A stretch of 64,000 nucleotides of DNA from Escherichia coli (lineage in GTDB: Bacteria; Pseudomonadota; Gammaproteobacteria; Enterobacterales; Enterobacteriaceae). The notes below the pieces were generated by a model. That model did not search any database. It was not told the origin of the DNA and worked only from the letters and a program-made list of their open reading frames with translations. How positions within the stretch are numbered: position 1 is the first letter of the stretch; each line of letters starts with the position of its first letter. Location: NCBI RefSeq assembly GCF_003334815.1, contig NZ_QOWO01000018.1; one strand, written 5' to 3'. A program made the position numbers and the translations under genes. Positions 1 to 64,000 of this stretch are shown here, piece by piece.

Positions 1-72
1 CAGAAGTGAAACGCCGTAGCGCCGATGGTAGTGTGGGGTCTCCCCATGCGAGAGTAGGGAACTGCCAGGCAT
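1..72 (+). rRNA. rrfH: 5S rRNA, 3' partial (window starts inside the gene)
   Basis: Sequence cagaagtgaaacgccgtagcgccgatggtagtgtggggtctccccatgcgagagtagggaactgccaggcat matches the conserved 3' end of enterobacterial 5S rRNA; symbol inferred from downstream gene order. Confidence 0.85.
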
Positions 73-124
73 CAAATTAAGCAGTAAGCCGGTCATAAAA
101 CCGGTGGTTGTAAAAGAATTCGGT

Positions 125-201
125 GGAGCGGTAGTTCAGTCGGTTAGAATACCTGCCTGTCACGCAGGGGGTCGCGGGTTCGAGTCCCGTCCGTTCCGCC
201 A
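125..201 (+). tRNA. aspU: tRNA-Asp (GUC anticodon)
   Basis: 77-nt ggagcggtagttcagtcggttagaatacctgcctgtcacgcagggggtcgcgggttcgagtcccgtccgttccgcca, identical to the second copy at 8128..8204; follows the 5S rRNA. Confidence 0.95.
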
Positions 202-213
202 CTTATTAAGAAG

Positions 214-241
214 CCTCGAGTTAACGCTCGAGGTTTTTTTT
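214..241 (+). terminator. Rho-independent terminator after tRNA-Asp
   Basis: Hairpin cctcgag-ttaacg-ctcgagg followed by a T-run. Confidence 0.6.
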
Positions 242-363
242 CGTCTGTATATCTATTATTGCCAGAATCGCAAAAATCCTCTGCATTTTACGCTCTTTTT
301 CCTCAACAGTCTGAAGCCCATAATCACCTCAGTTAACGAAAATAGCATTAAAAGAGGCATATT

Positions 364-1167
364 ATGGCTATCCCTGCATTTGGTTTAGGTACTTTCCGTC
401 TGAAAGACGACGTTGTTATTTCATCTGTGATAACGGCGCTTGAACTTGGTTATCGCGCAATTGATACCGCACAAATCTATGATAACGAAGCCGCAGTAGG
501 TCAGGCGATTGCAGAAAGTGGCGTGCCACGTCATGAACTCTACATCACCACTAAAATCTGGATTGAAAATCTCAGCAAAGACAAATTGATCCCAAGTCTG
601 AAAGAGAGCCTGCAAAAATTGCGTACCGATTATGTTGATCTGACGCTAATCCACTGGCCGTCACCAAACGATGAAGTCTCTGTTGAAGAGTTTATGCAGG
701 CGCTGCTGGAAGCCAAAAAACAAGGGCTGACGCGTGAGATCGGTATTTCCAACTTCACGATCCCGTTGATGGAAAAAGCGATTGCTGCTGTTGGTGCTGA
801 AAACATCGCTACTAACCAGATTGAACTCTCTCCTTATCTGCAAAACCGTAAAGTGGTTGCCTGGGCTAAACAGCACGGCATCCATATTACTTCCTATATG
901 ACGCTGGCGTATGGTAAGGCCCTGAAAGATGAGGTTATTGCTCGTATCGCAGCTAAACACAATGCGACTCCGGCACAAGTGATTCTGGCGTGGGCTATGG
1001 GGGAAGGTTACTCAGTAATTCCTTCTTCTACTAAACGTAAAAACCTGGAAAGTAATCTTAAGGCACAAAATTTACAGCTTGATGCCGAAGATAAAAAAGC
1101 GATCGCCGCACTGGATTGCAACGACCGCCTGGTTAGCCCGGAAGGTCTGGCTCCTGAATGGGATTAA
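364..1167 (+). CDS. dkgB: 2,5-diketo-D-gluconate reductase B (aldo-keto reductase)
   Basis: 267-aa ORF with aldo-keto reductase motifs ([15 protein letters not shown]); position after rrn/tRNA-Asp as in E. coli. Confidence 0.85.
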
Positions 1168-2078
1168 GCCTCTCTGACAGCTCCTCCGGGAGCTGTTTTT
1201 ACATGCTCGCTAAGGAAATCGATAAAAGCCCGGATGCGCGTACTTACCGCACGGTCGCTGTAATAGACGGCACTGAATGGCATTTCCACTGGCAACACTT
1301 TATCTGCCATTAACTCCACCAATTCTCCGCGAGCGATTTCTTTGTCGATCATGTAGTCGGACAAACACGCAATCCCGTTGCCACTCAGGCAAAGCTGTTT
1401 CAGTGTTTCCCCACTATTGGATGACAAACCGTACTTCACCTCATGTAATTGTCCATCGCTACGGGCTATCGGCCAGGTATTGAGGGAAGCGGGTTCAGTG
1501 AATCCCAGGCAAATATGTTGCTTTAAATCGTCGATCGTTTCTGGCTTCCCGTAGCGGGAAATATAATCGGGGGAGGCGATAATTTTTCGATAACTGTTAA
1601 ATAACGGCCTGGCACGTAAGCTGGAATCCGTTAACGTACCAGCGCGTATCGCGACATCCACTTTTCTTTCGATCAAATTAATAATCGTTTCGGAGGAGAC
1701 TAGCGACAAAGTGACTTCCGGATAGCGTTCACGGAAAGGCTTAATTAACGGCATCAGAAAGTGCAGCACCACTGGAGTTGCGGCATCGATCCGTAACAGT
1801 CCACGCGGTGTATTACGCGTCTCCATAATTTCTGATTCTGCCGCTGCCATCTCCTGCAAAATTGACTGTACGCGACGAAAATAACGCTCGCCTTCTTCCG
1901 TCAGGCTAAGTTGTCGCGTGGTCCGATTAAGCAGGCTAACGCCAAGTTTCATCTCCAGCTTTTTCACCGCCCGGCTTACCGCTGAGTTTGCTTGCCCTAA
2001 TTGTTCCGCTGCCCGGCTAAAGCTGCCGCTTTCGACGACCGAAACAAAAATGGCGAGTTCTTCCGACGTGGCTTTCAT
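1164..2078 (-). CDS. yafC: LysR-family transcriptional regulator
   Basis: 304-aa ORF with N-terminal HTH ([23 protein letters not shown]) and LysR substrate-binding region. Confidence 0.8.
1178..1200. terminator. Bidirectional hairpin terminator between convergent dkgB and yafC
   Basis: cagctcc-tccg-ggagctg followed by ttttt. Confidence 0.5.
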
Positions 2079-2267
2079 TTTTGCTCCTGTTGCAAAATAG
2101 AAGAGATATTTTGAATTTATTTGTCATTAAACCATCAGGATGCGTGATATGTCATGCGATTTAATGTTCTCCATAATGAGCAAAATTCTGACCGGTGTAA
2201 GCACTTGCTTACATAACAATATACAATTGCTCGTTGAAAGAGTGAGCTAAAATCCCTATAACAGTAG

Positions 2268-3119
<852 letters not shown>

Positions 3120-3122
3120 GGT

Positions 3123-3746
3123 ATGTCAGGTCTGCCACAGGGCAGACCAACGTTTGGCGCTGCGCAAAACGTGAGCGCGGTGGTGGCGTATGACTTATCT
3201 GCCCACATGCTGGATGTCGTGGCACAAGCTGCCGAAGCCCGGCAACTGAAAAATATCACCACCCGCCAGGGATATGCCGAAAGTCTGCCATTTGCCGATA
3301 ACGCATTTGATATTGTTATCAGCCGTTATTCTGCCCATCACTGGCATGATGTTGGTGCAGCACTGCGAGAAGTGAATAGGATATTGAAACCTGGCGGTAG
3401 GCTGATTGTGATGGACGTAATGTCTCCGGGTCACCCAGTGCGCGACATCTGGTTACAGACGGTAGAAGCATTACGCGATACCTCTCACGTACGAAACTAC
3501 GCCAGCGGTGAGTGGTTGACGTTAATCAATGAAGCCAATCTGATAGTTGATAATTTAATTACAGATAAGTTACCGCTGGAATTTTCTTCATGGGTCGCGA
3601 GAATGCGTACGCCAGAAGCGTTAGTAGACGCTATTCGCATTTACCAACAGAGCGCATCGACAGAGGTGAGAACGTATTTTGCCTTGCAGAATGATGGCTT
3701 TTTCACCAGTGATATCATCATGGTAGATGCACATAAAGCGGCATAA
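3123..3746 (+). CDS. yafE: SAM-dependent methyltransferase (type 11-like)
   Basis: 207-aa ORF immediately after yafD; methyltransferase-like motifs (DIVISRYSAHHW, LKPGGRLIVMD). Confidence 0.7.
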   Translation: MSGLPQGRPTFGAAQNVSAVVAYDLSAHMLDVVAQAAEARQLKNITTRQGYAESLPFADNAFDIVISRYSAHHWHDVGAALREVNRILKPGGRLIVMDVMSPGHPVRDIWLQTVEALRDTSHVRNYASGEWLTLINEANLIVDNLITDKLPLEFSSWVARMRTPEALVDAIRIYQQSASTEVRTYFALQNDGFFTSDIIMVDAHKAA

Positions 3747-3749
3747 ATA

Positions 3750-3783
3750 AAAAAGGCACCGGGGGAATCGGTGCCTTTTTATT
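3750..3783. terminator. Bidirectional terminator between yafE and mltD
   Basis: aaaaaggcaccg-ggggaat-cggtgccttttt palindrome with flanking A/T runs. Confidence 0.65.
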
Positions 3784-3793
3784 ATCTGGTTTG

Positions 3794-5152
3794 TCAGGAA
3801 TCTGGCATGTTGTTGTTTTTCACAAACAACGTCAGCTTATCGCCTGGTTGCAGATTCGCAGTGTCGCTGTTCCAGCGCATCACATCTTTGATGTTCACGC
3901 CGTGGCGTTTAGCAATGCTTGAAAGCGAATCGCCTTTGCGCACACGATACGTAATGCTATCGCTGTTGTTTGCCAGTCGCTGTGCGCTACTGCCTGCACC
4001 AATCGTCAAACTTTGGCCTGGCTTCAGCTTAGATCCGCGCAGTTTGTTCCACTGCTGCAAATCTTTGGTGCTTACGCCGAGACGTGAAGCGATACTTGAA
4101 AGCGTGTCGCCAGAGCGTACGGTGTAAACACGGCTGTTAAGCGGCGTATTGTCGGCAACCAGCGTCGACTGTACAGCAGCAATTTCGCCTGAAGCCAGAG
4201 ATTCACGCAGTTGATCTGCATGCTTCTTTGGCACCATCACGTACTGCGGGCCACTTGCGCCCAGCGTGGAGCCTTTTACGCCAGCGTTGAATGTCTTCAG
4301 CTTGCTGACGGAAATCCCCGCCATATCTGCTACCTTCGCCATTTCAACCGGGCTGCTCAGGTGCACACGCGCCAGAGCACGGCTTTCATCGGTCGTTGGC
4401 AGACGTACGCCATAACGCTTGCTGTTTTTGAGAATATCACTCAATGCCAGCATTTTAGGCACGTACTGCTTCGTTTCCTGCGGCAACGGTAACGACCAGA
4501 AGTCCGTGGATTTCCCACGCGCTTTGTTCGTTTTAATTGCCTTCATGACCCGACCTTCGCCGCTGTTATAAGCCGCTACGGTCAGAAGCCAGTCGCCGTC
4601 AAACATTTTGTTCAGACGCTGCATCATATTCAGCGCGGCAGTTGTTGAAGCAACAACATCGCGACGCGCGTCATAATTGCGGGTCTGTTTCAAACCATAA
4701 TTGCGCCCCGTGCTCGGAATGATCTGCCAGATGCCTGCGGCATTGGCGCCAGACGTTGCGTGAGGATCAAAAGCGCTCTCCACTATGGGTAGTAGTACCA
4801 GTTCCATAGGCATGTTACGTTTTTTAACTTGCCCTGCTATCCAGTACATATACGGCTCTGCCCGTAAAGTTACATCGTGGAGATAGCTCTTATTGCGTAA
4901 ATATTTCTGTTTCTGTTCGCGAATCCGGTCATTTTCCGGAATTCCCATCTTTAGCTCGTCGCCAATGAAAGCCCACAAGTCACCATCTGGCGCGATAGAC
5001 GTCCCATCGTCCATCCATCGTGCCTGACTTGTAAACTTTGCTGCTTCCCCTTGACCAGCTGCAGAAAGGCTCTGTGCGTGCTGTTGAACGTTGCCGGTAC
5101 TCTGGCAACCCACGAGCAGGACAGAGGCGAGTAATATCGCTTTTGCCTTCAT
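3794..5152 (-). CDS. mltD: Membrane-bound lytic murein transglycosylase D (LysM-containing lipoprotein)
   Basis: 452-aa ORF; lipoprotein signal (LLVGC), transglycosylase SLT core, C-terminal LysM repeats (YTVRSGDTLSSIA, YRVRKGDSLSSIA). Confidence 0.9.
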   Translation of the reverse strand: MKAKAILLASVLLVGCQSTGNVQQHAQSLSAAGQGEAAKFTSQARWMDDGTSIAPDGDLWAFIGDELKMGIPENDRIREQKQKYLRNKSYLHDVTLRAEPYMYWIAGQVKKRNMPMELVLLPIVESAFDPHATSGANAAGIWQIIPSTGRNYGLKQTRNYDARRDVVASTTAALNMMQRLNKMFDGDWLLTVAAYNSGEGRVMKAIKTNKARGKSTDFWSLPLPQETKQYVPKMLALSDILKNSKRYGVRLPTTDESRALARVHLSSPVEMAKVADMAGISVSKLKTFNAGVKGSTLGASGPQYVMVPKKHADQLRESLASGEIAAVQSTLVADNTPLNSRVYTVRSGDTLSSIASRLGVSTKDLQQWNKLRGSKLKPGQSLTIGAGSSAQRLANNSDSITYRVRKGDSLSSIAKRHGVNIKDVMRWNSDTANLQPGDKLTLFVKNNNMPDS

Positions 5153-5223
5153 GTGTGTGTCAATAGTTGCTTAAAAGACGACCGATCATAACGGCGAACG
5201 GAGCCGATGACAAGAAAGTTTTA

Positions 5224-5982
<759 letters not shown>

Positions 5983-6012
5983 TTACCTCTCAGTGTGAAA
6001 CGGAAGGTTGTG

Positions 6013-6735
6013 ATGAAACCGGCAAGAGTCCCTCAAACTGTCGTGGCTCCTGATTGCTGGGGCGATTTGCCCTGGGGAAAGCTTTATCGCAAGGCGCTGG
6101 AGCGCCAGCTCAACCCGTGGTTCACTAAAATGTATGGTTCTCATCTGCTTAAGATTGGCAATTTAAGCGCAGAAATCAATTGCGAAGCGTGCGCGGTTTC
6201 TCATCAAGTGAATGTTTCTGCGCAAGGAATGCCCGTCCAGGTACAGGCGGACCCACTTCATCTTCCTTTTGCCGATAAATCCGTTGATGTTTGTCTACTG
6301 GCACATACATTGCCGTGGTGCACCGATCCGCATCGTTTATTGCGTGAAGCCGATCGGGTATTGATTGATGATGGCTGGCTGGTCATTAGTGGCTTCAATC
6401 CCATCAGTTTTATGGGATTACGCAAACTTGTGCCGGTATTGCGCAAAACCTCGCCCTATAACAGCCGGATGTTTACTCTGATGCGGCAGCTGGACTGGCT
6501 CTCTTTGTTGAATTTTGAAGTGCTACACGCCAGCCGTTTCCACGTTCTCCCGTGGAACAAACACGGAGGAAAACTATTGAATGCGCATATTCCTGCGCTT
6601 GGTTGCTTACAACTTATTGTTGCCCGGAAACGGACTATTCCTTTAACGCTAAATCCGATGAAACAGAGTAAAAACAAGCCACGAATTCGCCAGGCGGTTG
6701 GAGCCACCCGGCAATGTCGTAAACCACAGGCTTAA
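6013..6735 (+). CDS. yafS: Putative SAM-dependent methyltransferase
   Basis: ORF 5995..6735; ATG at 6013 chosen as start; conserved position between gloB and rnhA. Confidence 0.7.
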
Positions 6736-7199
6736 ACTTCAACTTGGTAGCCTGTATCTTCCAGTGTGGGATTCATCGCCGCGGCACGAGCCAGTTCATC
6801 ACAGCGTTCGTTTTCCGGGTGTCCGGCATGGCCTTTAACCCATTCCCATTTGATTTGATGCTGCCCCAATGCAGCATCAAGACGTTGCCAGAGATCGACA
6901 TTTTTTACTGGTTTTTTGTCTGCGGTTTTCCAGCCACGTTTTTTCCAGTTATGGATCCACTGGGTGATACCCTGGCGGACATACTGGCTGTCGGTACTCA
7001 AAATGACTTCGCAATGTTCTTTTAACGCCTCCAGCGCGACAATAGCGGCCATCAACTCCATACGGTTGTTGGTGGTGCGGGTGTAGCCAGCGCTAAAGGT
7101 TTTCTCGCGTCCGCGATAGCGTAAAATAGCGCCGTAACCCCCAGGTCCTGGATTGCCCAGACACGAACCATCGGTGAAAATTTCTACCTGTTTAAGCAT
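6732..7199 (-). CDS. rnhA: Ribonuclease HI
   Basis: 155-aa product [26 protein letters not shown]... with RNase H catalytic residues; the ORF track's longer N-terminus rejected in favour of the ATG at 7199. Confidence 0.9.
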
Positions 7200-7263
7200 C
7201 TCTGGTAGACTTCCTGTAATTGAATCGAACTGTAAAACGACAAGTCTGACATAAATGACCGCT

Positions 7264-7995
7264 ATGAGCACTGCAATTACACGCCAGATCGTTCTCGATA
7301 CCGAAACCACCGGTATGAACCAGATTGGTGCGCACTATGAAGGCCACAAGATCATTGAGATTGGTGCCGTTGAAGTGGTGAACCGTCGCCTGACGGGCAA
7401 TAACTTCCATGTTTATCTCAAACCCGATCGGCTGGTGGATCCGGAAGCCTTTGGCGTACATGGTATTGCCGATGAATTTTTGCTCGATAAGCCCACGTTT
7501 GCCGAAGTAGCCGATGAGTTCATGGACTATATTCGCGGCGCGGAGTTGGTGATCCATAACGCAGCGTTCGATATCGGCTTTATGGACTACGAGTTTTCGT
7601 TGCTTAAGCGCGATATTCCGAAGACCAATACTTTCTGTAAGGTCACCGATAGCCTTGCGGTGGCGAGGAAAATGTTTCCCGGTAAGCGCAACAGCCTCGA
7701 TGCGTTATGTGCTCGCTACGAAATAGATAACAGTAAACGAACGCTGCACGGGGCATTACTCGATGCCCAGATCCTTGCGGAAGTTTATCTGGCGATGACC
7801 GGTGGTCAAACGTCGATGGCTTTTGCGATGGAAGGAGAGACACAACAGCAACAAGGTGAAGCAACAATTCAGCGCATTGTACGTCAGGCAAGTAAGTTAC
7901 GCGTTGTTTTTGCGACAGATGAAGAGATTGCAGCTCATGAAGCCCGTCTCGATCTGGTGCAGAAGAAAGGCGGAAGTTGCCTCTGGCGAGCATAA
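7264..7995 (+). CDS. dnaQ: DNA polymerase III epsilon subunit (3'-5' proofreading exonuclease)
   Basis: [19 protein letters not shown]... DEDD exonuclease motifs; divergent from rnhA as in enterobacteria. Confidence 0.9.
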
Positions 7996-8070
7996 ATACC
8001 TGTGAAAGGCGCTAAAAATAGCGACTTGGGCGATTTTTGCAGCAAACGATTCAAAAGATGAGAAAAACCG

Positions 8071-8099
8071 TTGACGAAGGTCGAGGCAATCCGTAATAT
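8071..8099 (+). promoter_or_regulatory. Sigma-70-type promoter for aspV
   Basis: TTGACG, 17-bp spacer, TAATAT, about 30 bp upstream of the tRNA 5' end. Confidence 0.5.
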
Positions 8100-8127
8100 T
8101 CGCCTCGTTCCCAACGGAACACAACGC

Positions 8128-8204
8128 GGAGCGGTAGTTCAGTCGGTTAGAATACCTGCCTGTCACGCAGGGGGTCGCGGGTTCGAGTCCCGTCCGTTCC
8201 GCCA
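8128..8204 (+). tRNA. aspV: tRNA-Asp (GUC anticodon)
   Basis: Identical 77-nt tRNA-Asp sequence ending in CCA; tRNA genes are common island integration sites. Confidence 0.95.
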
Positions 8205-8234
8205 CTATTCACTCATGAAAATGAGTTCAGAGAG

Positions 8235-8265
8235 CCGCAAGATTTTTAATTTTGCGGTTTTTTTG
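8235..8265 (+). terminator. Rho-independent terminator after aspV
   Basis: ccgcaa-gatttttaattt-ttgcgg followed by a T7 run. Confidence 0.6.
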
Positions 8266-8531
8266 TATTTGAATTCCACCATTTCTCTGTTCAATGATTT
8301 TACTCTGGCGTAGGTGCGTGATTCTCGCTTGTTGTCTCATTCATTAAAATTCAATAATGATATCGAACCATTCAGCTTAAATATATTTCTAGAGAATAAA
8401 TTTATATTGATTAAATGAATGTATATTTCAAATTGATTTTGTTTGTTATTATTTAAGTGAGGTATATAATTAGAGTCCGTTATCAATGCTAAATATTCTA
8501 ATCATTATGACAGGCGAGGGAGTGTCCAATT

Positions 8532-9317
8532 ATGAATTCAAAAAAGCTTTGTTGCATATGTGTGTTATTCTCGCTGCTTGCAGGATGTGCCTCTGAATCT
8601 TCTATTGATGAAAAGAAGAAAAAAGCTCAAGTCACACAAAGTAATATTAATAAAAACACTCCCCAGCAACTGACAGACAAAGATTTATTCGGTAATGAAA
8701 CCACTCTGGCCGTATCCGAAGAGGATATTCAAGCTGCGCTTGATGGAGATGAGTTCCGCGTTCCCCTTAATTCTCCTGTAATACTTGTTCAATCCGGCAA
8801 CCGCGCACCGGAAACCATTATGCAGGAGGAGATGCGAAAATATTATACTGTTTCCACATTCTCTGGTATCCCGGACAGGCAAAAGCCTCTGACTTGTAAC
8901 AAAAACAAAGATAAAAATGAGAACGAGGATGTTGCCAGTGCTGAGAATATGAACTGGATGCAGGCACTGCGTTTTGTGGCTGCAAAAGGACATCAGAAAG
9001 CGATTATTGTTTACCAGGATATGTTGCAGACAGGAAAATATGACTCTGCGCTGAAATCAACAGTATGGTCCGACTATAAAAATGACAAACTCACTGACGC
9101 TATCTCCCTGCGCTACCTGGTACGTTTCACGCTGGTGGATGTGGCAACAGGTGAGTGGGCTACCTGGTCGCCGGTGAATTATGAATATAAAGTGCTTCCA
9201 CCATTGCCCGACAAGAATGAAGCCAGTACGACTGATATGACAGAGCAGCAAATCATGCAACTTAAGCAAAAGACCTATAAAGCGATGGTAAAAGATTTGG
9301 TTAACCGCTATCAATAA
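8532..9317 (+). CDS. yafT: Putative lipoprotein
   Basis: 261-aa ORF with lipoprotein signal peptide and lipobox (SLLAGC); AT-rich context downstream of aspV. Confidence 0.75.
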
Positions 9318-9453
9318 TAAATTATATCTGCCGCCAGGAATTTCTGGCGGCAATAATACAAAATTCTTTGCATAAGAAATTTTTCTTGACAAAGACAGTG
9401 CAAGAAAGGACATGGAATCCGGAGTTAAAAACTGTTTGTTTTAGAATATTTAA

Positions 9454-9933
9454 TTATTTAACTGCTGAATCTTCCTTGCGAGAAATATATCCATTATTAC
9501 ATTTCATGCCATTTTTAATATAGATTGCTCCTGGGAAAATTCCCGTATTATTACCGCAGGGGTGATAATTAGTATTGACATATCCTGTGACAAAAGGAGC
9601 TATTAAAGGTGCTATTACGATAGCTATTAGTAAAAATATAAGAGTTAGCTGTATTGTTATGTCTGTGGCGAAATTGACTACCTTCGTTTTTTTGATTAAG
9701 AATGATTTTATTATCGTAAGTAAAATTACATGAATATTTAAAAAGGAAAACGACATGAAACCGAAGCACAGAATCAACATTCTCCAATCATAAAATATTT
9801 CCGTGGAGCATTTTATTATTGAATATAGAGGTTTAACTCCGGTAAAAAACAAAGAAGCATTGAATGCAGGGAAAAATAATATGGCCATAAAAAACATCGA
9901 AAGAAACTCTTTTAATTTAACATGTAAACGCAT
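9454..9933 (-). CDS. ykfM: Small multi-pass membrane protein (candidate immunity protein)
   Basis: 159-aa very hydrophobic low-GC ORF; RBS GAGGA upstream; immediately downstream of the yafU-like gene. Confidence 0.65.
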   Translation of the reverse strand: MRLHVKLKEFLSMFFMAILFFPAFNASLFFTGVKPLYSIIKCSTEIFYDWRMLILCFGFMSFSFLNIHVILLTIIKSFLIKKTKVVNFATDITIQLTLIFLLIAIVIAPLIAPFVTGYVNTNYHPCGNNTGIFPGAIYIKNGMKCNNGYISRKEDSAVK

Positions 9934-9942
9934 GGTTAATCC

Positions 9943-10857
9943 TCATATCACGGGTGGAGTGTTAAGAACATACATAAATGGAGTCATGTTTTCCCTTTTC
10001 CATTTATCAAGTTCCTGTTGCCGTTTTAGTCCATCTCTAATTGCATATTTTAATTTTTCTGATAAATGGCATTGAGCATCGATTTCATTTAAAACAACTG
10101 TACACACTATCCCTGTCAGTAAAATTGCTCCTCCGACAAGAATTACTGGAAAGCCAAAGCTAACACAGGCAAAAGAAGCCAGACTTCCAATAGCGGTTGC
10201 AACACCACCGGCTATAACTGCTTTGGCCACATCCATTGAAAAATCGCCAAGAAAATTAACCAGATCTCGCTCTGAACTCATAATAAATTCTATGGTTCTC
10301 CAGGCTACTGAAAACCAGATACAGAACTTAACTCCTTTTATTGATTCAGATAAAGCTCCTCGCCAGCCAATAGCGAGTTCCAGAACTTGAGGCGCTCGTG
10401 AAGAGAAAATATATTTACCGAGCTTTTCTAAAAGCCAGGGGCTGGATGTTGTGATTTTTATATATTTCTCTCCAAGTATTTCAAAGTAACTTGCTTTTGT
10501 ATACTTTAAGGCATTAAGGTTAAATATAATTTTCCCATTGTCATCAAACTCAGTCATTAATTTACCCGCGTTAACTAACCAGGCGAGTGTATCTTTTATA
10601 CCTGAAGGATGTGTAGTGATAAAATGAATGTAATCAAATGATGTTATTGGGCTGAGTATTTTTTTTGCAACATCAAGTGTCAAGGGAATAACATGATGAG
10701 TGTTCTGATGCCTTAACTCATCAATGAGTGGGACGTCGTTAAGATAAGGGTGCTGAGGTACTAGCTGGTTTATCGGCTGAGCCCCCCGAAGAATGTCACC
10801 CACATAATCAGCCCACTGTGCATTCTGTGTGTTGTTGTTATTCCTTAAACCAGCCAT
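9943..10857 (-). CDS. yafU-like membrane protein with C-terminal transmembrane region (candidate Hcp-associated effector)
   Basis: ORF 9943..10872; ATG at 10857 preceded by GGAGAG RBS; C-terminal hydrophobic stretch VAKAVIAGGVATAIGSLASFACVSFGFPVILVGGAILLTGIVCTVVL; sits 43 bp downstream of hcp. Confidence 0.55.
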   Translation of the reverse strand: MAGLRNNNNTQNAQWADYVGDILRGAQPINQLVPQHPYLNDVPLIDELRHQNTHHVIPLTLDVAKKILSPITSFDYIHFITTHPSGIKDTLAWLVNAGKLMTEFDDNGKIIFNLNALKYTKASYFEILGEKYIKITTSSPWLLEKLGKYIFSSRAPQVLELAIGWRGALSESIKGVKFCIWFSVAWRTIEFIMSSERDLVNFLGDFSMDVAKAVIAGGVATAIGSLASFACVSFGFPVILVGGAILLTGIVCTVVLNEIDAQCHLSEKLKYAIRDGLKRQQELDKWKRENMTPFMYVLNTPPVI

Positions 10858-10900
10858 TTTATCTCTCCGCAATAGTAATTTATTATGTTATTACAGTAAG

Positions 10901-11383
10901 TTACTGTACACGATCCTGCCATTTACTCATTGCATTCGTACCGGCTAACGTATGCTCCCAGGAAATATCTTCATAAATAAAGGCAATTCTCTCCTGTGGT
11001 TCCAGTTCTTTTTCCAGGACAGCATGCGGTGTGACAAAATCAATACTTGATATTCGGGCTTTTGACAGATTTATTTTATAATAAGGCTGGTAAATACCCG
11101 CTTTACTGGTTCGGTAGAGTATAAATTCACATATTGCCATTTTTTCATTGTCACTAAGTGCTTTTGCCAGCAATGGTGAGGATTTATCAACCGGTTTGGT
11201 GATAATTAATTCATGATGATTGACATTTTGACTTCTTGAGATGGAATGCATTAACGCATAAACCATGATCTGATCTTTATGTTCTGGCTGCGCTTTGTTT
11301 CCGACAGAATCAAGCGTTGAGCAACCTGCTGAAATTAGCCCTTGTGTCTCTCCACTCAAAGATAAATAACTTATATTTGCCAT
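10901..11383 (-). CDS. hcp: Type VI secretion system tube protein Hcp
   Basis: 160-aa ORF with Hcp-family features (KPVDKSSPLL, C-terminal ...IYEDISWEH...); strong AGGAG RBS. Confidence 0.8.
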   Translation of the reverse strand: MANISYLSLSGETQGLISAGCSTLDSVGNKAQPEHKDQIMVYALMHSISRSQNVNHHELIITKPVDKSSPLLAKALSDNEKMAICEFILYRTSKAGIYQPYYKINLSKARISSIDFVTPHAVLEKELEPQERIAFIYEDISWEHTLAGTNAMSKWQDRVQ

Positions 11384-11406
11384 GATAATCTCCTTTAATT
11401 AAATAA

Positions 11407-12009
11407 TTATTTTTCGGCCGTGGTACCGGTTGCCGCCTCTGGCATGACGTTATTCTTCAGCAGCAGCCAGCGGCTTAACACGCCTTCGAGTCGCTCATTA
11501 ATTTGTTTTTCCAGCGCATCTGTATTCTGCTTCTGCGCACGGGCATCATGGTACTGCGTCAACAGAGACTCAACGGGTGTTTCCTGCCCCAGTCCCCGCT
11601 CCGCCTGCCAGATGACATTTTTGATATAGGAAAGGGTTAGTCCCTCTTTCTCGCGCTGCATCACTAGATCTGCAAAAGCATGTAAGTCCTGGCGGGTCTG
11701 CAACCAGCCACGCAACTGCGGGCTACTCTGTGCGCGGGTTTTGAGTGCCTCATTCCATTGTGTCGAGGCCTGTTGCTGTTGCAGGCTTTCCGGCCAGCGA
11801 CTGTCGGCAACACGCATCATCTGCATCCCGGTTTCCAGCGGCTGTACCGGGGAGGTATCAAGAAGTTGTTGCAGCCTGCGCTCATAGTTTTCGAGTTCAG
11901 GTGAGGCCATCCACACCGTTGCTGCGCCCTGAGCGGTGTCGTTAACCTGTAACAGTTGCTGCTGCACCGGATAGACCTGCCACCACCACAATGCTGAGGC
12001 GACAGCCAC
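11407..12009 (-). pseudogene. T6SS-associated membrane-anchored protein, probable fragment (family unassigned)
   Basis: In-frame translation opens right after the tssB stop with a hydrophobic helix (GFIAGIACSVAVASALWWW) but no ATG; only a GTG at 12009; Gln-rich soluble domain; no tssC follows tssB. Confidence 0.4.
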
Positions 12010-12071
12010 TGAACAGGCGATCCCTGCGATAAACCCTCTTACCGTAACCCTGTTTAATGAAATAGTGGTGG

Positions 12072-12572
12072 TTATTTATTGCTCACCTGGCCGATTTCTT
12101 TGAGCAACTGCTCGCGGGACTCTTCATTTTCCAGCAATGCCTGGAGCTGGGTACGGAATGCCGGAAGGTTACCCATCGGCCCCTTCAGTGCAGTCAGTGC
12201 TTCACGCAGTTCCAGCAATTTATTCACTTCCGGAACCTGCCGGGCCACGCTATCTGGTGAAAAATCATCCAGTGACTTGATATTCAGCGCCACATTCAGC
12301 TCATCGTCCGTTGTGCTTCCCTTCAGCGTGGCGGGGACGGTAAAATTGAGGCCAATGGCTGCTTCAGCCATCACTGCACCGAAATTGTGCTTGTTAACGG
12401 AAACTGCCTGACGTTCATCCAGTGAGGATGTTTCCTGCGTATTTCCGGTATCGCCGACAACGAGCATGTTAAGCGGAAGTTCCACTTCAGCCGTCTGGCC
12501 ATCTGTTTTTGGGACATACGATATATTAATACGTTCGCGAGGCGCGACGCTGCCTTCAAATTTTTTGCTCAT
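12072..12572 (-). CDS. tssB: Type VI secretion system contractile sheath small subunit TssB (VipA family), orphan
   Basis: 166-aa ORF with TssB-like N-terminus (MSKKFEGSVAPRERINISYVP...ELPLNMLVVGD); not followed by a tssC gene. Confidence 0.75.
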   Translation of the reverse strand: MSKKFEGSVAPRERINISYVPKTDGQTAEVELPLNMLVVGDTGNTQETSSLDERQAVSVNKHNFGAVMAEAAIGLNFTVPATLKGSTTDDELNVALNIKSLDDFSPDSVARQVPEVNKLLELREALTALKGPMGNLPAFRTQLQALLENEESREQLLKEIGQVSNK

Positions 12573-13266
12573 AAAAGTGATCCGTCATGTTATCTCGTAC
12601 AGGCCATGAACACGGCATATTCGTACCGTAAAAAATATCGGAAATGCCGCCTTGATGGCGGTGAAAATAAAATCACCACTCCTTCATCACCCCGCATTTT
12701 ACGCTTCAAAATAAATAAGAAAAGGACTTTTTATCGATCGTAAAGAGGGGTATTCTGCAAGCGTTAAATAGATTGTATGAACCTGTGCAATTCGCGTCAG
12801 GTGTATTATGGCAATAATTTAAATATAGAATTTTTATGTATCTTATTGAATTATATAATAATTTTATTAAACATAAGCTAATCTAATGATTGCTTGTTTA
12901 TATATTTGTTTTGTGATTGATTAAGTGGGTATTTTTAAGGAATATCTCAAAAATTATCAAAATGATAATTCAGAAAGGATAAATACAATATTTATTCATG
13001 ATTCAGCTTTGGCCATTTTATGGAGGCAATACGGACTTTGAACAGTTGGGTATGGTTATCCAGATATATATTATTAAGTTATTGCTGAATAAGAGATTTA
13101 ATGATTTTAAAAATAGTTTTTACGACAACCGTAAATTCTAGCTCGGTTTGTATGTAAAAAATACTGAAAATGATGCGGTTCCGTGAAGTGAGCTGCATCT
13201 GCCTGTCTGGGATTAACGGCAGGTCATTGTAAGTAGTAATTAACCACGTTAACAAGGAGTTTACAA
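12573..13266. promoter_or_regulatory. AT-rich divergent intergenic region between tssB and the Hcp-Rhs gene
   Basis: About 700 bp of low-GC non-coding sequence flanked by divergently oriented genes; typical of xenogeneic promoter regions. Confidence 0.4.
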
Positions 13267-14610
13267 ATGCCAACACCGTGTTATATCTCCATCACTGGTC
13301 AGACCCAGGGAAATATTACTGCAGGTGCATTTACCGCTGATTCTGTCGGCAACATCTATGTGCAGGGGCACGAAGACGAGATGCTGGTGCAGGAATTCCT
13401 GCATAACGTTACTGTCCCGACCGATCCTCAGTCCGGTCAGCCTGCGGGTCAGCGTGCTCACAAGCCTTTCATTTTTACCGTGGCGCTGAACAAAGCGGTT
13501 CCGCTGATGTACAACGCACTGGCCTCCGGCGAAATGCTGCCAACCACTGAACTTCACTGGTGGCGTACCTCTGTGGAAGGCAAACAGGAGCATTATTTCA
13601 CTACCCGCCTGACTGATTCGACGATTGTCGATATGAAACTGCATATGCCGCATTGCCAGGACCCGGCGAAACGCGAGTTTACGGACTGCTCGGGGTACAC
13701 GACGCGGTATGAGTACGACTGGTACGGTCAACAAATCGCCGTTCACCGGGAGGAAGGCATCAGCACTTACAGCAGTTATAACCCGCGTGGGCAACTGGTC
13801 AGTCAGAAGGATGCGCAGGGGCGGGAGACCCGTTATGAGTACAGTACCGCAGGCGACCTCACCGCTATCATTGCCCCGGACGGTAGCCGCAGTGAGACAC
13901 AGTATGATGCGTGGGGTAAAGCCATCAGCACCACGCAGGGCGGTCTGACGCGCAGCATGGGGTATGACGCTGCCGGGCGCATCACCGTGCTGACCAACGA
14001 GAACGGCAGCCAGTCCACGTTCCGGTATGACCCGGTGGACAGGCTGACTGAACAGCGCGGCTTTGACGGGCGGACGCAACGTTACCATTATGACCTGACC
14101 GGAAAACTCACGCAGAGTGAAGACGAGGGGCTTATCACCCTCTGGCATTACGATGCGTCAGACCGTATCACCCGGCGCACGGTGAACGGTGAACCGGCGG
14201 AGCAGTGGCAGTATGACGACCACGGCTGGCTGACAGAAATCAGCCACCTGAGTGAAGGCCACCGTGTGGCGGTCCACTACGGCTATGACGATAAAGGCCG
14301 CCTGACGGGCGAACGGCAGACGGTGGAGAACCCGGAGACGGGGGAGATGCTGTGGGAGCATGAGACGGGGCATGCGTACAGCGAACAGGGGCTGGCGACC
14401 CGTCAGGAGCCGGACGGTCTGCCGCCGGTGGAGTGGCTGACGTATGGCAGCGGTTATCTTGCGGGGATGAAGCTGGGCGGAACACCGCTGGTCGAGTACA
14501 CGCGGGACAGGCTGCACCGTGAGACGGCCCGCAGCTTCGGCGGGGAGGCATATGAACTTGCCACCGCCTGGAATACCAGCGGCCAGCTCCGGAGCGATTC
14601 ATGTCATTAG
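13267..14610 (+). CDS. Hcp-Rhs fusion, N-terminal fragment (Hcp domain plus YD repeats), truncated
   Basis: N-terminal about 140 aa Hcp-like ([20 protein letters not shown]...), then YD/Rhs repeats ([54 protein letters not shown]); ORF ends abruptly at the junction with the H-repeat fragment; AAGGAG RBS. Confidence 0.75.
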
Positions 14611-14629
14611 TGCGTTCTCAACAATGCAC

Positions 14630-15358
14630 AGTCTGGTCATCGGACAGATCAGGACGGATGAGAAATCCAATGAGATTAGAGCTATCCCTGAACTTCTTAA
14701 CATGCTGGATATTAAAGGAAAAATCATCACAACTGATGCGATGGGTTGCCAGAAAGATATTGCAGAGAAGATACAAAAACAGGGAGGTGATTATTTATTC
14801 GCGGTAAAAGGAAACCAGGGGCGGCTAAATAAAGCCTTTGAGGAAAAATTTCCGCTGAAAGAATTAAATAATCCAGAGCATGACAGTTACGCAATGAGTG
14901 AAAAGAGTCACGGCAGAGAAGAAATCCGTCTTCATATTGTTTGCGATGTCCCTGATGAACTTATTGATTTCACGTTTGAATGGAAAGGGCTGAAGAAATT
15001 ATGCGTGGCAGTCTCCTTTCGGTCCATAATAGCAGAACAAAAGAAAGAGCTAGAAATGACGGTCAGATATTATATCAGTTCTGCTGATTTAACCGCAGAG
15101 AAGTTCGCCACAGCAATCCGAAACCACTGGCACGTGGAGAATAAGCTGCACAGGCGTCTGGACGTGGTAATGAATGAAGACGACTACAAAATAAGAAGAG
15201 GAAACGCAGCAGAATTATTTTCAGGGATACGGCACATTGCTATTAATATTTTGACGAATGAGAAGGTATTCAAGGCAGGGTTAAGACGTAAGATGCGAAA
15301 AGCAGCCATGGACAGAAACTACCTGGCGTCAGTCCTTGCGGGGAGCGGGCTTTCGTAG
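14630..15358 (+). pseudogene. yafF: H-repeat-associated (ISAs1-family) transposase, C-terminal fragment
   Basis: Translation ...[17 protein letters not shown]...FAVKGNQ...[10 protein letters not shown]... matches the C-terminal part of H-rpt/ISAs1 transposases; no N-terminal half. Confidence 0.7.
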
Positions 15359-15398
15359 TAATACCCCGACTCTCCCCGTCCTTAAACACAACCCCCAC

Positions 15399-16169
15399 TC
15401 ACCACAACCTAAACTCATCCGCATCCTGCCATGCCGGAAACTTTTCTCTATATTCCCGCAATGCTGCCATCGACAGCTCCGCATCAATGCGCGTTGCCTG
15501 ATGCGCGTCGGCAGTAGCGATAATCTCTCCTTGCGGATTAATCACCCGGCTGTCACCGCGATAATGGCAGCCGTTGCCATCGCTGCCGACGCGATTGCAT
15601 CCCGCCACATACGCCTGATTCTCAATCGCGCGGGCCGTCAGCAATGCCTGCCAGTGCAGAGAGCGCGGAGCAGGCCAGTTGGCGACGTACAGGGCGAGGT
15701 CATAATCGTTGAGATTGCGCGACCACACAGGAAAACGTAAGTCGTAGCACACCAGCGGCAAAATACGCCAGCCGCGCCATTCCACAATCACTCGCGCATT
15801 GCCCGCTTTATAATGTAGATGCTCATCTGCCATGCGGAACAGATGACGCTTATCATAAAAATGTACCGTGCCGCCCGGCTCAACCAGCAAAAAGCGGTTA
15901 ACCGAACCAGACTCCGTTTGTAATGCAACACTGCCTGCAATCAGCGCATTGCACTGCTGCGCCTTAGCTGTCATCCAGTTCACTACGTCATCTTGTGCTA
16001 GCGACGAAGCTGCCGCTTCCATGGCAAAGCCGCTGGTAAACATCTCCGGTAGAACGATCACATCGCGCCCGGTAATACCTTCCAGTTGACGATCAAAATG
16101 ACGCAGGTTGGCAGGACCATCCATCCACACCAGTGGTTGCTGCAAAAGCGTAATCTTCAAACCAGGCAC
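15399..16169 (-). CDS. yafV: Omega-amidase (nitrilase-superfamily C-N hydrolase)
   Basis: CN-hydrolase motifs (catalytic Cys in LPLVCYDLRFP); GTG at 16169 with AAGGAG RBS chosen over the TTG opening the ORF-track call. Confidence 0.8.
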   Translation of the reverse strand: MPGLKITLLQQPLVWMDGPANLRHFDRQLEGITGRDVIVLPEMFTSGFAMEAAASSLAQDDVVNWMTAKAQQCNALIAGSVALQTESGSVNRFLLVEPGGTVHFYDKRHLFRMADEHLHYKAGNARVIVEWRGWRILPLVCYDLRFPVWSRNLNDYDLALYVANWPAPRSLHWQALLTARAIENQAYVAGCNRVGSDGNGCHYRGDSRVINPQGEIIATADAHQATRIDAELSMAALREYREKFPAWQDADEFRLW

Positions 16170-16322
16170 GGTGTACAACTCCTTTATGCGAAGGGTTTTA
16201 TAACTTTAACACCTTATCAGGCAGTTGCCTTAGCGCAGAATAAATTGATAACAAATGCTGATATTGGAAATATCTGATTTGCAAATTATCGTGTTATCGC
16301 CAGGCTTTAGGAGGTTAATAAC

Positions 16323-16796
16323 ATGGGCAGGATAAGCTCGGGAGGAATGATGTTTAAGGCAATAACGACAGTCGCCGCTCTGGTCATCGCCACCAGTGCA
16401 ATGGCGCAGGATGATTTAACCATTAGCAGCCTTGCAAAGGGCGAAACCACCAAAGCTGCATTTAATCAGATGGTACAAGGGCATAAGCTGCCTGCCTGGG
16501 TGATGAAAGGCGGTACTTATACTCCCGCACAAACCGTAACGTTGGGAGATGAGACGTATCAGGTGATGAGCGCGTGCAAACCGCATGACTGTGGCTCGCA
16601 ACGTATCGCTGTGATGTGGTCCGAGAAATCTAATCAGATGACGGGGCTGTTCTCGACTATTGATGAGAAAACGTCGCAAGAGAAACTCACCTGGCTGAAT
16701 GTGAACGATGCGCTTTCGATTGATGGTAAAACGGTGTTGTTCGCGGCGTTGACCGGCAGCCTGGAAAACCATCCGGATGGCTTTAATTTTAAATAA
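16323..16796 (+). CDS. ivy: Inhibitor of vertebrate lysozyme (periplasmic)
   Basis: 157-aa ORF with signal peptide and conserved CKPHDC loop motif. Confidence 0.85.
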   Translation: MGRISSGGMMFKAITTVAALVIATSAMAQDDLTISSLAKGETTKAAFNQMVQGHKLPAWVMKGGTYTPAQTVTLGDETYQVMSACKPHDCGSQRIAVMWSEKSNQMTGLFSTIDEKTSQEKLTWLNVNDALSIDGKTVLFAALTGSLENHPDGFNFK

Positions 16797-16812
16797 TTAG
16801 CGGATAAAGAAA

Positions 16813-16835
16813 CGGAGCCTTTCGGCTCCGTTATT
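16813..16835. terminator. Bidirectional terminator between ivy and fadE
   Basis: cggagcc-tttc-ggctccg followed by ttatt. Confidence 0.55.
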
Positions 16836-16838
16836 CAT

Positions 16839-19283
16839 TTACGCGGCTTCAACTTTCCGCACTTTCTCCGGCAACTTTACCGGCTTCGTCGCCAGCTCTT
16901 CCGGATCAAAGTCATCAACGTTAATACTGCGCAGACGGCTTTCTTCAGCTTTCACCAGAATAGCGGCTTCATCTTTATCAATCAGCCCCTTCACCAGCGC
17001 GTTGTGCGCCAGTTCATCCAGACGGGTAAACGGCAGGTTTTTACCCAGCTCTTTACAGATCCGCTGATGAATTGGGTCGGCGGCAATCACATCCACCAGC
17101 GCCTCTTCCAGCAAGCCAACCGGATTATGCTCGCTCGGCGTCAGGTACTGACCGCGACCAATGCGGGAACGGGTGGCGTTCGGCACTTGTAAAATCTTCG
17201 CCACTTTATGATCCAGCTTGTCAGAAGGTGCCAGATAATGACGTCCGGTCGGGAAGATCACCACATTCAGCAGCCCGGCAACCACGCGGTTCGGGAAGTT
17301 TTGCAGTAAATCATCCATCGCCTGTTCAGCCTGATACAGCGCATCTTGTACGCCCCAGTGCACCAGCGGCAGGTCGGCTTCATTACGGCCTTCGTCGTCA
17401 TAACGCTTCAGCACGGCAGAGGCGAGGTAGAGCTGGCTTAAAATATCCCCCAGACGGGCCGAGATGCGCTCGCGACGTTTCAGGCTGCCGCCCAGCACTG
17501 CCATCGAGACATCAGAAAGCAGGGCGAGGTTGGCGCTCAGGCGGTTCAGGTGCTGATAGTAGCGTTTAGTGGCATCGCCGGTTGGCGTGCTGCTGGTTAA
17601 ACCGCGCGTCAGGCCCAGCCAGAAGCTGCGAACTTTGTTGCTACCGACGTGACCGATATGTTTGAACAACAGTTTATCGAACGCGTTGACGTCATTGTTC
17701 TTCGCCGCTTCCATCTCTTCCAGCACGTACGGATGGCAACGAATCGCTCCTTGTCCGAAGATCATCATGCTGCGGGTCAGAATGTTAGCCCCTTCAACGG
17801 TGATGGCAATCGGTGCGCCCTGGTAAGCACGCGCCAGGAAGTTGCTTTGCCCGAGCATAATGCCTTTACCGCCGGTAATATCCATCGCATCAATAATCGA
17901 CTGCTGCCCGCGGTGGGTACAGTGATACTTAACGATAGCCGACAGCACGGCAGGTTTTTCGCCGAGCATAATGCCGTAGGTAATCAGCGATGCCGCAGCA
18001 TCCATCACGTAGGCATTACCGGCAATACGCGCCAGCGGCTCTTCAATCCCTTCCATCTTACCAATAGAGATTTTGAACTGACGGCGAATGTGAGCATACG
18101 CGCCGGTTGCCAGCGCTACCGATTTCACGCCGCCGGTTGAGTTGGAAGGCAGGGTGATGCCGCGGCCTACCGAGAGGCACTCCACCAGCATCCGCCAGCC
18201 TTGCCCGGCCATTTTCGGCCCGCCGATGATGTAATCGATCGGCACGAAGACATCTTTACCGCGCGTCGGTCCGTTCTGGAACGGTACGTTCAGCGGGAAG
18301 TGGCGACGACCAATTTCCACGCCCGGCGTGGTGGTTGGGATCAGCGCACAGGTAATGCCTAAATCTTCTGCACCGCCGAGTAATTTTTCCGGGTCGGAGA
18401 GTTTAAACGCCAGCCCAAGCACGGTCGCAATCGGTGCCAGCGTAATGTAGCGTTTGTTCCAGGTCAGACGCATCCCCAGCACCTGCTGGCCCTGCCATTC
18501 GCCCATGCAGACAATCCCGGTGTCCGGAATCGCGCCCGCATCGGAACCCGCTTCCGGGCTGGTCAGTGCAAAGCAGGGGATCTCCTGACCACGCGCCAGA
18601 CGCGGCAGATAGTGATCTTTCTGCTCGTCAGTGCCGTAATGTTGCAACAGTTCGCCCGGGCCTAATGAGTTTGGCACGCCGACGGTAATCGCCAGGATCC
18701 CGCTCACGCCGGAGAGTTTTTGCAGCACGCGAGACTGGGCATAAGCCGAGAACTCCAGCCCGCCGTACTCTTTTTTGATGATCATCGCGAAGAAACGATG
18801 CTCTTTAAGGTACGCCCACAACTCCGGCGGCAGATCCGCCAGCTCATGGGTGATCTGGAAATCATTCGCCATCCGGCAGGCTTCTTCTACCGGGCCGTCG
18901 AGAAACGCTTGCTCTTCGGCGGTCAGGCGCGGCTGCGGATAGTTATGCAGCTTTTTCCAGTCCGGCTTGCCCTGGAACAAGTCGCCCTCCCACCAGGTGG
19001 TGCCCGCATCAATCGCTTCTTTCTCAGTGCGCGACATCGGCGGCATCACCTTACGGAAACCGCGAAATACCGGCGCGGAAATCATCGACTTACGCATAGG
19101 CGCAAAGTTAAATGGCACGAGGATAATGGCCAGAGGCACCAGTACCCACGCCGACCACAGACCAGCAACGCCGAGGGCGGCTGTCCAGGCGAGCAAAATC
19201 AGACTGCTGATAAATAAGCTCACGCGGTGATAGAACAACGCGCCGAGCAGGACAACCGTAGCGAGAATACTCAAAATCATCAT
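16839..19283 (-). CDS. fadE: Acyl-CoA dehydrogenase (fatty acid beta-oxidation)
   Basis: Start chosen at the internal MMILSIL (814 aa) rather than the 840-aa ORF-track start; N-terminal membrane segment plus acyl-CoA dehydrogenase domains. Confidence 0.9.
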
Positions 19284-19522
19284 AACGAAAAGCCCCTTAC
19301 TTGTAGGAGGTCTGACCACTTGTGATGATATGGTTGTAGTGGATGCAAAAACATTTAGCAATATGTTTACAATATAATTACAACAAAGCTCACATTGTTG
19401 CTGTTTTTATCCGCACTTCAGGTCAAAAAGTCCTGGTCATAGCACCTGCCCGTACTTCTCGCTTTTGGCGGTATCCGGTACACTGCATTTTGTCTATTAC
19501 ATTTATGCTGAAGGATATCCTC

Positions 19523-20101
19523 ATGTACCAGGATCTTATTCGTAACGAACTGAACGAAGCGGCGGAAACGCTGGCTAACTTTTTAAAAGATGACGCCAAT
19601 ATTCACGCCATTCAGCGCGCGGCGGTCCTGTTAGCAGACAGCTTTAAAGCCGGTGGCAAAGTGCTTTCCTGCGGCAACGGCGGTTCCCATTGCGACGCTA
19701 TGCACTTTGCCGAAGAGTTGACCGGTCGCTACCGTGAAAACCGTCCGGGCTACCCGGCGATTGCTATTTCTGACGTTAGTCATATTTCCTGCGTCGGTAA
19801 TGATTTCGGTTTCAATGATATTTTCTCCCGCTACGTTGAAGCGGTAGGTCGCGAAGGCGATGTACTGCTGGGGATCTCCACCTCCGGTAACTCTGCAAAC
19901 GTGATCAAAGCGATCGCAGCGGCGCGTGAGAAGGGAATGAAAGTGATCACCCTGACCGGTAAAGACGGCGGCAAAATGGCTGGCACGGCGGATATCGAAA
20001 TTCGCGTACCGCACTTTGGTTATGCCGACCGCATTCAGGAGATTCACATTAAAGTGATCCATATCCTGATCCAGTTGATTGAAAAAGAGATGGTTAAGTA
20101 A
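19523..20101 (+). CDS. gmhA: Phosphoheptose isomerase (sedoheptulose-7-phosphate isomerase)
   Basis: 192-aa product [17 protein letters not shown]... SIS-domain motifs ([11 protein letters not shown]); ATG at 19523. Confidence 0.9.
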
Positions 20102-20107
20102 GTCTGG

Positions 20108-20265
20108 CGTAGGCCGGATAAGACGTTTACGCCGCATCCGGCATTTGTGCGCTGATGCCTGATGCGACGCTGACGCGTCTTATCATGCCTACAAATCTGT
20201 ACGCGAACCGTAGGCCGAATAATGCGTTCACGCCGCATCCGACCTGAAAATTCTTAAATCAATCT
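20108..20265. repeat. REP/BIME cluster
   Basis: Multiple copies of the REP palindrome (gccggatgcggcgtaaacgccttatccggcctac-type and gcctgatgcgacgctgacgcgtcttatcatgcctac-type) in alternating orientation. Confidence 0.75.
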
Positions 20266-20306
20266 TCGCCGGGGGCCATGCGCTCCCGCTGTTGTGGAGG
20301 TTACCC

Positions 20307-21074
20307 ATGTGCGAATTGCTCGGGATGAGCGCCAACGTCCCTACCGATATCTGCTTTAGTTTCACCGGGCTTGTACAGCGTGGTGGTGGAACCGGGCCAC
20401 ATAAAGATGGCTGGGGCATTACCTTTTACGAAGGTAAAGGCTGTCGCACATTTAAAGATCCACAACCCAGCTTTAATTCCCCCATCGCCAAACTTGTCCA
20501 GGACTACCCGATAAAATCCTGTTCGGTGGTGGCTCATATTCGCCAGGCTAATCGGGGCGAGGTGGCGCTGGAAAATACTCACCCATTTACCCGCGAGTTA
20601 TGGGGGCGTAACTGGACTTATGCCCATAACGGACAACTGACGGGCTACAAATCACTGGAAACCGGCAACTTCCGCCCGGTAGGCGAAACCGACAGCGAAA
20701 AAGCCTTCTGCTGGCTCCTGCATAAATTAACGCAGCGTTACCCGCGCACACCGGGCAACATGGCGGCGGTATTTAAATATATCGCCTCACTGGCGGATGA
20801 ACTGCGGCAGAAGGGCGTTTTCAACATGCTGCTTTCGGACGGGCGCTATGTAATGGCGTATTGCTCGACTAATTTACACTGGATCACCCGCCGCGCGCCG
20901 TTTGGCGTGGCAACGTTGCTGGATCAGGATGTGGAAATCGACTTCAGCTCGCAGACCACACCGAATGATGTGGTCACGGTGATTGCAACACAGCCGCTGA
21001 CGGGCAATGAAACCTGGCAAAAGATTATGCCAGGCGAATGGCGCTTATTTTGCCTCGGGGAGCGTGTAGTTTGA
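20307..21074 (+). CDS. yafJ: Class II glutamine amidotransferase-like protein
   Basis: [10 protein letters not shown]... N-terminal Cys nucleophile after Met; ATG at 20307. Confidence 0.8.
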
Positions 21075-21785
21075 TGCCAGTTGTGGCTGCACAACTTCGT
21101 GGCTTAACGGCTTGCTGACCACGTAACGACCATTGACCACAGAAACGGTTGGTGGCTTACGGGTTTGCTCAAAGTAGTCGTAACCCGGCTTCAGTTGCTC
21201 CCAGAAGTCCTTAAAGTTGGAATATTTATGGCGCTTCATATTGGCGTCGGTCATGCGGAACGGGTAAATACTCACTTGCACGCTCGGCTGACCAAACACC
21301 AGCGCACCAGTAACGAACTGGAATATCTCATCAATACCCTGATTGGTCATTGCGTAGCAGCCGATGGAAACACAATCGCCGTGGATCATCAGGTATTTCC
21401 CTTCATAACCATGCGCACGGTCATAGGCATTGGGGAAACCAATATTAATCGCTTTGTAGTAACGGCTGTCTGGTTTTAACTGATTACGCTGGACGCTATA
21501 AAACCCTTCCGGGCTTTTGAAATCGCCCTGACGCTGTTTTGGCCCTAAGCCGCCGGAATATTTACAGATTTTATAGCTGTCGAGCAGTTGATATTGCTCG
21601 CCCATTTTGACGTAGAGATCGAGCGTACGTTCTTCCTTGAAGATCTGGATGTAGACAGGGGATCCCATCAACTGCTGCTTATACTCTTTGCTCACAGGCG
21701 TGGTAGAGCTACTGCTGCCCAGCAAACCGGCAAATGAAACGCACGGGATCAACAACATCGCAAGAATTAATGCGATTTTACGCAT
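21045..21785 (-). CDS. yafK: L,D-transpeptidase-family periplasmic protein (YafK/DpaA)
   Basis: 246-aa ORF with signal peptide and YkuD-type catalytic motif ([12 protein letters not shown]). Confidence 0.85.
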
Positions 21786-21940
21786 ACTGCTTATTCCTTG
21801 ATAAAACGGTTACACACGCCAGGACGGCAAAATGGATCCCAAATCGGAATAGTCTGGATTTGGAAGGCTCACATTATCACCAAAAGAGTTTTACGCAAGC
21901 CTGTCGGCGCAGGGTTTACAAATTTCATCGGAAGCGGGCT

Positions 21941-22219
21941 TTACCCAAAGAGCGCCGCGTGAGTTCCAGTTCTCTCAAATCGTAAAAGTTTATCGGTAAG
22001 TTTGTAAATCAGGATCCAGTCCGGTTCGACATGAGCATCGCGATAACCTTTCCATGAACCTTGCAGCGGGTGGTCTTTATAAACAGCTGGAAGCGGTAAA
22101 GTATTATTGATAAGAAGCGTCATAAGATATTTCAATTTATTCATATCCTTATGACGCTTTTGTGCAAGTTTTACATCCTTTGAATATTGTCCCGAGTATT
22201 CAATATCCCTTTGAATCAT
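21941..22219 (-). CDS. yafQ: Toxin YafQ (RelE/ParE-family ribosome-dependent mRNA interferase)
   Basis: 92-aa ORF directly downstream of dinJ; matches the YafQ toxin. Confidence 0.85.
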   Translation of the reverse strand: MIQRDIEYSGQYSKDVKLAQKRHKDMNKLKYLMTLLINNTLPLPAVYKDHPLQGSWKGYRDAHVEPDWILIYKLTDKLLRFERTGTHAALFG

Positions 22220-22221
22220 AT

Positions 22222-22482
22222 TTAAATTCCTAATTTATCAAATAAATCATCGGCGTCTTTGGCCTTATGAACATCAATGCCAGCTTCGCTGTTTTTGATT
22301 GATTGAATGGTTAATTGATTAGGCTCGCGTAAATCAAACGGCAATGCCTTTTCACGCGCGACCTTTGTGAGGGTTATGCGAACCAGGTCAGAGATGGTCA
22401 GCCCCATCCCGGCCAGTACGTCCGCTGCCTGATTCTTCAGATCTTCATCGATTCGGGCGCGAACAAACGCGTTAGCAGCCAT
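22222..22482 (-). CDS. dinJ: Antitoxin DinJ
   Basis: 86-aa ORF MAANAFVRARIDEDLKNQAADVLAGMGLTISD... (RHH-type antitoxin), 3 bp upstream of yafQ. Confidence 0.85.
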   Translation of the reverse strand: MAANAFVRARIDEDLKNQAADVLAGMGLTISDLVRITLTKVAREKALPFDLREPNQLTIQSIKNSEAGIDVHKAKDADDLFDKLGI

Positions 22483-22498
22483 TGGGGTATCTCCTGTG

Positions 22499-22514
22499 CT
22501 GTATATTTATTCAG
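22499..22514 (-). promoter_or_regulatory. LexA box (SOS operator) upstream of dinJ
   Basis: CTGTATATTTATTCAG fits CTGT-N8-ACAG with one mismatch, 17 bp upstream of the dinJ start. Confidence 0.6.
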
Positions 22515-22691
22515 CTTGAATTGTAGCTCAAATGAGCAACAGCGACAATCCATGAGTAATTTAATAAACGGATGTTTTTACATAATTAACTGAAATATAT
22601 ATGTTAATTTTATAATAATGGTTTATTAAGTTTGTTCAGAAACGATCCGGGATACACTGCAACATTAAAGCATGACCAGCCATTATTGAGT

Positions 22692-23441
22692 ATGTCCTTG
22701 CCGTCGATTCCATCCTTTGTATTGTCGGGATTACTGTTGATTTGTTTGCCGTTTTCTTCATTTGCCAGCGCCACCACATCACATATCTCTTTCAGCTACG
22801 CCGCCCGCCAGCGGATGCAAAACCGTGCGCGTTTATTAAAACAGTACCAAACTCATCTGAAAAAGCAGGCCAGCTATATTGTGGAAGGCAATGCCGAAAG
22901 CAAAAGGGCGCTACGCCAGCACAACCGGGAGCAGATAAAACAGCATCCAGAATGGTTTCCTGCTCCGCTCAAGGCGAGTGACAGACGCTGGCAGGCGCTG
23001 GCGGAAAACAACCACTTTTTAAGCAGCGACCATCTGCATAACATTACCGAAGTGGCGATTCACCGCCTGGAGCAGCAGCTTGGCAAGCCTTACGTCTGGG
23101 GCGGTACGCGGCCTGATAAAGGCTTTGACTGTAGCGGGTTGGTTTTTTATGCCTACAACAAGATCCTTGAGGCTAAGCTCCCGCGCACGGCCAATGAGAT
23201 GTACCACTATCGCCGGGCAACGATTGTGGCGAACAACGACCTGCGCCGGGGAGATTTGCTGTTTTTCCATATCCACAGCCGCGAGATAGCCGATCATATG
23301 GGCGTGTATTTGGGCGATGGGCAATTTATCGAGTCGCCACGTACCGGCGAAACCATTCGGATAAGCCGATTAGCCGAACCTTTCTGGCAGGACCATTTTT
23401 TGGGCGCGCGCAGGATTTTGACGGAAGAGACGATTTTGTAG
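22692..23441 (+). CDS. yafL: NlpC/P60-family peptidoglycan endopeptidase lipoprotein
   Basis: 249-aa product; NlpC/P60 catalytic Cys (GFDCSGLVFYAY) and His; ATG at 22692. Confidence 0.8.
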   Translation: MSLPSIPSFVLSGLLLICLPFSSFASATTSHISFSYAARQRMQNRARLLKQYQTHLKKQASYIVEGNAESKRALRQHNREQIKQHPEWFPAPLKASDRRWQALAENNHFLSSDHLHNITEVAIHRLEQQLGKPYVWGGTRPDKGFDCSGLVFYAYNKILEAKLPRTANEMYHYRRATIVANNDLRRGDLLFFHIHSREIADHMGVYLGDGQFIESPRTGETIRISRLAEPFWQDHFLGARRILTEETIL

Positions 23442-23525
23442 GACGGATAAGGCGTTTACGCCGCATCCGGCAGTTGTACGCAGGTGCCTGATGCGACGCT
23501 GGCGCGTCTTATCATGCCTACGAGC
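23441..23525. repeat. REP pair (BIME) upstream of rayT
   Basis: Two inverted REP palindromes. Confidence 0.75.
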
Positions 23526-23616
23526 CCGCGAATATTTGCGAGCCGCTTTCCCGATATAAAACAACCTCATTGCCAACCTTTCCTTTTCTTCTTACCGTTG
23601 AGAAAAAGGAGTCGCC

Positions 23617-24114
23617 ATGTCTGAATATCGTCGTTATTACATCAAGGGGGGAACATGGTTTTTCACGGTGAATTTACGAAATCGTCGAAGCCAACTTTTG
23701 ACCACCCAGTACCAGATGCTCCGTCACGCCATTATTAAAGTTAAGCGAGACAGGCCTTTTGAAATCAACGCCTGGGTCGTTTTGCCAGAGCATATGCACT
23801 GTATCTGGACATTACCTGAAGGCGATGATGATTTTTCCTCGCGCTGGCGGGAAATTAAAAAGCAATTTACCCATGCTTGTGGATTGAAAAATATCTGGCA
23901 ACCACGTTTTTGGGAGCACGCCATCCGCAATACCAAAGATTATAGGCATCATGTTGATTATATTTATATAAATCCAGTAAAGCATGGTTGGGTAAAGCAA
24001 GTGAGTGATTGGCCATTCTCAACGTTCCATCGCGATGTCGCGCGAGGGTTATATCCCATCGATTGGGCGGGGGACGTAACGGATTTTAGTGCCGGGGAGC
24101 GTATCATTTCATAA
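23617..24114 (+). CDS. rayT: REP-associated tyrosine transposase (RayT / TnpA-REP)
   Basis: 165-aa ORF with HuH-type motif (EHMHCIW) and conserved Tyr region; flanked on both sides by REP clusters. Confidence 0.85.
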   Translation: MSEYRRYYIKGGTWFFTVNLRNRRSQLLTTQYQMLRHAIIKVKRDRPFEINAWVVLPEHMHCIWTLPEGDDDFSSRWREIKKQFTHACGLKNIWQPRFWEHAIRNTKDYRHHVDYIYINPVKHGWVKQVSDWPFSTFHRDVARGLYPIDWAGDVTDFSAGERIIS

Positions 24115-24325
24115 TTGTGCGCAGATGCCTGATGCGACGCTAGCGCGTCTTATCATGCCTACAAACTTGTGCCGGATCGGTAGGCCGGATAAGGCGTTTA
24201 TGCCGCATCCGGCAGTTATGCGCAGATGCCTGATGCGACGCTGGCGCGTCTTATCATGCCTACAAACTTGTGCCTGAACGGTAGGACGGATAAGGCGTTC
24301 ACGCCGCATCCGGCAGTTGTGCACC
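24115..24325. repeat. REP/BIME cluster downstream of rayT (four REP units)
   Basis: Alternating-orientation REP palindromes; two near-identical about 100-bp units. Confidence 0.75.
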
Positions 24326-24337
24326 AATGCTGGATAC

Positions 24338-26431
24338 TTACATCAACGCCCCCATAATCTTCAACTCCAGCTCATCCGGCACTTCGTTATACGACAGCAC
24401 ATGCAGCCCCGGCGCAAACAACCTTGCATAACGCGCCAGCAAAGGGCGCAGCTGCGGTGGCACCAGCAGCACCGGGTCTTTCCCCGCCGCTTTCATCTGC
24501 TCTTTCACCTGTGGCATCGTACTCTGGAACTGGTTGAGCATATTCGGATCGACCGGCACGCTGTCGAGCATCACTTTCCCGCCCTGTTGCGCCTGATTCA
24601 CCACGTTGGTCAGCAGATTTTCCAGCTCATTATTCAGCGTATACACCGTCAGCTCCTGCTTGCGAACGAACGGATGGGTAATGCTGCGCCGCAATGCCAG
24701 GCGCACATCGGCCGCCAGCAGAATATGATCTTTCGTCACCGTGCTACTGGCGACCAGCACGGTGGCGATGGTGACGATATCGCGCAGGGAAACGCCTTCG
24801 GTCAGCAGCGTCCGGTACACTTTCAGCAACTGGCTGTAATTGAGCGCCGCGCTCAAATCTTCCGCCAGACGCGGTGCCGTCGACGATAAACGGTTATGCA
24901 ACTGCGTAATATCATCATAGTTAAACAAATCAGGAATATAGCTGCGCACAATCTTATTTACATGGGTAGCGATCACGCTGGCGCTGTCGATCACCTGATA
25001 CCCCATATTCAGCGCCTTCGCTTTCTGCGCCGCCTGGATCCAGGTGACCGGCATCCCGTACGCCGGGTCGTTCCCCTGCACGCCGTCAATCTCGCCGTAG
25101 GTTTCGCTGGAGGGCAGGGCCATCAGTTTATCCGCCGGAATATCCGCTTCATCAGCCTTTATGCCGTTGATGAAAATGGCGTACTGACTGGGCTTAAGGC
25201 GGAAGTTTTCCCGAATGCGGATCTCCGGCAGCAGCACGCCGTTGCCGTCAGAAATCACCTGCCGCACGCCGCGAATCCGCTGGGTGAGCGGGTTACCCTG
25301 TGCTTTGTCCACCAGCGCCACCAGTTTGTAACCGAGGCTTAAACTGATAGGCTCGATCAGCGGAATGGTTTCCCAACTGACCTGCTGCTCGCTGGTTTCG
25401 GTGATGGTGCGGGTCAGCGTTTCGAGGCTTTTCTCTTCCGCCTCCGCCGCCAGCGGCTGTTTGCTCATCCGCCAGCCGGTAAAACCAAGCAGGGCGCTGA
25501 ACAGCAAAAACGGCAGGTGCGGCATTCCCGGTACCACCGCCAGCACGAACATAATCCCGGTGGCGGTGTAGAGCACCGACGGGCTTGCCAGCAGCTGGTT
25601 ACGCACGTCATGGGCGATATCGCCGTTGTCGCTGACGCGGGTGACGATAATCGCCGCCGCGGTGGAGAGCAGCAGGGAAGGGATCTGCGCCACCAGGCCG
25701 TCGCCGATGGTCATCAGCACATACTGCTGGAAGGCAGCATCGGCGCTCAGGTTGTATTTGAAGATCCCGATACAGACGCCGCCGATCAGGTTGATCGCCA
25801 GAATCATCATCCCGGCGATGGCGTCCCCGCGCACAAACTTCGATGCCCCGTCCATCGCGCCGTAGAAATCGGCCTCGCTGGCAACATCTTTACGCCGGGT
25901 TTGCGCCTGCGCCTGGTTGATCAATCCGGCGTTAAGATCGGCGTCAATCGCCATCTGTTTGCCGGGCATCGCGTCTAAGGTAAAGCGGGCAGAAACCTCG
26001 GAAATACGCTCGGCCCCTTTGGTGACGACAATAAAGTTGATGATCATCAGGATGATAAACACCACGAAGCCGACGACAAAGTTGCCGCCGATCACCACCT
26101 GACCAAACGACTCAATCACCTTACCCGCCGCGCCCGCGCCGAGATGCCCGTGCAGCAGCACCACGCGCGTAGAAGCAACGTTAAGCGTCAGGCGCATTAA
26201 GGTGGTGATCAGCAAAATGGTCGGGAACAGGCTGAATTCCAGCGGTCGTTTCGCCGACACCGCCACCAGCAGCACCATCACCGCCAGCACAATGTTGAAG
26301 GTGAACAGAATATCCAGCAGCGCAGGCGGCAGCGGCAAAATAACCATCGCCAGAATACACAGGATCACCAGCGGCACGCCGAGATTGCCGCCGCGCAGCA
26401 GCGCGAGGAACGATTTAGTTGTTTTCGCCAT
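24338..26431 (-). CDS. lfhA: Lateral flagellar export apparatus protein, FlhA homologue
   Basis: 697-aa full-length FlhA-family protein (N-terminal TM domain, FHIPEP region). Confidence 0.85.
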   Translation of the reverse strand: MAKTTKSFLALLRGGNLGVPLVILCILAMVILPLPPALLDILFTFNIVLAVMVLLVAVSAKRPLEFSLFPTILLITTLMRLTLNVASTRVVLLHGHLGAGAAGKVIESFGQVVIGGNFVVGFVVFIILMIINFIVVTKGAERISEVSARFTLDAMPGKQMAIDADLNAGLINQAQAQTRRKDVASEADFYGAMDGASKFVRGDAIAGMMILAINLIGGVCIGIFKYNLSADAAFQQYVLMTIGDGLVAQIPSLLLSTAAAIIVTRVSDNGDIAHDVRNQLLASPSVLYTATGIMFVLAVVPGMPHLPFLLFSALLGFTGWRMSKQPLAAEAEEKSLETLTRTITETSEQQVSWETIPLIEPISLSLGYKLVALVDKAQGNPLTQRIRGVRQVISDGNGVLLPEIRIRENFRLKPSQYAIFINGIKADEADIPADKLMALPSSETYGEIDGVQGNDPAYGMPVTWIQAAQKAKALNMGYQVIDSASVIATHVNKIVRSYIPDLFNYDDITQLHNRLSSTAPRLAEDLSAALNYSQLLKVYRTLLTEGVSLRDIVTIATVLVASSTVTKDHILLAADVRLALRRSITHPFVRKQELTVYTLNNELENLLTNVVNQAQQGGKVMLDSVPVDPNMLNQFQSTMPQVKEQMKAAGKDPVLLVPPQLRPLLARYARLFAPGLHVLSYNEVPDELELKIMGALM

Positions 26432-27554
26432 CCAGTTTAAGCACCTCTTTGGGAATGGAAATATGTCTGTTCAGGGCCGGGCGCGGCTGTGCACCCTCGC
26501 GCCAGTGTTTCATTTGCAGGACGTAGGTCAGAACGTGGGCGATGGCCCGGTAAAGCTGAAACGGAATTTGCTGGTTCACCTGGGTGGTGTAGTAAACCGA
26601 GCGCGCCAGTCGCGGGAACTCGACCACTTCCACCTGATTCTCAGCGGCGACCTGGCGAATATAGAGGGCGATTTCATCGGTGCCTTTCGCCACCACAAAC
26701 GGCGCGGCGGCGCGCGACGAGTCATACTGCAACGCCACGGCGTAGTGGGTCGGGTTGGTGATCACCACGTTGGCTTTCGGCACCACTTTGCGAATTTGCC
26801 CCATCGCCAACTGCCGTTGCAGACGCCGCACGCGCGCCTTCACTTCCGGCTTGCCTTCCTGGTTTTTATACTCTTCTTTCAGCTCCTGTTTGGTCATCTT
26901 CAGCCCTTTGGTAAACAGGGCTTTCGCCAGCGGCACGTCGATTAACGCAAAGAAGATAAACAGGATGACAAAGTTGCGCATCACGCAGGCGTAGAGCGAT
27001 AAACCCTCATTCATCGCCAGTTTGAACGGTAGCGCCTGCAGGCCGAGAAAGGCGGCAAAGTTATTGCGCAGGCTTACCCACAGCATCACCAGCACCACCA
27101 CCGACTTCACCGTCATCTTTCCCGTTTCCGCCAGATGTTCACTGGAAAACAGCCGCCCAATGCCTTTTAACGGGCTGATTTTGCTGAAATCCGGGAGGAT
27201 TTTTTTCGGCAGAAACAGCCAGCCGCCGGGCACCAGCGAAGAGAGTAGCGCGGCAGCGGGCATCGGCAGCAAGGTGAGAATAAACTTGCCGAGTATTAAC
27301 AGGTGATGGCGCAGAAACTGGCCGATCACCTCCGGGTTATTAATCTCCTGCGCGTACTGATGCACGCTGATAAAACTCTCGCGCACAAAATCGGCATACC
27401 ACGGGAAGCTGCTGGAGATCACCACAAACGCCGCAAACAGGCTCGCCGCCAGCCCCATATCCTTCGAGCGCGGCAGTTGCCCCTCTTCACGCGCTTTACG
27501 CAGCTTTTGCGCCGAGGGTTTTTCTGTTTTTTCTTCGCTGCTGCTATCCGCCAT
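26415..27554 (-). CDS. lfhB: Lateral flagellar export switch protein, FlhB homologue
   Basis: 379-aa ORF with FlhB N-terminus (EKTEKPSAQKLRKAREEG) and NPTH autocleavage motif. Confidence 0.85.
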   Translation of the reverse strand: MADSSSEEKTEKPSAQKLRKAREEGQLPRSKDMGLAASLFAAFVVISSSFPWYADFVRESFISVHQYAQEINNPEVIGQFLRHHLLILGKFILTLLPMPAAALLSSLVPGGWLFLPKKILPDFSKISPLKGIGRLFSSEHLAETGKMTVKSVVVLVMLWVSLRNNFAAFLGLQALPFKLAMNEGLSLYACVMRNFVILFIFFALIDVPLAKALFTKGLKMTKQELKEEYKNQEGKPEVKARVRRLQRQLAMGQIRKVVPKANVVITNPTHYAVALQYDSSRAAAPFVVAKGTDEIALYIRQVAAENQVEVVEFPRLARSVYYTTQVNQQIPFQLYRAIAHVLTYVLQMKHWREGAQPRPALNRHISIPKEVLKLDGENN

Positions 27555-28326
27555 AGTGACCTTTCAGCGCGTCGAGTTGCTGCAACACAAAATTCGCCAG
27601 ATGCAGATAGTGATCCGGCAGGTTGTAGAGCAGGGTGGCAAAGCAGACCAGCCCCGCCAGCATGTTGATGGGAAAACCGAGTGAAAAAAGGTTCAGCGGC
27701 GGCGCAATGCGGTTGAGCAGGCCAAAGCAGCCCTGCACAATCAGCATGATAAAAGTGGTTGGCAGCGCCAGCAGCGATGCGGACGCCAGCACCCAGCTAA
27801 AGGCCAGCGCGATGGTGCGCAGGGTTTGCGGATGCAGCGCGTTGCCAATCGGCCAGTAGGTAAAGCCCTTATACAGCACACTCACCAGCAGCAGATGCCC
27901 GTCCATGGCAAAAAACAGCAGGATCGCGTAGACGTTGATGAGCTCCGCCAGCACGGTGGTCGATGCGCCACTGCTCGGGTCGTTCATCACCGCCATGCTC
28001 ATCCCCATATTGAACGAGAGAATTTGCCCGGCCAGCTGTAGCGCCAGAAACAAAAACTGAAACATCAGCCCGAATAACATGCCCCATAAAATTTGCTCCA
28101 CCGTCAGGATCAGGCTGTTGAGTGAAAGCAGGTCGTGGGGAATGGGATGCGGAATTAACGGCGTGATGATGATTGCCAGCGCCAGCGACAAAATAATCCG
28201 CACGCGCACGGTCAGGGCGCTGTTATCCAGCACTGGCACATAGCGCAGAAACGCCATAATGCGCACAAAGGGAAACCACAGCCCCAGCGCCAGATCCATC
28301 AGTTGCGTAACGTCGCTTGTGCGCAT
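27544..28326 (-). CDS. lfiR: Lateral flagellar export apparatus protein, FliR homologue
   Basis: Polytopic membrane protein; ATG at 28326 next to the lfiQ stop. Confidence 0.8.
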   Translation of the reverse strand: MRTSDVTQLMDLALGLWFPFVRIMAFLRYVPVLDNSALTVRVRIILSLALAIIITPLIPHPIPHDLLSLNSLILTVEQILWGMLFGLMFQFLFLALQLAGQILSFNMGMSMAVMNDPSSGASTTVLAELINVYAILLFFAMDGHLLLVSVLYKGFTYWPIGNALHPQTLRTIALAFSWVLASASLLALPTTFIMLIVQGCFGLLNRIAPPLNLFSLGFPINMLAGLVCFATLLYNLPDHYLHLANFVLQQLDALKGHYGG

Positions 28327-28327
28327 C

Positions 28328-28600
28328 TTAATGCACCAGCAGGGCGGCCTGGGTAAACAGGTGAATGCAGAGATCATGCAACTGGATAATCATCCATTTG
28401 CCGCACACGCCCAGCACCACCAGCGTGACAATCAGCCTCGGCAAAAAGCTCAGGGTCTGTTCGTTAATCTGCGTTACCGCCTGGAACACGCTCACCAGCA
28501 GGCCGACCAGCAAACTCGGCACCACCAGTACCGAAACCAGCAAAATCACTACTTTTATGCCGCTGGCGACAATGTCGGCGGCAACGTCTACGGTCAACAT
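28328..28600 (-). CDS. lfiQ: Lateral flagellar export apparatus protein, FliQ homologue
   Basis: 90-aa two-TM protein typical of FliQ. Confidence 0.8.
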   Translation of the reverse strand: MLTVDVAADIVASGIKVVILLVSVLVVPSLLVGLLVSVFQAVTQINEQTLSFLPRLIVTLVVLGVCGKWMIIQLHDLCIHLFTQAALLVH

Positions 28601-28602
28601 AA

Positions 28603-29355
28603 TCAGCCCAGCCCCAGCCCGCGAATGCTGGTGGTGAGCGTGCCGATGGTCAGCGACCAGCCGTCGATCAGCACAAACAGCATCAGCTTAAAGGGCAGCG
28701 AAACAATCAGCGGCGACAGCATCATCATCCCCATCGCCATCAGTACGCTTGCGACAATCAGGTCGATAACCAGAAACGGGATGTAAATCATAAAGCCAAT
28801 CTGGAAAGCGGTTTTCAGCTCGCTCAACACATAGGCGGGCACCACGATAGAGAGATCCTGGTCGGCGGCATTGCCCTTCGCGCCTCCGATGGTCATGATT
28901 TGCGCCATCGCTTTTTTGTCGGTCTGCGCCAGCATAAAGCGTTTGAGTGGCGTCGCGGCGGTGCTTAACGCATCGGTCAGGGTAATCTGATCGTTTTCGA
29001 ACGGCACTACTGCGTGGTCGTAAATATTGAGCCAGATGGGGCGCATCACCAGCATGGTGAGGGAGAGCGCAATGCCAATCAGAATGCGGTTTGGCGGCGT
29101 TTGTTGCAGCCCTAGCGCCTGGCGCAGCAGCGACAGCACGATAATAAAGCGCGCAAAGCAGGTCATCATCAGCGCCATCGTCGGCAGCAAACCGACGAGG
29201 GTCATCAGAATCAGTACCTGAATTTTGACGCTGTACTCCTGAGTGTTGCCGTGGGTGACCACGTTAAGCAGCGCAATATCGCCGCCCTGGGCGATTGCCA
29301 GCGGCGCAAGCGCCAGCAGCCCAAGGCCCAGCGTCAGTTGAGTGCGGCGTTTCAT
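28603..29355 (-). CDS. lfiP: Lateral flagellar export apparatus protein, FliP homologue
   Basis: 250-aa ORF with signal peptide and FliP-like membrane core. Confidence 0.85.
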   Translation of the reverse strand: MKRRTQLTLGLGLLALAPLAIAQGGDIALLNVVTHGNTQEYSVKIQVLILMTLVGLLPTMALMMTCFARFIIVLSLLRQALGLQQTPPNRILIGIALSLTMLVMRPIWLNIYDHAVVPFENDQITLTDALSTAATPLKRFMLAQTDKKAMAQIMTIGGAKGNAADQDLSIVVPAYVLSELKTAFQIGFMIYIPFLVIDLIVASVLMAMGMMMLSPLIVSLPFKLMLFVLIDGWSLTIGTLTTSIRGLGLG

Positions 29356-29723
29356 GGTGCCAGGTCGTTGATATCGCGGGTGTTAAATTCCAGCACGCGC
29401 AGGCCGTACTTCTCGTTGACCACCACCACTTCCGCTTTGCCCAGCAGGATATTGTTCACTTTAATATCCAGCGGCTCCCCGGCGAGTTTATCCAGCTCAA
29501 TCACCGTGTCGTCGTCGATGTTAAGGAGGTCGGCTAACATGATCTCCACCGACGACACTTCCAGCGTTAAGGTCACCGGAATGCGTTTTAGCAGCGTCAT
29601 CGAGTCGGAAAAACGGTCTTCCAGGCGGGTGACCAGCGTTTCAGCGTCGGCGGATTTTGCGACAGGCGCAACTTCATCGGTGAGGCCAAAATCCCCGGCT
29701 AAAATATCTTCTTGCTTACTCAT
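29352..29723 (-). CDS. lfiN: Lateral flagellar motor switch protein, FliN homologue
   Basis: C-terminal SpoA/FliN domain (ELDKLAGEPLDIKVNNILLGKAEVVVVNEKYGLRV); ATG at 29723. Confidence 0.8.
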   Translation of the reverse strand: MSKQEDILAGDFGLTDEVAPVAKSADAETLVTRLEDRFSDSMTLLKRIPVTLTLEVSSVEIMLADLLNIDDDTVIELDKLAGEPLDIKVNNILLGKAEVVVVNEKYGLRVLEFNTRDINDLAP

Positions 29724-30567
29724 GGCTATTCTCATTTTTGCCCGCCAGCTCCGACAAAAACAGTTTGTCTTTGTCTTCCACAATCAGGGCGCTAAATAAT
29801 TCAGATTGCCCAATCGCCACCGGGAACGTTTCTCCCAGCGAGATGGGTAAAATATCCCCGGCTTTTATCTGCGTGAGATCCGCGACATTCATCGATAGCT
29901 CGGCGATTTTGACGTTCAGGGTCAGCGGCAGGGAGCGGATGATCTCTTTAATCAGGGCCGGTTTATTGACGGATTTCGCCACCTGCTGCGGTTTACTGTG
30001 CTCGCTGTGGCGGATCAGATTTAAAATAAAATCGGTGTGGGCGTCGTCGAGCAAAATACGAAAACAGCTCTCTTCATCGCCCGCAAGGGTAAAGGTTAAT
30101 TGATACGCCCAGTGGGTAATCACCGTGCTGCTGTCCAGCTTTAATTTCAGCGCAATACCGGAGGTTTGCAGATTAAATATCAGCGTGCAGATATCCAGCG
30201 CGAGTCGGTTCTTTAATCGTGTTTCGGTTTTGGTCGGCAGGCCGTTATGCGCTTTCGCCTCTTCAAGAGACGACTCCAGACCATAAAAATTGCCCAGCAG
30301 CATTAACAGCAAGGAGCGATCAATATCAAACGCCAGATGCCCGACCTGGGAAATCATTAGTTCAGCGTTTTTATTAATAATATCCATTTCGCAGCCAATC
30401 TTTTTTAAGGTGATATTGCTGCGATGCTTTTTGAGAAAGTAGCTGCCCAGATGCGAATCAATCACGTCAAAATTCCCCGTAAACAGGGTCGGCAGGTGAT
30501 GGTAGGGGCGTCCGAGCCGATTACCTTCTAATTTAAAGATGCCTGGCGTTTTACTGTACTTCAGCAT
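29716..30567 (-). CDS. lfiM: Lateral flagellar motor switch protein, FliM homologue
   Basis: 283-aa ORF, first gene of the lfiM-to-lfhA operon; FliM-like size and position. Confidence 0.75.
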   Translation of the reverse strand: MLKYSKTPGIFKLEGNRLGRPYHHLPTLFTGNFDVIDSHLGSYFLKKHRSNITLKKIGCEMDIINKNAELMISQVGHLAFDIDRSLLLMLLGNFYGLESSLEEAKAHNGLPTKTETRLKNRLALDICTLIFNLQTSGIALKLKLDSSTVITHWAYQLTFTLAGDEESCFRILLDDAHTDFILNLIRHSEHSKPQQVAKSVNKPALIKEIIRSLPLTLNVKIAELSMNVADLTQIKAGDILPISLGETFPVAIGQSELFSALIVEDKDKLFLSELAGKNENSHE

Positions 30568-30740
30568 GGCTTACTTTCTCTGCTGTAATGGTATGGGCGA
30601 TTTTGTGCACGCAAATCCGGCAGTGACACAAGGTGAGGTATTAAATAGAGGGGGAGTGAAAGGGGCAAATTATTAATAGGATGAAAAAATAATTAAATTA
30701 TTAAAGGGCTAGATATCAGGCATCGTCATAACACATTGCA

Positions 30741-30833
<93 letters not shown>

Positions 30834-30953
30834 ATAACTCATTGTTTACCATAAAATAATATTTTTATTATCGTTTAATTCGAACTTGTTAATCCCGCCG
30901 GTGATACGCTTCACAATATCCTGTTTTCTGTCGCTACTGATATCGTTCACCCT

Positions 30954-31940
30954 ATGTCTGAACTTATTGCAACTGCCGCTTCCAGCATTAACGCTTTTAC
31001 TCTGGCAAAGCGTGTCGCCGCATTTAACGTGCCGGTGCTCATTCAGGGCGAAACCGGCGCGGGCAAAGAATGCGTGGCGAAATATATTCACACCGTAGCC
31101 TTTGGTGAAAATGATAACGCGCCCTATATCGGCGTGAACTGCGCAGCGATCCCGGAAAACATGCTGGAAGCTACATTATTTGGCTACGACAAAGGCGCAT
31201 TTACCGGCGCAATTGCCAGTGTGCCAGGAAAAATGGAACTAGCGAATAACGGCACCTTATTACTCGATGAAATTGGCGATATGCCGCTGGCGCTACAGGC
31301 CAAAATATTACGCGTATTGCAGGAGCAACAGGTTGAGCGATTAGGCAGCAACCGACAAATTAAACTCAATTTTCGCCTGATTGCCTGCACCAATAAAAAC
31401 CTTGAACAGGAAGTGGCTGCCGGGCGTTTTCGTGAAGATCTCTATTATCGTCTGGCGGTTATTCCTATTACCATGCCGCCACTGCGTGAACGTCTGAACG
31501 ATATTATTCCGCTGGCAGAGTCATTTATAAAAAAGTACTCCACGGTGCTGGTGAAAAATATCACCCTTTCAGAATCTACCCGCCGGGCGCTGCTCAATTA
31601 CCGCTGGCCCGGCAACGTGCGCCAGCTGGAGAACGCCATTCAGCGGGGAATGATTTTAAATCGCGACGGCGTGATTTACCCGGATGCCTTAGGCCTGCCG
31701 GAAACGGACGTTGCCGACCGCAGCGAACTGCAATGGCCTGTTCAGCCCGCCGTCCACATTGCCGAAACCAGCGATTTGGGCCAGCACGGACGAAGCGCCC
31801 AGTATCAATATATCGCTGACCTGATGCGTAAATATCAGGGCAACCGCAGCAAAATCGCCGACCTGTTAGGCATTACCCCGCGCGCACTGCGCTATCGACT
31901 GGCCTCCATGCGCAAGCAAGGTATCGAAGTTTTCTCCTGA
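30954..31940 (+). CDS. lafK: Sigma-54-dependent transcriptional activator (AAA+ domain plus C-terminal HTH; no receiver domain)
   Basis: Walker A GETGAGKE about 30 aa from the N-terminus, GAFTGA sigma-54 contact motif, C-terminal HTH (IADLLGITPRALRYRL). Confidence 0.85.
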   Translation: MSELIATAASSINAFTLAKRVAAFNVPVLIQGETGAGKECVAKYIHTVAFGENDNAPYIGVNCAAIPENMLEATLFGYDKGAFTGAIASVPGKMELANNGTLLLDEIGDMPLALQAKILRVLQEQQVERLGSNRQIKLNFRLIACTNKNLEQEVAAGRFREDLYYRLAVIPITMPPLRERLNDIIPLAESFIKKYSTVLVKNITLSESTRRALLNYRWPGNVRQLENAIQRGMILNRDGVIYPDALGLPETDVADRSELQWPVQPAVHIAETSDLGQHGRSAQYQYIADLMRKYQGNRSKIADLLGITPRALRYRLASMRKQGIEVFS

Positions 31941-31954
31941 CCCGGAAGTTAAAA

Positions 31955-32296
31955 ATGAGCATTACCACAATCAACAGCACCATGCAGGCGCAAATCATGC
32001 AGGACGTGCAGCGGATGCAGGCCAACGCCCAGGCGCCGGTGCTACCCGCCATGACCTTCAGTTCCACAGACCCGGACGTGTCGTTTAACCGCATTATGTA
32101 CGGCGCGCTTGGTCATGTTGATCAGTTCCAGCAGGTGGCGGAGCAGCAGCAAACGGCTGTCGACACGGGCAAAAGTGATGACCTGGCAGGTGCGATGATC
32201 GCCAGCCAGCAGGCGTCGCTCTCTTTCTCCGCGCTGGTGCAGGTGCGCAATAAAATCGCCACCGGGTTTAACGACCTGATGAGTATGTCGATCTAA
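31955..32296 (+). CDS. lfiE: Lateral flagellar hook-basal body protein, FliE homologue
   Basis: 113-aa ORF at the head of the FliE-J cluster. Confidence 0.75.
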   Translation: MSITTINSTMQAQIMQDVQRMQANAQAPVLPAMTFSSTDPDVSFNRIMYGALGHVDQFQQVAEQQQTAVDTGKSDDLAGAMIASQQASLSFSALVQVRNKIATGFNDLMSMSI

Positions 32297-32300
32297 CCCT

Positions 32301-33947
32301 ATGAATGCACAAATAAAGAAGTTAACCCAGGCGTTTCCGGCGTTTCGACTGCGTCTCGTAGATAACAAACGCTGGGCGTTGATGGCGGGAGTGGGGCTTG
32401 CCGTGGCGGCGACGGCGATTATCGTCAGCGTGCTGTGGACCGGTAATCGCGGCTACGTTTCGCTCTACGGACGCCAGGAAAATCTGCCCGTGTCGCAGAT
32501 TGTCACGGTGCTGGACGGCGAAAAGCTCAGCTACCGCATCGACCCGCAGAGCGGGCAGATTCTGGTGCCGGAAGATGAACTGTCGAAAACGCGTATGACC
32601 CTTGCCGCGAAAGGCGTGCAGGCGATATTGCCCAGCGGCTACGAGCTGATGGACAAAGACGAAGTGCTCGGCAGCAGCCAGTTCGTGCAGAACGTGCGCT
32701 ATAAACGCAGCCTCGAAGGGGAGCTGGCGCAGAGCATTATGTCGCTGGACGCGGTGGAGAGCGCGCGGGTGCATCTGGCGCTCAACGAAGAAAGCTCGTT
32801 TGTGGTCAGCGATGAGCCGCAAAACAGCGCCTCGGTGGTGGTGCGTCTGCACTACGGCGCGAAGCTGAATATGGACCAGGTGAACGCCATCGTGCATCTG
32901 GTTTCCGGCAGTATTCCGGGGCTGCAGGCCAGCAAAGTCAGCGTCGTCGATCAGGCGGGAAATCTGCTAACCGACGGCATTGGCGCGGGCGAGGCGGTCT
33001 CTGCCGCTACCCGTAAACGCGATCAGATCCTCAAAGACATTCAGGACAAAACCCGCGCCAGCGTGGCGAACGTGCTGGATTCGCTGGTCGGCAGCGGGAA
33101 TTACCGTGTCAGCGTGATGCCGGATCTCGACCTCAGCACCATCGACGAAACTCAGGAACACTACGGAGACGCGCCGAAAATAAACCGCGAAGAGAGCGTG
33201 CTGGACAGCGACACCAATCAGGTGGCGATGGGTGTGCCCGGCTCTCTCAGCAACCGTCCGCCGGTTGCGGCGAATCAGATGACCAACGGCACGGAAGAAA
33301 ATCGCTCGCCGGAAGCGTTATCCAAACACAGCGAAAGCAAGCGCGATTACTCTTACGACCGCAGCGTCCAGCATATTCAGCATCCCGGCTTTGCGGTGAA
33401 ACGCCTCAACGTGGCGGTGGTGCTCAATCAAAACGCCCCGGCGCTGAAAAACTGGAAGCCGGAACAGACCACGCAGCTTACCGCGTTGCTGAACAATGCC
33501 GCCGGGATCGACGCGCAACGTGGAGATAACCTGACGCTTTCACTGCTTAACTTTGTCCCGCAGGTGGTCCCGGTCGAACCGGTGATCCCGCTGTGGAAAG
33601 ATGACAGCGTGCTGGCCTGGGTGCGGCTGATTGGCTGCGGCCTGCTGGCGCTGTTGTTGCTGTTCTTTGTGGTGCGCCCGGTAATGAAACGCCTGACGGC
33701 GGTGCGTGCGCCGGTTATCACACCAGAACCGGAAGCTGTCAGCGAACCGTGGATCGCTATGCCGGAAGAGGAGCGCAAAAACGTCGATCTGCCGTCGCTG
33801 CCCGGCGATGACAGCCTGCCTTCGCAGAGTTCCGGCCTCGAAGTGAAACTCGAGTTCCTGCAAAAACTGGCCATGAGCGACACCGATCGCGTAGCCGAAG
33901 TTCTCAGACAATGGATCACCAGCAATGAGCGAATTGACAACAAATAA
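32301..33947 (+). CDS. lfiF: Lateral flagellar MS-ring protein, FliF homologue
   Basis: 548-aa ORF with N- and C-terminal TM segments typical of FliF. Confidence 0.85.
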   Translation: MNAQIKKLTQAFPAFRLRLVDNKRWALMAGVGLAVAATAIIVSVLWTGNRGYVSLYGRQENLPVSQIVTVLDGEKLSYRIDPQSGQILVPEDELSKTRMTLAAKGVQAILPSGYELMDKDEVLGSSQFVQNVRYKRSLEGELAQSIMSLDAVESARVHLALNEESSFVVSDEPQNSASVVVRLHYGAKLNMDQVNAIVHLVSGSIPGLQASKVSVVDQAGNLLTDGIGAGEAVSAATRKRDQILKDIQDKTRASVANVLDSLVGSGNYRVSVMPDLDLSTIDETQEHYGDAPKINREESVLDSDTNQVAMGVPGSLSNRPPVAANQMTNGTEENRSPEALSKHSESKRDYSYDRSVQHIQHPGFAVKRLNVAVVLNQNAPALKNWKPEQTTQLTALLNNAAGIDAQRGDNLTLSLLNFVPQVVPVEPVIPLWKDDSVLAWVRLIGCGLLALLLLFFVVRPVMKRLTAVRAPVITPEPEAVSEPWIAMPEEERKNVDLPSLPGDDSLPSQSSGLEVKLEFLQKLAMSDTDRVAEVLRQWITSNERIDNK

Positions 33948-34935
33948 GAGCAACAGCTACCTGGAACAGGCGGCGATCCTGCTGCTGTGTCTGGGCGAAG
34001 AGGCGGCGGCGACGGTGATGCAAAAACTCAGCCGCGAAGAAGTAGTGCGCCTGAGCGAAAACATGGCGCGGCTTTCCGGCGTCAAAACCAGCATGGCGCG
34101 CAAAGTGATCAATAACTTCTTTGATGAGTTCCGCGAACAGAGCGGGATCAACGGCGCATCGCGATCCATGTTGCAGGGTATTCTCAACAAAGCCCTCGGC
34201 ACCGAGATCGCCAGCAGCGTGATCAACGGCATCTACGGCGATGAGATCCGCTCGCGGATGGCGCGCCTGCAATGGGTGGAACCACGCCAGCTGGCGATGC
34301 TGATCTCCGAAGAGCATTTGCAATTACAGGCGGTGTTCCTCGCGTTTCTGACGCCGGAAATCTCGGCGGCGGTGCTCTCGTATCTCAATGAATCGGTGCA
34401 AAACGAAATTCTCTATCGGGTGGCGAAACTCAACGACGTTAACCGCGACGTGGTGGATGAACTGGACAGGCTGATCGAACGCGGCCTGTCGGTGCTCTCT
34501 GAACATGGCTCGAAGGTGAAAGGCATCAAACAGGCGGCGGATATCGTCAACCGCTTCCAGGGTAACCAGCAGGTGATCCTCGACCAGATGCGCGAGCGCG
34601 ACGAAGAGGTGCTGGAGCAGCTCCAGGATGAGATGTACGACTTCTTTATCCTCAGCCGCCAGAACGAAGAGGTACGTCGACGTCTGCTCGACGAAGTGCC
34701 GATGGAAGACTGGGCGGTGGCGCTGAAAGGCACCGAAGCCCTGTTGCGGCGCTCGATTTACGCGGTAATGCCAAAACGTCAGGTGCAACAACTGGAAGCG
34801 ATCACCGCGCGCCTGGGGCCGGTGCCGGTCAGCCGTATCGAACAGATCCGCCGCGAAATCATGGGCATCGCCCGTGAACTGGAAGAGGCGGGCGAAATTC
34901 AGCTACAGCTCTTTGCGGAACAGACGGCGGAGTAA
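33925..34935 (+). CDS. lfiG: Lateral flagellar motor switch protein, FliG homologue
   Basis: 336-aa ORF, FliG-like, following FliF. Confidence 0.85.
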   Translation: MSELTTNKSNSYLEQAAILLLCLGEEAAATVMQKLSREEVVRLSENMARLSGVKTSMARKVINNFFDEFREQSGINGASRSMLQGILNKALGTEIASSVINGIYGDEIRSRMARLQWVEPRQLAMLISEEHLQLQAVFLAFLTPEISAAVLSYLNESVQNEILYRVAKLNDVNRDVVDELDRLIERGLSVLSEHGSKVKGIKQAADIVNRFQGNQQVILDQMRERDEEVLEQLQDEMYDFFILSRQNEEVRRRLLDEVPMEDWAVALKGTEALLRRSIYAVMPKRQVQQLEAITARLGPVPVSRIEQIRREIMGIARELEEAGEIQLQLFAEQTAE

Positions 34936-34938
34936 CCC

Positions 34939-35649
34939 ATGACCATTGAAACACTGCGCGGGCGCTATCGCCTGCACCGCTTCCCGCCGCGCCAGCGTGC
35001 GGTGACCGGAGAACCGCTCACCGCCAGCATTAGCGCCGCCGATTACCAGCGCCAGTTGATGGACGGTTTTCAGGAAGGGCTGCAAAAAGGTTTTGCTCAG
35101 GGAATGACCGAAGGTCAGGAGCAGGGCTTTAGCGAAGGTCATCAGCAAGGTTTTGCCGAGGGGCGACGCCAGGGCTACACCGAAGGCAGTCTCGCCGGGC
35201 AGCAGGAAGGGCGCAAACAGTTTGTTGAGGCGGCGCAGCCGCTGGAAGCCATCACCGGTAAAGTGAACGACTTTCTCGCCCATATCGAACGTAAACAGCG
35301 GGAAGATTTGCTGCAACTGGTGGAAAAGGTGACGCGGCAGGTGATCCGCTGCGAACTGGCGCTGCAACCGACGCAGTTGCTGGCGCTGGTGGAAGAGGCG
35401 CTGGCGGCCTTCCCGGCGATGCCGGAAACCCTGCAAGTGATGCTGAGTACGGAAGAGTTTAACCGCCTGCGCGACGCGGTGCCGGAAAAGGTCAGCGAAT
35501 GGGGGCTGACGCCTTCGCCGGATCTGCCACCGGGCGAATGCCGGGTGATCACCGACAAATCCGAACTGGATATCGGCTGCGAGCATCGCCTTGAACAATG
35601 CATGACCGCGCTGAAAGAAACACTCACGCCGGAGTCGCAGGGTGAGTGA
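34939..35649 (+). CDS. lfiH: Lateral flagellar export protein, FliH homologue
   Basis: 236-aa ORF with repeated GxxxG/EG-rich N-terminal region, between FliG and FliI homologues. Confidence 0.75.
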   Translation: MTIETLRGRYRLHRFPPRQRAVTGEPLTASISAADYQRQLMDGFQEGLQKGFAQGMTEGQEQGFSEGHQQGFAEGRRQGYTEGSLAGQQEGRKQFVEAAQPLEAITGKVNDFLAHIERKQREDLLQLVEKVTRQVIRCELALQPTQLLALVEEALAAFPAMPETLQVMLSTEEFNRLRDAVPEKVSEWGLTPSPDLPPGECRVITDKSELDIGCEHRLEQCMTALKETLTPESQGE

Positions 35650-36979
35650 TTTTTCTGCGTTCGATAACGCCCTGCGCTCGCTGGAGTCGATCCCGCTGGC
35701 CCGCGTCGCCGGGCGGCTGGTGCGCCTTAACGGCATCCTGCTGGAGAGTGTCGGCTGCCCGCTAATGACCGGGCAGCTGTGCCGCATCGAAAGTGCCAAT
35801 CACACGCTGATCGACGCGCAGGCCGTGGGCTTTAATCGCGACATCACCTATTTAATGCCGTTTAAACAGCCGGTCGGCCTGATGGCAGGCGCACGCGTCT
35901 TCCCGGAAGAAAAAGCCCACGACATCCTGATAGGCGAAAGCTGGTTAGGCCGCGTGGTGAATGGCCTCGGCGAACCGCTGGATGGCAAAGGCCGCCTGAA
36001 CGGCAACGACCTTCTGCCGCCGTTGCCGCCCTCGGTTAATCCCTTAACTCGTCGTTCGGTAGACGAACCGCTGGACGTGGGCGTGAAAGCGATCAACGGC
36101 CTGCTGACCATCGGCAAAGGCCAGCGCGTCGGACTAATGGCAGGCAGCGGCGTCGGGAAAAGCGTGCTGCTGGGGATGATCACCCGCCAGACCAAAGCCG
36201 ATATCGTGGTGGTTGGGCTGATTGGGGAACGCGGGCGCGAAGTGAAAGAGTTTATCGACCACTCGCTGGGCGCGGACGGGCTGGCAAAGTCTATCGTCGT
36301 CGTCGCGCCTGCCGATGAATCGCCGCTGATGCGTCTGAAAGCCACCGAACTGTGCCACTCCATCGCCGCCTGGTTTCGCGACCGCGGGCATCACGTCTTA
36401 CTGCTGGTGGATTCCCTGACCCGCTACGCGATGGCGCAGCGGGAAATCGCCCTCTCGCTCGGCGAACCGCCCGCCACCAAAGGTTATCCGCCATCGGCAT
36501 TCGGCATGATCCCCAAACTGGTCGAAAGCGCAGGCAACAGCGAAAGCGCGGGATCGATGACCGCCATCTACACCGTGCTGGCGGAAGGTGACGACCAGCA
36601 AGATCCGATTGTCGACTGCGCGCGCGCGGTGCTGGACGGGCATATCGTATTAACCCGCAAACTGGCGGAAGCGGGGCACTATCCGGCCATTGATATCGGC
36701 CAGTCGATCAGCCGCTGCATGAACCAGGTCACCAGCCTGGAACATCAGCAATCCGCCCGCGCGTTAAAGCAAAACTATGCCGCCTATATGGAGATCAAAC
36801 CTCTGATCCCGCTCGGCGGCTATGTGGCAGGTGCCGACGCCAGCGTCGACAAAGCGGTGAAAATGTTTCCGGCCATTGAGCGATTTTTGCGCCAGGAGAT
36901 GCGCGAACCCGCCTCCCTCGAACTGGTGCAAAGCCGCCTGCAAATCCTCTTTCCTTGTGCCAAAAAGGCAGAACAGTAA
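35642..36979 (+). CDS. lfiI: Lateral flagellum-specific export ATPase, FliI homologue
   Basis: 445-aa ORF with Walker A (GSGVGKSVLLGM) and Walker B (LLLVDSLTRYA). Confidence 0.9.
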   Translation: MSDFSAFDNALRSLESIPLARVAGRLVRLNGILLESVGCPLMTGQLCRIESANHTLIDAQAVGFNRDITYLMPFKQPVGLMAGARVFPEEKAHDILIGESWLGRVVNGLGEPLDGKGRLNGNDLLPPLPPSVNPLTRRSVDEPLDVGVKAINGLLTIGKGQRVGLMAGSGVGKSVLLGMITRQTKADIVVVGLIGERGREVKEFIDHSLGADGLAKSIVVVAPADESPLMRLKATELCHSIAAWFRDRGHHVLLLVDSLTRYAMAQREIALSLGEPPATKGYPPSAFGMIPKLVESAGNSESAGSMTAIYTVLAEGDDQQDPIVDCARAVLDGHIVLTRKLAEAGHYPAIDIGQSISRCMNQVTSLEHQQSARALKQNYAAYMEIKPLIPLGGYVAGADASVDKAVKMFPAIERFLRQEMREPASLELVQSRLQILFPCAKKAEQ

Positions 36980-36981
36980 CT

Positions 36982-37416
36982 ATGCGACAAATCATCGACA
37001 CCCTGGCGCAGTTGCAGCGCCTGCGGGATAAATCGGTCAAAGACAAAACCGTCGAGCTGGCAAAGCAAAAACAGATTTGCGCGGGTTATGACAACAATAT
37101 CAAGGCGTTAGGCTACCTTGTCGAGAAAACATCTGCGGGTGCGGCGGTGTCGGTGGAATCGCTGAAAAACGTCAGCGGCTACAAAGGCACCCTGCGCAAG
37201 GTAATCGCCTGGCAGGAGCAGGAAAAAACGCTGGCCAATATCAAAGCCACGCGAATGCAGAAAAACCTCACGGCGGCGGCGTGCGAAGAGAAAGTAGTCG
37301 CCCTGACGCTGGACGACAAACGCCGCGAGCAACAAGAAAGCGCCACGGCGAAAGCGCAAAAAGCGGTGGACGACATCGCCGTGCAGTGCTGGCTGCGGCA
37401 CAAATTAGCGGAGTAG
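36982..37416 (+). CDS. lfiJ: Lateral flagellar export chaperone, FliJ homologue
   Basis: Coiled-coil about 145-aa protein after FliI; ATG at 36982. Confidence 0.7.
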   Translation: MRQIIDTLAQLQRLRDKSVKDKTVELAKQKQICAGYDNNIKALGYLVEKTSAGAAVSVESLKNVSGYKGTLRKVIAWQEQEKTLANIKATRMQKNLTAAACEEKVVALTLDDKRREQQESATAKAQKAVDDIAVQCWLRHKLAE

Positions 37417-37418
37417 CC

Positions 37419-37814
37419 ATGAAAACGGTCATCACCTTCGGCACCTTCGATGTGTTTCATGTCGGTCATCTGCGCCTTTTACAACGCGCCCGCGCATTGG
37501 GCGAGCGGCTGCTGGTCGGCGTATCGTCCGACGCCCTGAACATCGCCAAAAAGGGCAGGGCACCGGTTTACCATCAGGATGACCGCATGGCGATCATCGC
37601 CGGGCTGGCGTGCGTGGATGGCGTATTTCTGGAAGAGTCGCTGGAGCAAAAAGCGGAGTATTTGCGCGGGTACAGTGCGGATATTTTAGTGATGGGGGAT
37701 GACTGGGCAGGGAAGTTTGACAGCTTTGCGTATATTTGTGAGGTGGTCTATTTCCCCCGCACGCCGTCGGTGTCGACGACGGGGATTATTGAGGTGATTA
37801 GAGGGCTTTTATAA
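37419..37814 (+). CDS. Glycerol-3-phosphate cytidylyltransferase (TagD-like, CDP-glycerol synthesis)
   Basis: 131-aa product MKTVITFGTFDVFHVGHLRLL...ILVMGDDWAGKFDSF...CEVVYFPRTPSVSTTGII with HxGH and RTxGISTT motifs; ATG at 37419. Confidence 0.8.
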   Translation: MKTVITFGTFDVFHVGHLRLLQRARALGERLLVGVSSDALNIAKKGRAPVYHQDDRMAIIAGLACVDGVFLEESLEQKAEYLRGYSADILVMGDDWAGKFDSFAYICEVVYFPRTPSVSTTGIIEVIRGLL

Positions 37815-37839
37815 AGTACTAAAACAGAGATGTATTTTC

Positions 37840-37930
<91 letters not shown>

Positions 37931-37931
37931 T

Positions 37932-40376
37932 TTACCCCAGCGCCTCCACAATCACAATCGCCGCCCGTTCTCCCGCCTTGCCATCCATAAACGCATCGCA
38001 ATAGTGATGGCGAATCTCCGTAAGCCGCGCCTGCACCGACCCCCAGTCAAACGCCTCTGACAACAAATAACGCAGTTCTGCAACATCATGAGCAACCGGC
38101 AATATTTCGCGGATTCGCTGGTCGGCGCTCTCTGCCGTGGAATAACTTTTCTCACCGTCGAGCAAATCATTCATGCCCGGAAAGTCGAGCAGGATCACCC
38201 GCTTATCAACGTGGATAGCATCGAAAATAAACCCGCTGTTATCGGTCAGCACGTAATCGGCTTTTGCCAGCAGCGCCAGCGTGTGGCGGGCGGAGTCGGT
38301 GCGCTGTTTTAAATGCCTGCGCACCAGGGCCAGCGATGCTGCTTCTTCCGGGCGTGAGCAGGTGCCATGGTGCAGTTTGCAAATCAGGTTCACATCACCG
38401 CTCAAGCGGCCCAATTTTTCAGCCCAGTGGGGCAGGGAGCTTAATGCGCCAAACGTTGGGGCATAGAGCACCGTAGGTTTACGGTAATCTGATTGGATGT
38501 TTTCCGGCAACGCGCGATCGAACGTGCCGTTATGCCAGGCGTCGAAGCGCGGGTTGCCGACCACTTTTGCGCTGCCGAAATGCGCCAGCGCCTGCTGACT
38601 GTAGTGGCTATAACACAAAATGCTTTGGTAAAAACGATTCCAGTCGGCGTGGTTCCACGTCTCTTTGGCTAAGCCGTACATAGCGCGGATGTTCACCGCC
38701 GCCAGGCCATTGAGCGCAGGCGTGTGGTAGGGGCTGACCAGGCATTTCACCCGCTGACCATGTGTCTGCATTTCTGACAGACGCATACCTTTAAGCTGCG
38801 GATCGTCGATGTTTTTCAGTGTTTCCAGCATCTCATCAAGAAACGGTTTAAACACGCGGTCATTGATCACTAGTGTGCAGCTCTGCCCCTGCGCCTGTAG
38901 AGCGGTGATGATTGGGCGGTACAGCGTGTAGTGGAATGAGGTTTCCATAAAAAAGCCGATGGTATCGGCGATGGGTAATGTAGATGGCTTGGTGGCTACG
39001 GGTAACTTATTGAAATAGTGAGCAATATTATCAGTCGTTTTTTTCTCGATATCACTAAAACCCGGTCGCTGGTAGCAAAGGCTCGGGTAACAGGCCAGCC
39101 ATTTGTCGGCGCGTAGCAGCGGCTGCCAGCAGGCTTCCAGCGAGTGCTCATCGTTGCTCATCTGCTGCGCCAGTTGCGGGTAGTAGCGGCTGTTCACCAG
39201 ATACGCGCACACTTTGCGGCAGTCCCGCGCGTGCACCAGCCCCGGCAAACTTTTTAGCATCGTTCCCTGCGAAATTTCGCCACCGAGGATCATCACCTGC
39301 CAGGGAATTTTCGCCAGGCTCGCCAGCAGCGTGTTCAGTACCTGAATATGTTTCTCCTGCTTGAGAATAACCGCGTCATCTTCCAGCAGCAGGTAGTTTT
39401 GCCAGCCGTGCTGTTGCGCCAGGCGCAGCGCCTGTAAGTGCGACTGACGGCGGCCCCGTTGACCGTTTTCATCTTCACTGGCGGCAAGGCGGGTGATCTT
39501 CTCAGGTGGAATATGCAGCAATGCCAGTTCTTCACGGATCTGTTGTAAGCGATCCGGGCGTTTATCCAGATTCAGCAGAACGATCTGATCGATCGCCTGA
39601 TGGTTGATCGCCTGGTGATGAGTGGCGTTATGCAGACTCAGATAAGCATTGCGCAGCAGCGGATCGCGGACGATATCCGTAAGCGCCGCGTTTACTGGCG
39701 TGCTGGCCCCGAGAATAAAATCTTTATCAAAGGTGTTGTGACTATGCGAGATACACAGAATCGTGCGCTCGCCGGGCAGTTGCAGCGGGTTTACGCTGAA
39801 ATTGTCGGTGAAACGTTTCTCTTCGCCTAAATTGCAATCATCGTCGTAACGGTGCTTTTTCAGGTAGTTACGGTGATAGCAAAAGGTGCCGTTGAGGATG
39901 TTATGCGGGCCAAAGCTGCGGCTTTGAAAGATGCGGTTGATGTGGCTGTACCAGATGGGGATCTGATCGGAGCCGGAGATGAGCGCCCGGTGTTTTTGCA
40001 TCATGGCGATGGTGTAAGAGATTTTATCTGCCGGGTAGTAGTCGTCATCGTCCATGCAGAGGATGTATTCGCCGCGCGCCAGTTCGTTGAGCATGTTGCG
40101 TTTTTTGCCCAGCGGCAGTTTTTCCGGGTGATGGATGTAGCGGATGTTAAAGGCTTCCGGCGTGCCATTGGTCAGGCGGTCGATGATGTGTTGATGGCTT
40201 TGTGGGGAATCGTCGAGGATGATGAGTTCGCGGCGGTCTGCCGGGTAATCCTGATAGCGGTACATATAGAGCAGGTACGGCAGGAATGCGCCGCGGTTCC
40301 AGGTTGGCGTGACGACGCTGACAAACGGTTTTTCGCGGTGGGTGTTGAGTGTTTTGATGATGGTTGGTGTTGGCAT
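37932..40376 (-). CDS. Multidomain glycosyltransferase (N-terminal GT-A/GT2-like, central GT25-like, C-terminal TagB/TagF-like CDP-glycerol glycerophosphotransferase)
   Basis: ORF 37932..40448; ATG at 40376 chosen (upstream residues lie in the inverted-repeat element); motifs VSVVTPTWNR, ILDDSP, DDDDYY, central VLLNLDKRPDRL, C-terminal VLYAPTF / YVLTDNSGFIFDAIHVDKRVILL. Confidence 0.65.
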   Translation of the reverse strand: MPTPTIIKTLNTHREKPFVSVVTPTWNRGAFLPYLLYMYRYQDYPADRRELIILDDSPQSHQHIIDRLTNGTPEAFNIRYIHHPEKLPLGKKRNMLNELARGEYILCMDDDDYYPADKISYTIAMMQKHRALISGSDQIPIWYSHINRIFQSRSFGPHNILNGTFCYHRNYLKKHRYDDDCNLGEEKRFTDNFSVNPLQLPGERTILCISHSHNTFDKDFILGASTPVNAALTDIVRDPLLRNAYLSLHNATHHQAINHQAIDQIVLLNLDKRPDRLQQIREELALLHIPPEKITRLAASEDENGQRGRRQSHLQALRLAQQHGWQNYLLLEDDAVILKQEKHIQVLNTLLASLAKIPWQVMILGGEISQGTMLKSLPGLVHARDCRKVCAYLVNSRYYPQLAQQMSNDEHSLEACWQPLLRADKWLACYPSLCYQRPGFSDIEKKTTDNIAHYFNKLPVATKPSTLPIADTIGFFMETSFHYTLYRPIITALQAQGQSCTLVINDRVFKPFLDEMLETLKNIDDPQLKGMRLSEMQTHGQRVKCLVSPYHTPALNGLAAVNIRAMYGLAKETWNHADWNRFYQSILCYSHYSQQALAHFGSAKVVGNPRFDAWHNGTFDRALPENIQSDYRKPTVLYAPTFGALSSLPHWAEKLGRLSGDVNLICKLHHGTCSRPEEAASLALVRRHLKQRTDSARHTLALLAKADYVLTDNSGFIFDAIHVDKRVILLDFPGMNDLLDGEKSYSTAESADQRIREILPVAHDVAELRYLLSEAFDWGSVQARLTEIRHHYCDAFMDGKAGERAAIVIVEALG

Positions 40377-40401
40377 GGTGTTTGGGTGAGTTAATGGGTG
40401 A

Positions 40402-40548
40402 ATGTGATGAATGTGCGCGCTGATGCCCTCACCCCAACCCTCTCCCACAGGGAGAGGGAGAAAATCAGCGCCGATTTTAACACTGTGCTCGATCGGTCCC
40501 CTCGCCCCTTTGGGGAGAGGGTTAGGGTGAGGGGCAAAGCGCGCACAG
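40402..40548. mobile_element. MITE-like element with about 35-bp terminal inverted repeats (family unassigned)
   Basis: Left arm tgtgcgcgctgatgccctcaccccaaccctctccc (40402..40436) and right arm, reverse-complemented, tgtgcgcgctttgcccctcaccctaaccctctccc (40514..40548); internal palindrome ccctctccc/gggagaggg. Confidence 0.55.
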
Positions 40549-40554
40549 AGCGAC

Positions 40555-41484
40555 TCACGTTAGCAGCGAAAACGCTGAAAGCAGCGGGTCGGCGGCACAT
40601 AACGACTGAATTTGCTGGCGAACCAACAGCGCATTTTCACTGGCTCGCCAGCGTTCAAACATGGCAAAGAGGGCGAAAATATCCTCCTGCCGCAGCGAAG
40701 AACCATCCAGCGTCCATAAACTGATTAACGTGCGGAGGAGATAAAAATCGCACACCAGCGGGAAATAATCCGCCCCGTCAGTCTGCCCAATCACATCGTG
40801 GTAAACGCGGTAAATCAGCCAGTTACGCATCATCCAGGGCGCGGTGGCAAAATGCTGTTGCCAGGTGGTTTGCCACTGCGTCTGAAGCTGCTGTTGTAAC
40901 AGGGCTTCGCTGTTAGCGTCATGCAGCGTCAGCAAAGGCATCTGCAACGGCAGCGAAGTTTTGCGCGGGCTTTCCGGCAAAATCGACCAGTCAAACGTAA
41001 AACTCCCGAGTAACGTGGCCAGGTGACGCGCCAGCTGTGGCACGGGCGGCAGCTGGGCGAACTGTGCCTGTAGGATGCCTTTTTTCGCATGATCGGCCAG
41101 CGCCTGCGGCAGCGTCGTCAAACGGGCAAGAATATCTCCGTCTCTGCCCGGCATTTTACTGGCGCGGGAGAGCAGGATACCGACGGCATACAATGACAGT
41201 TCTGGTGTTAAATCACGGAGCGTGAGGGTACTCAAAATCACCTGGTTTACTATCGCATCGCGCGCGGAAAGCTCTGCGGCATTTTCTTCCACAGGACGGT
41301 AGGTGAGCTGTAAATCAAAGGCCCTGACATCGTTGAGCATCGCTTCGCAGCTTTCTGGCTCTGTCAGCATCAGGCTCAGGCGAATCTCGTTTTTCCACAC
41401 CTTGCGGACGTATAAAGGCGAACCGGGGTATTGCGTCATAAAATTGCGCACGTATTCCGGTTCGTAACATTCAATAAAACTCAT
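40555..41484 (-). CDS. Hypothetical protein (Flag-2 accessory, unknown function)
   Basis: 309-aa ORF from the ATG at 41484; no recognisable motifs; sigma-54-type promoter upstream. Confidence 0.6.
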   Translation of the reverse strand: MSFIECYEPEYVRNFMTQYPGSPLYVRKVWKNEIRLSLMLTEPESCEAMLNDVRAFDLQLTYRPVEENAAELSARDAIVNQVILSTLTLRDLTPELSLYAVGILLSRASKMPGRDGDILARLTTLPQALADHAKKGILQAQFAQLPPVPQLARHLATLLGSFTFDWSILPESPRKTSLPLQMPLLTLHDANSEALLQQQLQTQWQTTWQQHFATAPWMMRNWLIYRVYHDVIGQTDGADYFPLVCDFYLLRTLISLWTLDGSSLRQEDIFALFAMFERWRASENALLVRQQIQSLCAADPLLSAFSLLT

Positions 41485-41518
41485 AGGTGGCTTCCAGTCT
41501 TTAATGCTGTGCAGGATG

Positions 41519-41534
41519 TGCAATAAGCGTGCCG
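41519..41534 (-). promoter_or_regulatory. Sigma-54-type promoter (-24 GG / -12 GC) upstream of the hypothetical/glycosyltransferase genes
   Basis: Minus strand reads CGGCACG-CTTA-TTGCA (plus strand tgcaataagcgtgccg), matching TGGCACG-N4-TTGCA at 14 of 15 fixed positions with correct GG/GC spacing; about 35 bp upstream of the ATG at 41484. Confidence 0.55.
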
Positions 41535-41611
41535 GGATTTTTTGTAGTCAAAAACAAGGGATTGGCAATCAGGCGGAAAATCCGTTTCCGCGATGGGGGA
41601 AGGTATTGTCG

Positions 41612-42040
41612 TTATTCCTGATACAGAAAATCTGCTTCGCTGCCTAAAAACGACTGAATAAATTCATACTGGCGAATCAACAACTCGCCGTTTTTATCGT
41701 TGTAGGCTTTGCAGCGTTCCGCTTTTTGCTCAAGGTGTTGCCACAATTGTTGTGCTGCCGCTTTTTGTACCGCCGGAAGCCAGGCAAACACCTGCGCCAG
41801 ACCGTCACGATTTACGCTAACACCGAGCATTTTCAGCAGGCTATGCCGCTGATGGCTATGGCTGTGTAACTGCTCATAGTGATGCGTAATCTCATCGTTT
41901 ACCGCCAGCAACTCCTCGCTGGCGCGGCGAATCATGCAGATCCGCTGGCGCTGGAGACGTTCGCGCAGGGAATCATACAGCGCGTCGTCGTCACGAATTC
42001 CCTGCAACAACGCCTTCACCTGTTGTAACCGGATACTCAC
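41612..42040 (-). CDS. lfgN: Lateral flagellar chaperone, FlgN homologue
   Basis: 142-aa ORF downstream of the FlgM homologue; FlgN-like size and helical character. Confidence 0.65.
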   Translation of the reverse strand: MSIRLQQVKALLQGIRDDDALYDSLRERLQRQRICMIRRASEELLAVNDEITHHYEQLHSHSHQRHSLLKMLGVSVNRDGLAQVFAWLPAVQKAAAQQLWQHLEQKAERCKAYNDKNGELLIRQYEFIQSFLGSEADFLYQE

Positions 42041-42052
42041 TTCATCGGCCTC

Positions 42053-42331
42053 TTAGTTCTGGAAAAAACTCAGCATGTCGCTGGCTAACTGTTCAGTGTC
42101 CACTTGCGGGCTGCCGGACGCCAGCATCGCCTGCACTTGCGCCACTTTGTTGCTGTCGATATCGCTCTCTTGCTGGTCGTTCAGCGTTTGCTGGGCAGAC
42201 TGCAATCCCGCCTGAGTAATGTCGTCGGCGCTCAGCGTCGTGGTGGTGGTCGCCGTGGTTTTGCGCGGCTGGCTGGAGCCTGCCGTTGTGGTTGTTGGGC
42301 GATTGCCTGGCATAGTCGGGGTGATTTTCAT
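42053..42331 (-). CDS. lfgM: Anti-sigma-28 factor, FlgM homologue
   Basis: 92-aa ORF with Thr-rich N-terminus and conserved FlgM C-terminal region (ASGSPQVDTEQLASDML). Confidence 0.7.
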   Translation of the reverse strand: MKITPTMPGNRPTTTTAGSSQPRKTTATTTTTLSADDITQAGLQSAQQTLNDQQESDIDSNKVAQVQAMLASGSPQVDTEQLASDMLSFFQN

Positions 42332-42411
42332 CGCAACCTCGTCTCGGTATTTGGGTGGGTTACTCCGGTAAAGCGGTTAACAGGCGGCAAAACTTTAATC
42401 GCCAGCGCAAA

Positions 42412-43149
42412 TTACTCCGCGCTTACCGTTGTCACCACGCCGCTTTCCGCCACCATCGCGCTGATGACCCGCTGGCTGCTGGCGTTACGCACTTTCACCA
42501 TCTCGCCTTTGCGACCATTTTTCAGCGTCACGCCGGGCATCGAGGCGGTGATCCCCGCGCTCTGGTAAACAATCATCACCGGCTGATCGCGCCCGACCAG
42601 CACCGGAGACACCAGCTCTTCTTTGGTGATTGGCCTGCCTGGTTGCAGCGCGTGTTTACTGCTGAAACCAATCGCGTCATCGAGTTCCATCAACACCTCC
42701 CTGCGCTGGGCGCTGACGTTGTAGGGCTTCAACTCCACATCATTTGCCGTGAGCGGCGTATCGCGGGCAACCAGTGACTTTGTCATCACCACCGGCACCA
42801 GCACATCCGGGCGCACCGCCACGTTCATCTGCCAGCTTTGCGGGCAACTGACGGTGAAGTTCATCCGGTTGAGGGCGATTTCCGCAGGCGAAGTGAGCGT
42901 AACGCCGGGTGTAGTCGCACAGGGCGCGGCGGTCGCAATCTGCGAGGGAATGTAGACCTTAAAGGTGTAGTGATAGTCATGCCACTGCCGCTGTTGCGCC
43001 AGCGATTCAATTTTTTGGCTCGCGGCATTCAGCACCTGGGCGTTGACTTGTTCCCGCGCGCTGTGCTGCACGGGGTGGACGGCGGCGTAGCCCGGTAAGG
43101 CCAGCGCCAGGAGGAAATAAAACTTCCGCCTGCAAAATTGAAAACTCAT
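42412..43149 (-). CDS. lfgA: Lateral flagellar P-ring assembly chaperone, FlgA homologue
   Basis: Signal peptide plus FlgA-like C-terminal domain; ATG at 43149; divergent from lfgB. Confidence 0.7.
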   Translation of the reverse strand: MSFQFCRRKFYFLLALALPGYAAVHPVQHSAREQVNAQVLNAASQKIESLAQQRQWHDYHYTFKVYIPSQIATAAPCATTPGVTLTSPAEIALNRMNFTVSCPQSWQMNVAVRPDVLVPVVMTKSLVARDTPLTANDVELKPYNVSAQRREVLMELDDAIGFSSKHALQPGRPITKEELVSPVLVGRDQPVMIVYQSAGITASMPGVTLKNGRKGEMVKVRNASSQRVISAMVAESGVVTTVSAE

Positions 43150-43178
43150 AAACCCTTTCTCATCAGTCACTTAAAAAA

Positions 43179-43193
43179 TGGCACGGCGATTGC
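43179..43193 (+). promoter_or_regulatory. Sigma-54 promoter upstream of lfgB
   Basis: Perfect TGGCAC-N5-TTGC (tggcacggcgattgc), about 40 bp upstream of the proposed lfgB start. Confidence 0.7.
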
Positions 43194-43230
43194 TTAGCGT
43201 ATGCGGATTGAAGCAGGAGTGACGCAGGAA

Positions 43231-43566
43231 ATGGGGATCAGTTTTCAACAGGCATTGGGAGTACATCCGCAGGCAGTGAAGTTACGTCTTGAGAGGACCG
43301 AGCTACTGACTGCGAATCTGGCGAACGTCGATACGCCAAATTTCAAGGCTAAAGATATTGATTTTGCCAGGGAGATGCAACGGGCAAATAACGCGGCGGT
43401 GGATGTCCAGTACCGCGTGCCGATGCAGCCGTCGGAAGATGGCAACACCGTGGAGCTGAACAGCGAACAGGCGCGGTTTTCACAAAATAGTATGGATTAT
43501 CAAAGCAGTCTGACCTTTCTGAATCTGCAAATCAGCGGCATCAGAGAGGCCATTGAAGGGAAATAA
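43231..43566 (+). CDS. lfgB: Lateral flagellar proximal rod protein, FlgB homologue
   Basis: ORF 43201..43566; ATG at 43231 chosen because the ORF-track start overlaps the promoter/TSS; FlgB-like N-terminus. Confidence 0.75.
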   Translation: MGISFQQALGVHPQAVKLRLERTELLTANLANVDTPNFKAKDIDFAREMQRANNAAVDVQYRVPMQPSEDGNTVELNSEQARFSQNSMDYQSSLTFLNLQISGIREAIEGK

Positions 43567-43568
43567 GC

Positions 43569-44000
43569 ATGTCATTTACTGATATCTATCAGATTTCCGG
43601 CTCGGCGATGACGGCACAGACCATTCGCCTGAATACCGTCGCCAGTAACCTGGCGAACGCCGAGGCGCCTGCCGGTAGCGAGGCGCAGGCGTATAAAGCG
43701 CGCAGCCCGGTGTTTGCGGCGGTGTATCACCACAGCTTGCTGGCGGGTACACATCGTCATGCCATTGACGCTGCCAGCGTGCAGGTGCAGGACGTGCTGC
43801 AAACCGGCGGGGCGGTGAAACGCTATGAACCGCATTCACCTCTGGCGGATGCTAACGGGGATGTCTGGTATCCCGACGTCAACGTGGTGGAACAGATGGC
43901 GGACATGATGTCGGCTTCGCGCGATTTCGAAACCAATGTCGATGTGCTCAACAACGTGAAAAGTATGCAGCAAAGTTTGCTGAAACTGGGAGAAGCCTGA
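43569..44000 (+). CDS. lfgC: Lateral flagellar rod protein, FlgC homologue
   Basis: 143-aa ORF with conserved rod-protein N- and C-terminal segments. Confidence 0.8.
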   Translation: MSFTDIYQISGSAMTAQTIRLNTVASNLANAEAPAGSEAQAYKARSPVFAAVYHHSLLAGTHRHAIDAASVQVQDVLQTGGAVKRYEPHSPLADANGDVWYPDVNVVEQMADMMSASRDFETNVDVLNNVKSMQQSLLKLGEA

Positions 44001-44713
44001 TGAATACCCTGGCGCTGAATGCGCAATCGCCGCAGCCGACCGCCACGGCGGAAAGCAATAATGTGGCGGCCAGCGACACGACAAGCAGCAGCGATAGCTC
44101 GCCCGTCGATACCTTCCTGACGCTGTTTGTCGCCGAGATCCAAAACCAGGACCCGACCGACCCAACCGACGCCACCGAATATATCGACCAGCTTTCGTCG
44201 ATGGCGCAGGTGGCGATGATGGAAGAGATGAGCGTGCAGGCCAACACCAACGCGGTGCTGATGAGCAACATTCAGGTGATGGCGCTCGGCAACCTGGTGG
44301 GCGACGACATTATGGTGCAGACCACCGCCTTGCAGGTCAGCGACCAGACCATTAACGGTCGCGCCACGCTGGACGACGCCTGTACCACCGCCGATCTCCA
44401 CTTTACCGATGCCGCAGGCGATGACTACACCGTCTCGCTGATCCCGCAAGGTAGTTCGTCCGTCGGGCCAGGCCAGGTGGATTTCTCGGTGGATCCCGCC
44501 GATTACGGCATCCCGCCGGGCGATTACGACGTTTCGGTGGTGACCAACACCGGCGAAGAAGAGGTGCCGATTGAAGTCTCCGGCGAAGTAGAAGATGTGC
44601 GCATCCCGCTCGACGGCAGCTCTCCGGTGCTCAACGTTGCAGGCGTGGGCGAAGTGCCGTTCACCATGATTAGCCAGTTTGGCGTACCCGATGCCGACAG
44701 TGATGTGGCGTGA
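44000..44713 (+). CDS. lfgD: Lateral flagellar hook capping protein, FlgD homologue
   Basis: 237-aa ORF with FlgD N-terminal motif (DTFLTLFVAEIQNQDPTDP). Confidence 0.8.
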   Translation: MNTLALNAQSPQPTATAESNNVAASDTTSSSDSSPVDTFLTLFVAEIQNQDPTDPTDATEYIDQLSSMAQVAMMEEMSVQANTNAVLMSNIQVMALGNLVGDDIMVQTTALQVSDQTINGRATLDDACTTADLHFTDAAGDDYTVSLIPQGSSSVGPGQVDFSVDPADYGIPPGDYDVSVVTNTGEEEVPIEVSGEVEDVRIPLDGSSPVLNVAGVGEVPFTMISQFGVPDADSDVA

Positions 44714-44717
44714 TGTC

Positions 44718-44816
44718 CGGTGCCAAATTGCCTGATGCGCTTCGCTTATCAGGCCTACATGAAACTGCATTGTTTTGTAGGCCGGATAAGGTGTTCACGC
44801 CGCATCCGGCAAAACA
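44718..44816. repeat. REP pair (BIME) between lfgD and lfgE
   Basis: Two inverted REP palindromes. Confidence 0.7.
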
Positions 44817-44856
44817 ACGGGCACGCTGTCAAAATTTGAATTAACAGGAAGACACA

Positions 44857-46059
44857 ATGAGTTATGAAATTGCCGCGACGGGGCTGAATGCCGTTAACGA
44901 ACAACTGGACGGGATCAGTAACAACATCGCCAACGCCGGAACGGTGGGCTATAAGTCGATGACCACTCAGTTTTCAGCTATGTATGCCGGAAGTCAGGCG
45001 ATGGGCGTCAGCGTGGCGGGTACGGCGCAGAGCATTTCGCGCGGCGGTTCGCTGGTCTCCACCGGTAACGCGCTGGATCTGGCGATTAACGACGACGGCT
45101 TTTTTGTTACCTGCGACAGCGCGGGCAACATTTCCTACACCCGCGCCGGATCGTTTGAAACCGACAAAAACGGCTATATCGTCAACGCCTCGGGCGCTTA
45201 TTTGCAGGGCTATCCGGTCGATGACACTGGCACTCTGCAAACCGGTACGGTCACCGATATCCAGATCAAAACCGGCAATATCCCGGCGCAGGCCAGCAGC
45301 AGCCTGACTTTTACCGCCAACTTCGATGCCAGCGACGATGCTATCGACCGTACAACCGTACCGTTTGATGCGACCAACAGCAGCTCGTACACCGACAGCT
45401 ACACCACCACGGTATATGACTCATTAGGCAACGAACATTCGGTATGCCAGTACTTCACCAAAACCAGCGATAACACCTGGGAAGTGCAGTACACCTTCGA
45501 CGGTCAGCAGCAGACTGGTGTTCCGGCGACGACGTTAACCTTCGACCCGAACACCGGGAAGCTGACCTCGCCAACCACGCCGCAGACCATTGAATTTCAA
45601 ACCGACGCCGCCGCACCCATCGACTTAACCGTCGATTACTCGACCTGTACGCAATACGGCTCGGACTTCTCGGTCACCACCAACGCCGCCAACGGCTACG
45701 CTTCCGCGACTCAGAACGGTGTGCAGGTCGATGACGATGGCAAAGTTTACGCTACCTACAGCAACGGCGAGCGCATGTTGCAGGGCCAGGTGGTGCTGGC
45801 GACTTTCCCGAATGAAAACGGACTCGAAGCGGTAAGCGGCACCGCGTGGGTACAAACCGGGGAATCCGGTACCCCGCTGATTGGCGTTCCCGGCTCCGGT
45901 ACCTGCGGTACGCTGTCGTCCGGCGTGCTCGAAAGCTCTAACGTCGATATCACCAGCGAACTGGTCAACCTGATGACCGCCCAGCGTAACTATCAGGCCA
46001 ACACCAAAGTTATCGCTACCAGCACGCAGCTCGATGACGCGCTGTTCCAGGCAATGTAA
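44857..46059 (+). CDS. lfgE: Lateral flagellar hook protein, FlgE homologue
   Basis: 400-aa ORF with conserved axial-protein N-terminus and C-terminus (MTAQRNYQANTKVI). Confidence 0.85.
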   Translation: MSYEIAATGLNAVNEQLDGISNNIANAGTVGYKSMTTQFSAMYAGSQAMGVSVAGTAQSISRGGSLVSTGNALDLAINDDGFFVTCDSAGNISYTRAGSFETDKNGYIVNASGAYLQGYPVDDTGTLQTGTVTDIQIKTGNIPAQASSSLTFTANFDASDDAIDRTTVPFDATNSSSYTDSYTTTVYDSLGNEHSVCQYFTKTSDNTWEVQYTFDGQQQTGVPATTLTFDPNTGKLTSPTTPQTIEFQTDAAAPIDLTVDYSTCTQYGSDFSVTTNAANGYASATQNGVQVDDDGKVYATYSNGERMLQGQVVLATFPNENGLEAVSGTAWVQTGESGTPLIGVPGSGTCGTLSSGVLESSNVDITSELVNLMTAQRNYQANTKVIATSTQLDDALFQAM

Positions 46060-46796
46060 TGGACCGCCTGATTTATACCGCCCTGAGCGGTGCTTCTCAG
46101 ACCCTGTACGAGCAGCAGATTAGCGCCAACAACCTGGCGAACGTCAACACCAACGGTTTTCGCGCCGATATGGCAATGGCAACCAACGACAAGGTGAAAG
46201 GCGGCGGCTTCGACACGCGCTATATGGCGCAGGAAGGGGCCAGCGGCGTGAACGACAGCACGGGTGTAGCGGAGAAAACCGAACGCCCGCTGGACGTGGC
46301 GATTCAGGGCGCGGGTTACATTGCGGTGCAGGATAAAAACGGCAACGAAGTGTATACCCGCAACGGCAACATTCAGCAGGACGACCAGGGGCAACTGGCC
46401 ATCGACGGCAATCTGGTGCTGGGGGATAACGGCCCGATCATTCTGCCGCCGAATGCCATTGCTTCGTTTGGCAGCGACGGCACGCTGTCGGTGACGCCCG
46501 ATGACGGCGACGTGACCGCGACGATGGATATCGACCGCCTGAAGCTGGTGGATATCCCGGTCGCTAACCTGGCGAAAAATCCTGAAGGGATGTTGATAAC
46601 GGCGGACGGCGTTCCGGCCCAGCGCGATGAAAATATCAAAGTCAGCGGCGGTTTTCTCGAGGGCAGCAACGTCTCGGCGGTGAGCGAAATGATGTCGTCC
46701 ATCGCCATGAACCGCCAGTTCGAAGCGCAGATCAAGATGATGAAAACCGCCGAAGATATCAGCGACGCGGGCAACCGCTTATTGCGCGGCTCGTAA
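46059..46796 (+). CDS. lfgF: Lateral flagellar rod protein, FlgF homologue
   Basis: 245-aa axial protein with conserved termini (NRQFEAQIKMMKTAED). Confidence 0.8.
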   Translation: MDRLIYTALSGASQTLYEQQISANNLANVNTNGFRADMAMATNDKVKGGGFDTRYMAQEGASGVNDSTGVAEKTERPLDVAIQGAGYIAVQDKNGNEVYTRNGNIQQDDQGQLAIDGNLVLGDNGPIILPPNAIASFGSDGTLSVTPDDGDVTATMDIDRLKLVDIPVANLAKNPEGMLITADGVPAQRDENIKVSGGFLEGSNVSAVSEMMSSIAMNRQFEAQIKMMKTAEDISDAGNRLLRGS

Positions 46797-46802
46797 CCGC
46801 AC

Positions 46803-46848
46803 ATCGTAGGCCGGATAAGGCGTTCACGCCGCATCCGGCAACCGCGGC
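46803..46848. repeat. Single REP element between lfgF and lfgG
   Basis: gtaggccggataaggcgttcacgccgcatccggca. Confidence 0.7.
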
Positions 46849-46874
46849 CCAAAAATAACACGGAATTTACCACC

Positions 46875-47660
46875 ATGAACGCAGCATTATGGATCAGCAA
46901 AACCGGCCTCTCGGCGCAGGATGCTGAAATGAGCGCGATTGCCAACAACATCGCCAACGTTAATACCACCGGCTTCAAGCGCGACCGGGTGATGTTTCAG
47001 GATCTGTTCTACCAGACCCAGGAAGCGCCGGGCGCGATGCTCGACCAGAACAACATCATGCCGACCGGGCTGCAATTCGGTAGCGGCGTGCGCATTGTCG
47101 GTACCCAGAAAACCTTCACCGAAGGCAACGTCGAAACCACCGACAACGCGATGAATGTCGCCATTATGGGGCAGGGATTTTTGCAGGTGCAAAAGGCTAA
47201 CGGCGATATCGCCTATACCCGCGATGGCAACTTGCAGGTGAACGCCGACGGCGTGCTGACCAACTCGCAGGGCTTGCCGTTGCAGCCGGAAATCGACGTT
47301 CCGGCAGGGGCCACCAACGTCGCGTTTGGTGAGGATGGCACAGTGACGGCGATCTTACCCGGCGACAGCGACGCGACCGAGTTAGGGCAACTGACGCTGG
47401 TTAACTTCGCCAACCCGGCGGGGCTTTCCGCCGAGGGCGACAACCTGTATCTGGAAACCGCCGCCAGCGGTCAGCCGACAGAAGGTGTGCCGGGCGAAGA
47501 TGGGCTTGGCACTTTGCAGGACAACGCACTGGAAGGCTCGAACGTGGATATCGTCAACGAAATGGTGGCGATGATTACGGTGCAACGCGCGTACGAGATG
47601 AACGCCAAAATGGTGTCGGCGGCGGACGATATGTTGCAGTACATCAGCCAGACGCTGTAA
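46875..47660 (+). CDS. lfgG: Lateral flagellar distal rod protein, FlgG homologue
   Basis: 261-aa ORF with typical FlgG termini (MNAALWISKTGLSAQ...; ITVQRAYEMNAKMVS). Confidence 0.85.
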   Translation: MNAALWISKTGLSAQDAEMSAIANNIANVNTTGFKRDRVMFQDLFYQTQEAPGAMLDQNNIMPTGLQFGSGVRIVGTQKTFTEGNVETTDNAMNVAIMGQGFLQVQKANGDIAYTRDGNLQVNADGVLTNSQGLPLQPEIDVPAGATNVAFGEDGTVTAILPGDSDATELGQLTLVNFANPAGLSAEGDNLYLETAASGQPTEGVPGEDGLGTLQDNALEGSNVDIVNEMVAMITVQRAYEMNAKMVSAADDMLQYISQTL

Positions 47661-47664
47661 GGCG

Positions 47665-47833
47665 AAATGTCGGATGCGACGCTGACGCCCTTGTAGGCAC
47701 GATAAGCGAGTGGACGGTGCACATAGTTTGGTTGATTAACCGTTTATAAACCGTCCACACGCGCATCGGGCAATGTGCACACGCTTGTTGTCGGATGCGA
47801 CGCTGACGCGTCTTATCCGACCTACAAGAGCAC
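47665..47833. repeat. REP cluster with an internal hairpin between lfgG and lfgH
   Basis: REP-like palindromes at both ends; central gtggacgg...ccgtccac inverted repeat. Confidence 0.6.
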
Positions 47834-47863
47834 ATAACTCACTGTATTTAAAACAGGCAGAAC

Positions 47864-48529
47864 GTGAAAAATTATCTCTGGCTGGTGGCACTGCTTCCCC
47901 TGCTTAGCGGGTGTGAATCGCAGGCCATTCTGGTCAAAAAAGACGACGCATACTTTGCGCCACCGAAAACCGAAGCACCGCCTCCGGCAGACGGGCGTGC
48001 TGGCGGTGTATTTGAAACTGGCTACAACTGGTCGCTGACCGCCGATCGGCGGGCTTATCGCGTGGGCGATATCCTGACGGTGATCCTCGAAGAATCCACC
48101 CAGTCGAGCAAACAGGCGAAAACCAACTTCGGCAAAAGCAACACCGTCGATATCGGCGCACCGACCATTTTTGGTCACACTAAAGATAAGCTTTCCGGCT
48201 CTATCGACGCCAACCGCGACTTTGACGGCAGCGCCACTTCCCAGCAGCAGAACAGCCTGCGCGGGGAGATCACCGTTTCCGTCCATGCGGTGCAGCCCAA
48301 CGGCATCCTGGAAATTCGCGGCGAGAAATGGCTCACCCTCAACCAGGGCGATGAGTACATCCGCTTAAGCGGCCTGGTGCGCGCCGACGACATCCAGAAC
48401 GACAACTCGGTTTCCTCCCAGCGGATCGCCGACGCCCGTATCTCCTATGCCGGACGTGGCGCGTTAAGCGACGCCAATGCCGCAGGCTGGCTGACGCGGT
48501 TGTTTAACCATCCTCTGTTCCCGATTTAA
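47864..48529 (+). CDS. lfgH: Lateral flagellar L-ring lipoprotein, FlgH homologue
   Basis: GTG start; lipoprotein signal with lipobox LLSGC; FlgH-like. Confidence 0.8.
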
Positions 48530-48543
48530 TGCCGGAGAGTGCA

Positions 48544-49644
48544 ATGCAAAACTGGATAAAAACAGTGGTCGTAGCCGTAAGCCTGGCGCTACCCGGCGTG
48601 GTGCTGGCGCAATCGCTGGAGTCACTGGTTAACGTACAGGGCGTGCGTGAAAACCAACTGGTCGGCTACAGCCTGGTGGTCGGCCTCGACGGTACCGGTG
48701 ATAAAAACCAGGTCAAATTCACCAACCAGACCATCACCAATATGCTGCGCCAGTTTGGCGTGCAGTTGCCGAATAAAATCGACCCGAAGGTGAAAAACGT
48801 CGCCGCAGTGGCGGTGAGCGCCACGTTGCCGCCGATGTACTCGCGCGGGCAGACCATTGATGTCACCGTCTCGTCGATTGGCGATGCGAAAAGTATTCGC
48901 GGCGGCACCTTGCTGTTGACGCAGTTGCACGGCGCAGATGGTGAAGTGTATGCCCTGGCGCAGGGCAGCGTGGTGGTCGGCGGGATGAACGCCACCGGGG
49001 CTAGTGGCTCCAGCGTAACGGTTAATACTCCAACCGCCGGGTTAATTCCTAACGGCGCAACGGTGGAGCGCGAGATCCCCAGCGATTTTCAGATGGGCGA
49101 CACTATCACCCTCAACCTGAAACGTCCGTCGTTTAAAGACGCTAACAACATTGCGGCGGCGATTAACGCCTCGTTTGGTGGCATTGCCACCGCACAGAGT
49201 TCCACCAACGTTACCGTGCGTGCGCCTACCAGCCCCGGTGCGCGGGTGGCGTTTATGTCGCAACTGGACGATGTGCAGGTGCAGGCAGAGAAAATCCGCG
49301 CTCGCGTGGTGTTTAACTCGCGTACCGGCACGGTGGTGATGGGCGATGGCGTTGCGCTGCACGCGGCGGCGGTGTCGCACGGCAGTTTGACCGTTTCGAT
49401 TAACGAAACCAGCAACGTCAGCCAGCCGAATTCCTTTGCGGGCGGGCGCACGGCGGTAACGCCGCAGAGCAATATCGCGGTGAATCATGCCCGTCCGGGC
49501 GTGGTGAGTTTGCCGGAGTCGAGCAGCCTGAAAACGCTGGTCAATGCGTTGAACAGTTTAGGTGCGACGCCGGATGACATTATGTCAATTTTGCAGGCGC
49601 TGCATGAAGCGGGCGCGCTGGATGCCGACCTGGAGGTGATCTGA
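48544..49644 (+). CDS. lfgI: Lateral flagellar P-ring protein, FlgI homologue
   Basis: Signal peptide [23 protein letters not shown]; FlgI-like; ATG at 48544. Confidence 0.85.
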
Positions 49645-49943
49645 TGAAAGTTAACGGCAGCGGCGGGATTGACGGCAGCGATGCGTTAATGGGGCCGAAG
49701 GTTCAGGCCAATGATATCAGGCAGGCCGCCGAACAGTTTGAGGCGATTTTTTTACGCAACATGCTGAAAGAGATGCGTAAAACCAACGAGTTGTTTGATT
49801 CGAAAGATAACCCATTTAACAGCGATTCGGTGCGCATGATGCAGGGATTTTATGACGATGAGTTGTGTAACACCCTGGCGCAGCAGCACGGGATTGGGAT
49901 TGCGGCGATGATTGTGAAGCAGTTGTCGCCGAAGCATAGGTGA
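49644..49943 (+). CDS. lfgJ: FlgJ homologue, rod-binding domain only (no muramidase domain)
   Basis: 99-aa ORF with FlgJ N-terminal motif (AAEQFEAIFLRNMLKEMR). Confidence 0.7.
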   Translation: MKVNGSGGIDGSDALMGPKVQANDIRQAAEQFEAIFLRNMLKEMRKTNELFDSKDNPFNSDSVRMMQGFYDDELCNTLAQQHGIGIAAMIVKQLSPKHR

Positions 49944-49951
49944 AGCTCCGA

Positions 49952-50175
<224 letters not shown>

Positions 50176-50246
50176 GTTTACGGAATTTAAGAATCCCCAT
50201 CTTCACGCCGCTTTTAACCGGCACGATTTACCGGTAAGGATCCAAC

Positions 50247-51623
50247 ATGGACATGATTAACATCGGCTACAGCGGCGCATCAACCGCGCAGGTGGAGCTG
50301 AACGTCACGGCGCAAAACACCGCTAACGCCATGATCACTGGCTACACTCGCCAGGTGGCGGAGATCAGCACCATCGGTGCCAGCGGCGGTTCGCCGAACA
50401 GCGCCGGTAACGGCGTACAGGTGGACAGCATTCGCCGCGTCTCCAACCAGTATCAGGTGAATCAGGTGTGGTATGCCGCCAGCGATTACGGCTATTACAG
50501 CACCCAGCAGGGGTATCTCAGCCAACTGGAAGCGGTACTAAGCGACGATAACAGCAGCCTGAGCGGCGGCTTCGATAACTTCTTCGCCGCCCTTAACGAA
50601 GCGACCACCAGCCCCGATGATTCCGCCCTGCGCGAGCAGGTGATCAGCGAAGCCGGGGCGCTGTCGTTGCGTATTGATAACACGCTCGATTACGTCGACT
50701 CGCAAAGCACGGAAATCATCAGCCAGCAGCAGGCGATGGTGTCGCAAATCAACACGCTCACCAGCGGTATCGCCAGCTATAACCAGCAAATTGCTCAGGC
50801 CGAAGCCAACGGTGATAACGCCTCTGCGCTGTACGACGCCCGCGATCAGATGGTGGAAGAACTGAGCGGGATGATGGAAGTGCAGGTCAATATCGACGAC
50901 CAGGGCAACTACAACGTCACCCTGAAAAACGGTCAGCCGCTGGTGAGCGGGCAACAAAGCTCGACCATCGCGCTGGAAACCAACGCCGACGGCACGCCGA
51001 CCATGTCGCTGACCTTCGCTGGCACCACCTCGACGATGACCACCGACACTGGAGGTTCATTAGGCGCACTGTTTGATTATCAAAACGATGTGCTGACGCC
51101 GTTGACCGACACCATCAACAGCATGGCCTCGCAGTTTGCCGATGCGGTCAACAACCAGCTGGCGCAGGGCTACGATCTCAACGGTAACCCCGGCGAGCCG
51201 CTGTTTATTTATGACGCCAGCAATGCCGATGGCCCACTGACCGTTAACCCGGATATCACCGCCGATGAGCTGGCGTTTTCCAGTTCGCCGGACGAAAGCG
51301 GTAACAGCGACAACCTGCAGGCGCTGATCAACATCTCCACCGAACCGCTGGAAATTGCCAATCTTGGCAGTGTGACGGTCGGGCAGGCGTGCTCGTCAAT
51401 CATCAGCAATATCGGCATTTACAGCCAGCAAAACCAGACGGAAGTCGATGCCGCGTCCAATGTCTATTCCGCAGCGCAAAACCAGCAGAGCAGCGTCAGC
51501 GGCGTCAGCATGGACGAAGAGGCGGTTAACCTGATCACCTATCAACAAATTTATGAAGCCAATCTGAAAGTCATTTCCGCCGGGGCCGAGATTTTCGATT
51601 CGGTGCTGGAAATGTGCAGCTAA
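50247..51623 (+). CDS. lfgK: Lateral flagellar hook-associated protein 1, FlgK homologue
   Basis: 458-aa ORF with axial-protein N-terminus and conserved C-terminus (ITYQQIYEANLKVISAG). Confidence 0.8.
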   Translation: MDMINIGYSGASTAQVELNVTAQNTANAMITGYTRQVAEISTIGASGGSPNSAGNGVQVDSIRRVSNQYQVNQVWYAASDYGYYSTQQGYLSQLEAVLSDDNSSLSGGFDNFFAALNEATTSPDDSALREQVISEAGALSLRIDNTLDYVDSQSTEIISQQQAMVSQINTLTSGIASYNQQIAQAEANGDNASALYDARDQMVEELSGMMEVQVNIDDQGNYNVTLKNGQPLVSGQQSSTIALETNADGTPTMSLTFAGTTSTMTTDTGGSLGALFDYQNDVLTPLTDTINSMASQFADAVNNQLAQGYDLNGNPGEPLFIYDASNADGPLTVNPDITADELAFSSSPDESGNSDNLQALINISTEPLEIANLGSVTVGQACSSIISNIGIYSQQNQTEVDAASNVYSAAQNQQSSVSGVSMDEEAVNLITYQQIYEANLKVISAGAEIFDSVLEMCS

Positions 51624-51637
51624 GCGGGAGCGCGAAA

Positions 51638-52567
51638 ATGCGAGTAACCACCCAACAAACCTACGTCTCGATGACGCAAAGTTTTAATGATCTCTCCGGC
51701 GATCTGGCGCATGTGGTCGAGCAGATGGCAACCGGCAAGCAGATTTTGCAGCCGTCCGATGACCCGATCGCCGCCACGCGCATTACCCAGTTAAACCGCC
51801 AGCAGTCGGCGATTGAGCAGTATCAGAGCAATATCGACTCCGCGTCGGCGGGGTTAAGCCAGCAGGAATCAATTCTCGATGGCGTCAACAACAGCCTGCT
51901 GGCGGTGCGTGACGACCTGCTGGAAGCAGCGAACGGCACCAATACCGCCGATTCGCTCGCAAGTCTCGGGCAGGATATTGAGTCGCTCACCGAATCAATG
52001 GTCGCGGCGCTGAACTATCAGGACGAAGACGGGCACTACGTGTTTGGCGGCACTATCAACGATCAGCCGCCGATTGTGGCGGTGGACGATGACGGCGACG
52101 GCGTGACCGATAGCTACAGCTATCAGGGCAACAGCGACCACCGCCAGACCACCGTTTCGAACGGCGTGGAAGTGGATACCAACGTGGCGGCGAGCGATTT
52201 CTTCGGTAGCAATTTAGATGTGCTCAACACGCTCAATTCGCTCTCTCAGGAGTTGCAAGCCCCCAACGTTGACCCGGCAGATCCGCAGGTGCAGAGCGAT
52301 ATTCAGAACGCCGTTGATGTGGTGGATACCGCTTCGGACGATCTCAACGCCTCAATTGCGTCGCTTGGCGAGACGCAGAACACCATGTCGATGCTGAGCG
52401 ATGCGCAGACCGATATTTCTACCTCTAATGATGAGTTGATTGGTTCTTTACAGGATCTCGATTACGGCCCGGCGTCGATCACCTTTACCGGACTGGAAGT
52501 GGCAATGGAAGCTACTCTCAAGACTTACTCGAAAGTGAGTGAGTTGAATTTGTTCAGCGTTCTCTAA
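51638..52567 (+). CDS. lfgL: Lateral flagellar hook-associated protein 3, FlgL homologue
   Basis: ATG at 51638 chosen (the ORF-track start is a GTG overlapping the lfgK stop); flagellin-like terminal helices. Confidence 0.75.
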   Translation: MRVTTQQTYVSMTQSFNDLSGDLAHVVEQMATGKQILQPSDDPIAATRITQLNRQQSAIEQYQSNIDSASAGLSQQESILDGVNNSLLAVRDDLLEAANGTNTADSLASLGQDIESLTESMVAALNYQDEDGHYVFGGTINDQPPIVAVDDDGDGVTDSYSYQGNSDHRQTTVSNGVEVDTNVAASDFFGSNLDVLNTLNSLSQELQAPNVDPADPQVQSDIQNAVDVVDTASDDLNASIASLGETQNTMSMLSDAQTDISTSNDELIGSLQDLDYGPASITFTGLEVAMEATLKTYSKVSELNLFSVL

Positions 52568-52583
52568 CTCTTTCAGGAACCGT

Positions 52584-53561
52584 ATGCAGGTCGGACTTAC
52601 TTCTTCGTCACTCGCCACCGGCAGCGCGCATAGCGCTGCGGTATCGTCGTCAACCGTTGCGCCCACTCAGGCGGTGCGGCAAAAACTCCCGGCGACGGCG
52701 AGTGAATATCCGGCCTCGCCGCTGATTACCACTCGCCCGCAGCGTTACAGCGTGCAGCTTAACGACCAGCTCACCACGTTGCAGCAGGCGGATCACTACC
52801 TCGGGCAACTGGAGCAGCAGTTGCTCGATTATCGTCACAGCCAGCGTAAGGGCGGGCAGGCGCAGAGTACGGCGCTGATGCAGATGCTGGACAAACGCAC
52901 CGCGCTTTCCGGCGGTGCGGTAGACCGCCAGTTGCAGCCAGTGTTGCAGGGCGAGGCGCGGGTGACTTTTCACTCGCCGGATCTGGCGAATCTCGTACAC
53001 AACCCCACGCCGGGAACGCGCATGTTCAGCGTCTCTGACGGGCGGCAGACTCAGCTTTCGGCGGTGATGCTGTCTGAGGATGACAGCGCCGCGCAGTATC
53101 AGACGCGGCTGACCAACGCCCTGCGCCGCGTGGGTGTGCAACTGCATCAGCAAGCGGACGGCATCAGCTTCTCCACCACCGAAAAGCAGTGGCCCAACAT
53201 TGAAAGCACCTTAAGCGTGCGCACCGATGGTGATAAGTCGGCGTTTATGCCGCTAAAAACCTTTGCCGAACCGTCGCAGGCCGAGCGTTTAGCGCAAAGC
53301 CTGCAACAGGGCGGGGCAGGGATTTCCCAGATGTTAGAAAACATTAATCAGCAGCGCGCGCAAATGGCGGTGCAGCAGGAAAAAGCCCGCCAGTTGATCG
53401 ACGGCATGTCCCGCTTCCCGCAAACGGAAAACGCCGTGCAGGCGTCGGAAAATCTCGGCGGCGTGTTGGATAGCGCGAATCATAACTATCAGGTGTTATT
53501 GCAGGCGGTGAATGGTCAGGCGCGAATTTCCAGCCAGACGGTGAGGAGTTTATTGGGATAA
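52584..53561 (+). CDS. lafW: Flag-2 hypothetical protein (Gln-rich, unknown function)
   Basis: 325-aa ORF after lfgL; no recognisable motifs; symbol from expected Flag-2 gene order only. Confidence 0.5.
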   Translation: MQVGLTSSSLATGSAHSAAVSSSTVAPTQAVRQKLPATASEYPASPLITTRPQRYSVQLNDQLTTLQQADHYLGQLEQQLLDYRHSQRKGGQAQSTALMQMLDKRTALSGGAVDRQLQPVLQGEARVTFHSPDLANLVHNPTPGTRMFSVSDGRQTQLSAVMLSEDDSAAQYQTRLTNALRRVGVQLHQQADGISFSTTEKQWPNIESTLSVRTDGDKSAFMPLKTFAEPSQAERLAQSLQQGGAGISQMLENINQQRAQMAVQQEKARQLIDGMSRFPQTENAVQASENLGGVLDSANHNYQVLLQAVNGQARISSQTVRSLLG

Positions 53562-53564
53562 TTA

Positions 53565-53615
53565 TCGGTAGGCCGGATAAGACGCGTTTAGCGTCGCATC
53601 CGGCATATATTGGCA
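53565..53615. repeat. Single REP element between convergent lafW and lafZ
   Basis: gtaggccggataagacgcgtttagcgtcgcatccggca. Confidence 0.7.
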
Positions 53616-53619
53616 CTCA

Positions 53620-54462
53620 TCAGCACTTCTGCACAGTATTTAACAACTTCTCTAAATTCTGATACATCGCGCTATTAATATCGCTATTCTGCCACTCATC
53701 CACATTAAAGGTTAATTGCCAGCTACCGTTGCACTGGTTGCGCAGAACAATATCACTCTCCAGTCGGTTACGAACATATTTATAATAGGTTGTCATTGTC
53801 ATATTATGCGCTGACAATAAATTATCGAGTTTGTCTTTTCCTGGTGCGAGGGTTTGTGACAGTAACGGTGCGGAATTATTTTCTTTTCCAGAACTAAGGT
53901 GAAATATTTTTATTCTTGGGCTGTTAATTGACTCTTTTACCAGTTGCGGGGCGTCAGGTGTACTTTTCAAGTGTGAATACCCCACGGTCGAGCCAATAAA
54001 TATAACAGCCGCGGTCAACGCTAACCCCATCAGTCCTTTATGTTTTTTTCTAACAGGCACAGGCAGGGTTGTCGAAGATATCTCTCCTGGCACAGTTTCC
54101 TGTACCTGGTTGGTAATAATCAGCGCTTCCGCAGGCGATGACTCCGGCAAAGACACATACTCTTTATTGCACAGGTAACCTTTTTTCGGGATGGTTTTAA
54201 TAATGTTCTGTTGTTTGCCATCATCGTCGATAGCAACGCGTAATGCATGTATCGCCGTCGGCAGGCTGTTACCGCCGACAATGCGGTTCTTCCATACTTC
54301 GGCACATAAATAAGATCGCGATAAAACCACATCGGCATTTTTTGCTAATGTTTCCAGCAAAATAAAATGGTATTCGCCGAGACGACGTGTTTCACCCGTT
54401 TCGCAATGTATTAAGGCATTAAGCGACGGGTCCATCCGCCAGTTGTTGATAATAATACTCAT
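53620..54462 (-). CDS. lafZ: ToxR/CadC-like transmembrane transcriptional regulator (OmpR-type winged helix, single TM, periplasmic domain)
   Basis: ATG at 54462 verified codon by codon; N-terminal winged-helix region then TM helix LMGLALTAAVIFIGSTVGY; divergent from lafA. Confidence 0.6.
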   Translation of the reverse strand: MSIIINNWRMDPSLNALIHCETGETRRLGEYHFILLETLAKNADVVLSRSYLCAEVWKNRIVGGNSLPTAIHALRVAIDDDGKQQNIIKTIPKKGYLCNKEYVSLPESSPAEALIITNQVQETVPGEISSTTLPVPVRKKHKGLMGLALTAAVIFIGSTVGYSHLKSTPDAPQLVKESINSPRIKIFHLSSGKENNSAPLLSQTLAPGKDKLDNLLSAHNMTMTTYYKYVRNRLESDIVLRNQCNGSWQLTFNVDEWQNSDINSAMYQNLEKLLNTVQKC

Positions 54463-54947
54463 AGTTGAGTTTACCTTAGCAAGGGATAAATGTTTCCTGA
54501 TAGTGCTTTGCATAAAGCACAGTCTTATACGTCCCTGAGAAGATGATTTTTCTGCGTGATAATTAATATTTTATGGTAATAGGATTATTCTTAATCACTA
54601 TATGGCGTGGAAATGTAACGAAATGACAGGACAGGTACAATAGCCAAATGTGTACTATTTGCAACGCAATGTAAATTTTGGCATCAGTACATTGAGAAGA
54701 AAACGCGTTAATTGATGGTAATCTTAACTATATCAAGCGTTTGATAAAGACATATTTTGATACCTGGCCATGTGGCAGATATTGCTAATAATCTTTTTAT
54801 CTGAATTTAAACTCTGCTTTTTTTAGCTAAAAGTGGCATCAGATAAACCGCAGTGAAATTTTTTTAACGGCGGTTTTAAGTTTGCTCCCGAGGTGTCGTT
54901 TTTACAGGGTATCGAAACGAAAACGATTAATCCCAAGGAGCAGTATC

Positions 54948-55862
54948 ATGTTATCTATTAACACCAATAACGCCTCAATGGCCGCCGTTAATGCAATCAG
55001 CAAAAGCAGCTCTTCTCTGTCTACATCTATGGAACGCCTGGCGACAGGTAACCGGATTAACTCTTCTGCCGATGACGCCGCAGGCAAACAAATTGCTAAC
55101 CGTCTGACAGCACAGTCCAGCGGTATGGATGTTGCGCTGAGCAACATCAATGATGCCACCGCGATGCTGCAAACCGCCGACAGCATGTTCGACGAAATGT
55201 CTGACGTGCTGGGTCGTATGAAAGACCTGTCAACTCAGGCAGCGAACGGCACCTACAGCGACGACGATCTGCAGGCGATGCAGGACGAATACGACGAACT
55301 GGGCCAGCAGATGTCTGACATGCTGCAAAACACCACCTACGGCGGCACCAACCTGTTCGGTGTTTCCGGCACCAGCAACACCGGTACTGACGGCCTGTTC
55401 CAGAGCGCGGTAACTTTCCAGGTGGGCGCGGAATCTTCCGACACCATGACCGTGAACATCTCTAGCCAACTGAACACGCTGGTGACTGACCTTTCTGCTA
55501 TCAGCAACTCCTTCAGTGCGGATCAGGCAGACACCACAGGCACCGCAGGCGTTTCTGGCGGTACTGAACTGACTGCGTCTGGCTCGGCTAACCAGATGAT
55601 CACCAGCATTTCTACCGCGATGGATGATGTTTCGCAGATCCAGTCCAAGCTGGGTGCGTCTATCAACCGTCTGAACGACACGGCTAATAACCTGACCAGT
55701 ATGCAGGACAACACCGAAGTTGCTATCGGTAACATCATGGATACCGACTACGCTACGGAAGCGTCCAATATGACCAAACAGCAGGTGCTGATGCAGACCG
55801 GCATCACCATGCTGAAACAGTCCAACAGCATGTCCAGCATGGTTTCCAGCCTGCTGCAGTAA
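54948..55862 (+). CDS. lafA: Lateral flagellin
   Basis: 304-aa product MLSINTNNASMAAVNAISKSS...RLATGNRINSSADDAAG... with conserved flagellin termini; AAGGAG RBS; variable Ser/Thr-rich central region. Confidence 0.9.
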   Translation: MLSINTNNASMAAVNAISKSSSSLSTSMERLATGNRINSSADDAAGKQIANRLTAQSSGMDVALSNINDATAMLQTADSMFDEMSDVLGRMKDLSTQAANGTYSDDDLQAMQDEYDELGQQMSDMLQNTTYGGTNLFGVSGTSNTGTDGLFQSAVTFQVGAESSDTMTVNISSQLNTLVTDLSAISNSFSADQADTTGTAGVSGGTELTASGSANQMITSISTAMDDVSQIQSKLGASINRLNDTANNLTSMQDNTEVAIGNIMDTDYATEASNMTKQQVLMQTGITMLKQSNSMSSMVSSLLQ

Positions 55863-55869
55863 TGGCGGA

Positions 55870-55978
55870 CTTGCCGGATGCGGCGTGAACGCCTTATCCG
55901 GCCTACAAAATATTGCAAATTCAATATATTGCAGAAACCTTGTAGGCCTGATAAGCGCAGCGCATCAGGCAGTGTTGC
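55870..55978. repeat. REP pair (BIME) downstream of lafA
   Basis: Two inverted REP palindromes. Confidence 0.7.
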
Positions 55979-55991
55979 GTTTGTCATCAGT

Positions 55992-56020
55992 CTCAACACC
56001 GCCTGCGGGCGGTGTTGTTC
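55992..56020 (+). terminator. Rho-independent terminator downstream of lafA
   Basis: caacaccgcc-tgcg-ggcggtgttg hairpin followed by a T-rich tract. Confidence 0.55.
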
Positions 56021-56105
56021 TTTCTGCGGCAGGCGTATTTCCACCAGACCGGAAATGGCCTTTCCGCCCATTTTTCAATCTATTGATTATTCACATAAAA
56101 ATTAT

Positions 56106-56120
56106 TGGCACGCCTTTTGC
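56106..56120 (+). promoter_or_regulatory. Sigma-54 promoter upstream of lafB
   Basis: Perfect TGGCAC-N5-TTGC (tggcacgccttttgc), 33 bp upstream of the lafB start. Confidence 0.7.
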
Positions 56121-56152
56121 CAATAACCTGACATCGTTATCCGGAGTCATCA

Positions 56153-57469
56153 ATGATCAACCCAAGAACCATTGCGCAAGAAATCGCTTATGCAGATGTC
56201 GCCACTCAGGCGGCAAACTTGCAGGAGAAGCAAACGGAGCTGGATGCCGAAAGCAGCGGCCTGGACTCGCTCAGCTCGGCGTTGAGCGATTTCCAGAGCG
56301 CCGTGGATGCGCTAAACAGCGATACCGACGGCCCGGTGACCTTCGCTGCCACCAGCAATAATGACTCGGCGACCGTTTCCGCTAACTCGCAGGCGCAGGC
56401 GGGAAGCTACTCGTTTTTCGTTGAACAACTGGCGCAGGGGCAGCAGACCACGTTCAGTATGGGTGATGACACCTTTTCTGCGACGGGGACGTTCGAAATG
56501 ACCATGGGCGACAGCACCATGGATATTGATCTGGCGGCGGCGGATCAGAACGGTGACGGCGACGGTTTTATCGACGCCAGTGAACTGGTGAATGCGATTA
56601 ACGACTCCGATGACAATCCGGGCGTGTCGGCTGCGCTGGTAAAAACCGACGGCACCACCACGATTATGCTCACCTCGGATAGCACCGGGGCGCAGAGCGC
56701 GTTTTCGGTGAGCGTAACGGGGCATGATGCCAGCAACGATAGCGCCAGCGCGCCCGTTGCCACGGATGTTTCCTCCGCTCAGGACGCGATTATTCATCTC
56801 GGTAGCGCCACAGGGCCTGAGATCACCAACAGCAGCAATACATTTGATGATGTGATCCCCGGCGTCACCATGACTTTCACCGAAGTCAGCGATTCTGACA
56901 GCGATCTCACTACCTTTAACATCAGCGAAGATTCCAGCGCCAGTCAGGAGAAAGTACAGACCTTTGTCGATGCCTATAACACCTTGATTGATACGGTTGA
57001 TTCACTGACTACTCATGGTGATGACAGTACCAGCGCCGGGGTATTTGCAGGCGACGCCGGACTCAATTCACTGGCGAACCAGCTCGATGACATCGCCCAT
57101 GCCAACTACAACGGCGTGTCGATTGTTGACTATGGCATCACGCTTGATTCTCACGGCCACTTACAGATTGACTCCGACCAGTTCAACGACGAAATGGCGA
57201 AAAATCCTGACGGTCTGACCTCTATTTTCGTTGGCGACAACAGCATGGTGGCGCAGATGGACGACCTGATTAACACCTACACGGACTCCAGCAACGGCAT
57301 CATCACCCTGCGCCAGCAGAACATTGACGATCAGATGAGCAAAATTCAGGACGAAGGCGATCAGCTTACCGATACCTATAACGCCAACTACGACCGTTAT
57401 CTCGAGGAGTACACCAACACGCTGGTCGAGGTGTACACCATGAAAGCCAGCATGGCGGCATTCGCGTAA
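56153..57469 (+). CDS. lafB: Lateral flagellar filament cap protein, FliD homologue (HAP2)
   Basis: 438-aa ORF; FliD-like coiled-coil termini and Ser/Thr/Asp-rich central domain. Confidence 0.8.
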   Translation: MINPRTIAQEIAYADVATQAANLQEKQTELDAESSGLDSLSSALSDFQSAVDALNSDTDGPVTFAATSNNDSATVSANSQAQAGSYSFFVEQLAQGQQTTFSMGDDTFSATGTFEMTMGDSTMDIDLAAADQNGDGDGFIDASELVNAINDSDDNPGVSAALVKTDGTTTIMLTSDSTGAQSAFSVSVTGHDASNDSASAPVATDVSSAQDAIIHLGSATGPEITNSSNTFDDVIPGVTMTFTEVSDSDSDLTTFNISEDSSASQEKVQTFVDAYNTLIDTVDSLTTHGDDSTSAGVFAGDAGLNSLANQLDDIAHANYNGVSIVDYGITLDSHGHLQIDSDQFNDEMAKNPDGLTSIFVGDNSMVAQMDDLINTYTDSSNGIITLRQQNIDDQMSKIQDEGDQLTDTYNANYDRYLEEYTNTLVEVYTMKASMAAFA

Positions 57470-57491
57470 CTCAGAAGGAATATCCCTAAAG

Positions 57492-57884
57492 ATGTACCAA
57501 GTACAGGACGGCTATTCACAATATAAAGAGATCGATCTCGCGGCGCGTACTGCGGCGGCATCGCCTCTGGAACTGGTGCTGGTGCTGTTTTCTGGCCTGA
57601 TGGACGAGCTGGAACGCGCCAAAAGCCATATTGAAGGGCGGCGTTTCGAGAAGAAAGCCCAGAGCATCAATAAATGCATCGACATTCTCAATGCGCTTAC
57701 CAGTTCGCTGGAGTTTGAAACCGGCGGTGAGCTGGTGGTCAACCTTTCGCGACTCTATGACCACTGCGTTTACCGATTGTATGAGGCCAGCGGCGAATTA
57801 TCGGCAGAGAAAATCGATGAAGTGATGCTGATCTTAAGCAACCTGCGCGAAGGCTGGGAAGGGCTTTCGGGCAAGCTGGGTTAA
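57492..57884 (+). CDS. lafC: Flagellin chaperone, FliS homologue
   Basis: 130-aa ORF with FliS-family core (ELVLVLFSGLMDEL...LSRLYDHCVYRL). Confidence 0.8.
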   Translation: MYQVQDGYSQYKEIDLAARTAAASPLELVLVLFSGLMDELERAKSHIEGRRFEKKAQSINKCIDILNALTSSLEFETGGELVVNLSRLYDHCVYRLYEASGELSAEKIDEVMLILSNLREGWEGLSGKLG

Positions 57885-57888
57885 GACG

Positions 57889-58200
57889 ATGGAAAAACAA
57901 CGCAGGCAACTTTTCGCACTGGTCGAGGCGATGAATGAAGCCCTCGACAAGCAACGCTGGCGACGCCTTCCGGCACTGCATCAGCAGTTGATGCGCCAGT
58001 TTCACGATTACGCGGCGGCGGAAACCGACGCGGCGCAGTTCTGTGCGGTAAAGGCGCATTTGTACGGCGCGTTTAATGCCCTGATTAAACGGCGCGAGCA
58101 GCGCGCAGAAGTGTTGAAGGCGCGTATGGAACAGCATCAGCGGCATCAGGAAGGTGTGCTCGCCTACTCAATTGTTAATTTACTTTCGGAGAAGTCATGA
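57889..58200 (+). CDS. lafD: Small helical protein (possible FliT-like chaperone)
   Basis: 103-aa ORF following the FliS homologue; position analogous to fliT. Confidence 0.5.
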   Translation: MEKQRRQLFALVEAMNEALDKQRWRRLPALHQQLMRQFHDYAAAETDAAQFCAVKAHLYGAFNALIKRREQRAEVLKARMEQHQRHQEGVLAYSIVNLLSEKS

Positions 58201-59258
58201 ATCCGGCATTGCTTGCCACGCTCGGAACGCTTGCGGAAACCGCTTCGTTGAAGGCGGATATTTTACCGCCGGTGAGCGGTGAAAACGCGCCCGCGTTTAC
58301 CCTGCCGAAAATGGCGGTCGCGGCGGTGGCGGAGCGCGTTCATAGCGCTAAAACCAGTCAGCAACAGGCGACGCGCCCGCAGGAGAACGATCCGGTGGCG
58401 ATGCAGGCGCTAATGGCGCTGTTACTTCCACAACCTGCCGCGCCGCATCAGCACACGCCGCAGCCGCGAAACGTCGCAACATCGCCGGTTATCCAGCAAT
58501 TGACGAAAGCGGTGGTGCAAAACGCGCCGCAACGCCAGACGCAACAGCAGGAACTCACGCCGTTGCCGCCGCAGTTGCAGGAACTGATCAGTCAGTTGCC
58601 ACAGGCGAAGCCCGAACAGCAGGCCAGACTGGCGACTTACGCCAGTGAAGATTTACATGCCATTGCGCCGACGCAGCCGCGCGTTTCAACACAGCCAGCT
58701 CGCCCAAAACCTGAACTAACCCGTGTGACCGCGCGCCCGCAGGTCGAGCGTAAAACGGAAAAAGTGCCGGACAGCGAACCGGTTATTGCGCGTGCGGTGT
58801 TGCAGGTTAAGACGCCGGAGCTGCTCAGCGAGCATCAGGAGATTGTCGCCAAACCAGCCACGCTTTCGATGGACGAACTGGGCGAAAAACTGACGACGCT
58901 TTTGAAAGATCAGATCCACTTTCAGCTCAACAAACAACAGCAGATCTCCACCATCCGTCTCGATCCACCGTCGCTTGGCAAGCTCGAGATCGCCGTACAA
59001 CTCGACAACGGCAAACTGATGGTGCACATCGGCGCGAACCAAAGTGAAGTTTGCCGCGCGTTACAGCAGTTTAGCGACGATCTCCGCCAGCATCTGACGG
59101 CGCAAAATTTTATGGAGGTGAACGTACAGGTCTCCTCCGAAGGGCAGTCGCAGCAACAACAACAGTCGGGCCATCAGCAGGAAGAGGTGAGTGCCGCCTT
59201 ACAGCTTGATGATGCGCCTCAATTTCAACAGAACGAATCCGTTTTGATCAAAGTGTAA
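58197..59258 (+). CDS. lafE: Hook-length control protein, FliK homologue
   Basis: 353-aa Pro/Gln-rich protein with FliK-like C-terminal domain. Confidence 0.7.
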   Translation: MNPALLATLGTLAETASLKADILPPVSGENAPAFTLPKMAVAAVAERVHSAKTSQQQATRPQENDPVAMQALMALLLPQPAAPHQHTPQPRNVATSPVIQQLTKAVVQNAPQRQTQQQELTPLPPQLQELISQLPQAKPEQQARLATYASEDLHAIAPTQPRVSTQPARPKPELTRVTARPQVERKTEKVPDSEPVIARAVLQVKTPELLSEHQEIVAKPATLSMDELGEKLTTLLKDQIHFQLNKQQQISTIRLDPPSLGKLEIAVQLDNGKLMVHIGANQSEVCRALQQFSDDLRQHLTAQNFMEVNVQVSSEGQSQQQQQSGHQQEEVSAALQLDDAPQFQQNESVLIKV

Positions 59259-59265
59259 AGGCAAT

Positions 59266-59733
59266 ATGAAGAAAATCGTGGTGGCGGGCGTGGTCAGCGC
59301 CGTTCTGGCGTTGGTGGTGGGGGCCGGAGCTGGATGGGGTGTCTGGCATCATTATGCCGGAAAAGGAAAACCGACTGCCGCCGCGCAGACGGAAACGGTG
59401 GAAACCCTGGATGAAAGCAAAAGCGTGTTTGTGACGTTGCCGGAAACCATTGTCACGCTGCATGACAACAACGGCGCGGACCATTATTTGTCGGCGGAAT
59501 TAGTGATGGTGGTCGCCAGTGACAAAGAAGCGGAAAAAATAAAACATCAGGAGCCGCTGTATCAAAGTATTGCGGTTGAATGCCTGACGGAAATGAAATT
59601 TGAAGATTTGCGTGGCATGAAAATATCCGCCATCCGCAAACTCATTTCTGACGCGTTAAAGAAAGATCTTCAGCGTCGCAAAATGAGCGCACCGTATAAG
59701 GATTTGCTGGTGAAAAAAGTGGTCTTCCAGTAA
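59266..59733 (+). CDS. lafF: Flagellar basal-body-associated protein, FliL homologue
   Basis: 155-aa ORF with a single N-terminal TM helix and FliL-like domain. Confidence 0.7.
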   Translation: MKKIVVAGVVSAVLALVVGAGAGWGVWHHYAGKGKPTAAAQTETVETLDESKSVFVTLPETIVTLHDNNGADHYLSAELVMVVASDKEAEKIKHQEPLYQSIAVECLTEMKFEDLRGMKISAIRKLISDALKKDLQRRKMSAPYKDLLVKKVVFQ

Positions 59734-59752
59734 TCACCAGGCGGATATAAAT

Positions 59753-60469
59753 ATGCTACAGGATGTATTCGAGTCGGAAGAATTTGCTGCCGCGCCGGTA
59801 TTAACCCCGCAGCAGGAGAGCCACTACTTGCAGGCCTATTTACCGTTGGTGCGTAAAGTGGTGCGGCAACTTGCCCCGCAGTGTAATTGCATTATTGATC
59901 GTCAGGATATGGAACAAACGGCGTTAATGGGGCTGCTTAATGCCATCCGTCGCTACGGGCTGCCGGACGAAGGTTTTGCGGGCTATGCCGTGCACCGTAT
60001 TCGCGGCGCGATCCTGGATGAGCTGCGCGCTCTCGACTGGCGACCGCGCCAGCTGCGACAGAAATATCATCAGATGAAAGATCTGATTCGCGAAACGCGC
60101 AAAAAACTGGGGCACGAACCGGAGTGGTCAGAACTGGCCGTGGAAGGGATCTCGCATGAAGATTATCTCGAATATCAGCAACTGGAAGGGGCGGAAACGC
60201 TCGCCAGCCTGGACGAACTGCTGAACGGCGAAGGGCCTGGCATTCTGCTTGCTGGCAGGGAGCTGGAAGATCAGTTTGTCACCCAGCAAATGCTGCAACA
60301 GGCGCTTTCACAATTAAGCGAAAAAGAGCAACTGATCCTCTCCATGTATTACCAGCATGAGATGAATCTCAAAGAGATTGCGCTGGTATTAGGGCTAACC
60401 GAGGCCCGAATTTGTCAACTGAATAAACAGATCGCGCAGAAAATTCGTGATTTTGTCTATCCGAATTAA
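59753..60469 (+). CDS. lafS: Lateral flagellar sigma factor (sigma-28/FliA family)
   Basis: 238-aa ORF with sigma-70 region 2 and C-terminal region 4 HTH (LKEIALVLGLTEARICQL). Confidence 0.85.
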   Translation: MLQDVFESEEFAAAPVLTPQQESHYLQAYLPLVRKVVRQLAPQCNCIIDRQDMEQTALMGLLNAIRRYGLPDEGFAGYAVHRIRGAILDELRALDWRPRQLRQKYHQMKDLIRETRKKLGHEPEWSELAVEGISHEDYLEYQQLEGAETLASLDELLNGEGPGILLAGRELEDQFVTQQMLQQALSQLSEKEQLILSMYYQHEMNLKEIALVLGLTEARICQLNKQIAQKIRDFVYPN

Positions 60470-60481
60470 AGTGAAGAAATC

Positions 60482-61345
60482 ATGCAAAAAATATTAGGTT
60501 TACTGGTGGTGCTCGGCTGCGTATTTGGCGGTTATTTTGAAGCGGGCGGGCAATTAGTGGCTATCTGGCAACCGGCGGAAATGATCATTATTTTGGGTGC
60601 CGGTTTCGGGGCGATGATTATTGGTAACCCGAAACATGTGCTGAAAGAGATTGCCCATCAAATTAAAGGCGTAATCAGTAAAAAACAGCTCGGGCCGGAG
60701 TTTCAGCGCCAGCTATTAATGTGCCTGTATGAGTTACTCGAAATGGTGCAAAACGGTGGTCTGCGCATGCTGGATCAACATATTGAGCAACCGGAAGAGA
60801 GCACCATTTTCCAGAAATACCCGCTGGTGTTAACCCAGAAGCGGCTGGTGACCTTTATTGCCGATAACTTTCGCCTGATGGCGATGGGTAAAATCGACGC
60901 CCATGAACTGGAAGGCATTCTCGATCAGGAACTGGACACCGCGGAAGAGTCGCTGCTAACGCCGTCGCGCTCGCTGCAACGTACCGCCGAAGCGATGCCG
61001 GGGTTTGGCATTTGTGCGGCGGTGTTGGGCATCATCATCACCATGCAGTCGATTGACGGCTCTATCGCCCTGATTGGCCTGAAAGTGGCGGCAGCGCTGG
61101 TGGGGACATTTTTAGGCGTCTTTATCTGCTACTGCCTGATGGACCCACTCGCCAACGCCATGGAACAACAGGCGCGGGCAGAACATTCTTTGCTGGAATG
61201 CGTGCGTACCGTGCTGGAGGCGCAGGCAGGCGGCAAACCGACGCTGCTGGCGGTGGACGCCGGGCGTAAGCTACTGCATCTGGCGTCCAAACCGACCTTC
61301 GCCAACCTCGACGCGTGGGTGAATGCGATGCTGGAGCAAGAATAA
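60482..61345 (+). CDS. lafT: Lateral flagellar motor stator protein, MotA homologue
   Basis: 287-aa four-TM protein with MotA-like cytoplasmic loop. Confidence 0.8.
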   Translation: MQKILGLLVVLGCVFGGYFEAGGQLVAIWQPAEMIIILGAGFGAMIIGNPKHVLKEIAHQIKGVISKKQLGPEFQRQLLMCLYELLEMVQNGGLRMLDQHIEQPEESTIFQKYPLVLTQKRLVTFIADNFRLMAMGKIDAHELEGILDQELDTAEESLLTPSRSLQRTAEAMPGFGICAAVLGIIITMQSIDGSIALIGLKVAAALVGTFLGVFICYCLMDPLANAMEQQARAEHSLLECVRTVLEAQAGGKPTLLAVDAGRKLLHLASKPTFANLDAWVNAMLEQE

Positions 61346-61347
61346 GC

Positions 61348-62271
61348 ATGAGAAAGACGGGTAACCGCCGCGATCGTGGGGCAAAAACCACCATCGTCCG
61401 GCGGCAGATCAAAAAGAATCATGCCGGGCACCACGGCGGGGCGTGGAAGGTGGCGTTCGCCGACTTTACTTTGGCAATGATGGCGCTGTTTATGACGCTG
61501 TGGATTGTCAACAGCGTCAGTAAATCCGAGCGTGAAAGCATTATCGCCGCGCTGCACGGGCAGTCGATTTTTAACGGTGGTGGGCTGTCGCCGTTAAATA
61601 AAATCAGCCCGTCTCATCCGCCAAAACCTGCCACCGTGGCGGTGCCGGAAGAGACGGAGAAAAAAGCGCGTGATGTGAATGAGAAAACGGCGCTGCTGAA
61701 GAAGAAATCCGCCACCGAGCTTGGTGAGCTGGCAACCAGTATCAACACCATTGCCCGTGATGCGCATATGGAAGCGAATCTGGAGATGGAGATTGTTCCC
61801 CAGGGATTACGCGTGCTGATTAAAGACGACCAGAACCGCAATATGTTTGAACGCGGCAGCGCGAAGATTATGCCGTTCTTTAAAACGCTGCTGGTGGAGC
61901 TCGCGCCAGTGTTCGACTCGCTCGATAATAAAATTATTATTACCGGGCATACCGATGCGATGGCCTACAAAAACAATATCTACAACAACTGGAACCTTTC
62001 GGGTGACCGCGCGCTTTCGGCTCGTCGGGTGCTGGAAGAGGCCGGAATGCCGGAAGATAAAGTGATGCAGGTAAGCGCAATGGCGGACCAGATGCTGCTG
62101 GATTCCAAAAATCCGCAAAGCGCGGGCAACCGGCGCATTGAGATTATGGTGCTGACCAAAAGTGCGTCCGATACGCTGTATCAATACTTTGGTCAGCATG
62201 GGGATAAAGTGGTGCAGCCGCTGGTGCAAAAGCTGGATAAGCAGCAGGTGCTTTCGCAGCGAACGCGTTAA
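61348..62271 (+). CDS. lafU: Lateral flagellar motor stator protein, MotB homologue (OmpA-like C-terminus)
   Basis: ATG at 61348; N-terminal TM helix, C-terminal OmpA-like peptidoglycan-binding motif (ITGHTD...NWNLSGDRALSARRVL). Confidence 0.8.
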   Translation: MRKTGNRRDRGAKTTIVRRQIKKNHAGHHGGAWKVAFADFTLAMMALFMTLWIVNSVSKSERESIIAALHGQSIFNGGGLSPLNKISPSHPPKPATVAVPEETEKKARDVNEKTALLKKKSATELGELATSINTIARDAHMEANLEMEIVPQGLRVLIKDDQNRNMFERGSAKIMPFFKTLLVELAPVFDSLDNKIIITGHTDAMAYKNNIYNNWNLSGDRALSARRVLEEAGMPEDKVMQVSAMADQMLLDSKNPQSAGNRRIEIMVLTKSASDTLYQYFGQHGDKVVQPLVQKLDKQQVLSQRTR

Positions 62272-62307
62272 ATGCTGAATCTTTACGCATTTCTCAAACC
62301 CTGAAAT

Positions 62308-62327
62308 CACTGTATACTTTACCAGTG
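62308..62327 (+). promoter_or_regulatory. LexA box (SOS operator) upstream of dinB
   Basis: cactgtatactttaccagtg contains CTGT-N8-CCAG, 15 bp upstream of the dinB start. Confidence 0.7.
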
Positions 62328-62341
62328 TTGAGAGGTGAGCA

Positions 62342-63397
62342 ATGCGTAAAATCATTCATGTGGATATGGACTGCTTTTTCGCCGCAGTGGAGATGCGCGA
62401 CAATCCCGCCCTGCGCGATATCCCTATTGCTATTGGCGGCAGCCGCGAACGTCGGGGGGTGATCAGCACCGCCAATTATCCCGCGCGTAAATTTGGCGTA
62501 CGTAGCGCTATGCCGACAGGGATGGCGCTCAAATTATGCCCACATCTCACCTTGCTTCCGGGGCGCTTTGACGCCTACAAAGAAGCCTCAAATCATATCC
62601 GTGAAATCTTCTCGCGCTACACCTCGCGCATTGAACCGTTGTCACTGGATGAGGCTTATCTCGATGTCACCGATAGCGTCCATTGCCACGGTTCTGCGAC
62701 CCTCATCGCCCAGGAAATCCGCCAGACAATCTTCAACGAGCTGCAACTGACGGCGTCTGCGGGCGTGGCACCAGTAAAGTTTCTCGCCAAAATCGCCTCC
62801 GACATGAATAAACCCAACGGCCAGTTTGTGATTACGCCGGCAGAAGTTCCGGCATTTTTACAAACCTTACCGCTGGCAAAAATCCCCGGCGTCGGCAAAG
62901 TCTCAGCGGCAAAACTGGAAGCGATGGGGCTGCGGACCTGCGGTGATGTACAAAAGTGTGATCTGGTGATGCTGCTTAAACGCTTTGGCAAATTTGGCCG
63001 CATTTTGTGGGAGCGTAGTCAGGGGATTGACGAACGCGATGTTAACAGCGAACGGTTGCGAAAATCCGTCGGCGTGGAACGCACGATGGCGGAAGATATT
63101 CATCACTGGTCTGAATGTGAAGCGATTATCGAGCGGCTGTATCCGGAACTTGAACGCCGTCTGGCAAAGGTAAAACCTGATTTACTGATTGCTCGCCAGG
63201 GGGTGAAATTAAAGTTCGACGATTTTCAGCAAACCACCCAGGAGCACGTCTGGCCGCGGCTGAATAAAGCTGATCTAATCGCCACCGCGCGTAAAACCTG
63301 GGATGAACGCCGCGGCGGGCGCGGTGTGCGTCTGGTGGGGCTGCATGTGACGTTGCTTGACCCGCAAATGGAAAGACAACTGGTGCTGGGATTATGA
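62342..63397 (+). CDS. dinB: DNA polymerase IV (Y-family translesion polymerase)
   Basis: 351-aa [36 protein letters not shown]... with Y-family catalytic motifs. Confidence 0.9.
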
Positions 63398-63448
63398 TGT
63401 ATACTATTATGTATATTCTGGTGTGCATTATTATGAGGGTATCACTGT

Positions 63449-63742
63449 ATGCATCGAATTCTCGCTGAAAAATCGGTCAATATCACTGAGTTACGTAAAA
63501 ACCCAGCTAAATACTTTATTGATCAACCGGTTGCGGTTCTTTCTAATAATCGCCCCGCAGGATATCTCTTAAGTGCCAGCGCATTCGAAGCGTTAATGGA
63601 CATGCTTGCTGAACAAGAGGAGAAAAAGCCCATAAAGGCGCGCTTCCGTCCAAGTGCTGCAAGATTAGAGGAAATTACACGCCGCGCTGAACAATATCTT
63701 AATGATATGACGGATGATGATTTCAATGACTTTAAGGAATAA
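63449..63742 (+). CDS. yafN: Antitoxin YafN (Phd/YefM family)
   Basis: 97-aa ORF MHRILAEKSVNITELRKNPAKYF... followed 2 bp later by the toxin gene. Confidence 0.85.
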   Translation: MHRILAEKSVNITELRKNPAKYFIDQPVAVLSNNRPAGYLLSASAFEALMDMLAEQEEKKPIKARFRPSAARLEEITRRAEQYLNDMTDDDFNDFKE

Positions 63743-63744
63743 GG

Positions 63745-64000
63745 ATGCGGGTATTCAAAACAAAACTTATTCGCCTGCAACTTACAGCAGAGGAACTTGA
63801 TGCGTTAACGGCGGATTTTATTTCCTATAAGCGTGACGGTGTTTTGCCAGATATATTTGGTCGCGATGCACTCTACGACGACTCCTTTACCTGGCCATTA
63901 ATCAAATTTGAGCGAGTTGCTCATATTCATCTGGCAAATGAGAATAATCCATTTCCGCCACAGTTGCGCCAATTCAGCAGAACGAATGACGAAGCGCATT
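63745..64000 (+). CDS. yafO: Toxin YafO (ribosome-dependent mRNA interferase), 5' partial at window end
   Basis: ATG at 63745 with AAGGA RBS; translation MRVFKTKLIRLQLTAEELDALTADFISYKRDGVLPDIFGRDALYDD...; runs off the window. Confidence 0.75.
   Translation, partial: MRVFKTKLIRLQLTAEELDALTADFISYKRDGVLPDIFGRDALYDDSFTWPLIKFERVAHIHLANENNPFPPQLRQFSRTNDEAH

Follow-up and report, generated by a model that had tools for sequence, protein, structure and literature searches.

A Tme-family gene and its predicted immunity gene, ykfM, in the remnant of a T6SS-2 island at aspV of Escherichia coli

The block downstream of tRNA-Asp (aspV) in the window, by which we mean the whole stretch of 64,000 nucleotides analysed here (E. 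coli contig NZ_QOWO01000018.1, assembly GCF_003334815.1), is what two simple deletions have left of the E. coli type VI secretion system 2 (T6SS-2) island at this site, and is not a working system. One of the retained genes encodes a 304-aa protein that is assigned to the Tme family of T6SS effectors by its motif, a published listing and its T6SS association. The best explanation for the whole, and in our judgement a highly probable one, is that a Tme/Tmi effector and immunity pair was stranded by the deletion of T6SS-2. The anatomy of the locus, the deletions, the family membership as read from sequence features and the conserved gene pairing were established in this analysis.

The T6SS-2 remnant at aspV

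The placement of aspV with respect to dnaQ and yafT is identical in the window, 52F4, FORC_069 and K-12. Downstream of it, ykfM, the 304-aa gene, hcp, a vasL fragment and tssB all lie on the minus strand (Table 1), and a hairpin between the convergent yafT and ykfM is the probable operon end. The tssB gene encodes an intact small sheath subunit and heads the remnant operon as an orphan, while the ISEc1 remnant on the other side cuts rhs short and abuts yafV. All the features named in a preliminary description of this DNA were found where it had placed them. It was right about tssB (full length here by TIGR03358) having no tssC behind it, about the well-formed hcp (TIGR03344) with a strong ribosome-binding site, AGGAG, 7 nt upstream of the ATG, and about the 43 nt that separate hcp from the 304-aa gene, whose ATG start is itself preceded by a GGAGAG ribosome-binding site. 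On the other hand, the spacing between the 304-aa gene and ykfM is 9 nt rather than 10, and the low GC content ascribed to the block applies to ykfM, the 304-aa gene and hcp (30-40%) but not to the vasL fragment and tssB (49-56%).

Table 1. Features of the aspV block, in window coordinates
Feature	Position	Strand	Basis or description
tRNA-Asp (aspV)	8128-8204	+	ARAGORN; site adjoining the T6SS-2 island
Terminator-like hairpin	9328-9353	-	10 bp, 7 GC, GC-rich; consensus scan, pattern match only
ykfM	9454-9933	-	159 aa; predicted Tmi (DUF1240-like) immunity protein
304-aa gene (Tme family)	9943-10857	-	RefSeq 'hypothetical protein' WP_000908066.1
hcp	10901-11383	-	160 aa; TIGR03344, E 2e-60
vasL 3' fragment, pseudogene	11407-12045	-	C-terminal ~212 codons
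tssB	12072-12572	-	166 aa; TIGR03358, E 1.7e-50, profile positions 4-158 of 160
Divergent intergenic region	12573-13266		AT-rich, 26-30% GC; composition
Chimeric hcp-rhs ORF	13267-14610	+	NCBIfam Hcp 1-140 plus RHS_core profile 549-860
ISEc1 (ISAs1-family, H-repeat) transposase remnant	14591-15358	+	52F4 annotation of colinear DNA, mapped to the window

The T6SS-2 found at aspV in APEC, ExPEC and EHEC comprises a vipA2...hcp2A operon and a divergent hcp2B-vgrG2 operon (PMC5874247). In FORC_069, flanks identical to those of the window surround the full island, whose gene map reads ykfM, the 304-aa gene, hcp, vasL, tssM, tssA, vasI, tssH, dotU, tssK, tssJ and tagH, continuing with tssG, tssF, tssE, tssC, a small ORF and tssB. 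The window shares with the T6SS-2 island its site, flanks and gene order, and the genes retained are near-identical in sequence, but about 18.2 kb of core genes and a further stretch of about 4.2 kb (3' hcp2B, vgrG2 and 5' rhs) are gone. The first deletion, of ~18.2 kb, runs from tssC to tssM and on into vasL, whose 5' half is lost. A three-way alignment to the intact sequence on either side placed its junction at 12045/12046, with a 2-bp TA microhomology, where vasL codon ~238 is joined straight to the 3' flank of tssB; the full VasL of FORC_069 has 450 aa, and the fragment in the identical DNA of 52F4 is annotated by RefSeq as 'VasL domain-containing, missing N-terminus'. The second deletion, of ~4.2 kb in comparison with 52F4 (blastn), has its junction at 13678/13679 and took the 3' end of the divergent hcp, vgrG and the 5' half of rhs; in the chimeric ORF found there, the divergent hcp ('hcp2B' type) contributes its first ~138 codons, in frame with the rhs core. 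The T6SS core set (tssA-M, hcp, vgrG) is thus incomplete at the locus, which has just tssB and two hcp genes, one of them truncated, and lacks tssC, E, F, G, J, K, L (dotU), M, A, H and vgrG. The comparison with intact aspV-linked islands proposed in the preliminary description therefore bore out its reading of the block as a degenerate T6SS remnant, adding the ~18.2-kb loss, its junction and the deletion of vgrG as well.

The first junction was present in one of 5426 complete E. coli genomes, and none of the complete genomes matched the window through both deletions. The nearest of them, 52F4, has the first junction and not the second, and is without 24 kb of the flagellar cluster; window positions 9300-12700 are 100% identical to the 52F4 DNA bearing WP_000908066.1, WP_001284199.1 and WP_001236645.1. 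The divergent intergenic region is intact as well (100% identical to 52F4 and 98.8% to FORC_069) and would hold the native promoters of both T6SS-2 operons. Since this region, tssB, hcp, tme and ykfM are intact, the remnant genes may still be transcribed. A scan of the remnant operon returned promoter-like sites at a frequency no higher than expected by chance, and H-NS has been reported to repress the T6SS-2 locus (PMC5874247).

The 304-aa protein and YkfM

A previous study (Fridman et al. 2020, PMC7046647) catalogued WP_000908066.1 as a Tme protein in its Supplementary Data 5, with the domain at residues 122-277 (E 2.6e-36); the same table places Hcp WP_001284199.1 43 bp upstream and YkfM WP_001236645.1 9 bp downstream, and gives no signal peptide for the 304-aa protein. 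The effector and immunity pair is consequently already known, and the preliminary description, although right, had come upon an ordinary finding. The published Tme motif is 'DxxK, transmembrane helix, D' (PMC7046647), and the 304-aa protein fits it, with D209-V-A-K212, D260 and the C-terminal transmembrane stretch claimed earlier, which is a single hydrophobic stretch of 49 residues at 213-261 (a hairpin); the domain occupies the C-terminal half. In 58 diverse relatives (15-64% identity), neither K212 nor D260 varies, D209 is conserved to at least 90% and G129, G164 and G175 are nearly invariant, and 701 representative relatives have the core at profile positions 120-283. The AF2 model of the protein shows helices at residues 165-290 with pLDDT of ~80-94 and a low-confidence N-terminal half.

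Residues 1-45 form a conserved leader, 78-84% identical among variants whose remaining parts are 14-34% identical, a combination that suggests a polymorphic-toxin mosaic. Some relatives carry an N-terminal PAAR (P0116, P0127) and others match the VPA1263 T6SS effector model in its N-terminal region (P0147, P0178), which we take to be a MIX-type domain. Besides these fusions to delivery domains, the T6SS association of the 304-aa gene consists in its position next to hcp within the T6SS-2 operon. Searches of the 304-aa protein against Pfam, NCBIfam and PADLOC gave no significant match, a Pfam hit to DUF6722 (E 2.8) being noise, and structure searches with its model returned no specific fold relative such as the colicin pore domain.

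The DNA of ykfM is identical to that of 52F4 annotated as WP_001236645.1, and K-12 has the same protein accession. The hydropathy profile of YkfM has three hydrophobic segments and its AF2 model as many long helices, which suggests an inner-membrane protein with three transmembrane (TM) segments and a periplasmic tail in which Y123, C126, G131, Y138, K140 and C145 are conserved. YkfM itself falls below every Pfam threshold and has no significant NCBIfam or PADLOC match, and its relatives at 52-66% identity carry PF06836 (DUF1240). The remote-homology comparison suggested for YkfM in the preliminary description gave a profile-profile match (hhalign) between Escherichia YkfM and the DUF1240 neighbours of distant Tme genes, with a probability of 97.3% and an E of 1.7e-11 over residues 19-147. 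These results point to YkfM as the predicted cognate Tmi (DUF1240-like) immunity protein. In K-12, Tn5 insertion in ykfM made cells more susceptible to killing by nalidixic acid, mitomycin C and peroxide (PMC2824699); this stress phenotype, unrelated to T6SS, is the sole one published for K-12 ykfM.

A gene for a small DUF1240 or DUF1240-like membrane protein lies directly downstream of the Tme gene in all six contexts compared (E. coli, Salmonella, Rahnella and three more), and hcp adjoins the pair in four of the six. In Rahnella bruchi, the Hcp-Tme-DUF1240 trio is found amid housekeeping genes and the surrounding 8 kb are free of T6SS core genes, two further contexts have the pair with no adjoining T6SS gene at all, and Salmonella carries a second, frameshifted Tme and a second DUF1240 gene in tandem.

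Several known systems resemble the pair to differing extents. VasX/TsiV2 of V. cholerae, Tse4/Tsi4 of P. aeruginosa and Ssp6/Sip6 of Serratia are pore-forming or membrane-depolarising T6SS effector pairs. VasX, Tse4 and Ssp6 act on the inner membrane from the periplasmic side through small hydrophobic or glycine-rich inserting segments, each with a cognate immunity protein in or at the membrane, and Tse4 is Hcp-carried cargo. These families differ in motifs and immunity folds, and domain and structure searches detected no sequence or fold relationship between them and the 304-aa protein. The pore-forming colicins A, E1, Ia and N have a hydrophobic helical hairpin of ~40-50 residues in a helical bundle and an inner-membrane immunity protein with 3-4 TM segments, so that they share with the 304-aa protein and YkfM a long hydrophobic hairpin and a small multi-TM immunity protein.

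The closest likeness is to Tme1/Tmi1 and Tme2/Tmi2, which have the same C-terminal DxxK, transmembrane segment and Asp as the 304-aa protein and, like the E. coli pair, a DUF1240-like gene with 3-6 TM segments directly downstream and a T6SS gene upstream. However, the upstream gene of the 304-aa gene is an hcp inside the core cluster, unlike the situation of the Vibrio effectors, and the N-terminal half of the 304-aa protein is unrelated to those of Tme1 and Tme2, variable N-terminal extensions having been noted in the family (PMC7046647). In that study, in which VasX served as a control, Tme1 and Tme2 of Vibrio parahaemolyticus were secreted, toxic in the periplasm and neutralised by their own Tmi only, and the family mechanism was described as periplasmic toxicity with depolarisation and propidium iodide uptake, rescued by the cognate Tmi alone (PMC7046647). 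Assays of secretion and toxicity, and those with DiOC2(3) and propidium iodide, exist for these two Vibrio effectors only. By analogy, the E. coli 304-aa protein may be toxic as well. The earlier suggestion of a membrane-disrupting effector with its immunity protein is therefore supported, both by the Tme/Tmi listing and by the motif, fusions and pairing found again here. A literature search returned no experiment on toxicity, secretion or immunity for the E. coli pair, and a large survey of E. coli T6SSs makes no mention of Tme, aspV or remnants (PMC12282107).

The K-12 remnant, the proposed mechanism and its alternatives

The island has been reduced further in K-12 than in the window, just ykfM and 118 effector codons being kept. 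In MG1655, the spacing between ykfM and yafV is 682 bp, in line with the ~0.7 kb stated earlier, and beside ykfM lies a 357-nt pseudogene whose sequence is identical to that of the 304-aa gene at its 3' end and which is cut short by an ISAs1/ISEc1 fragment. K-12 yafU is, on this identity, the 3' remnant of the 304-aa gene, as had been supposed; its product, presumably of 112 aa, would match residues 193-304. The 118-codon remnant still has the DxxK, the hairpin and D260. Across the 5426 complete E. coli genomes, ykfM was found in 2998 and the 5' part of the toxin gene in 2575. This excess was tried as a sign of selection for orphan immunity and was dropped as a weak argument, because K-12 laboratory derivatives inflate the ykfM count.

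The mechanism proposed here is taken from the literature on the Vibrio pairs Tme1/Tmi1 and Tme2/Tmi2; for the E. coli pair, we infer toxicity, carriage by Hcp and immunity by YkfM. In strains with the full island, T6SS-2 would fire the 304-aa Tme antibacterial effector into the periplasm of neighbouring cells, its loading probably occurring through the Hcp encoded just upstream. In the periplasm of the prey, the C-terminal Tme domain would enter the inner membrane, dissipate its potential and cause it to leak, whereas in sister cells the conserved, Cys-containing periplasmic tail of YkfM would block the toxin. At the locus of the present strain, tssC, the baseplate, the membrane complex, clpV/tssH and vgrG have all been lost by deletion; as the firing apparatus is lost there, the toxin gene is stranded, and the sole function left that needs no apparatus would be the protection given by YkfM against T6SS-2-positive E. 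coli.

The role of this Hcp as carrier is a putative one, read from gene order. A 34-kDa effector is large for a cargo inside the Hcp ring, and VgrG or PAAR could be the carrier in place of Hcp. The Hcp shares 57% identity with the orphan Hcp that accompanies the Rahnella pair and 30% with the other Hcp of the window, and its position and orientation are the basis for typing it here as 'hcp2A' in the APEC nomenclature (PMC5874247).

The cassette could instead still be armed, hcp, tme and ykfM forming a cartridge that is loaded and fired by a second T6SS (T6SS-1 or T6SS-3) elsewhere in the genome, for which the toxin gene would be kept. The intact state of the three ORFs, tssB and the native promoter region is compatible with this reading, as are the Rahnella bruchi trio, the two contexts in which the pair has no adjoining T6SS gene and the presence of more than one T6SS in many E. 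coli (PMC12282107). However, the deletion looks very recent, given that its junction occurs in one of the 5426 complete genomes, and the whole retained block is 100% identical to 52F4, as the ykfM and 5' tme segments are to other strains. The intact ORFs are therefore uninformative on selection. Additionally, the Hcps of different E. coli T6SS classes diverge, as do the two of this island, and published Hcps are tied to their own systems (PMC5874247), so that a still-armed cassette is considered unlikely. The same low likelihood is given to the broader idea that the trio is a transferable cartridge (tube subunit, cargo with a 45-residue loading leader, immunity protein) usable by a heterologous T6SS in the same cell. 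Were it true, ykfM in strains without a T6SS, such as K-12, would be a working orphan immunity gene, and the yafU remnant might still have some activity as a membrane toxin that YkfM restrains, which would tie it to the hyperlethality of ykfM::Tn5 mutants under stress.

It is very improbable that the pair acts within the producer cell and independently of any T6SS, be it in membrane stress or as a toxin-antitoxin-like (addiction) module. Such a module would account for the stress deaths of ykfM::Tn5 mutants (PMC2824699) and for the retention of ykfM in K-12 beside a remnant that keeps the motif and hairpin, and the higher count of ykfM than of the toxin 5' part would fit it. Against it, many of the ykfM-only genomes are K-12 laboratory derivatives, and a T6SS immunity gene would ordinarily be expected to be kept once orphaned. 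Cytoplasmic Tme1 was not toxic, Tme toxicity requiring periplasmic delivery, and the 304-aa protein is listed without a signal peptide (PMC7046647). Finally, that the 304-aa protein is no toxin but serves T6SS-2 as an accessory or structural component anchored in the membrane, where YkfM would be its partner, is extremely unlikely: the gene does stand at the distal end of the core operon by hcp and vasL in all intact E. coli islands seen, and its product has a membrane anchor and no enzymatic domain in Pfam, NCBIfam or PADLOC, but the pair is also found outside T6SS clusters, PAAR and MIX-type delivery domains are joined to the C-terminal domain of the family in the manner of toxins, variants combine a conserved leader with a divergent body, tandem duplicated and decayed copies each have their own DUF1240 gene, and two family members are secreted toxins dispensable for T6SS activity (PMC7046647).

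Meaning for E. coli

The understanding of how such systems work is unchanged by these results, and their value lies in annotation, as the RefSeq names are still 'hypothetical protein' and 'protein YkfM' despite the Tme listing of 2020. With the toxin gene in ~2,600 and ykfM in ~3,000 of the 5426 complete genomes, the pair is probably among the commonest antibacterial weapon and shield pairs of the species. T6SS assays usually take K-12 as the prey; it has the shield gene, and this could bias competition experiments against T6SS-2-positive E. coli.

The gene block at aspV and its deletions

The preliminary description had placed a degenerate type VI secretion (T6SS) remnant beside aspV, and the gene block that it described is real, its ORFs having been re-found in the window at the given coordinates. 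In the raw sequence, AGGAG sits 7 nt ahead of the hcp start codon, a GGAGAG site lies within the 43 nt between hcp and the gene for the 304-aa protein, and the TGA of the latter, overlapped by GAGGA, is separated from the ykfM ATG by 9 nt. Thus, the 43-bp spacing was correct, whereas the second gap had been given as 10 bp. Likewise, low GC was verified from ykfM through hcp (30–40%), but not for the vasL fragment and tssB (49–56%). Since ORFs, spacings, ribosome-binding sites and composition were re-found, the observation is confirmed with these two small corrections.

Features of the window
Feature	Coordinates	Strand	Remark
tRNA-Asp	125-201		GTC
dnaQ	7255-7995
tRNA-Asp (aspV)	8128-8204		GTC
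yafT	8532-9317
ykfM	9454-9933	minus
304-aa ORF	9943-10857	minus
hcp	10901-11383	minus	TIGR03344, E 2e-60, full length
ORF fragment (vasL 3' part)	11407-12045	minus
tssB	12072-12572	minus	TIGR03358, E 2e-50, full length
AT-rich divergent promoter region	12573-13266
chimeric hcp–rhs ORF	13267-14610
ISEc1 remnant	14591-15358
flhA	24338-26431	minus
fliF	32301-33947
fliG	33925-34935
fliI	35642-36979
838-aa ORF	37932-40448	minus
flgE	44857-46059
flgK	50247-51623
fliD	56153-57469

The block is a deletion variant of a well-known E. coli island. Between the same flanks, the complete genome FORC_069 carries the intact island, which comprises ykfM, the 304-aa gene, hcp, vasL, tssM, tssA, vasI, tssH, dotU, tssK, tssJ, tagH, tssG, tssF, tssE, tssC, a small ORF, tssB and then a divergent hcp, beyond which vgrG and rhs are found in the complete genome 52F4. 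In a megablast search of 5,426 complete E. coli genomes, window 9300-12046 was unbroken in about 2,370, running on into full-length vasL. The comparison with intact aspV-linked islands, which the preliminary description had proposed, mapped the first breakpoint by three-way alignment to 12045/12046, where vasL codon ~238 is joined to the tssB 3' flank with a 2 bp (TA) microhomology; about 18.2 kb is missing from the window, which bears out the degenerate state of the locus. This junction was found in only one of the 5,426 genomes, that of the calf isolate 52F4, which marks the deletion as recent and specific to this lineage. The window has also lost 4.2 kb that 52F4 keeps, vgrG included; the junction of this second deletion (13678/13679) is present in no complete E. 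coli genome. Here the divergent hcp ('hcp2B' type) is cut after its first ~138 codons and continues in frame into an rhs core (RHS_core profile 549-860), forming a chimeric ORF that runs into an ISEc1 remnant, which abuts yafV. The divergent promoter region was left whole. Following the APEC names, the retained hcp was assigned as 'hcp2A' and the cut one as 'hcp2B' by position and orientation, not by sequence match. The T6SS-2 locus has been reported as H-NS-repressed (PMC5874247).

Two tRNA-Asp genes with the same anticodon lie 8 kb apart in the window, the first of them in the position that a tRNA-Asp takes in FORC_069 after the 5S rRNA gene and ahead of dkgB. Additionally, a second flagellar cluster (Flag-2, lateral flagella) that seems complete occupies ~24300–61300, and 52F4, the closest complete genome, is without window 32702-56707 owing to a fliF'-'fliD deletion. 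K-12 is known to keep only end fragments of Flag-2. The 838-aa ORF within this region had no NCBIfam match at E <= 1e-10.

Assignment of the 304-aa protein and YkfM to the Tme and Tmi families

In the remote-homology check proposed in the preliminary description, direct Pfam, NCBIfam and PADLOC searches gave no match for either protein; an exhaustive profile search recovered 701 representative relatives of the 304-aa protein with a common core (profile positions ~120-283), and profile–profile comparison matched Escherichia YkfM to the DUF1240 proteins encoded beside distant Tme genes (97.3% probability, E 1.7e-11). Close relatives of the 304-aa protein were found by word-indexed search only in Escherichia, Salmonella and Rahnella. 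Across 58 relatives of 15-64% identity, K212 and D260 are invariant and D209, G129, G164 and G175 nearly so; residues 213-261 form the sole strongly hydrophobic stretch, whose length would suffice for a helical hairpin, and fall exactly between the D209-x-x-K212 motif and D260. Among the longer relatives, some bear PAAR domains and others an N-terminus matching that of the VPA1263 T6SS effector model, a MIX-type domain. In some variants residues 1-45 are 78-84% identical and the remainder only 14-34%, a mosaic pattern characteristic of polymorphic toxins that have a conserved delivery leader. In a 275-aa protein from the deep search (P0143), residues 1 to ~80 match the leader and N-terminal region of Tme, and the remainder is multi-TM, ending in a Cys-containing tail that recalls DUF1240; this protein may have arisen by a deletion that fused an effector gene to its own immunity gene.

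YkfM has three hydrophobic segments, and the most conserved residues of its family (Y123, C126, G131, Y138, K140, C145) are in the C-terminal tail. In its AF2 model, three long helices accompany a small sheet made up of residues 45-48, 123-126 and 136-140 (pLDDT ~71). The more distant relatives of YkfM carry Pfam DUF1240. In the literature searched, DUF1240 was mentioned only by Fridman et al. 2020 (PMC7046647), who put forward DUF1240 and DUF1240-like proteins as the Tmi immunity family. Supplementary Data 5 of that study lists more than 1,000 E. coli entries of exactly the 304-aa gene, with Tme at 122-277 (E 2.6e-36) in entry WP_000908066.1, whose upstream neighbor is Hcp WP_001284199.1 at 43 bp and whose downstream neighbor is WP_001236645.1 at 9 bp; 52F4 is annotated with all three accessions, on DNA that matches window 9300-12700 at 100% identity. 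The pair is therefore not new, being already assigned to a published family, and this listing, the DxxK motif with hairpin and D260, and the DUF1240 pairing all favor the effector and immunity reading first proposed.

Occurrence of the pair elsewhere and its remnant in K-12

Wherever the gene neighborhood was inspected, the effector gene was directly followed by one for a small membrane protein of DUF1240 or DUF1240-like type. The pair is kept in the same island of Salmonella enterica, stands among housekeeping genes in Rahnella bruchi, adjoining an orphan hcp, follows the order hcp–effector–small gene in a metagenomic contig, and occurs as two orphan pairs with no T6SS gene close by. The product of the window's hcp shares 57% identity with the Rahnella orphan Hcp but only 30% with the island's other Hcp. 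Additionally, in Salmonella enterica contig DALPDZ010000034.1 the first Tme/DUF1240 pair has downstream of it, within 9586-11010, a second Tme gene split by a frameshift (9586-10095 and 10052-10534) and followed by its own DUF1240 gene (10555-11010). Over its first ~60 residues this second Tme shares 57% identity with the E. coli protein, and it is divergent after; the arrangement resembles a tandem series of effector/immunity modules that is decaying.

In K-12 MG1655, an identical YkfM (WP_001236645.1) is encoded beside a 357-nt pseudogene (L007, the MG1655 locus, 3490-3846) that equals the 3'-terminal 118 codons of the effector gene; the earlier suggestion that yafU is its remnant is thus correct. 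Truncated by an ISAs1/ISEc1 fragment 41 nt from yafV, the pseudogene still encodes the DxxK motif, D260 and the hydrophobic hairpin between them, and translation from an in-frame Met would yield a 112-aa product, the annotated length of yafU. If yafU begins at this Met, its predicted product would span residues 193-304 and so include these three elements. A ykfM::Tn5 mutant was killed more by nalidixic acid, mitomycin C and peroxide (PMC2824699), a phenotype with no evident tie to immunity; that YafU and YkfM still interact in some residual way is speculative and of low probability.

Predicted mechanism and present status

It was demonstrated that secretion of Vibrio Tme1 and Tme2 is T6SS-dependent, that both are toxic mainly or only when directed to the periplasm, where cells lose their membrane potential and take up propidium iodide but do not lyse, and that rescue comes only from the cognate Tmi (PMC7046647). 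From family membership, the E. coli protein probably shares this mechanism: T6SS-2 would deliver the effector into prey, where its hydrophobic hairpin would insert from the periplasm into the inner membrane and collapse the membrane potential, while in sister cells YkfM would block it, probably through its conserved periplasmic loop and tail. Hcp is a putative carrier, on the basis only of gene order and co-occurrence. A protein of 34 kDa is rather large for lumenal Hcp cargo.

In the present strain, all apparatus genes at aspV, vgrG included, have been lost save tssB and hcp, and the locus therefore cannot fire; no T6SS genes were seen in the other 50 kb of the window. The retained ORFs are intact, which is uninformative on selection, since the deletion is very recent. 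The untouched promoter region may still drive transcription of the cassette, although a consensus scan found promoter-like sites no more often than chance. Among the 5,426 genomes, ykfM is present in 2,998 and the 5' part of the effector gene in 2,575, a gap inflated by laboratory K-12 derivatives in the genome set. The predicted protective role of YkfM requires no apparatus.

Follow-up and report, generated by a model that had tools for sequence, protein, structure and literature searches.

The 694-bp gap between tssB and hcp'-'rhs, two genes transcribed away from each other at positions 12573-13266 of the window (as we call the whole 64-kb stretch of E. coli DNA analysed here), is very probably the orthologue of the T6SS-2 tssB/hcp promoter studied in EHEC, with an AT-rich centre that serves as an H-NS platform silencing both promoters. 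In the arrangement we propose, the two ends of the gap, ~130-200 bp each, would carry promoter-proximal sequences and structured leaders, leftward for tssB and rightward for hcp, and the 360-bp centre, kept extremely AT-rich, would act as a platform defined by its composition. H-NS, and probably StpA too, would nucleate on this AT-rich centre and spread, such that both promoters, along with any spurious promoters that AT-rich DNA might provide, would stay off in ordinary growth. We infer the occupancy of this particular copy by H-NS, as well as the positions of its start sites. The main features of the region are as follows.

12573-13266, no strand: divergent control region, orthologue of the EHEC T6SS-2 bidirectional promoter (t6sP), based on GC content, orthology and literature
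12771-13130, no strand: AT-rich core, presumed H-NS platform, defined by composition and not by sequence
12072-12572, minus strand: tssB, T6SS sheath small subunit, intact, 166 aa (TIGR03358, 1.7e-50; the same as the RefSeq tssB of strain LZHX12)
13267-14610, plus strand: hcp'-'rhs, in-frame fusion ORF of 447 aa (Hcp, TIGR03344, residues 1-140; RHS core, residues 137-444)

The gap and its genomic setting

The original prediction, made from the letters of the window, had described about 700 bp of low-GC noncoding DNA between divergent tssB and Hcp-Rhs genes, and its coordinates proved exact. The gap has a GC content of 32.4%, compared to 52.6% for the window, and an equal or greater AT-richness is reached by 0.45% of all 694-bp windows when the full 64 kb are scanned. 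AT-richness is extreme in the middle of the gap, with 25.6% GC in the 360 bp from 12771 to 13130 and 19% GC from 12800 to 13000; the lowest GC content of any 200-bp stretch in the whole 64-kb window, 18%, is found at 12804, within the gap. In the RefSeq annotation of strain LZHX12, which possesses an identical copy, the same 694 bp are without an annotated gene.

The original prediction had counted the gap among the H-NS-silenced promoter regions typical of acquired islands. This needs qualifying, in that the flanking T6SS genes are host-like in their GC content (52-60%) and the gap alone is kept low in GC across genera. AT-richness is therefore not simply the mark of an acquired island. Elsewhere in the window, a second AT-rich patch (GC <27%) is located at 8256-8579, just upstream of yafT, and a low-GC gene block at 9300-11300 (28-43% GC) comprises ykfM, a second and intact hcp (10901-11383), and a 309-aa ORF to which NCBIfam gives no match.

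The neighbouring genes, dnaQ, tRNA-Asp (aspV), yafT and ykfM to one side and yafV, ivy and fadE beyond the other, identify the locus as the T6SS-2 in the aspV island of E. coli. The gap is present as a single copy in 2,229 of the 5,426 complete E. coli genomes (41%), at an identity of 96.5-100%. Aligned end to end with EHEC O157:H7 strain 86-24, it is 98.7% identical, with 9 differences across 694-696 bp, and for further O157:H7 genomes the identity is 98.6-98.7%. In strain 86-24, the gap divides two complete operons, tssB-small ORF-tssC-tssE-tssF-tssG-tagH and hcp-vgrG-rhs. The gap of the window has tssB and hcp diverging from it, is located in the aspV-yafV island and is orthologous to the EHEC region along its full length.

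Compared with EHEC, two homopolymers are shorter in the window: the A run at 13163-13166, by one base, and the T run at 12830. The former reads A4 in the window and in LZHX12, both of which are decayed loci, versus A5 in the nine other copies compared; the length of the latter varies by 0-2 bases among copies. In E. coli T6SS-2, tssB and tssC are separated by a conserved 74-aa hypothetical gene (WP_000123970.1; positions 5241-5465 of locus L002, and equivalents), and a 70-aa ORF occupies the tssB-tssC position in Salmonella (3034-3246 of locus L008). This small gene is absent from the more distant relatives that we fetched and is lost in the window.

As to the state of the secretion system itself, the label of a T6SS remnant in the original prediction is justified. 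The leftward structural operon opens with tssB (minus strand, start codon at 12572) and in the window is cut off right after it; tssB is joined at ~12044 to the 3' end of vasL, and tssC through tssM are gone. The 200-aa ORF downstream of tssB (11407-12071) has no match in NCBIfam, and RefSeq calls identical DNA a VasL-domain protein; this ORF appears to be a 3' vasL fragment. The same tssB-vasL junction (~11628-12044) is also found in one complete genome, that of strain 52F4 from a calf.

On the other side, comparison with LZHX12, whose gap is 100% identical, revealed a 776-bp deletion which fuses hcp codon ~138 to rhs in frame at 13679. A further 2.8 kb are missing relative to LZHX12, such that rhs runs into an ISAs1 remnant at ~14591, and next to the broken rhs end lies a truncated ISAs1-family transposase ORF (14519-15358, covering 94-314 of the 314 model positions). 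K-12 carries an H-repeat/ISAs1-type pseudogene, yafF, at this site. The hcp-rhs junction of the window was found in no complete RefSeq E. coli genome. Since strains 2014C-3011 and EC581 possess independent hcp-rhs or gap-rhs deletions, this spot looks deletion-prone. Insertions occur as well: in strain 300709, an IS1A in the AT-rich core cuts off the 160 bp nearest to hcp from the remainder of the control region, and the overlap of its flanks fits an IS1 target duplication.

13099-13107, no strand: IS1 insertion site in strain 300709, seen as a 9-bp overlap of the two flanks

Because both flanking operons are truncated, the control region now heads relics only, tssB-'vasL-hcp to the left and hcp'-'rhs to the right, with no secretion system to regulate, and its function in this genome may be nil. 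For this genome, the T6SS is dead and the gap should be annotated as a relic promoter and not as a gene.

Conservation of the core and of the gene-proximal ends

To place the gap among its relatives, we fetched loci of TssB relatives from E. albertii, Yokenella regensburgei, Citrobacter youngae, Salmonella enterica, Superficieibacter, C. farmeri, the Enterobacter cloacae complex and a second E. coli variant. All of them share the same divergent hcp/tssB layout, with gaps of 552-696 bp and 29-34% GC set in loci of 45-52% GC. When E. coli is compared with Yokenella or C. youngae, no more than 30-50% of the core is identical, approximately what chance would give for AT-rich DNA, and between lineages sequence conservation is limited to the two gene-proximal ends. 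The confinement of low GC to the gap across genera points to a composition that is maintained, and not to a common sequence ancestry. Length and GC content being kept while sequence drifts is the signature expected if the core were a platform recognized by its base composition, and the same pattern argues against a passive residue of horizontal transfer. The preservation of gap length and of 29-34% GC in at least eight lineages argues for selection on base composition itself, in the role of a silencing platform.

Within E. coli, we assessed diversity in 11 copies. The gap core (pi, 0.028) resembles tssB (pi, 0.024), and much lower values were obtained for the hcp-proximal 136 bp (pi, 0.0037) and for the first 220 nt of hcp (pi, 0.005). 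Counted as variable sites per 100, the core has 8.6 versus 15 for the third-codon positions of tssB. Taken together, hcp and its upstream 136 bp (13131-13486) are approximately six times less diverse than tssB or the core among the E. coli copies, which suggests either strong constraint or a recent spread by recombination.

The elements conserved in sequence cluster in the two ends of the gap, where we presume the promoters and leaders to be located.

12573-12770, minus strand: tssB-proximal part with conserved blocks, presumed tssB promoter and leader
12756-12750, minus strand: AGAATAC block
12732-12719, minus strand: AAAAAGTNCTTNTC block, at a fixed 17 nt upstream of TAAAAT
12701-12696, minus strand: TAAAAT block
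13131-13266, plus strand: hcp-proximal part, nearly invariant in E. coli, presumed hcp promoter and leader
13201-13224, plus strand: inverted repeat or hairpin, 43-66 nt upstream of the hcp ATG (RNAalifold, 6 lineages)
13254-13259, plus strand: Shine-Dalgarno sequence AAGGAG of hcp, 7 nt before the ATG, read from the sequence and invariant in close relatives

On the tssB side, the AGAATAC, AAAAAGTNCTTNTC and TAAAAT blocks are each conserved in Escherichia, Yokenella, C. youngae and Salmonella. In two strains as well as the second E. coli variant, the TAAAAT block reads TAGAAT, leaving the A at position 2 and the T at position 6 unchanged. The predicted fold of the tssB leader RNA yields a z-score of -1.95 against shuffles. 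Toward hcp, a GTAAGT block on the plus strand is conserved as well, and the hcp-proximal 140 nt fold with a z-score of -2.68, a value equalled by 3 of 200 shuffles.

The hairpin at 13201-13224 comprises 7 pairs in the window copy and 8 in the consensus, closing a loop of ~9-11 nt. According to RNAalifold, its pairs are kept in 6 lineages. One of these pairs has gone from CG to UA in 3 of the 6 lineages, with both sides changed and the pairing retained in every row; a second pair counted as covarying is broken in two rows, including that of the window itself. The change from CG to UA follows a single phylogenetic split, and the covariation therefore carries little weight. The element could represent either an RNA hairpin in the leader or an operator of palindromic form.

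Workers on EHEC report that an activating factor of T6SS-2 is missing, in that neither hns deletion nor the tested media fully switch the system on. It is possible, albeit in our view unlikely, that the module of AAAAAGTNCTTNTC, 17 nt and TAAAAT (12732-12696, minus strand), together with the repeat at 13201-13224, provides the sites at which a T6SS-2 activator or a leader-binding factor docks. Phylogenetic footprinting narrows the sequence-specific part of the region to two short blocks, making them cheap targets in the search for the missing activator.

Alternative readings of the gap

The original prediction also allowed for a small ORF or sRNA hidden in the gap, and this was not borne out. 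Mechanical ORFs of 18-65 aa are present on both strands, and those of 20-65 aa speak for an independent gene encoding a small protein or small RNA, as do the z-score of the hcp-proximal 140 nt and its conserved hairpin. However, when we looked for the ORFs of the gap in E. albertii, Yokenella and C. youngae, none was conserved. One-base indels, polymorphic among the E. coli copies compared, alter two of them: an indel at 13166 affects the 65-aa ORF, which is cut to 56 aa in EHEC and altered too in a Citrobacter-labelled MAG, and an indel at 12629 replaces the 45-aa ORF by a 40-aa ORF in that near-identical MAG. Searching Rfam with positions 12000-13800 at a permissive E-value returned a single chance match to IsrM (10.6 bits versus a gathering score of 376, E = 4.6); a scan for intrinsic terminators gave none inside the gap; and on both strands the core RNA folds no better than shuffles (z-scores of -0.4 to -1.9). 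The structured part abuts the ribosome-binding site of hcp and is therefore more simply explained as a leader. We thus see no gene inside the gap and consider a hidden one very improbable. A repeat search within the gap produced only short AT-rich chance pairs. A quite improbable reading, in our estimate, is that of an inert spacer whose AT-richness is the passive mark of foreign or decaying DNA. It draws on the degraded state of the surrounding system in the window, on the IS1 in the gap of another strain, and on a core that evolves about as fast as the whole of tssB. Against it stand the 52-60% GC of the flanking genes, next to which the gap alone keeps 29-34% in nine lineages from several genera, the lower number of variable sites in the core than at tssB third-codon positions, and the published promoter-swap and reporter data, which place both operons under the control of the EHEC copy.

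Finally, the gap might be chiefly the switch of a specific regulator, with H-NS in a secondary role, as in the Fur/Dam type of sci1 or the CpxR type of hcp2B. This reading gains from the conserved blocks that do not resemble promoters (AAAAAGTNCTTNTC and the 13201-13224 repeat), which could be operators, and from the EHEC system not being fully activated by hns deletion alone. We scanned the gap for motifs of H-NS, Fur, IHF, CRP, Fis, CpxR, PhoP, RcsB, SlyA, OxyR and sigma-54 as well as the RfaH ops element, using consensus strings, with composition-matched shuffles as controls; these scans are to be read as leads and not as tests. None of the regulator motifs rose above shuffles in the gap except for marginal PhoP-like matches (7 versus 2.8, P ~0.025 before correction for 13 motifs), which we discounted. 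There was no excess of sigma-70-like matches (5 versus 4.1 +/- 1.9 in shuffles), and the high-affinity H-NS motif (TCGATAAATT-like) occurred at 3 sites with 2 mismatches, compared to 2.8 in shuffles. No Fur box was found in the gap within 5 of 19 mismatches to the consensus, and its two GATC sites, at 12579 and 12736, are not conserved in relatives; on these grounds the Fur/Dam model of EAEC sci1 does not transfer to the gap. Likewise, the gap contains no CpxR box of the form GTAAA-N4-8-GTAAA and no match within 3 mismatches to the published APEC Phcp2B promoter/EMSA primers, so that the CpxR/hcp2B model of APEC does not transfer either; it follows that the APEC promoter data are not transferable by sequence. 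Neither a sigma-54 nor an ops element was found in the gap, and no tested EHEC condition activated the promoters. Given these results, we regard a specific regulator as the chief function of the gap as so improbable as to be nearly negligible, and retain the silenced two-way promoter as our preferred reading.

The EHEC promoter and related T6SS loci

Much of this reading builds on work in EHEC. Vazquez-Lopez et al. 2026 named the region an "unknown bidirectional promoter" (t6sP; PMC13141884). When t6sP was replaced by Ptac/ParaBAD in EHEC, both operons were turned on (PMC13141884). Cloned between gfp and mCherry, t6sP gave almost no signal in the wild type; its activity was higher in an hns mutant, particularly in the hcp direction (PMC13141884). 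Deletion of hns alone gave only weak protein expression in EHEC (PMC13141884); thus, H-NS is not the whole story of T6SS-2 silencing there. None of the tested conditions activated the EHEC promoters.

H-NS binding to the region and several transcription start sites within it are stated in the same paper with reference to Wan et al. 2017 and to Kim, Lee and Yoon 2022 (J Microbiol 60:928) (PMC13141884); in Kim, Lee and Yoon 2022, the region goes by the name of "divergent promoter". Wan et al. 2017 contains no H-NS binding assay. What it does report is that hns deletion raises Z0264 ~60-fold, with clpV and vgrG rising as well (PMC5363993, PMC7216683). Note that the Z0264 tag has been a source of confusion: the gene is called "hcp-2" in Wan et al. 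2017 but carries the TssB domain PF05591, and later papers treat it as tssB; the hcp beside the gap in EDL933 is Z0266 ("hcp3"). With Z0264 being tssB, and clpV and vgrG also rising, it follows that derepression in the hns mutant extends to genes on either flank of the gap. The H-NS-silenced promoter of the original prediction accordingly holds for the 98.7%-identical EHEC copy, where derepression on both sides and the reporter speak for it, whereas for the copy in the window it is a likely extension by orthology and composition.

Other T6SS loci offer partial parallels. The T6SS2 of APEC/ExPEC (B2) belongs to the same T6SS family and has a divergent hcp-vgrG unit; it is repressed by H-NS according to genetics and unresponsive to Fur or iron (PMC5874247, PMC6534853). 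In contrast to the gap analysed here, its hcp2B promoter has a different sequence and is activated by CpxR (PMC5874247, PMC6534853). In EAEC sci1 (T6SS-1), the promoter of this E. coli T6SS is likewise located upstream of tssB, but it has overlapping Fur boxes and Dam sites (PMC3145626), whereas neither a Fur box nor a conserved GATC was found in the gap. The T6SS of Salmonella SPI-6, linked to aspV and reported to be silenced by H-NS (Brunet et al. 2015), provides a general precedent for H-NS control of AT-rich T6SS promoters; by its description in the literature it belongs to a different phylogenetic group of T6SS. The Salmonella locus in our comparison (L008) is a T6SS-2 relative.

The T6SS-2 promoter of EHEC O157:H7 EDL933, between tssB (Z0264) and hcp3 (Z0266), shares chromosomal site, flanking genes and sequence with the gap of the window, the difference being that the EHEC copy heads complete operons and the window copy two truncated ones. 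For this near-identical EHEC copy, the region, its role as a two-way promoter and its dependence on H-NS are already known. To this, our analysis makes the modest additions of a composition conserved across genera without conservation of sequence and of two short conserved blocks.

Follow-up and report, generated by a model that had tools for sequence, protein, structure and literature searches.

[quoted passage not shown] The locus raises the question whether this frame descends from a true Hcp-Rhs fusion or whether the fusion is itself a product of gene loss. Comparison with near-identical strains indicates that the 447-codon ORF is very probably a chimeric pseudogene, generated by two independent microhomology-mediated (illegitimate) deletions in a decaying T6SS island of a K-12-like E. 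coli. The features of the locus, including the junction between hcp and rhs (J1) and that between rhs and the insertion sequence (J2), are listed in Table 1.

Table 1. Features of the chimeric locus and its surroundings, in window coordinates.
Feature	Position	Strand	Basis
309-codon ORF, source of K-12 yafU	9943-10872		K-12 mapping
Segment absent from MG1655 (4778 bp)	10300-15077	.	MG1655 alignment
Second hcp-family gene, intact, 160 aa	10901-11383	-	TIGR03344, profile 1-166/167
VasL-domain gene remnant, ~450 aa reduced to the C-terminal ~200	11407-12009	-	Annotation; PF12486 on the identical product in draft contig L003
Third deletion scar, VasL gene interior joined 27 nt downstream of tssB	12045/12046	.	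Comparison with other strains
tssB (sheath small subunit), orphaned T6SS remnant	12072-12572	-	TIGR03358, 170.9 bits
Native hcp 5' intergenic region	12573-13266	+	100% identity to 52F4 and LZHX12, where the hcp that follows is intact
hcp', codons 1-137 of 172-codon tssD/hcp	13267-13679	+	Profile matches, alignment with parental allele
Chimeric Hcp'-Rhs' ORF, 447 aa	13267-14610	+	Uninterrupted in ORF list
J1, scar of 4197-bp deletion, microhomology TT (imperfect TTyAC)	13678-13679	.	52F4 comparison
Internal rhs slice, codons 556-861 of ~1411-codon Rhs, YD-repeat shell only	13678-14595	+	NF041261 profile
J2, scar of 2821-bp deletion, 5-bp microhomology GGAGC in both parents	14591-14595	.	LZHX12 comparison
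Transposase fragment of ISEc1 (ISAs1 family, H-rpt), lacking a start codon, with codons 124-378 and the stop retained	14591-15358	+	NF033564
Four out-of-frame IS codons (D-S-C-H) and TAG ending the chimeric ORF	14596-14610	+	Junction alignment

Composition of the chimeric reading frame

A preliminary description of the locus, made from its sequence, had proposed a single ORF with an Hcp-like N-terminus followed by YD/Rhs repeats, and the order Hcp, Rhs, ISAs1/H-rpt fragment is borne out by the ORF itself and by Pfam and NCBIfam profiles. The 447 codons comprise 137 from hcp, 306 from rhs and four derived from the insertion sequence. The GC content changes from ~54% in the hcp piece to 59-67% in the rhs piece and ~40% in the IS piece, with steps that coincide with the boundaries in Table 1.

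Descent of the N-terminus from an hcp gene is certain, though the profiles are only partially covered. The TssD profile TIGR03344 matches the ORF with 168.7 bits (cutoff 58.9), placing residues 1-140 on positions 1-138 of 167, and Pfam PF05638 (T6SS_HCP, E = 4.5e-25) aligns residues 18-128 with model positions 8-113 of 129 only. The parental hcp allele encodes 172 aa, covers profile positions 1-166 and is 100% identical at the DNA level to hcp' in the window. Protein identity to Hcp extends to residue 139, as the dipeptide F-T is encoded by both Hcp and Rhs at the junction; relative to its 172-aa parent the chimera is thus without 33 C-terminal residues. Among the residues lost are seven that are invariant in a four-sequence Hcp alignment (Y148, I151, W153, H155, G159, T160 and W166), and the lost segment corresponds to the predicted beta-strands 141-147, 150-155 and 161-165 in an AlphaFold2 model of the intact 172-aa protein (pLDDT 72.6, moderate confidence). 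The intact protein aligns over residues 2-171 with the Vibrio cholerae Hcp of the sheath-tube structures 5MXN and 5OJQ (E = 2.4e-85, 73% identity). The "complete Hcp-like domain" initially proposed is therefore not present: the last 33 residues, with three predicted strands, are gone. Failure of the N-terminus to align to Hcp had been named as one outcome that would overturn that proposal; the N-terminus does align, but to an incomplete domain, so that in spirit the objection stands.

The remainder of the ORF is an internal piece of Rhs. Seven Pfam RHS_repeat matches (E <= 0.013) lie between residues 138 and 350, and the RHS element core profile NF041261 aligns residues 137-444 with positions 549-860 of 1261, at 619.5 bits, below its cutoff of 2000. 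The DNA of this piece is 100% identical to the rhs gene of strain LZHX12 (locus 9357-10274), and its 306 codons amount to ~22% of an ancestral Rhs of ~1411 aa. In relatives, rhs has a DUF6531 N-terminus, a YD shell, a PF03527 core end and a toxin tip. The N-terminal T6SS-loading region (PAAR-like/DUF6531), with DUF6531 at residues 50-127 of the 52F4 rhs product, is deleted in the window. The core end (PF03527, PxxxxDPxGL) lies at residues 784-819 of the LZHX12 rhs fragment, followed by a tip with a weak YkuD-like match; a core-end motif with toxin tip was found neither in the chimera nor in the rest of the 64-kb window. Similarly, vgrG, the rhs N-terminus, the rhs C-terminus and small ORFs of the LZHX12 type have no other match anywhere in the 64-kb window. 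The initial proposal was right that the locus has lost the Rhs core end with its toxin tip, and the immunity gene as well; the ISEc1 fragment directly follows the rhs piece.

As to expression, a Shine-Dalgarno sequence (AAGGAG, 13254-13259) precedes the 447-aa ORF, and the native hcp 5' region may still drive transcription and translation of the chimera. A scan of 12500-15450 for sigma-70 promoters and terminators gave hit frequencies not above those of shuffled sequences and is uninformative on expression. The product has been deposited as a "hypothetical protein" (CAM9414072.1). Weighing against a pseudogene account, the join is in frame, the native upstream region and ribosome binding site are kept, and no later inactivating mutation is seen in the window, so that a protein could be made.

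The two junctions and what they removed

The preliminary description had asked for alignment with intact loci, and this resolved both junctions to the base. At J1 the comparison is with the complete genome of 52F4, in which two blocks match: window 8001-13679 corresponds to locus 2125-7803 (100% identity) and window 13678-17000 to locus 12001-15323 (99.8%). Between these blocks 52F4 holds 4197 bp extra, consisting of the last 35 codons of the 172-codon hcp, a 2142-bp vgrG and codons 1-555 of rhs. In the three-way alignment, hcp (...GCGAGTT/CACCCAG) and rhs (...GGCCTT/TACGGAC) give GCGAGTTTACGGAC in the window, and the join, between hcp codon 138 and rhs codon 556, is codon to codon and in frame. 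Since all of this extra sequence survives in the near-identical 52F4, J1 is a deletion scar. The contiguous J1 sequence occurs in none of 5426 complete E. coli genomes, and was found in the draft assemblies L003, L004 and L012 (GCA_900450225.1).

At J2 the intact counterpart is LZHX12, where rhs runs 550 codons beyond the break in the window and is followed by two small ORFs, a full 378-codon ISAs1/ISEc1 transposase and yafV. There the intact IS lies ~800 bp downstream of the rhs stop, with the transposase at locus 12727-13863, and the window resumes at its codon 124. The 2821 bp deleted thus held the Rhs C-terminus with the toxin, the two small ORFs, and ISEc1 transposase codons 1-123 with the left end of the element. 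The last 255 transposase codons remain, read in a different frame from rhs (NF033564, 260.9 bits, cutoff 70; profile positions 97-314 of 314, with 1-96 missing). The chimeric ORF had been described as ending where the H-rpt fragment begins, which agrees with our alignment to within a few codons, the TAG falling 15 nt past the beginning of the fragment at 14591. Among the 5426 complete genomes, J2 is present in 52F4 only. Target-site duplications and mobile-element ends, the signatures expected had 52F4 and LZHX12 gained vgrG and the two rhs ends by insertion into an older fusion, are absent from the exact J1 and J2 positions. These two scars and the third, at 12045/12046, lie at microhomologies of 2-5 bp, with the parental sequence surviving in near-identical relatives, and the deletions probably arose by illegitimate recombination or replication slippage.

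Before these comparisons, the ORF had been taken for an evolved Hcp covalently linked to an Rhs cage and toxin and later truncated at its 3' end by the H-rpt element. One unbroken ORF with an Hcp match followed by RHS repeats is what such a protein would present, and specialised Hcps with C-terminal toxins have been published for Enterobacteriaceae. However, the Hcp part is cut short and the Rhs part begins in mid-gene, at parental codon 556, and 52F4, which is 100% identical up to J1, carries separate hcp, vgrG and rhs genes at the same site: the architecture is the deletion scar itself. Surveys also describe comparatively short C-terminal domains on evolved Hcps and find RHS domains attached to PAAR, so that a true Hcp-Rhs protein would have been unusual. 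The genomes of 52F4 and LZHX12 refute a truncated Hcp-Rhs effector at this locus, and we regard it as extremely improbable. Another conceivable source of a chimera is an assembly or sequencing artefact in which copies of Rhs or IS repeats were wrongly joined. E. coli genomes contain several copies of Rhs and ISAs1 sequence (a 2.4-kb query matches a median of seven places per genome), and the draft contig L003 differs in context downstream of the IS fragment. Nevertheless, at least three independent assemblies reproduce both junctions to the base, one of them a 4.66-Mb long-read contig (GCA_900450225.1); J2 is found in the complete genome of 52F4; and at J1 the hcp side is unique sequence that meets rhs across only 2 bp of homology, unlike a repeat collapse. 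The exact 447-aa protein or both junctions are present in GCA_037967415.1, GCA_965212685.1 and GCA_900450225.1, and the draft contigs L003 and L004 encode the exact product (8 and 2 samples, respectively). This recurrence rules out an assembly artefact, the probability of which we consider practically nil. In the NCTC assembly L012 the ORF is split into 114 aa and 321 aa; we considered further decay as the cause, but the seven indels in 7 kb there also split yafV and the IS fragment and are most likely read errors.

The role of the insertion sequence can be judged from the same alignments. H-rpt elements and Rhs loci classically occur together, an association also seen in the annotations of the loci compared here, and ISAs1-family sequence directly adjoins the broken rhs, as would be expected had the transposase made J2 by insertion into rhs or by an IS-mediated adjacent deletion. 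After either event one end of the IS should be preserved at the junction, whereas the IS in the window is without its left end and its codons 1-123, and the junction carries no IS terminus, lying within the transposase ORF at a 5-bp microhomology. Moreover, the same IS is intact downstream of a complete rhs 3' end in LZHX12, N61 and FORC 064. A search for the terminal inverted repeats of ISEc1 in LZHX12 returned only an internal 12-nt pair and not the ends of the element. We therefore find a transposase-made J2 very unlikely; judged from these alignments, the IS was a victim of the J2 deletion, and neither its insertion into rhs nor an adjacent deletion of its making accounts for the junction. 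The H-rpt element did not, as had been assumed, truncate the Rhs gene; its own first 123 codons went in the same deletion. The wider claim of a locus destroyed by IS activity or deletion is right about a wrecked Rhs-type T6SS effector locus and about deletion, but not about IS activity.

Decay of the island

The deletions that very probably produced the chimera have not struck an otherwise intact cluster. The site is the E. coli tRNA-Asp (aspV) island, where the gene order in the window is yafT, ykfM, the 309-codon ORF, the second hcp, the VasL fragment, tssB, the chimera, the IS fragment, yafV, ivy and fadE. Other strains carry, between the breakpoints in VasL and tssB, a small ORF and tssC, tssE, tssF, tssG, tagH, tssA and tssM; of the local T6SS cluster, only tssB, the VasL fragment and the second hcp remain in the window. 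This third scar and J2 are common to the window and 52F4, and J1 is not found in 52F4.

From these comparisons a history can be proposed, in which the order of the steps is based on sharing with one complete genome, 52F4. The ancestral locus had tssB facing away from hcp (172 aa), followed by vgrG (713 aa), rhs (~1411 aa), two small ORFs, a full ISEc1 and yafV. A deletion between VasL and tssB, common to 52F4, would first have removed the secretion apparatus. A 2821-bp deletion at GGAGC, also common to 52F4, would then have joined rhs codon 861 to ISEc1 codon 124 with loss of the 550 C-terminal Rhs codons. The last step, confined to this lineage, would be the loss of 4197 bp at TT, which placed rhs codon 556 directly after hcp codon 137, in frame by chance. 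The end point would be that of K-12 MG1655, where a further deletion of 4778 bp removes the chimera and leaves yafU and yafF. The product of the chimera, if made, would be expected neither to fold into a subunit of the Hcp ring or a closed shell of Rhs, nor to form a tube, encapsulate a toxin or be secreted by this locus; no effector function is predicted because the last three Hcp strands are gone and about one-fifth of the Rhs shell is left, lacking the plug, the autoprotease or core end, and the toxin.

Deletions of this kind have recurred: independent deletions ending inside the same rhs occur in at least six other strains, and at least five of them start in or just after hcp. In two of these strains hcp is intact, the left breakpoint lying 123 nt after hcp in LZHX12 and in the hcp-vgrG spacer in N61, with right breakpoints at positions 11449 and 12067 of the 52F4 locus, respectively. 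In 300081 the deletion runs from hcp codon ~131 to rhs codon ~411 and is in frame. Out-of-frame joins to the rhs interior start at hcp codon 74 in 2013C-4974 and seven similar genomes, and at the hcp 3' end in FCI56. EC05 has lost sequence from the hcp interior to rhs, and FORC 064 from tssM to rhs; for FORC 064, as for LZHX12 and N61, a reading frame across the join does not apply. Two of the four fusions for which the frame was determined, that of the window included, are in frame, a proportion compatible with the one-third expected by chance; we considered selection for in-frame fusions, which these numbers do not support. It has also been considered that the recurrent in-frame Hcp'-Rhs' chimeras of this lineage and of 300081 are retained for a function, be it as a T6SS-independent intracellular protein, as a dominant-negative of tube assembly by a second T6SS, or as raw material for true Hcp-Rhs effectors; such retention is very improbable.

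In the literature on aspV, T6SS and Rhs in E. coli we found no paper describing the decay of this locus. As a chimeric pseudogene, the ORF adds a further stage to the reductive decay already well known for the T6SS/Rhs island in commensal, K-12-like E. coli, and carries little biological weight.

Comparison with related loci

The alignment with MG1655 shows how the window relates to the K-12 state. MG1655 locus 1-3103 equals window 7197-10299 (100%) and locus 3099-8001 equals window 15078-19980 (99.98%); both occupy the identical chromosomal site between yafT/ykfM and yafV. K-12 additionally is without the second hcp, the VasL fragment, tssB, the chimera and most of the IS fragment. The loss of 10300-15077 created the yafU-yafF pseudogene junction, the final remnants of the island: yafU is the stump of the 309-codon ORF in the window, and the 189-nt yafF is the 3' tail of the ISEc1 fragment (15170-15358). 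The earlier naming of the whole H-rpt fragment as yafF is thus correct as to an ISAs1 transposase fragment, but the K-12 gene covers just its last 189 nt. The window shows this decaying island in a less reduced form, whereas K-12 keeps nothing of it between the endpoints, and the locus is probably drifting towards the K-12 state. Together, the window, 52F4 and LZHX12 form a base-resolved deletion series that leads from a working hcp-vgrG-rhs module to the yafU/yafF of K-12.

A close relative is the canonical hcp-vgrG-rhs-immunity module with a downstream H-rpt/ISEc1, present, each time in part, in 52F4, LZHX12, N61 and EC05. Its genes share 99.8-100% identity with the hcp', rhs' and ISEc1' pieces; in contrast, vgrG, the DUF6531 region, the core end and toxin, the small ORFs and the left part of the IS are deleted in the window. 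The fusion of 300081 (locus 6738-10151, annotated by PGAP as a pseudo tssD) is similar in that an independent in-frame deletion has both its ends within the same two genes, hcp and rhs, and there too the local T6SS is disrupted: the fusion adjoins tssM, and neither tssB nor tssC is at its usual place. It differs in its breakpoints and in retaining the Rhs 3' end with the core motif, the toxin tip and the downstream small ORFs.

Among functional proteins, the comparison to be made is with Hcp-ET1 to Hcp-ET5 of Enterobacteriaceae. Specialised Hcps have been defined operationally in a survey as an Hcp core of ~160 aa with more than 60 extra residues, and the validated ones bear short toxin domains. 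The chimera, with its Hcp match and more than 60 further residues, would be scored by architecture surveys as a false evolved Hcp, and likewise the fusion of 300081. Like Hcp-ET1 to Hcp-ET5, it has an Hcp-family N-terminus and such an extension in a single ORF. However, those proteins have a full ~160-aa Hcp core, a short toxin domain and an immunity gene, whereas the chimera consists of a truncated Hcp and a fragment of Rhs shell, has neither toxin nor immunity gene, and originated by deletion. Of the features that define an Hcp-ET protein and its immunity partner, the ORF has only the Hcp match plus extension, and it has none of those of an Rhs toxin.

Loss of the T6SS apparatus, and further ORFs present in the window

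Outside the chimera (a truncated hcp joined by deletion to an internal rhs fragment), the window contains a further scar, where a break inside the VasL gene meets sequence lying 27 nt downstream of tssB. This scar is a deletion that removed the T6SS apparatus genes, and it is identical in E. coli 52F4.

A long series of ORFs lies further along the window; it starts with a 697-aa and a 379-aa ORF, which occupy the position annotated as flhA/flhB in 52F4. The series looks like a candidate lateral-flagellar (Flag-2) cluster, a cluster largely lost from K-12. Opposite hcp' and the GC-rich rhs fragment lies an antisense ORF of 295 aa; the 60-67% GC of the Rhs sequence makes it most likely an artefact of base composition.

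Coordinates of the features discussed
Feature	Sequence	Position	Strand
309-codon ORF	window	9943-10872	
Segment absent from MG1655	window	10300-15077	
VasL/tssB scar	window	12045-12046	
295-aa antisense ORF	window	13261-14148	minus
ORF series	window	~24300-63400	
697-aa ORF	window	24338-26431	minus
Draft locus L003	locus L003 (GCA_037967415.1 contig JBBPGO010000021.1)	8092-13344	
Draft locus L012	UGFG01000001.1 (GCA_900450225.1)	3490440-3497405	
300081 Hcp-Rhs fusion	locus L006 (from NZ_CM128587.1)	6738-10151	
LZHX12 rhs	locus L001	8805-11927	

Draft assemblies carrying the chimera junctions

In the draft contig L003, another ISAs1-family gene, not yafV, comes after the ISEc1 fragment, succeeded in turn by DUF1722, photolyase, MFS/PTR2 transporter and DUF34_NIF3 genes, an order that presumably corresponds to the ybfD-ybgA-phr-dtpD-ybgI neighbourhood of K-12. 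The presence of genes other than yafV after the ISEc1 fragment suggests that H-rpt copies took part in a large rearrangement, or that repeats caused a mis-join in the assembly. The L012 contig has both junctions (hcp'/rhs and rhs/ISEc1 transposase) and differs from the window by seven indels in 7 kb, which leave hcp', yafV and the IS fragment each called in pieces; the indels are probably long-read homopolymer errors rather than biology.

A separate Hcp-Rhs fusion and the ancestral toxin tip

In E. coli 300081 an in-frame deletion, a separate event from that in the window, has fused Hcp residues 1-131 to the part of Rhs that starts near residue 411 and runs to its end. PGAP labels the fusion a pseudo 'tssD'. 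Its Rhs part still has both the PxxxxDPxGL core end and the toxin tip, and the small ORFs downstream also remain. It is immediately adjoined by tssM, and tssB and tssC are missing from where they normally lie.

In LZHX12, fragment residues 931-1021 of rhs, which represent the ancestral Rhs toxin tip, gave a weak match (E=0.0016) to YkuD, the L,D-transpeptidase catalytic domain. Together with the L,D-transpeptidase family annotation of the gene right downstream of rhs in EC05, this hints at a tip that may have targeted peptidoglycan.

Comparison with K-12 MG1655

The MG1655 locus equals the window without a 4778-bp segment, with a 5-bp overlap where the ends join. In K-12, the pseudogene yafU is therefore the stump of the 309-codon ORF, and the pseudogene yafF that of the window's ISEc1 fragment.

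Follow-up and report, generated by a model that had tools for sequence, protein, structure and literature searches.

The closest described counterparts of the toxin-antitoxin modules analyzed here are the dinJ-yafQ operon (b0226-b0225) and the dinB-yafN-yafO-yafP operon (b0231-b0234) of Escherichia coli K-12. The yafNO genes are induced by mitomycin C, and this induction proceeds through the dinB promoter only (PMC2814082). LexA binding at the dinJ operator is recorded in two reviews (PMC8138530, PMC4996492); PMC4996492 adds that induction of dinJ-yafQ by DNA damage was not seen in E. coli. In Salmonella, where the LexA box lies 14 nt from the dinJ ATG, a 7.8-fold induction of dinJ by nalidixic acid was reported (PMC8072944). 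The Flag-2 lateral flagellar cluster is described in E. coli strains 042, W and Crooks, and its scar, fhiA/mbhA, in K-12 (Ren et al. 2005, cited through PMC6993521 and PMC3032704), and the Flag-2 cluster of strain 042 contains a toxin-antitoxin module (PMC3032704).

The window, i.e. the whole stretch of 64,000 nucleotides that was analyzed, is a piece of E. coli chromosome with flanks 99.97% identical to K-12 MG1655, in which the Flag-2 cluster has been kept whole. The left flank differs from K-12 by 2 mismatches in 7,062 bp, neither of them inside the dinJ-yafQ operon, and positions 61506-64000 show zero mismatches. Genes were identified using the RefSeq annotation of a near-identical genome (strain BUCT2930), NCBIfam profiles and PDB matches, and no evidence against any of these gene identities was found. 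We are highly confident that the locus is an ordinary E. coli neighbourhood with the order gmhA-yafJ-dpaA-[yafQ-dinJ]-yafL-rayT-[Flag-2]-dinB-[yafN-yafO]-yafP, belonging to a phylogroup-A-like strain that retained Flag-2, and that the two modules are independent neighbours of the cluster. The gene content is that of textbook K-12, as an earlier reading of this DNA made from the sequence alone had stated. That sequence-only reading had also described the two modules as bracketing Flag-2. They do lie on both sides of the cluster, but the bracket is loose at the left, where yafL (22692-23441, plus strand, an NlpC/P60 (C40) peptidase gene) and rayT (yafM; 23617-24114, plus strand, a REP-associated tyrosine transposase gene), both identified by annotation and NCBIfam, intervene between dinJ and Flag-2 together with REP copies on either side of rayT (23438-23521 and 24115-24322). 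The spacing of about 2 kb given for the left side agrees with the 1,855 bp between the dinJ ATG (22482) and the lfhA stop (24338), and the placement of dinB-yafN-yafO immediately downstream is borne out by the 70-bp gap between the lafU stop (62271) and the dinB ATG (62342). In many strains the rayT site is occupied by hicBA. An early interpretation of a similarity table, according to which hicBA replaces dinJ-yafQ, was abandoned, since the annotated regions show that rayT and the REP elements, beside lfhA, are what is replaced, and that hicBA co-occurs with dinJ-yafQ.

In the left module, yafQ (21941-22219, minus strand) encodes a RelE-family toxin, a predicted ribosome-dependent mRNA interferase, which scores 120.2 bits against NCBIfam TIGR00053 (cutoff 87.25) and matches PDB entries 4ML2 (E 6e-61) and 4Q2U. 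The dinJ gene (22222-22482, minus strand) encodes a RelB/DinJ-type antitoxin and putative autorepressor, which scores 83.4 bits against TIGR02384 (cutoff 45.65) and matches PDB 4Q2U chain A (E 5e-51) and 4ML0. Both proteins thus correspond to the solved DinJ-YafQ complex 4Q2U, like the K-12 system. The two genes lie on the same strand with the antitoxin gene upstream and a 2-nt gap between them; by gene order and profile score, the pair is a type II toxin-antitoxin system, DinJ-YafQ, of the RelB/RelE superfamily. Judging from its identity to the characterized K-12 proteins, YafQ is probably a ribosome-dependent endoribonuclease neutralized by DinJ. A consensus scan placed a sigma-70-like dinJ promoter, TTGTCG-17-TACAAT, at 22520-22548 on the minus strand. 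The module forms a type II operon, with a promoter repressed by DinJ and a LexA box over the expected transcription start. Compared with K-12, the operon and its promoter DNA are identical, with the same LexA box and gene order; the module itself is unchanged, and it is the context that differs, with an intact Flag-2 cluster 1.85 kb away. In dinJ-yafQ-negative genomes, a segment corresponding to 21926-22755 is swapped en bloc for ~330 bp of unrelated sequence; this segment takes in dinJ-yafQ, the region between dinJ and yafL, and yafL itself over its first ~64 nt.

On the right side, dinB (62342-63397, plus strand; DNA polymerase IV; NF002677, 547 bits) is followed by the antitoxin gene yafN (63449-63742, plus strand; NF007300, 196.7 bits, cutoff 99) and by the toxin gene yafO (63745-64000, plus strand), of which the window end leaves the first 85 of 132 codons. 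These N-terminal 85 residues score 146.7 bits, where the cutoff set for the whole protein is 153. By its profile matches, the pair yafN then yafO is a type II toxin-antitoxin system, YafN-YafO. A sigma-70-like dinB promoter, TTCTCA-16-TATACT, was located by consensus scan at 62291-62318 on the plus strand. The module is a type II cassette of 759 bp that has been inserted after the stop codon of dinB and ahead of the start codon of yafP. A 7-bp direct repeat, ATTATGA, bounds the cassette, with the left copy at 63391-63397 (plus strand) and the right copy ~150 bp past the window end, and genomes that lack yafNO show an ATGA overlap of dinB with yafP. Because of this position, yafNO is co-transcribed from the LexA-repressed dinB promoter, in addition to having its own YafN-autoregulated promoter. 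In comparison with the K-12 operon, the LexA box over the -10 element and the yafN-proximal promoter region are the same, whereas the gene upstream is a full-length lafU here and the mbhA remnant in K-12, and yafO is cut here by the window end. No intrinsic terminator was predicted in the 70-bp lafU-dinB gap, so that transcription of the Flag-2 lafTU operon may read through into dinB-yafNO; such read-through, if true, would be a real functional link between Flag-2 and the module.

The Flag-2 cluster extends from lfhA to lafU (24338-62271), and all of its genes appear intact. The Flag-2 genes annotated in strain BUCT2930 map one-to-one onto the open reading frames of the window, with no pseudogenes marked in the BUCT2930 record, and the set is contiguous between rayT/yafL and dinB (lfhAB-lfiRQPNM-lafK-lfiEFGHIJ, lfgNMABCDEFGHIJKL, lafWZABCDEFSTU). 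As in strains 042, W and Crooks, the cluster sits between rayT and dinB, and its genes follow one another in the same order from lfhA to lafU. The gene lfgC is intact here, whereas a frameshift was reported for it in strain 042; the window also differs from 042 in having neither the toxin-antitoxin pair between lafW and lafZ (a 59-bp gap, 53561-53620) nor the Mu prophage. K-12 MG1655 aligns to 18980-26041 and 61500-64000, and the interval missing from it (26042-61505, 35,464 bp) starts in lfhA codon 131 and ends in lafU codon 53, leaving K-12 with the 3' parts of both genes. The junction is a 3-bp GAT microhomology: the left breakpoint repeat is GTTGAT (26036-26041), whose exact microhomology GAT (26039-26041) lies inside the 12-bp palindrome TGATGATCATCA, and the right one is GTGGAT (61500-61505), with GAT at 61503-61505. 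Both modules lie outside this gap, one on each side, so the statement that they flank the site where K-12 lost Flag-2 holds.

The same K-12-type lfhA'|lafU' junction was also observed elsewhere. Within E. coli it is common to at least 4-6 haplotypes of the flanks, which diverge from one another by 3-6% up to the junction; several of these scar haplotypes also exist with an intact Flag-2, the flanks then being identical (0-1 difference over 3.6 kb). E. albertii, Citrobacter sp. MGH106, Kluyvera ascorbata and Atlantibacter subterranea carry scars at the same codon positions. An open frame of 567 codons persists in the promoterless lfhA remnant of E. coli, of Citrobacter and of Kluyvera. The dN/dS of this truncated remnant is 0.02-0.05, even when the scar alleles compared belong to different genera.

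The site of Flag-2 loss in K-12 may not be a one-off accident. That Flag-2 is excised repeatedly and precisely, with a preference for this site and possibly by an enzyme, is a tentative idea to which we give well under an even chance; alternatively, a single ancient deletion may have been kept as a polymorphism across species with its flanks refreshed by recombination, or the lfhA and lafU remnant genes may themselves be functional. A separately mobile Flag-2 interior was considered and rejected: in the comparison at the left breakpoint, inter-haplotype divergence falls inside Flag-2, but further SNPs lie +25 and +34 nt past the breakpoint, so that there is no discontinuity. Likewise, the SNP-poor zone at the breakpoints was rejected as a recombinase site, since the interior has SNPs as close as 9-18 nt to the right breakpoint and the membrane-helix-coding stretches found there are generally low in polymorphism.

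To score LexA sites, we used a heterology-index (HI) matrix based on 19 canonical boxes of E. coli from the literature, with those of dinB and dinJ excluded; absolute HI values are approximate. The sequence-only reading had pointed to a LexA-box-like sequence at dinJ and to a dinB box. The 16-mer core of the former, CTGTATATTTATTCAG, occurs once in the window (22499-22514, within the 20-mer TGCTGTATATTTATTCAGCT at 22497-22516), as does that of the latter, CTGTATACTTTACCAG (62310-62325, within the 20-mer CACTGTATACTTTACCAGTG at 62308-62327), which begins 38 bp past lafU. In a scan of ~64,000 positions with a mean HI of 40.7 (sd 6.4), the dinJ box ranked first (HI ~7.2) and the dinB box second (HI ~11.5). 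Both are near the LexA consensus TACTGTATATATATACAGTA, as expected of members of the LexA (SOS) regulon. The dinB box overlaps the predicted -10 element TATACT. Its sequence does not vary among 11 E. coli loci and is the same in E. albertii, although that species has 7 substitutions close by. The third-ranked site (28380-28399, HI 11.6), which falls within the coding sequence of lfiR/lfiQ and has no CAG arm, was set aside as a chance match. A putative LexA box at the yafN promoter (PMC2814082) was not retained either, as the best site there has an HI of ~25, far from functional boxes, in agreement with the finding of the same study that the dinB promoter is the source of the SOS induction.

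The description of both modules as SOS-linked stands for yafNO, given its mitomycin C induction, and is less certain for dinJ-yafQ. The dinJ box could be a chance match without a regulatory role, leaving only one module truly SOS-linked; the lack of observed induction of dinJ-yafQ by DNA damage in E. coli favours this, as does the frequency of the loose pattern CTGT-N9-CAG, which is not enriched in the window (7 found, 5.8 expected). We nevertheless regard a chance match as improbable: the HI of the dinJ box, the lowest in 64 kb, is in the range of bona fide boxes (uvrA, lexA), the dinJ and dinB boxes are the only matches to the loose pattern with an AT-rich spacer, the dinJ box starts 6 nt past the predicted -10 element TACAAT and covers the expected transcription start, and it is unchanged across divergent haplotypes, with no difference among 7 E. 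coli loci that carry dinJ. In addition, the reviews cited above report that LexA binds the dinJ operator, and the Salmonella gene is inducible.

The distribution of the modules and of Flag-2 was analyzed in 5,426 complete genomes, a clonally biased collection, using counts of megablast unions. The module dinJ-yafQ was found in 3,340 genomes, yafNO in 2,847 and Flag-2 in ~1,318, the last number being inferred from places (1,312-1,322), with an error of ~10 genomes per cell; the union counts were 4,178, 4,016, 3,751 and 4,643. Among the Flag-2-positive genomes, ~203 (15%) carry both modules, ~439 dinJ-yafQ only, ~211 yafNO only and ~465 (35%) neither; the corresponding numbers for Flag-2-negative genomes are 1,806, 892, 627 and 783. 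Accordingly, dinJ-yafQ is present in 49% of Flag-2-positive and 66% of Flag-2-negative genomes, and yafNO in 31% and 59%, respectively. Since the counts are uncorrected for phylogeny, this weak negative association may perhaps be just phylogroup structure. The modules dinJ-yafQ and yafNO and the Flag-2 cluster are best explained as three independent presence/absence polymorphisms that are neighbours by happenstance.

Toxin-antitoxin systems stabilise superintegrons and some genomic islands. That both modules are addiction elements which prevent the chromosome from losing the 38-kb Flag-2 island is nonetheless very improbable in our view: such modules do crowd the locus (dinJ-yafQ, yafNO, and hicBA abutting lfhA in many strains) and the Flag-2 of strain 042 holds one internally (PMC3032704), but the frequency data, with both modules rarer in the presence of Flag-2 and more than a third of Flag-2-positive genomes carrying neither, argue strongly against it, Flag-2 of Citrobacter youngae has no adjoining dinJ-yafQ, and the K-12-type deletion drops Flag-2 while leaving both modules untouched, so that neither could penalise its loss.

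Neither the frequencies in the 5,426 genomes nor the K-12 deletion gave any sign of the modules acting on Flag-2 or stabilising it. This is a clean negative result: the modules, Flag-2, hicBA and rayT segregate independently as cassettes, and the toxin-antitoxin bracketing should therefore not be taken to mean a functional link. The bracketing is already known K-12 content and not a general property of Flag-2, and its finding adds little, being the K-12 gene map restated in a strain that retained Flag-2. What is now available is the ancestral sequence, to the base, of both breakpoints of the K-12 deletion, and the shared scar, together with its signature of purifying selection, may bear on the silencing or polymorphism of large, costly gene clusters in Enterobacteriaceae.

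Similarity searches placed the window on the E. coli chromosome, and its open reading frames were annotated from the RefSeq record of BUCT2930, a near-identical strain. In this layout, dpaA (21045-21785), yafQ (21941-22219) and dinJ (22222-22482) lie on the minus strand and yafL (22692-23441) and rayT (23617-24114) on the plus strand, followed by the Flag-2 lateral flagellar cluster from lfhA to lafU (24338-62271), by dinB (62342-63397) and yafN (63449-63742), both on the plus strand, and by yafO, which begins at 63745 and is cut by the window end at 64000. The identities of DinJ, YafQ, DinB, YafN and the YafO fragment were confirmed by NCBIfam models and PDB matches. The dinJ gene is separated from the end of lfhA by 1,855 bp containing yafL, rayT and REP copies, and lafU from the start of dinB by only 70 bp. 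As the lafU-dinB gap (62272-62341) contains no predicted terminator-like structure, transcription of the Flag-2 motor operon could conceivably extend into dinB-yafNO in Flag-2-positive strains. REP-like repeats akin to those flanking rayT were also observed in intergenic regions within Flag-2 (30746-30830 and 49957-50129); the latter lie between the rod-binding gene (ending at 49943) and lfgK (starting at 50247), a gap that is 118 bp shorter in the window than in BUCT2930.

Alignment of MG1655 positions 243000-254000 to window positions 18980-26041 and 61500-64000 gave 99.97% identity, with two real mismatches in the 7,062-bp left flank and none in the right flank, and showed that 26042-61505 (35,464 bp) is missing from K-12. 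The K-12 junction reads ...AAAGTTGAT/TGTCAACAG... (breakpoint at the slash), the left parental site being GTTGAT/GATCATCAG at lfhA codon 131 and the right one GTGGAT/TGTCAACAG at lafU codon 53. The microhomology at the breakpoint is an exact 3-bp GAT inside an 11/15 imperfect repeat; no evidence of a recombinase site was found at the breakpoints. The two modules thus do flank the site at which K-12 lost Flag-2, as the sequence-only reading had stated, and its K-12 gene content, its LexA boxes (see below) and this flanking position are correct and already known.

The same scar junction (26036-26041 joined to 61500-61505; comparison loci L002, L006, L008-L011, L014, L016, L019 and L020) was present in all Flag-2-negative rows of two 60-row samples, including K-12, O157:H7 and APEC O1 strains. 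When the arms (1,704 bp of lfhA and 1,892 bp of lafU-dinB) of six scar and seven intact alleles were compared, no common haplotype was found beside the junction among the scar alleles, nor was any divergence jump detected exactly at the breakpoint. K-12 and AVS0501 differ at 14 and 12 sites within the nearest 400 bp of the two sides, the nearest differences lying at -12 nt and +80 nt from the junction; K-12 shows 0-1 difference in the arms to the Flag-2-positive window and BUCT2930, and AVS0501 none in 3,596 bp to the Flag-2-positive strain 439. Similarly, M9 and EC14 differ once in 1,892 bp, and NN5 and PEC395 are identical in the proximal 400 bp. The lfhA haplotypes of E. coli (24338-26041 against L008, L009, L012 and L013) were observed to be unusually deep, with a synonymous divergence of 0.20-0.25 and a nucleotide difference of 4.5-6%, a depth that points to old alleles or to introgressed ones.

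With a degenerate junction pattern (one genome per species), the junction was also found in E. albertii, Citrobacter sp. MGH106 and Kluyvera ascorbata, and Atlantibacter subterranea, reached via a 579-residue FlhA fragment, carries the same scar. The scars of these four taxa align across the junction without gaps at species-level divergence (76-92%). The retained part of lfhA has neither stop codon nor frameshift in Citrobacter, Kluyvera and the E. coli scar alleles, and its frame is open in all scar taxa except E. albertii. Nei-Gojobori dN/dS of this lfhA part was 0.02-0.05 in all pairs compared: 0.019 between the Citrobacter and Kluyvera scars (dS above 1), 0.020 between scars within E. coli (dS 0.25) and 0.036 between intact alleles. 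The origin of the scar could be repeated precise deletion, or a single old deletion kept polymorphic, with its arms continually overwritten from intact alleles, or the remnant genes could have a function under selection. The open lfhA frame and the low dN/dS show that the scar is not an old pseudogene decaying neutrally. It was already noted that several genera carry lfhA and lafU remnants, as well as "direct repeats" at the ends (PMC6993521); a limited literature search found no published counterpart of the scar haplotype and selection analysis.

The 16-mers CTGTATATTTATTCAG (22499-22514, dinJ box) and CTGTATACTTTACCAG (62310-62325, dinB box) each occur once in the window. The loose pattern CTGT-N9-CAG has seven matches against 5.8 expected, that is, chance frequency, and therefore the motif by itself is weak evidence. 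We scored all positions with a heterology-index matrix (lower values being closer to canonical boxes) built on 19 canonical LexA boxes of E. coli known from the literature, dinB and dinJ being excluded on purpose. The dinJ box (about 7.2) and the dinB box (about 11.5) rank first and second among about 64,000 positions (mean 40.7, sd 6.4), in agreement with the boxes proposed from sequence. According to a consensus scan, the dinJ box starts 6 nt downstream of a predicted promoter TTGTCG-17-TACAAT, and the dinB box overlaps the -10 element of a predicted promoter TTCTCA-16-TATACT. Neither box is changed in any fetched E. coli haplotype, and the dinB box is identical in E. albertii despite seven differing bases nearby. 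The third-best site, AACTGGATAATCATCCATTT (28380-28399, index about 11.6), falls where lfiR and lfiQ meet, within coding sequence. Its CAG arm is missing, and the match is probably due to chance.

Regulation was taken from the literature, and the anatomy of boxes and promoters from the window sequence. Induction of yafNO by mitomycin C requires the dinB promoter, and a proximal promoter is autoregulated by YafN (PMC2814082). The LexA box proposed for the yafN promoter (PMC2814082) was rejected owing to its very poor matrix score (about 25). The dinJ-yafQ promoter is repressed by DinJ and also bound by LexA (PMC8138530); DNA-damage induction was not observed in E. coli (PMC4996492), and nalidixic acid induces Salmonella dinJ 7.8-fold (PMC8072944). 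These induction data firmly support the description "SOS-linked" for yafNO but establish it only in part for dinJ-yafQ.

In genomes that lack yafNO, the stop codon of dinB overlaps the yafP start by ATGA (...GGATTATGAATAAC...). Positive genomes carry a 759-bp segment between two ATTATGA copies (left copy 63391-63397, right copy about 150 bp past the window end; L002 8948-8954 and 9707-9713), which provide the dinB stop at one end and the yafP start at the other, so that both frames are preserved. In dinJ-yafQ-negative genomes, 21926-22755 is swapped for about 330 bp of unrelated sequence including an alternative 5' end of yafL. Many strains, both with and without Flag-2, carry a third module, the toxin-antitoxin pair hicBA, in place of rayT and the REPs directly adjoining lfhA (equivalent to 23442-24337; L003 3199-3826, L005 3890-4517, L011 8390-9017), which makes this site a point of exchange for small cassettes. 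Strain 042 is reported to carry a further toxin-antitoxin pair in the lafW-lafZ gap (PMC3032704); in the window, this gap is just 59 bp. Flag-2 of Citrobacter youngae directly precedes yafL-dpaA-yafJ, and neither dinJ-yafQ nor rayT lies there.

Among the eight loci reaching far enough downstream, yafNO was present with truncated rtcB-prfH (ykfJ/prfH pseudogenes; L001 45923-46646, L002 10468-11001, beyond the window end) in K-12, BUCT2930, O157:H7 9234 and T-HYM1 (L001, L002, L008, L010), and absent with intact rtcB-prfH in M9, EC14, AVS0501 and NN5 (L006, L007, L009, L011). In a few strains (NZ_CP028752.1, NZ_CM168012.1) IS1 joins yafQ to motA/lafU; this separate, IS-mediated event removed most of Flag-2 together with dinJ. 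With the antitoxin intact, yafQ is frameshifted in O157:H7 9234 (L008 5142-5418) and XH992 (L012 43531-43808), and yafO in XH992 (L012 351-750); this is how chromosomal toxin-antitoxin modules usually decay.

Megablast counts were obtained over 5,426 complete E. coli genomes, a clonally biased collection counted without phylogeny correction. Matches to dinJ-yafQ were found in 3,340 genomes, to yafNO in 2,847 and to either in 4,178; dinJ-yafQ or a Flag-2 fragment (60900-61499) in 4,016, yafNO or the fragment in 3,751, and any of the three in 4,643. The fragment itself is present in about 1,318 genomes, as inferred from 1,312-1,322 "places". By inclusion-exclusion from these unions, the Flag-2-positive genomes comprise about 203 (15%) with both modules, 439 with dinJ-yafQ only, 211 with yafNO only and 465 (35%) with neither; the corresponding numbers among the 4,108 Flag-2-negative genomes are 1,806 (44%), 892, 627 and 783. 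These proportions are consistent with the evenly spaced 60-row samples. The counts, with clonal bias and phylogeny uncorrected, did not support a positive association of the modules with Flag-2. The meaning implied by the bracketing of Flag-2 with SOS-linked modules was the sole interpretive overreach of the sequence-only reading: bracketing is not a feature of Flag-2, and the frequencies speak for a coincidental neighbourhood.

Follow-up and report, generated by a model that had tools for sequence, protein, structure and literature searches.

An intact Flag-2 lateral-type flagellar gene cluster between rayT and dinB of Escherichia coli

Does the region between rayT (yafM) and dinB, where K-12 has an lfhA'-'lafU scar, hold a complete second flagellar system in this E. 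coli, and is that system likely to work? We analysed a window (the whole stretch of DNA under study, 64,000 nucleotides of contig NZ_QOWO01000018.1) onto which the RefSeq gene calls of FORC_081, which differs from it by 11 SNPs across 44.8 kb, were transferred. Positions 24338-62271 were confirmed to be a complete, unbroken Flag-2 (lateral-type second flagellar) cluster. Forty-two collinear genes lie from rayT to dinB (Table 1), comprising 39 core Flag-2 genes and three flagellin-modification genes, and every one of the 42 open reading frames has a start codon, a terminal stop and no internal stop. The core genes follow one another in three intact clusters, lfhAB-lfiRQPNM-lafK-lfiEFGHIJ (14 genes), lfgNMABCDEFGHIJKL (14) and lafWZABCDEFSTU (11), and thereby conform to the architecture of 39 core genes in three clusters described previously (PMC6993521).

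Table 1. Coordinates of the Flag-2 genes, regulatory sites and flanks in the window
Feature	Position	Strand	Description
rayT (yafM)	23617-24114		flank of locus
lfhA	24338-26431	-	FlhA-type export gate, 697 aa; TIGR01398 775 bits, profile 3-677/678
segment missing from K-12 MG1655	26042-61499		~35.46 kb
lfhB	26415-27554	-	FlhB-type export switch, 379 aa; TIGR00328 profile 1-348/348
lfiR (FliR)	27544-28326	-	TIGR01400 full-length; same length in 042
lfiQ (FliQ)	28328-28600	-	TIGR01402 full-length; same length in 042
lfiP (FliP)	28603-29355	-	TIGR01103 full-length; same length in 042
lfiN	29352-29723	-	C-ring; FliN domain, profile 2-75/77
lfiM	29716-30567	-	C-ring; Pfam FliMN_C, C-terminal only, 1.1e-06
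lafK	30954-31940	+	sigma-54 enhancer-binding activator, 328 aa; AAA+ sigma-54 domain and HTH
lfiE (FliE)	31955-32296	+	full-length profile
lfiF (FliF)	32301-33947	+	full-length profile
lfiG (FliG)	33925-34935	+	full-length profile
lfiH (FliH)	34939-35649	+	full-length profile
lfiI (FliI)	35642-36979	+	full-length profile
lfiJ (FliJ)	36982-37416	+	full-length profile
tagD-like cytidylyltransferase	37419-37814	+	variable region 1 (37419-41484); TIGR01518 2e-33
GT2 glycosyltransferase	37932-40376	-	variable region 1; Pfam Glycos_transf_2 2.4e-17
lafV, FliB-like methylase	40555-41484	-	variable region 1; NF038110 FliB 3e-11, under cut-off
sigma-54-like promoter, lafV	41520-41534	-	CGGCAC-N5-TTGC, one mismatch; identical in 4/4 compared loci
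lfgN	41612-42040	-	Pfam FlgN 7e-18
lfgM, anti-sigma-28	42053-42331	-	TIGR03824 FlgM 1-97/98
sigma-28-like promoter, lfgM	42370-42397	-	TAAAGTTT...ACCGCTTT, upstream; kept in four loci
lfgA	42412-43149	-	TIGR03170 FlgA
sigma-54 promoter, lfgB	43179-43193	+	TGGCAC-N5-TTGC, exact; 37 nt upstream of lfgB
lfgB	43231-43566	+	full-length profile
lfgC	43569-44000	+	full-length profile; 143 aa, intact
lfgD	44000-44713	+	full-length profile
lfgE	44857-46059	+	full-length profile
lfgF	46059-46796	+	full-length profile
lfgG	46875-47660	+	full-length profile
lfgH	47864-48529	+	full-length profile
lfgI	48544-49644	+	full-length profile
lfgJ	49644-49943	+	99 aa; rod-binding domain only
sigma-28-like promoter, lfgK	50188-50215	+	TAAGAAT-N12-GCCGCTTT, upstream
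lfgK	50247-51623	+	full-length profile
lfgL	51638-52567	+	full-length profile
lafW	52584-53561	+	conserved Flag-2 protein, 325 aa
lafZ	53620-54462	-	ToxR/CadC-like membrane-anchored winged-helix regulator, 280 aa; Pfam Trans_reg_C 3.6e-13, residues 25-97
sigma-28-like promoter, lafA	54877-54902	+	TAAGTTT-N11-GTCGTTTT, upstream; kept in five loci
lafA, lateral flagellin	54948-55862	+	304 aa; NF033376 667.8 bits (cut-off 440), 1-304/304
intrinsic terminator	55994-56017	+	3' of lafA; 10-bp stem, 7 GC pairs, then TTCTTTCT
sigma-54 promoter, lafB	56106-56120	+	exact match upstream of lafB; kept in four loci
lafB/FliD	56153-57469	+	
lafC/FliS	57492-57884	+	
lafD	57889-58200	+	no family match in profile search
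lafE/FliK	58197-59258	+	
lafF/FliL	59266-59733	+	
lafS, sigma-28	59753-60469	+	NF009091 447 bits (cut-off 339)
lafT/MotA	60482-61345	+	MotA TIGR03818 1-281/282
lafU/MotB	61348-62271	+	NF005273 578.6 bits (cut-off 383)
dinB	62342-63397		flank of locus

A sequence-only reading had set exactly these limits, at which lfhA (minus strand, 24338) and lafU (plus strand, 62271) end. It had counted about 40 collinear genes for a full apparatus, which was right for collinearity and content, the exact number being 42. The parts that it named were all recovered, i.e. the export gate, C-ring, MS-ring, ATPase complex, rod, hook and L- and P-rings; the hook-associated proteins, flagellin, cap and chaperones; the sigma-28 factor LafS, its anti-sigma LfgM, the sigma-54 activator LafK and the MotAB-type stator LafT/LafU. 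Gene-by-gene comparison of the 42 open reading frames with E. coli 042 also bore out its statement that no flagellar gene is frameshifted or truncated. Wherever a family was recognisable, the NCBIfam or Pfam profile was spanned end to end; this applied to FlhA, FlhB, FliR, FliQ, FliP, FliN, FliE, FliF, FliG, FliH, FliI and FliJ, as well as to FlgN, FlgM, FlgA, FlgB to FlgL, LafA, FliD, FliS, FliL, FliA, MotA and LafU. The assignments of LfiM, LafW and LafD rest chiefly on gene position. LafW, which matched no NCBIfam or Pfam family, is 96.6% identical to LafW of 042, with a dN/dS of 0.079. Profile searches found no FliO gene in the locus and no muramidase half of FlgJ in LfgJ, both of which are usual for such loci. 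Inspection of LafU indicated that its AFADFT motif holds the conserved MotB channel aspartate; with the MotA1 and LafU/MotB models passed, this predicts a complete stator. Variable region 1, between lfiJ and lfgN, has the flagellin-modification content (TagD, GT2, LafV) reported in PMC6993521, the GT2 product also weakly matching CDP-glycerol glycerophosphotransferase.

The alignment with the Flag-2 locus of E. coli 042 (Ren et al. 2005; NC_017626.1, 284682-323159) that the sequence-only reading had called for gave collinear blocks over the whole locus, with 94.6-96.6% nucleotide identity. The 42 shared genes occupy the same site (rayT to dinB) in the same order and orientation, and their products are 90-100% identical per gene (98.4% for LfhA), with lengths equal within 9 residues. 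The 042 locus has 44 genes rather than 42 because of a RelE/HTH toxin-antitoxin pair between lafW and lafZ; its lfgC is frameshifted, while that of the window is intact, and the intergenic spacers differ in REP/BIME content. Across 41 genes, dN/dS between window and 042 was 0.058 (dS 0.176), no gene exceeding 0.23, which indicates that the cluster has been under purifying selection. In FORC_081, lfiI carries a nonsense codon (TAG, Q45*) at positions 35774-35776, where the window reads CAG.

As the sequence-only reading had it, K-12 is reduced to a scar between rayT and dinB: MG1655 is annotated there with the pseudogenes lfhA' and 'lafU, and it aligns to positions 18980-26041 and 61500-64000 of the window. 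K-12-identical sequence flanks the Flag-2 allele of the window, and MG1655 amounts to the window haplotype minus the deleted segment, with 2 differences in 9.5 kb of flank. The deletion junction (AAAGTTGAT|TGTCAACAG) shows GAT microhomology and an imperfect repeat (11/16). Among 5426 complete E. coli genomes, 1281 (23.6%) carry the locus and 75% the scar. The scar, the lfgC frameshift of 042 and the lfiI nonsense codon of FORC_081 show that Flag-2 has repeatedly been lost or broken; three of five other annotated loci that we inspected were pseudogene-free, and 78% of flag-2-positive Enterobacterales possess 39/39 core genes (De Maayer et al., PMC6993521). The intact locus is thus already known, well documented and common in E. 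coli, and the window's copy, which had been put forward as a useful intact substrate, is not special, lfgC-intact copies having been published for EC958 and PCN033. The proposal that it represents the ancestral intact state agrees with its gene content; however, alleles with the scar and intact ones occur on shared haplotypes in different lineages, so that simple vertical retention is not established. One and the same deletion junction recurs from lineage to lineage, although haplotypes with the scar are interspersed among intact ones.

LafK shows GAFTGA and Walker A motifs and aligned with FlbD (120-445/454) and PspF (7-319/329); profile search and inspection found no receiver domain. LafZ matched CadC weakly and has a hydrophobic stretch at about residues 153-173. 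The sigma-54 site ahead of lfgB is kept in 042, 22AR0010 and CUVET21-PYO5 and has been described for PCN033 too (PMC4578781); the compared loci that keep sigma-54 sites are four in number and about 5% divergent. The sigma-28-like sites are consensus matches only. The one at lfgK was seen in the window and also in AH21, 042 and 22AR0010, while the search pattern gave none in CUVET21-PYO5. The terminator downstream of lafA was the top-scoring site of the terminator scan. A motif scan found no sigma-54 promoter ahead of lfiM or lafK, and no promoter logic was recognisable upstream of lafK. Taken together, the predicted sigma-54 and sigma-28-like sites are consistent with a cascade from LafK to LafS as in lateral flagella, and the putative sigma-28 units (lafA, lfgMN, lfgKL) are FliA_L-dependent units in Plesiomonas shigelloides (PMC11242183).

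We consider it likely that this self-contained lateral-type system, which purifying selection has kept, functions in nature; in standard laboratory conditions it is probably silent. Its lafK would be switched on by some signal, which might act through the neighbouring ToxR-like LafZ or by relieving silencing at AT-rich regions upstream of lafK and lafA. Because it lacks a receiver domain, LafK should be active once made. Acting with the sigma-54 of the host, it would activate the -24/-12 promoter ahead of lfgB (rod, hook, rings), that of lafB (cap, chaperones, hook-length control, LafS, stator) and that of lafV and the glycosyltransferase gene (flagellin methylation and glycosylation). The finished hook-basal body would export LfgM and so free LafS for transcription of lafA, lfgMN and lfgKL, and a proton-type stator would turn the filaments. 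The motor probably does not respond to CheY, since the N-terminus of LfiM (MLKYSKTPG) was found on inspection to be devoid of the LSQxEIDALL-type CheY-binding peptide, a non-chemotactic reading that agrees with PMC8042155. Assembly may depend on host functions, as LfgJ has no muramidase domain and FliO is not encoded. Orthologous systems support swarming in Plesiomonas, and in Yersinia enterocolitica there is expression at 20 C (work cited in PMC6993521 and PMC11420993). In E. coli EC958, with intact lfgC, LafA was not detected at 28 or 37 C, whether in LB broth or in soft agar, and a fliC mutant was non-motile, i.e. there was no Flag-2 motility (PMC4637896); neither a Flag-2 filament nor Flag-2-dependent motility has been reported for any E. 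coli. This agrees with the remark of the sequence-only reading that function there is poorly demonstrated.

That the genes belong instead to the primary peritrichous (Flag-1) system can be dismissed. Nothing more than shared family names speaks for it, and this identity was rejected on the finding that LfhA shares just 45% identity with FlhA of K-12, and LfhB 37% with its FlhB. LafA, LafU and LafS clear the curated cut-offs of lateral-specific NCBIfam models, control would be by LafK and sigma-54 in place of FlhDC (no flhDC lies within the locus), K-12 without the region still keeps its primary flhBA at another locus, and fewer than a quarter of genomes (23.6%) carry the cluster. The 042 collinearity, the lateral-specific models and the low identities all designate Flag-2, as first proposed.

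Two other readings accept the locus as Flag-2 and concern its function. One holds that it is a cryptic relic, with intact reading frames for a flagellum no longer built in E. coli, perhaps through loss of the inducing circuit or of an accessory factor, and awaiting decay or deletion. The silence and lack of motility of EC958, the scar in 4072 of 5426 genomes, the independent inactivating mutations of 042 (lfgC) and FORC_081 (lfiI), the missing muramidase domain and FliO, and the lack of recognisable promoter logic at lafK are all consistent with it. We nevertheless find it rather unlikely, because a dN/dS of 0.058 across 41 genes at a dS of 0.18 cannot be reconciled with long-term neutrality; promoters are also kept across divergent lineages, the majority of the other inspected loci (3/5) are pseudogene-free, and a prevalence of about 24% is maintained across phylogroups. 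The other reading, a working apparatus serving mainly as a secretion, adhesion or immune-interaction organelle and not in locomotion, was proposed by De Maayer et al. from variable-region cargo genes in other taxa (PMC6993521), and the apparent lack of chemotaxis coupling in LfiM would suit it. It appears very improbable for the window's copy, where variable region 1 holds flagellin-modification genes only, variable region 2 is an empty 58-bp spacer, and neither offers a candidate effector. Moreover, a complete stator with its channel aspartate, FliL, hook-length control and filament cap are conserved under strong constraint, which argues for a rotating filament.

Compared with known systems, the locus shares its sigma-54 sites with 042, and an intact lfgC, a full-length LafK and the sigma-54 sites at lfgB and lafB with EC958 (ST131) and PCN033 (porcine ExPEC), whose loci are of a different phylogroup haplotype (PMC4637896, PMC4578781). 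That of 22AR0010, which is ST131-like, has an lfhA diverged by about 5.7% and three extra open reading frames in variable region 1. Flag-1 is built from the same protein families with the same architecture, its FlhA and FlhB being paralogous at 37-45% identity; its genes are dispersed, whereas Flag-2 is clustered, does without FlhDC and FliO, and has a single-domain FlgJ and a FliM without CheY-binding peptide. Within the lateral type, the window's LafA is of the enterobacterial kind (668 bits with NF033376, against 280 bits, below the cut-off of 365, with the second LafA model, NF038071), and the accessory genes motY and maf-5 are missing from Flag-2 loci (PMC4637896). Function has been demonstrated for the Laf systems of Vibrio parahaemolyticus and of Aeromonas hydrophila, and for the lateral cluster in Plesiomonas shigelloides, but not in E. 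coli; the LafK of the window differs in having no N-terminal receiver-like domain. In all three, as here, a second flagellum is encoded in a single cluster with a hierarchy running from LafK (sigma-54) to sigma-28; the lateral flagellin is short, the stator is of the MotAB type and the C-ring is divergent.

An ORF map of window 22000-64000 showed long ORFs packed densely from 24338 to 62271. Gene names were transferred from the RefSeq annotation of strain FORC_081 (NZ_CP029057.1), another carrier of Flag-2, which aligns to window 19223-64000 without gaps and with only 11 mismatches over 44.8 kb. The map and the transferred annotation indicated that the coordinates proposed for Flag-2, the lateral-type flagellar gene cluster, in the sequence-only reading were exact. 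The cluster comprises 42 genes between rayT and dinB, encodes proteins of all the structural classes found in a Gram-negative flagellum and has a G+C content of 55.5%, compared with ~50% in the flanks.

Positions and strands of features in the window
Feature	Position	Strand	Remark
aspU, tRNA-Asp	125-201
aspV, tRNA-Asp	8128-8204		low-GC island lies here
Low-GC island	8128-15358
Hcp	10901-11383		in the low-GC island
yafQ-dinJ	21941-22482		toxin-antitoxin pair
rayT	23617-24114		left neighbour of Flag-2
Flag-2	24338-62271
lfhA, lfhB, lfiR, lfiQ, lfiP, lfiN, lfiM		minus	lfiM at 29716-30567
lafK, lfiE-J, small cytidylyltransferase gene		plus
GT2 glycosyltransferase gene, FliB-like gene (lafV), lfgN, lfgM, lfgA		minus
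lfgB-L, lafW		plus	lfgJ at 49644-49943, lafW at 52584-53561
lafZ		minus
lafA, lafB, lafC, lafD, lafE, lafF, lafS, lafT, lafU		plus
dinB	62342-63397		right neighbour of Flag-2
yafN	63449-63742 onwards		toxin-antitoxin gene
sigma-54 site	37 nt upstream of lfgB		exact
sigma-54 site	33 nt upstream of lafB		exact
sigma-54-like site	41520-41534	minus	one mismatch; upstream of lafV and glycosyltransferase gene
Inverted pair	40410-40545		between glycosyltransferase gene and lafV
REP/BIME	24115-24337
REP/BIME	30730-30830
REP/BIME	37840-37925
REP/BIME	44720-44812
REP/BIME	46800-46840
REP/BIME	47661-47850
REP/BIME	49950-50170
REP/BIME	53562-53605
REP/BIME	55863-55970

All 42 ORFs have an ATG or GTG start and a terminal stop codon, and none contains an internal stop. 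The NCBIfam models for FlhA, FlhB, FliR, FliQ, FliP, FliN, FliE, FliF, FliG, FliH, FliI and FliJ were spanned essentially end to end, as were those for FlgM, FlgA, FlgB-L, LafA, FliD, FliS, FliL, FliA, MotA and LafU, while FlgN and the winged-helix domain of LafZ were confirmed with Pfam. The lfgC gene, which is annotated as frameshifted in the reference Flag-2 strain 042, is intact in the window and encodes a 143-aa FlgC covering TIGR01395. At position 35774, in lfiI, the window has a C (Gln45), whereas FORC_081 has a T (Q45*, annotated as 'internal stop'). A search for hidden damage in the Flag-2 of the window, by coverage of profiles, gene-by-gene alignment to 042 and SNPs with respect to FORC_081, found none. 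The claim that no flagellar gene is frameshifted or truncated therefore holds. The occurrence of the lfiI lesion in FORC_081, just those 11 SNPs away, indicates that single-hit inactivation of Flag-2 is ongoing among very close relatives. No family was found in NCBIfam or Pfam for LafW and LafD. Though it has no such family, lafW is under purifying selection (dN/dS 0.079), and the C-terminus of its product (…SSQTVRSLLG) looks, by eye, like that of flagellar axial proteins.

Further evidence that this is a second system rather than the primary peritrichous one (Flag-1), as had been proposed, was obtained with models specific to lateral or Flag-2 versions: LafA matched NF033376 with 667.8 bits (cut-off 440), LafU NF005273 with 578.6 bits (cut-off 383) and LafS NF009091 with 447 bits (cut-off 339). 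LfhA and LfhB share 45% and 37% identity with FlhA and FlhB of K-12, which keeps flhBA elsewhere, the primary system being a separate locus. The proposal is also borne out by limited carriage, an internal coding segment spanning lfiF-lfiI being present in only 1281 of 5426 complete E. coli genomes (23.6%).

No fliO is present in Flag-2, where the coding sequences of lfiN and lfiP share 4 nt. LfgJ (99 aa) consists of the rod-binding domain and lacks the muramidase half. LfiM contains only the C-terminal FliMN_C domain; the FliM middle domain was undetectable in it and the N-terminal CheY-binding peptide is absent, in line with the view of lateral motors as non-chemotactic and divergent in their C-rings (PMC8042155). 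Because of these deficits in LfiM and LfgJ and the lack of fliO, motor switching and peptidoglycan penetration must differ from those of Flag-1 or lean on host functions.

LafK (328 aa) is an AAA+ sigma-54 activator with a GAFTGA motif and a C-terminal HTH; it has no receiver domain, so that its synthesis alone should suffice for activity. [quoted passage not shown] Given the sigma-54-like site before lafV, the flagellin-modification genes of the variable region lfiJ-lfgN (VR1) may be wired into the LafK regulon. No convincing sigma-54 promoter was found before lfiM or lafK, and scans for the sigma-70 consensus performed no better than on shuffled sequence. Sigma-28-like sites (TAAG(T/A)(T/A)T, an 11-13 nt spacer and G(C/T)CG(C/T)TTT) precede lafA, lfgM and lfgK, and an intrinsic terminator follows lafA. 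The same units are FliA_L-dependent in Plesiomonas shigelloides (PMC11242183). In the cascade that we propose, some input would lead to LafK acting with sigma-54, and this would drive production of the basal body, hook, LafS and stator; LfgM would then be exported, which would allow LafS-dependent transcription of flagellin and the junction proteins. The lafV site would place the flagellin-modification genes under LafK. Candidates for the missing input may be inferred in the AT-rich regions upstream of lafK and lafA and in LafZ, which its Pfam winged-helix marks as a ToxR/CadC-like membrane regulator.

Comparison of 41 genes between the window and 042 yielded a dS of 0.176 and a dN of 0.0102 (dN/dS 0.058). 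No Flag-2 gene exceeded a dN/dS of 0.23, and the value for dinB was 0.016. Judged from these substitutions, strong purifying selection has acted on Flag-2 since the two strains diverged, and the overall ratio argues against a long-dead relic. Pseudogene flags were absent from three of the five other annotated loci inspected (AH21, 22AR0010 and CUVET21-PYO5), and the remaining two, 042 and FORC_081, had one lesion each. When grown in LB at 28 or 37 °C, strain EC958 (ST131, lfgC intact) reportedly made no LafA and showed no motility that depended on Flag-2 (PMC4637896), and our literature search found no report of Flag-2 filaments in E. coli. Flag-2 is best read as a conditionally expressed, selectively maintained system.

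The contiguous scar, i.e. the lfhA'-'lafU deletion remnant, was found in 4072 of the 5426 genomes, so that scarred genomes and carriers account for nearly all E. coli. These counts match published ones (20-24% carriers, the remainder scarred; PMC6993521; PMC4578781). That the K-12 locus is reduced to such a scar was confirmed in MG1655, where lfhA and lafU pseudogenes lie between rayT and dinB. MG1655 aligns to window 18980-26041 (99.97%) and 61500-64000 (99.96%), which means that K-12 is without window 26042-61499, ~35.46 kb. The end points of the deletion are at 26036-26047 and 61494-61505, and at the junction AAAGTTGAT is joined to TGTCAACAG, exact sharing being confined to GAT (a 3-bp microhomology) inside an 11-of-16 imperfect repeat. 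Beyond the junction zone, K-12 and the window show 2 differences in ~9,560 bases, at 19346 and 24811; at both positions FORC_081 agrees with K-12.

The junction was identical in all six scars taken from across E. coli, which are up to 6.5% apart in lfhA', and this argues for a single deletion event. Yet the scars form no clade and are interleaved with intact alleles. Divergence of the K-12 scar is 0.1% from the intact lfhA of the window but 5.8% from the Nissle scar, and the scars of Nissle and APEC 16-1068 differ by 1.3-1.5% from the intact CUVET21-PYO5 locus. AH02 has a mosaic scar, which is identical to K-12 in its last 300 nt but differs from it by 3.7% overall. At 12 nt from the junction, both alleles of an A/G SNP occur among scars as well as among intact loci. 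Haplotypes common to scar and intact alleles would also be explained by recurrent deletion at one site, but this is unlikely, as the repeat at the junction is weak. We favour an exchange of scar and intact alleles by homologous recombination with patchy mismatch repair. More tentatively, and with less than even confidence, we propose that the K-12 scar is a precise derivative of the window haplotype, and that presence or absence of Flag-2 reflects neither simple ancestral retention nor one-way loss but an old polymorphism repeatedly moved between lineages by homologous recombination, on which balancing or frequency-dependent selection may act. The description of the window as the ancestral intact state is thus appropriate for gene content, but the interleaving leaves vertical retention in this lineage unsupported.

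The role of Flag-2 in E. coli could conveniently be tested with this allele, an intact locus in a sequence background that resembles K-12. Since its flanks are essentially identical to those of MG1655, the cluster could be put back by P1 transduction or recombineering. If the scar does derive from the window haplotype, the window allele would be a natural donor for isogenic restoration of Flag-2 in K-12.

REP/BIME elements are found in almost every intergenic gap of Flag-2, and the locus adjoins rayT, a REP-associated transposase gene. A 35-nt REP consensus has ten copies in the window, with none expected by chance, and several of the elements reached Rfam gathering scores as naRNA4 or ES036. 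A length difference of 118 bp from most near-identical strains was considered as a gene deletion and rejected, since it corresponds to BIME copy number in the lfgJ-lfgK spacer (303 bp in the window but 421 bp in AH21; 042 has 175 bp). Between the glycosyltransferase gene and lafV, inspection by eye showed an inverted pair rich in G+C (CCCTCACCCCAACCCTCTCCCACAGGGAGAGGG ... CCCCTTTGGGGAGAGGGTTAGGGTGAGGG) that resembles boxC-type repeats. On its left side the window passes from aspU by way of dnaQ to aspV and the low-GC island, where type VI secretion remnants (Hcp, VasL and RHS fragments) occur alongside a fragment of ISAs1. The corresponding island of FORC_081 is ~7 kb longer, and collinearity of window 1-19222 with that strain was ruled out by tRNA and BLAST checks. 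Toxin-antitoxin pairs lie on both sides of Flag-2: yafQ-dinJ on the left and, downstream of dinB, yafN, beside which yafO is found in reference annotations.

In the Flag-2 locus of 042 (NC_017626.1 284682-323159), all 42 shared genes are in the same order, with, apart from lfgC, protein lengths equal or at most 9 residues apart and identities of 90-100%. The 042 locus differs by its frameshift in lfgC, by the REP/BIME content of its spacers and by a third toxin-antitoxin pair (RelE/HTH) in the variable region lafW-lafZ (VR2), which is empty in the window. Ren 2005 is reportedly among the publications describing the Flag-2 locus. Our finding is the correct annotation of a known, common feature and no discovery: the locus, its architecture, its prevalence, the K-12 scar and intact copies have already been published (De Maayer 2020; Kakkanat 2015), and among the lfgC-intact copies reported earlier, one was tested experimentally (PMC4637896, PMC4578781). 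The window locus corresponds to the published Flag-2 (PMC6993521) in position, three-cluster architecture, 39 core genes and deletion scar, and its VR1 has the content described there, namely TagD, a GT2-type glycosyltransferase and LafV.
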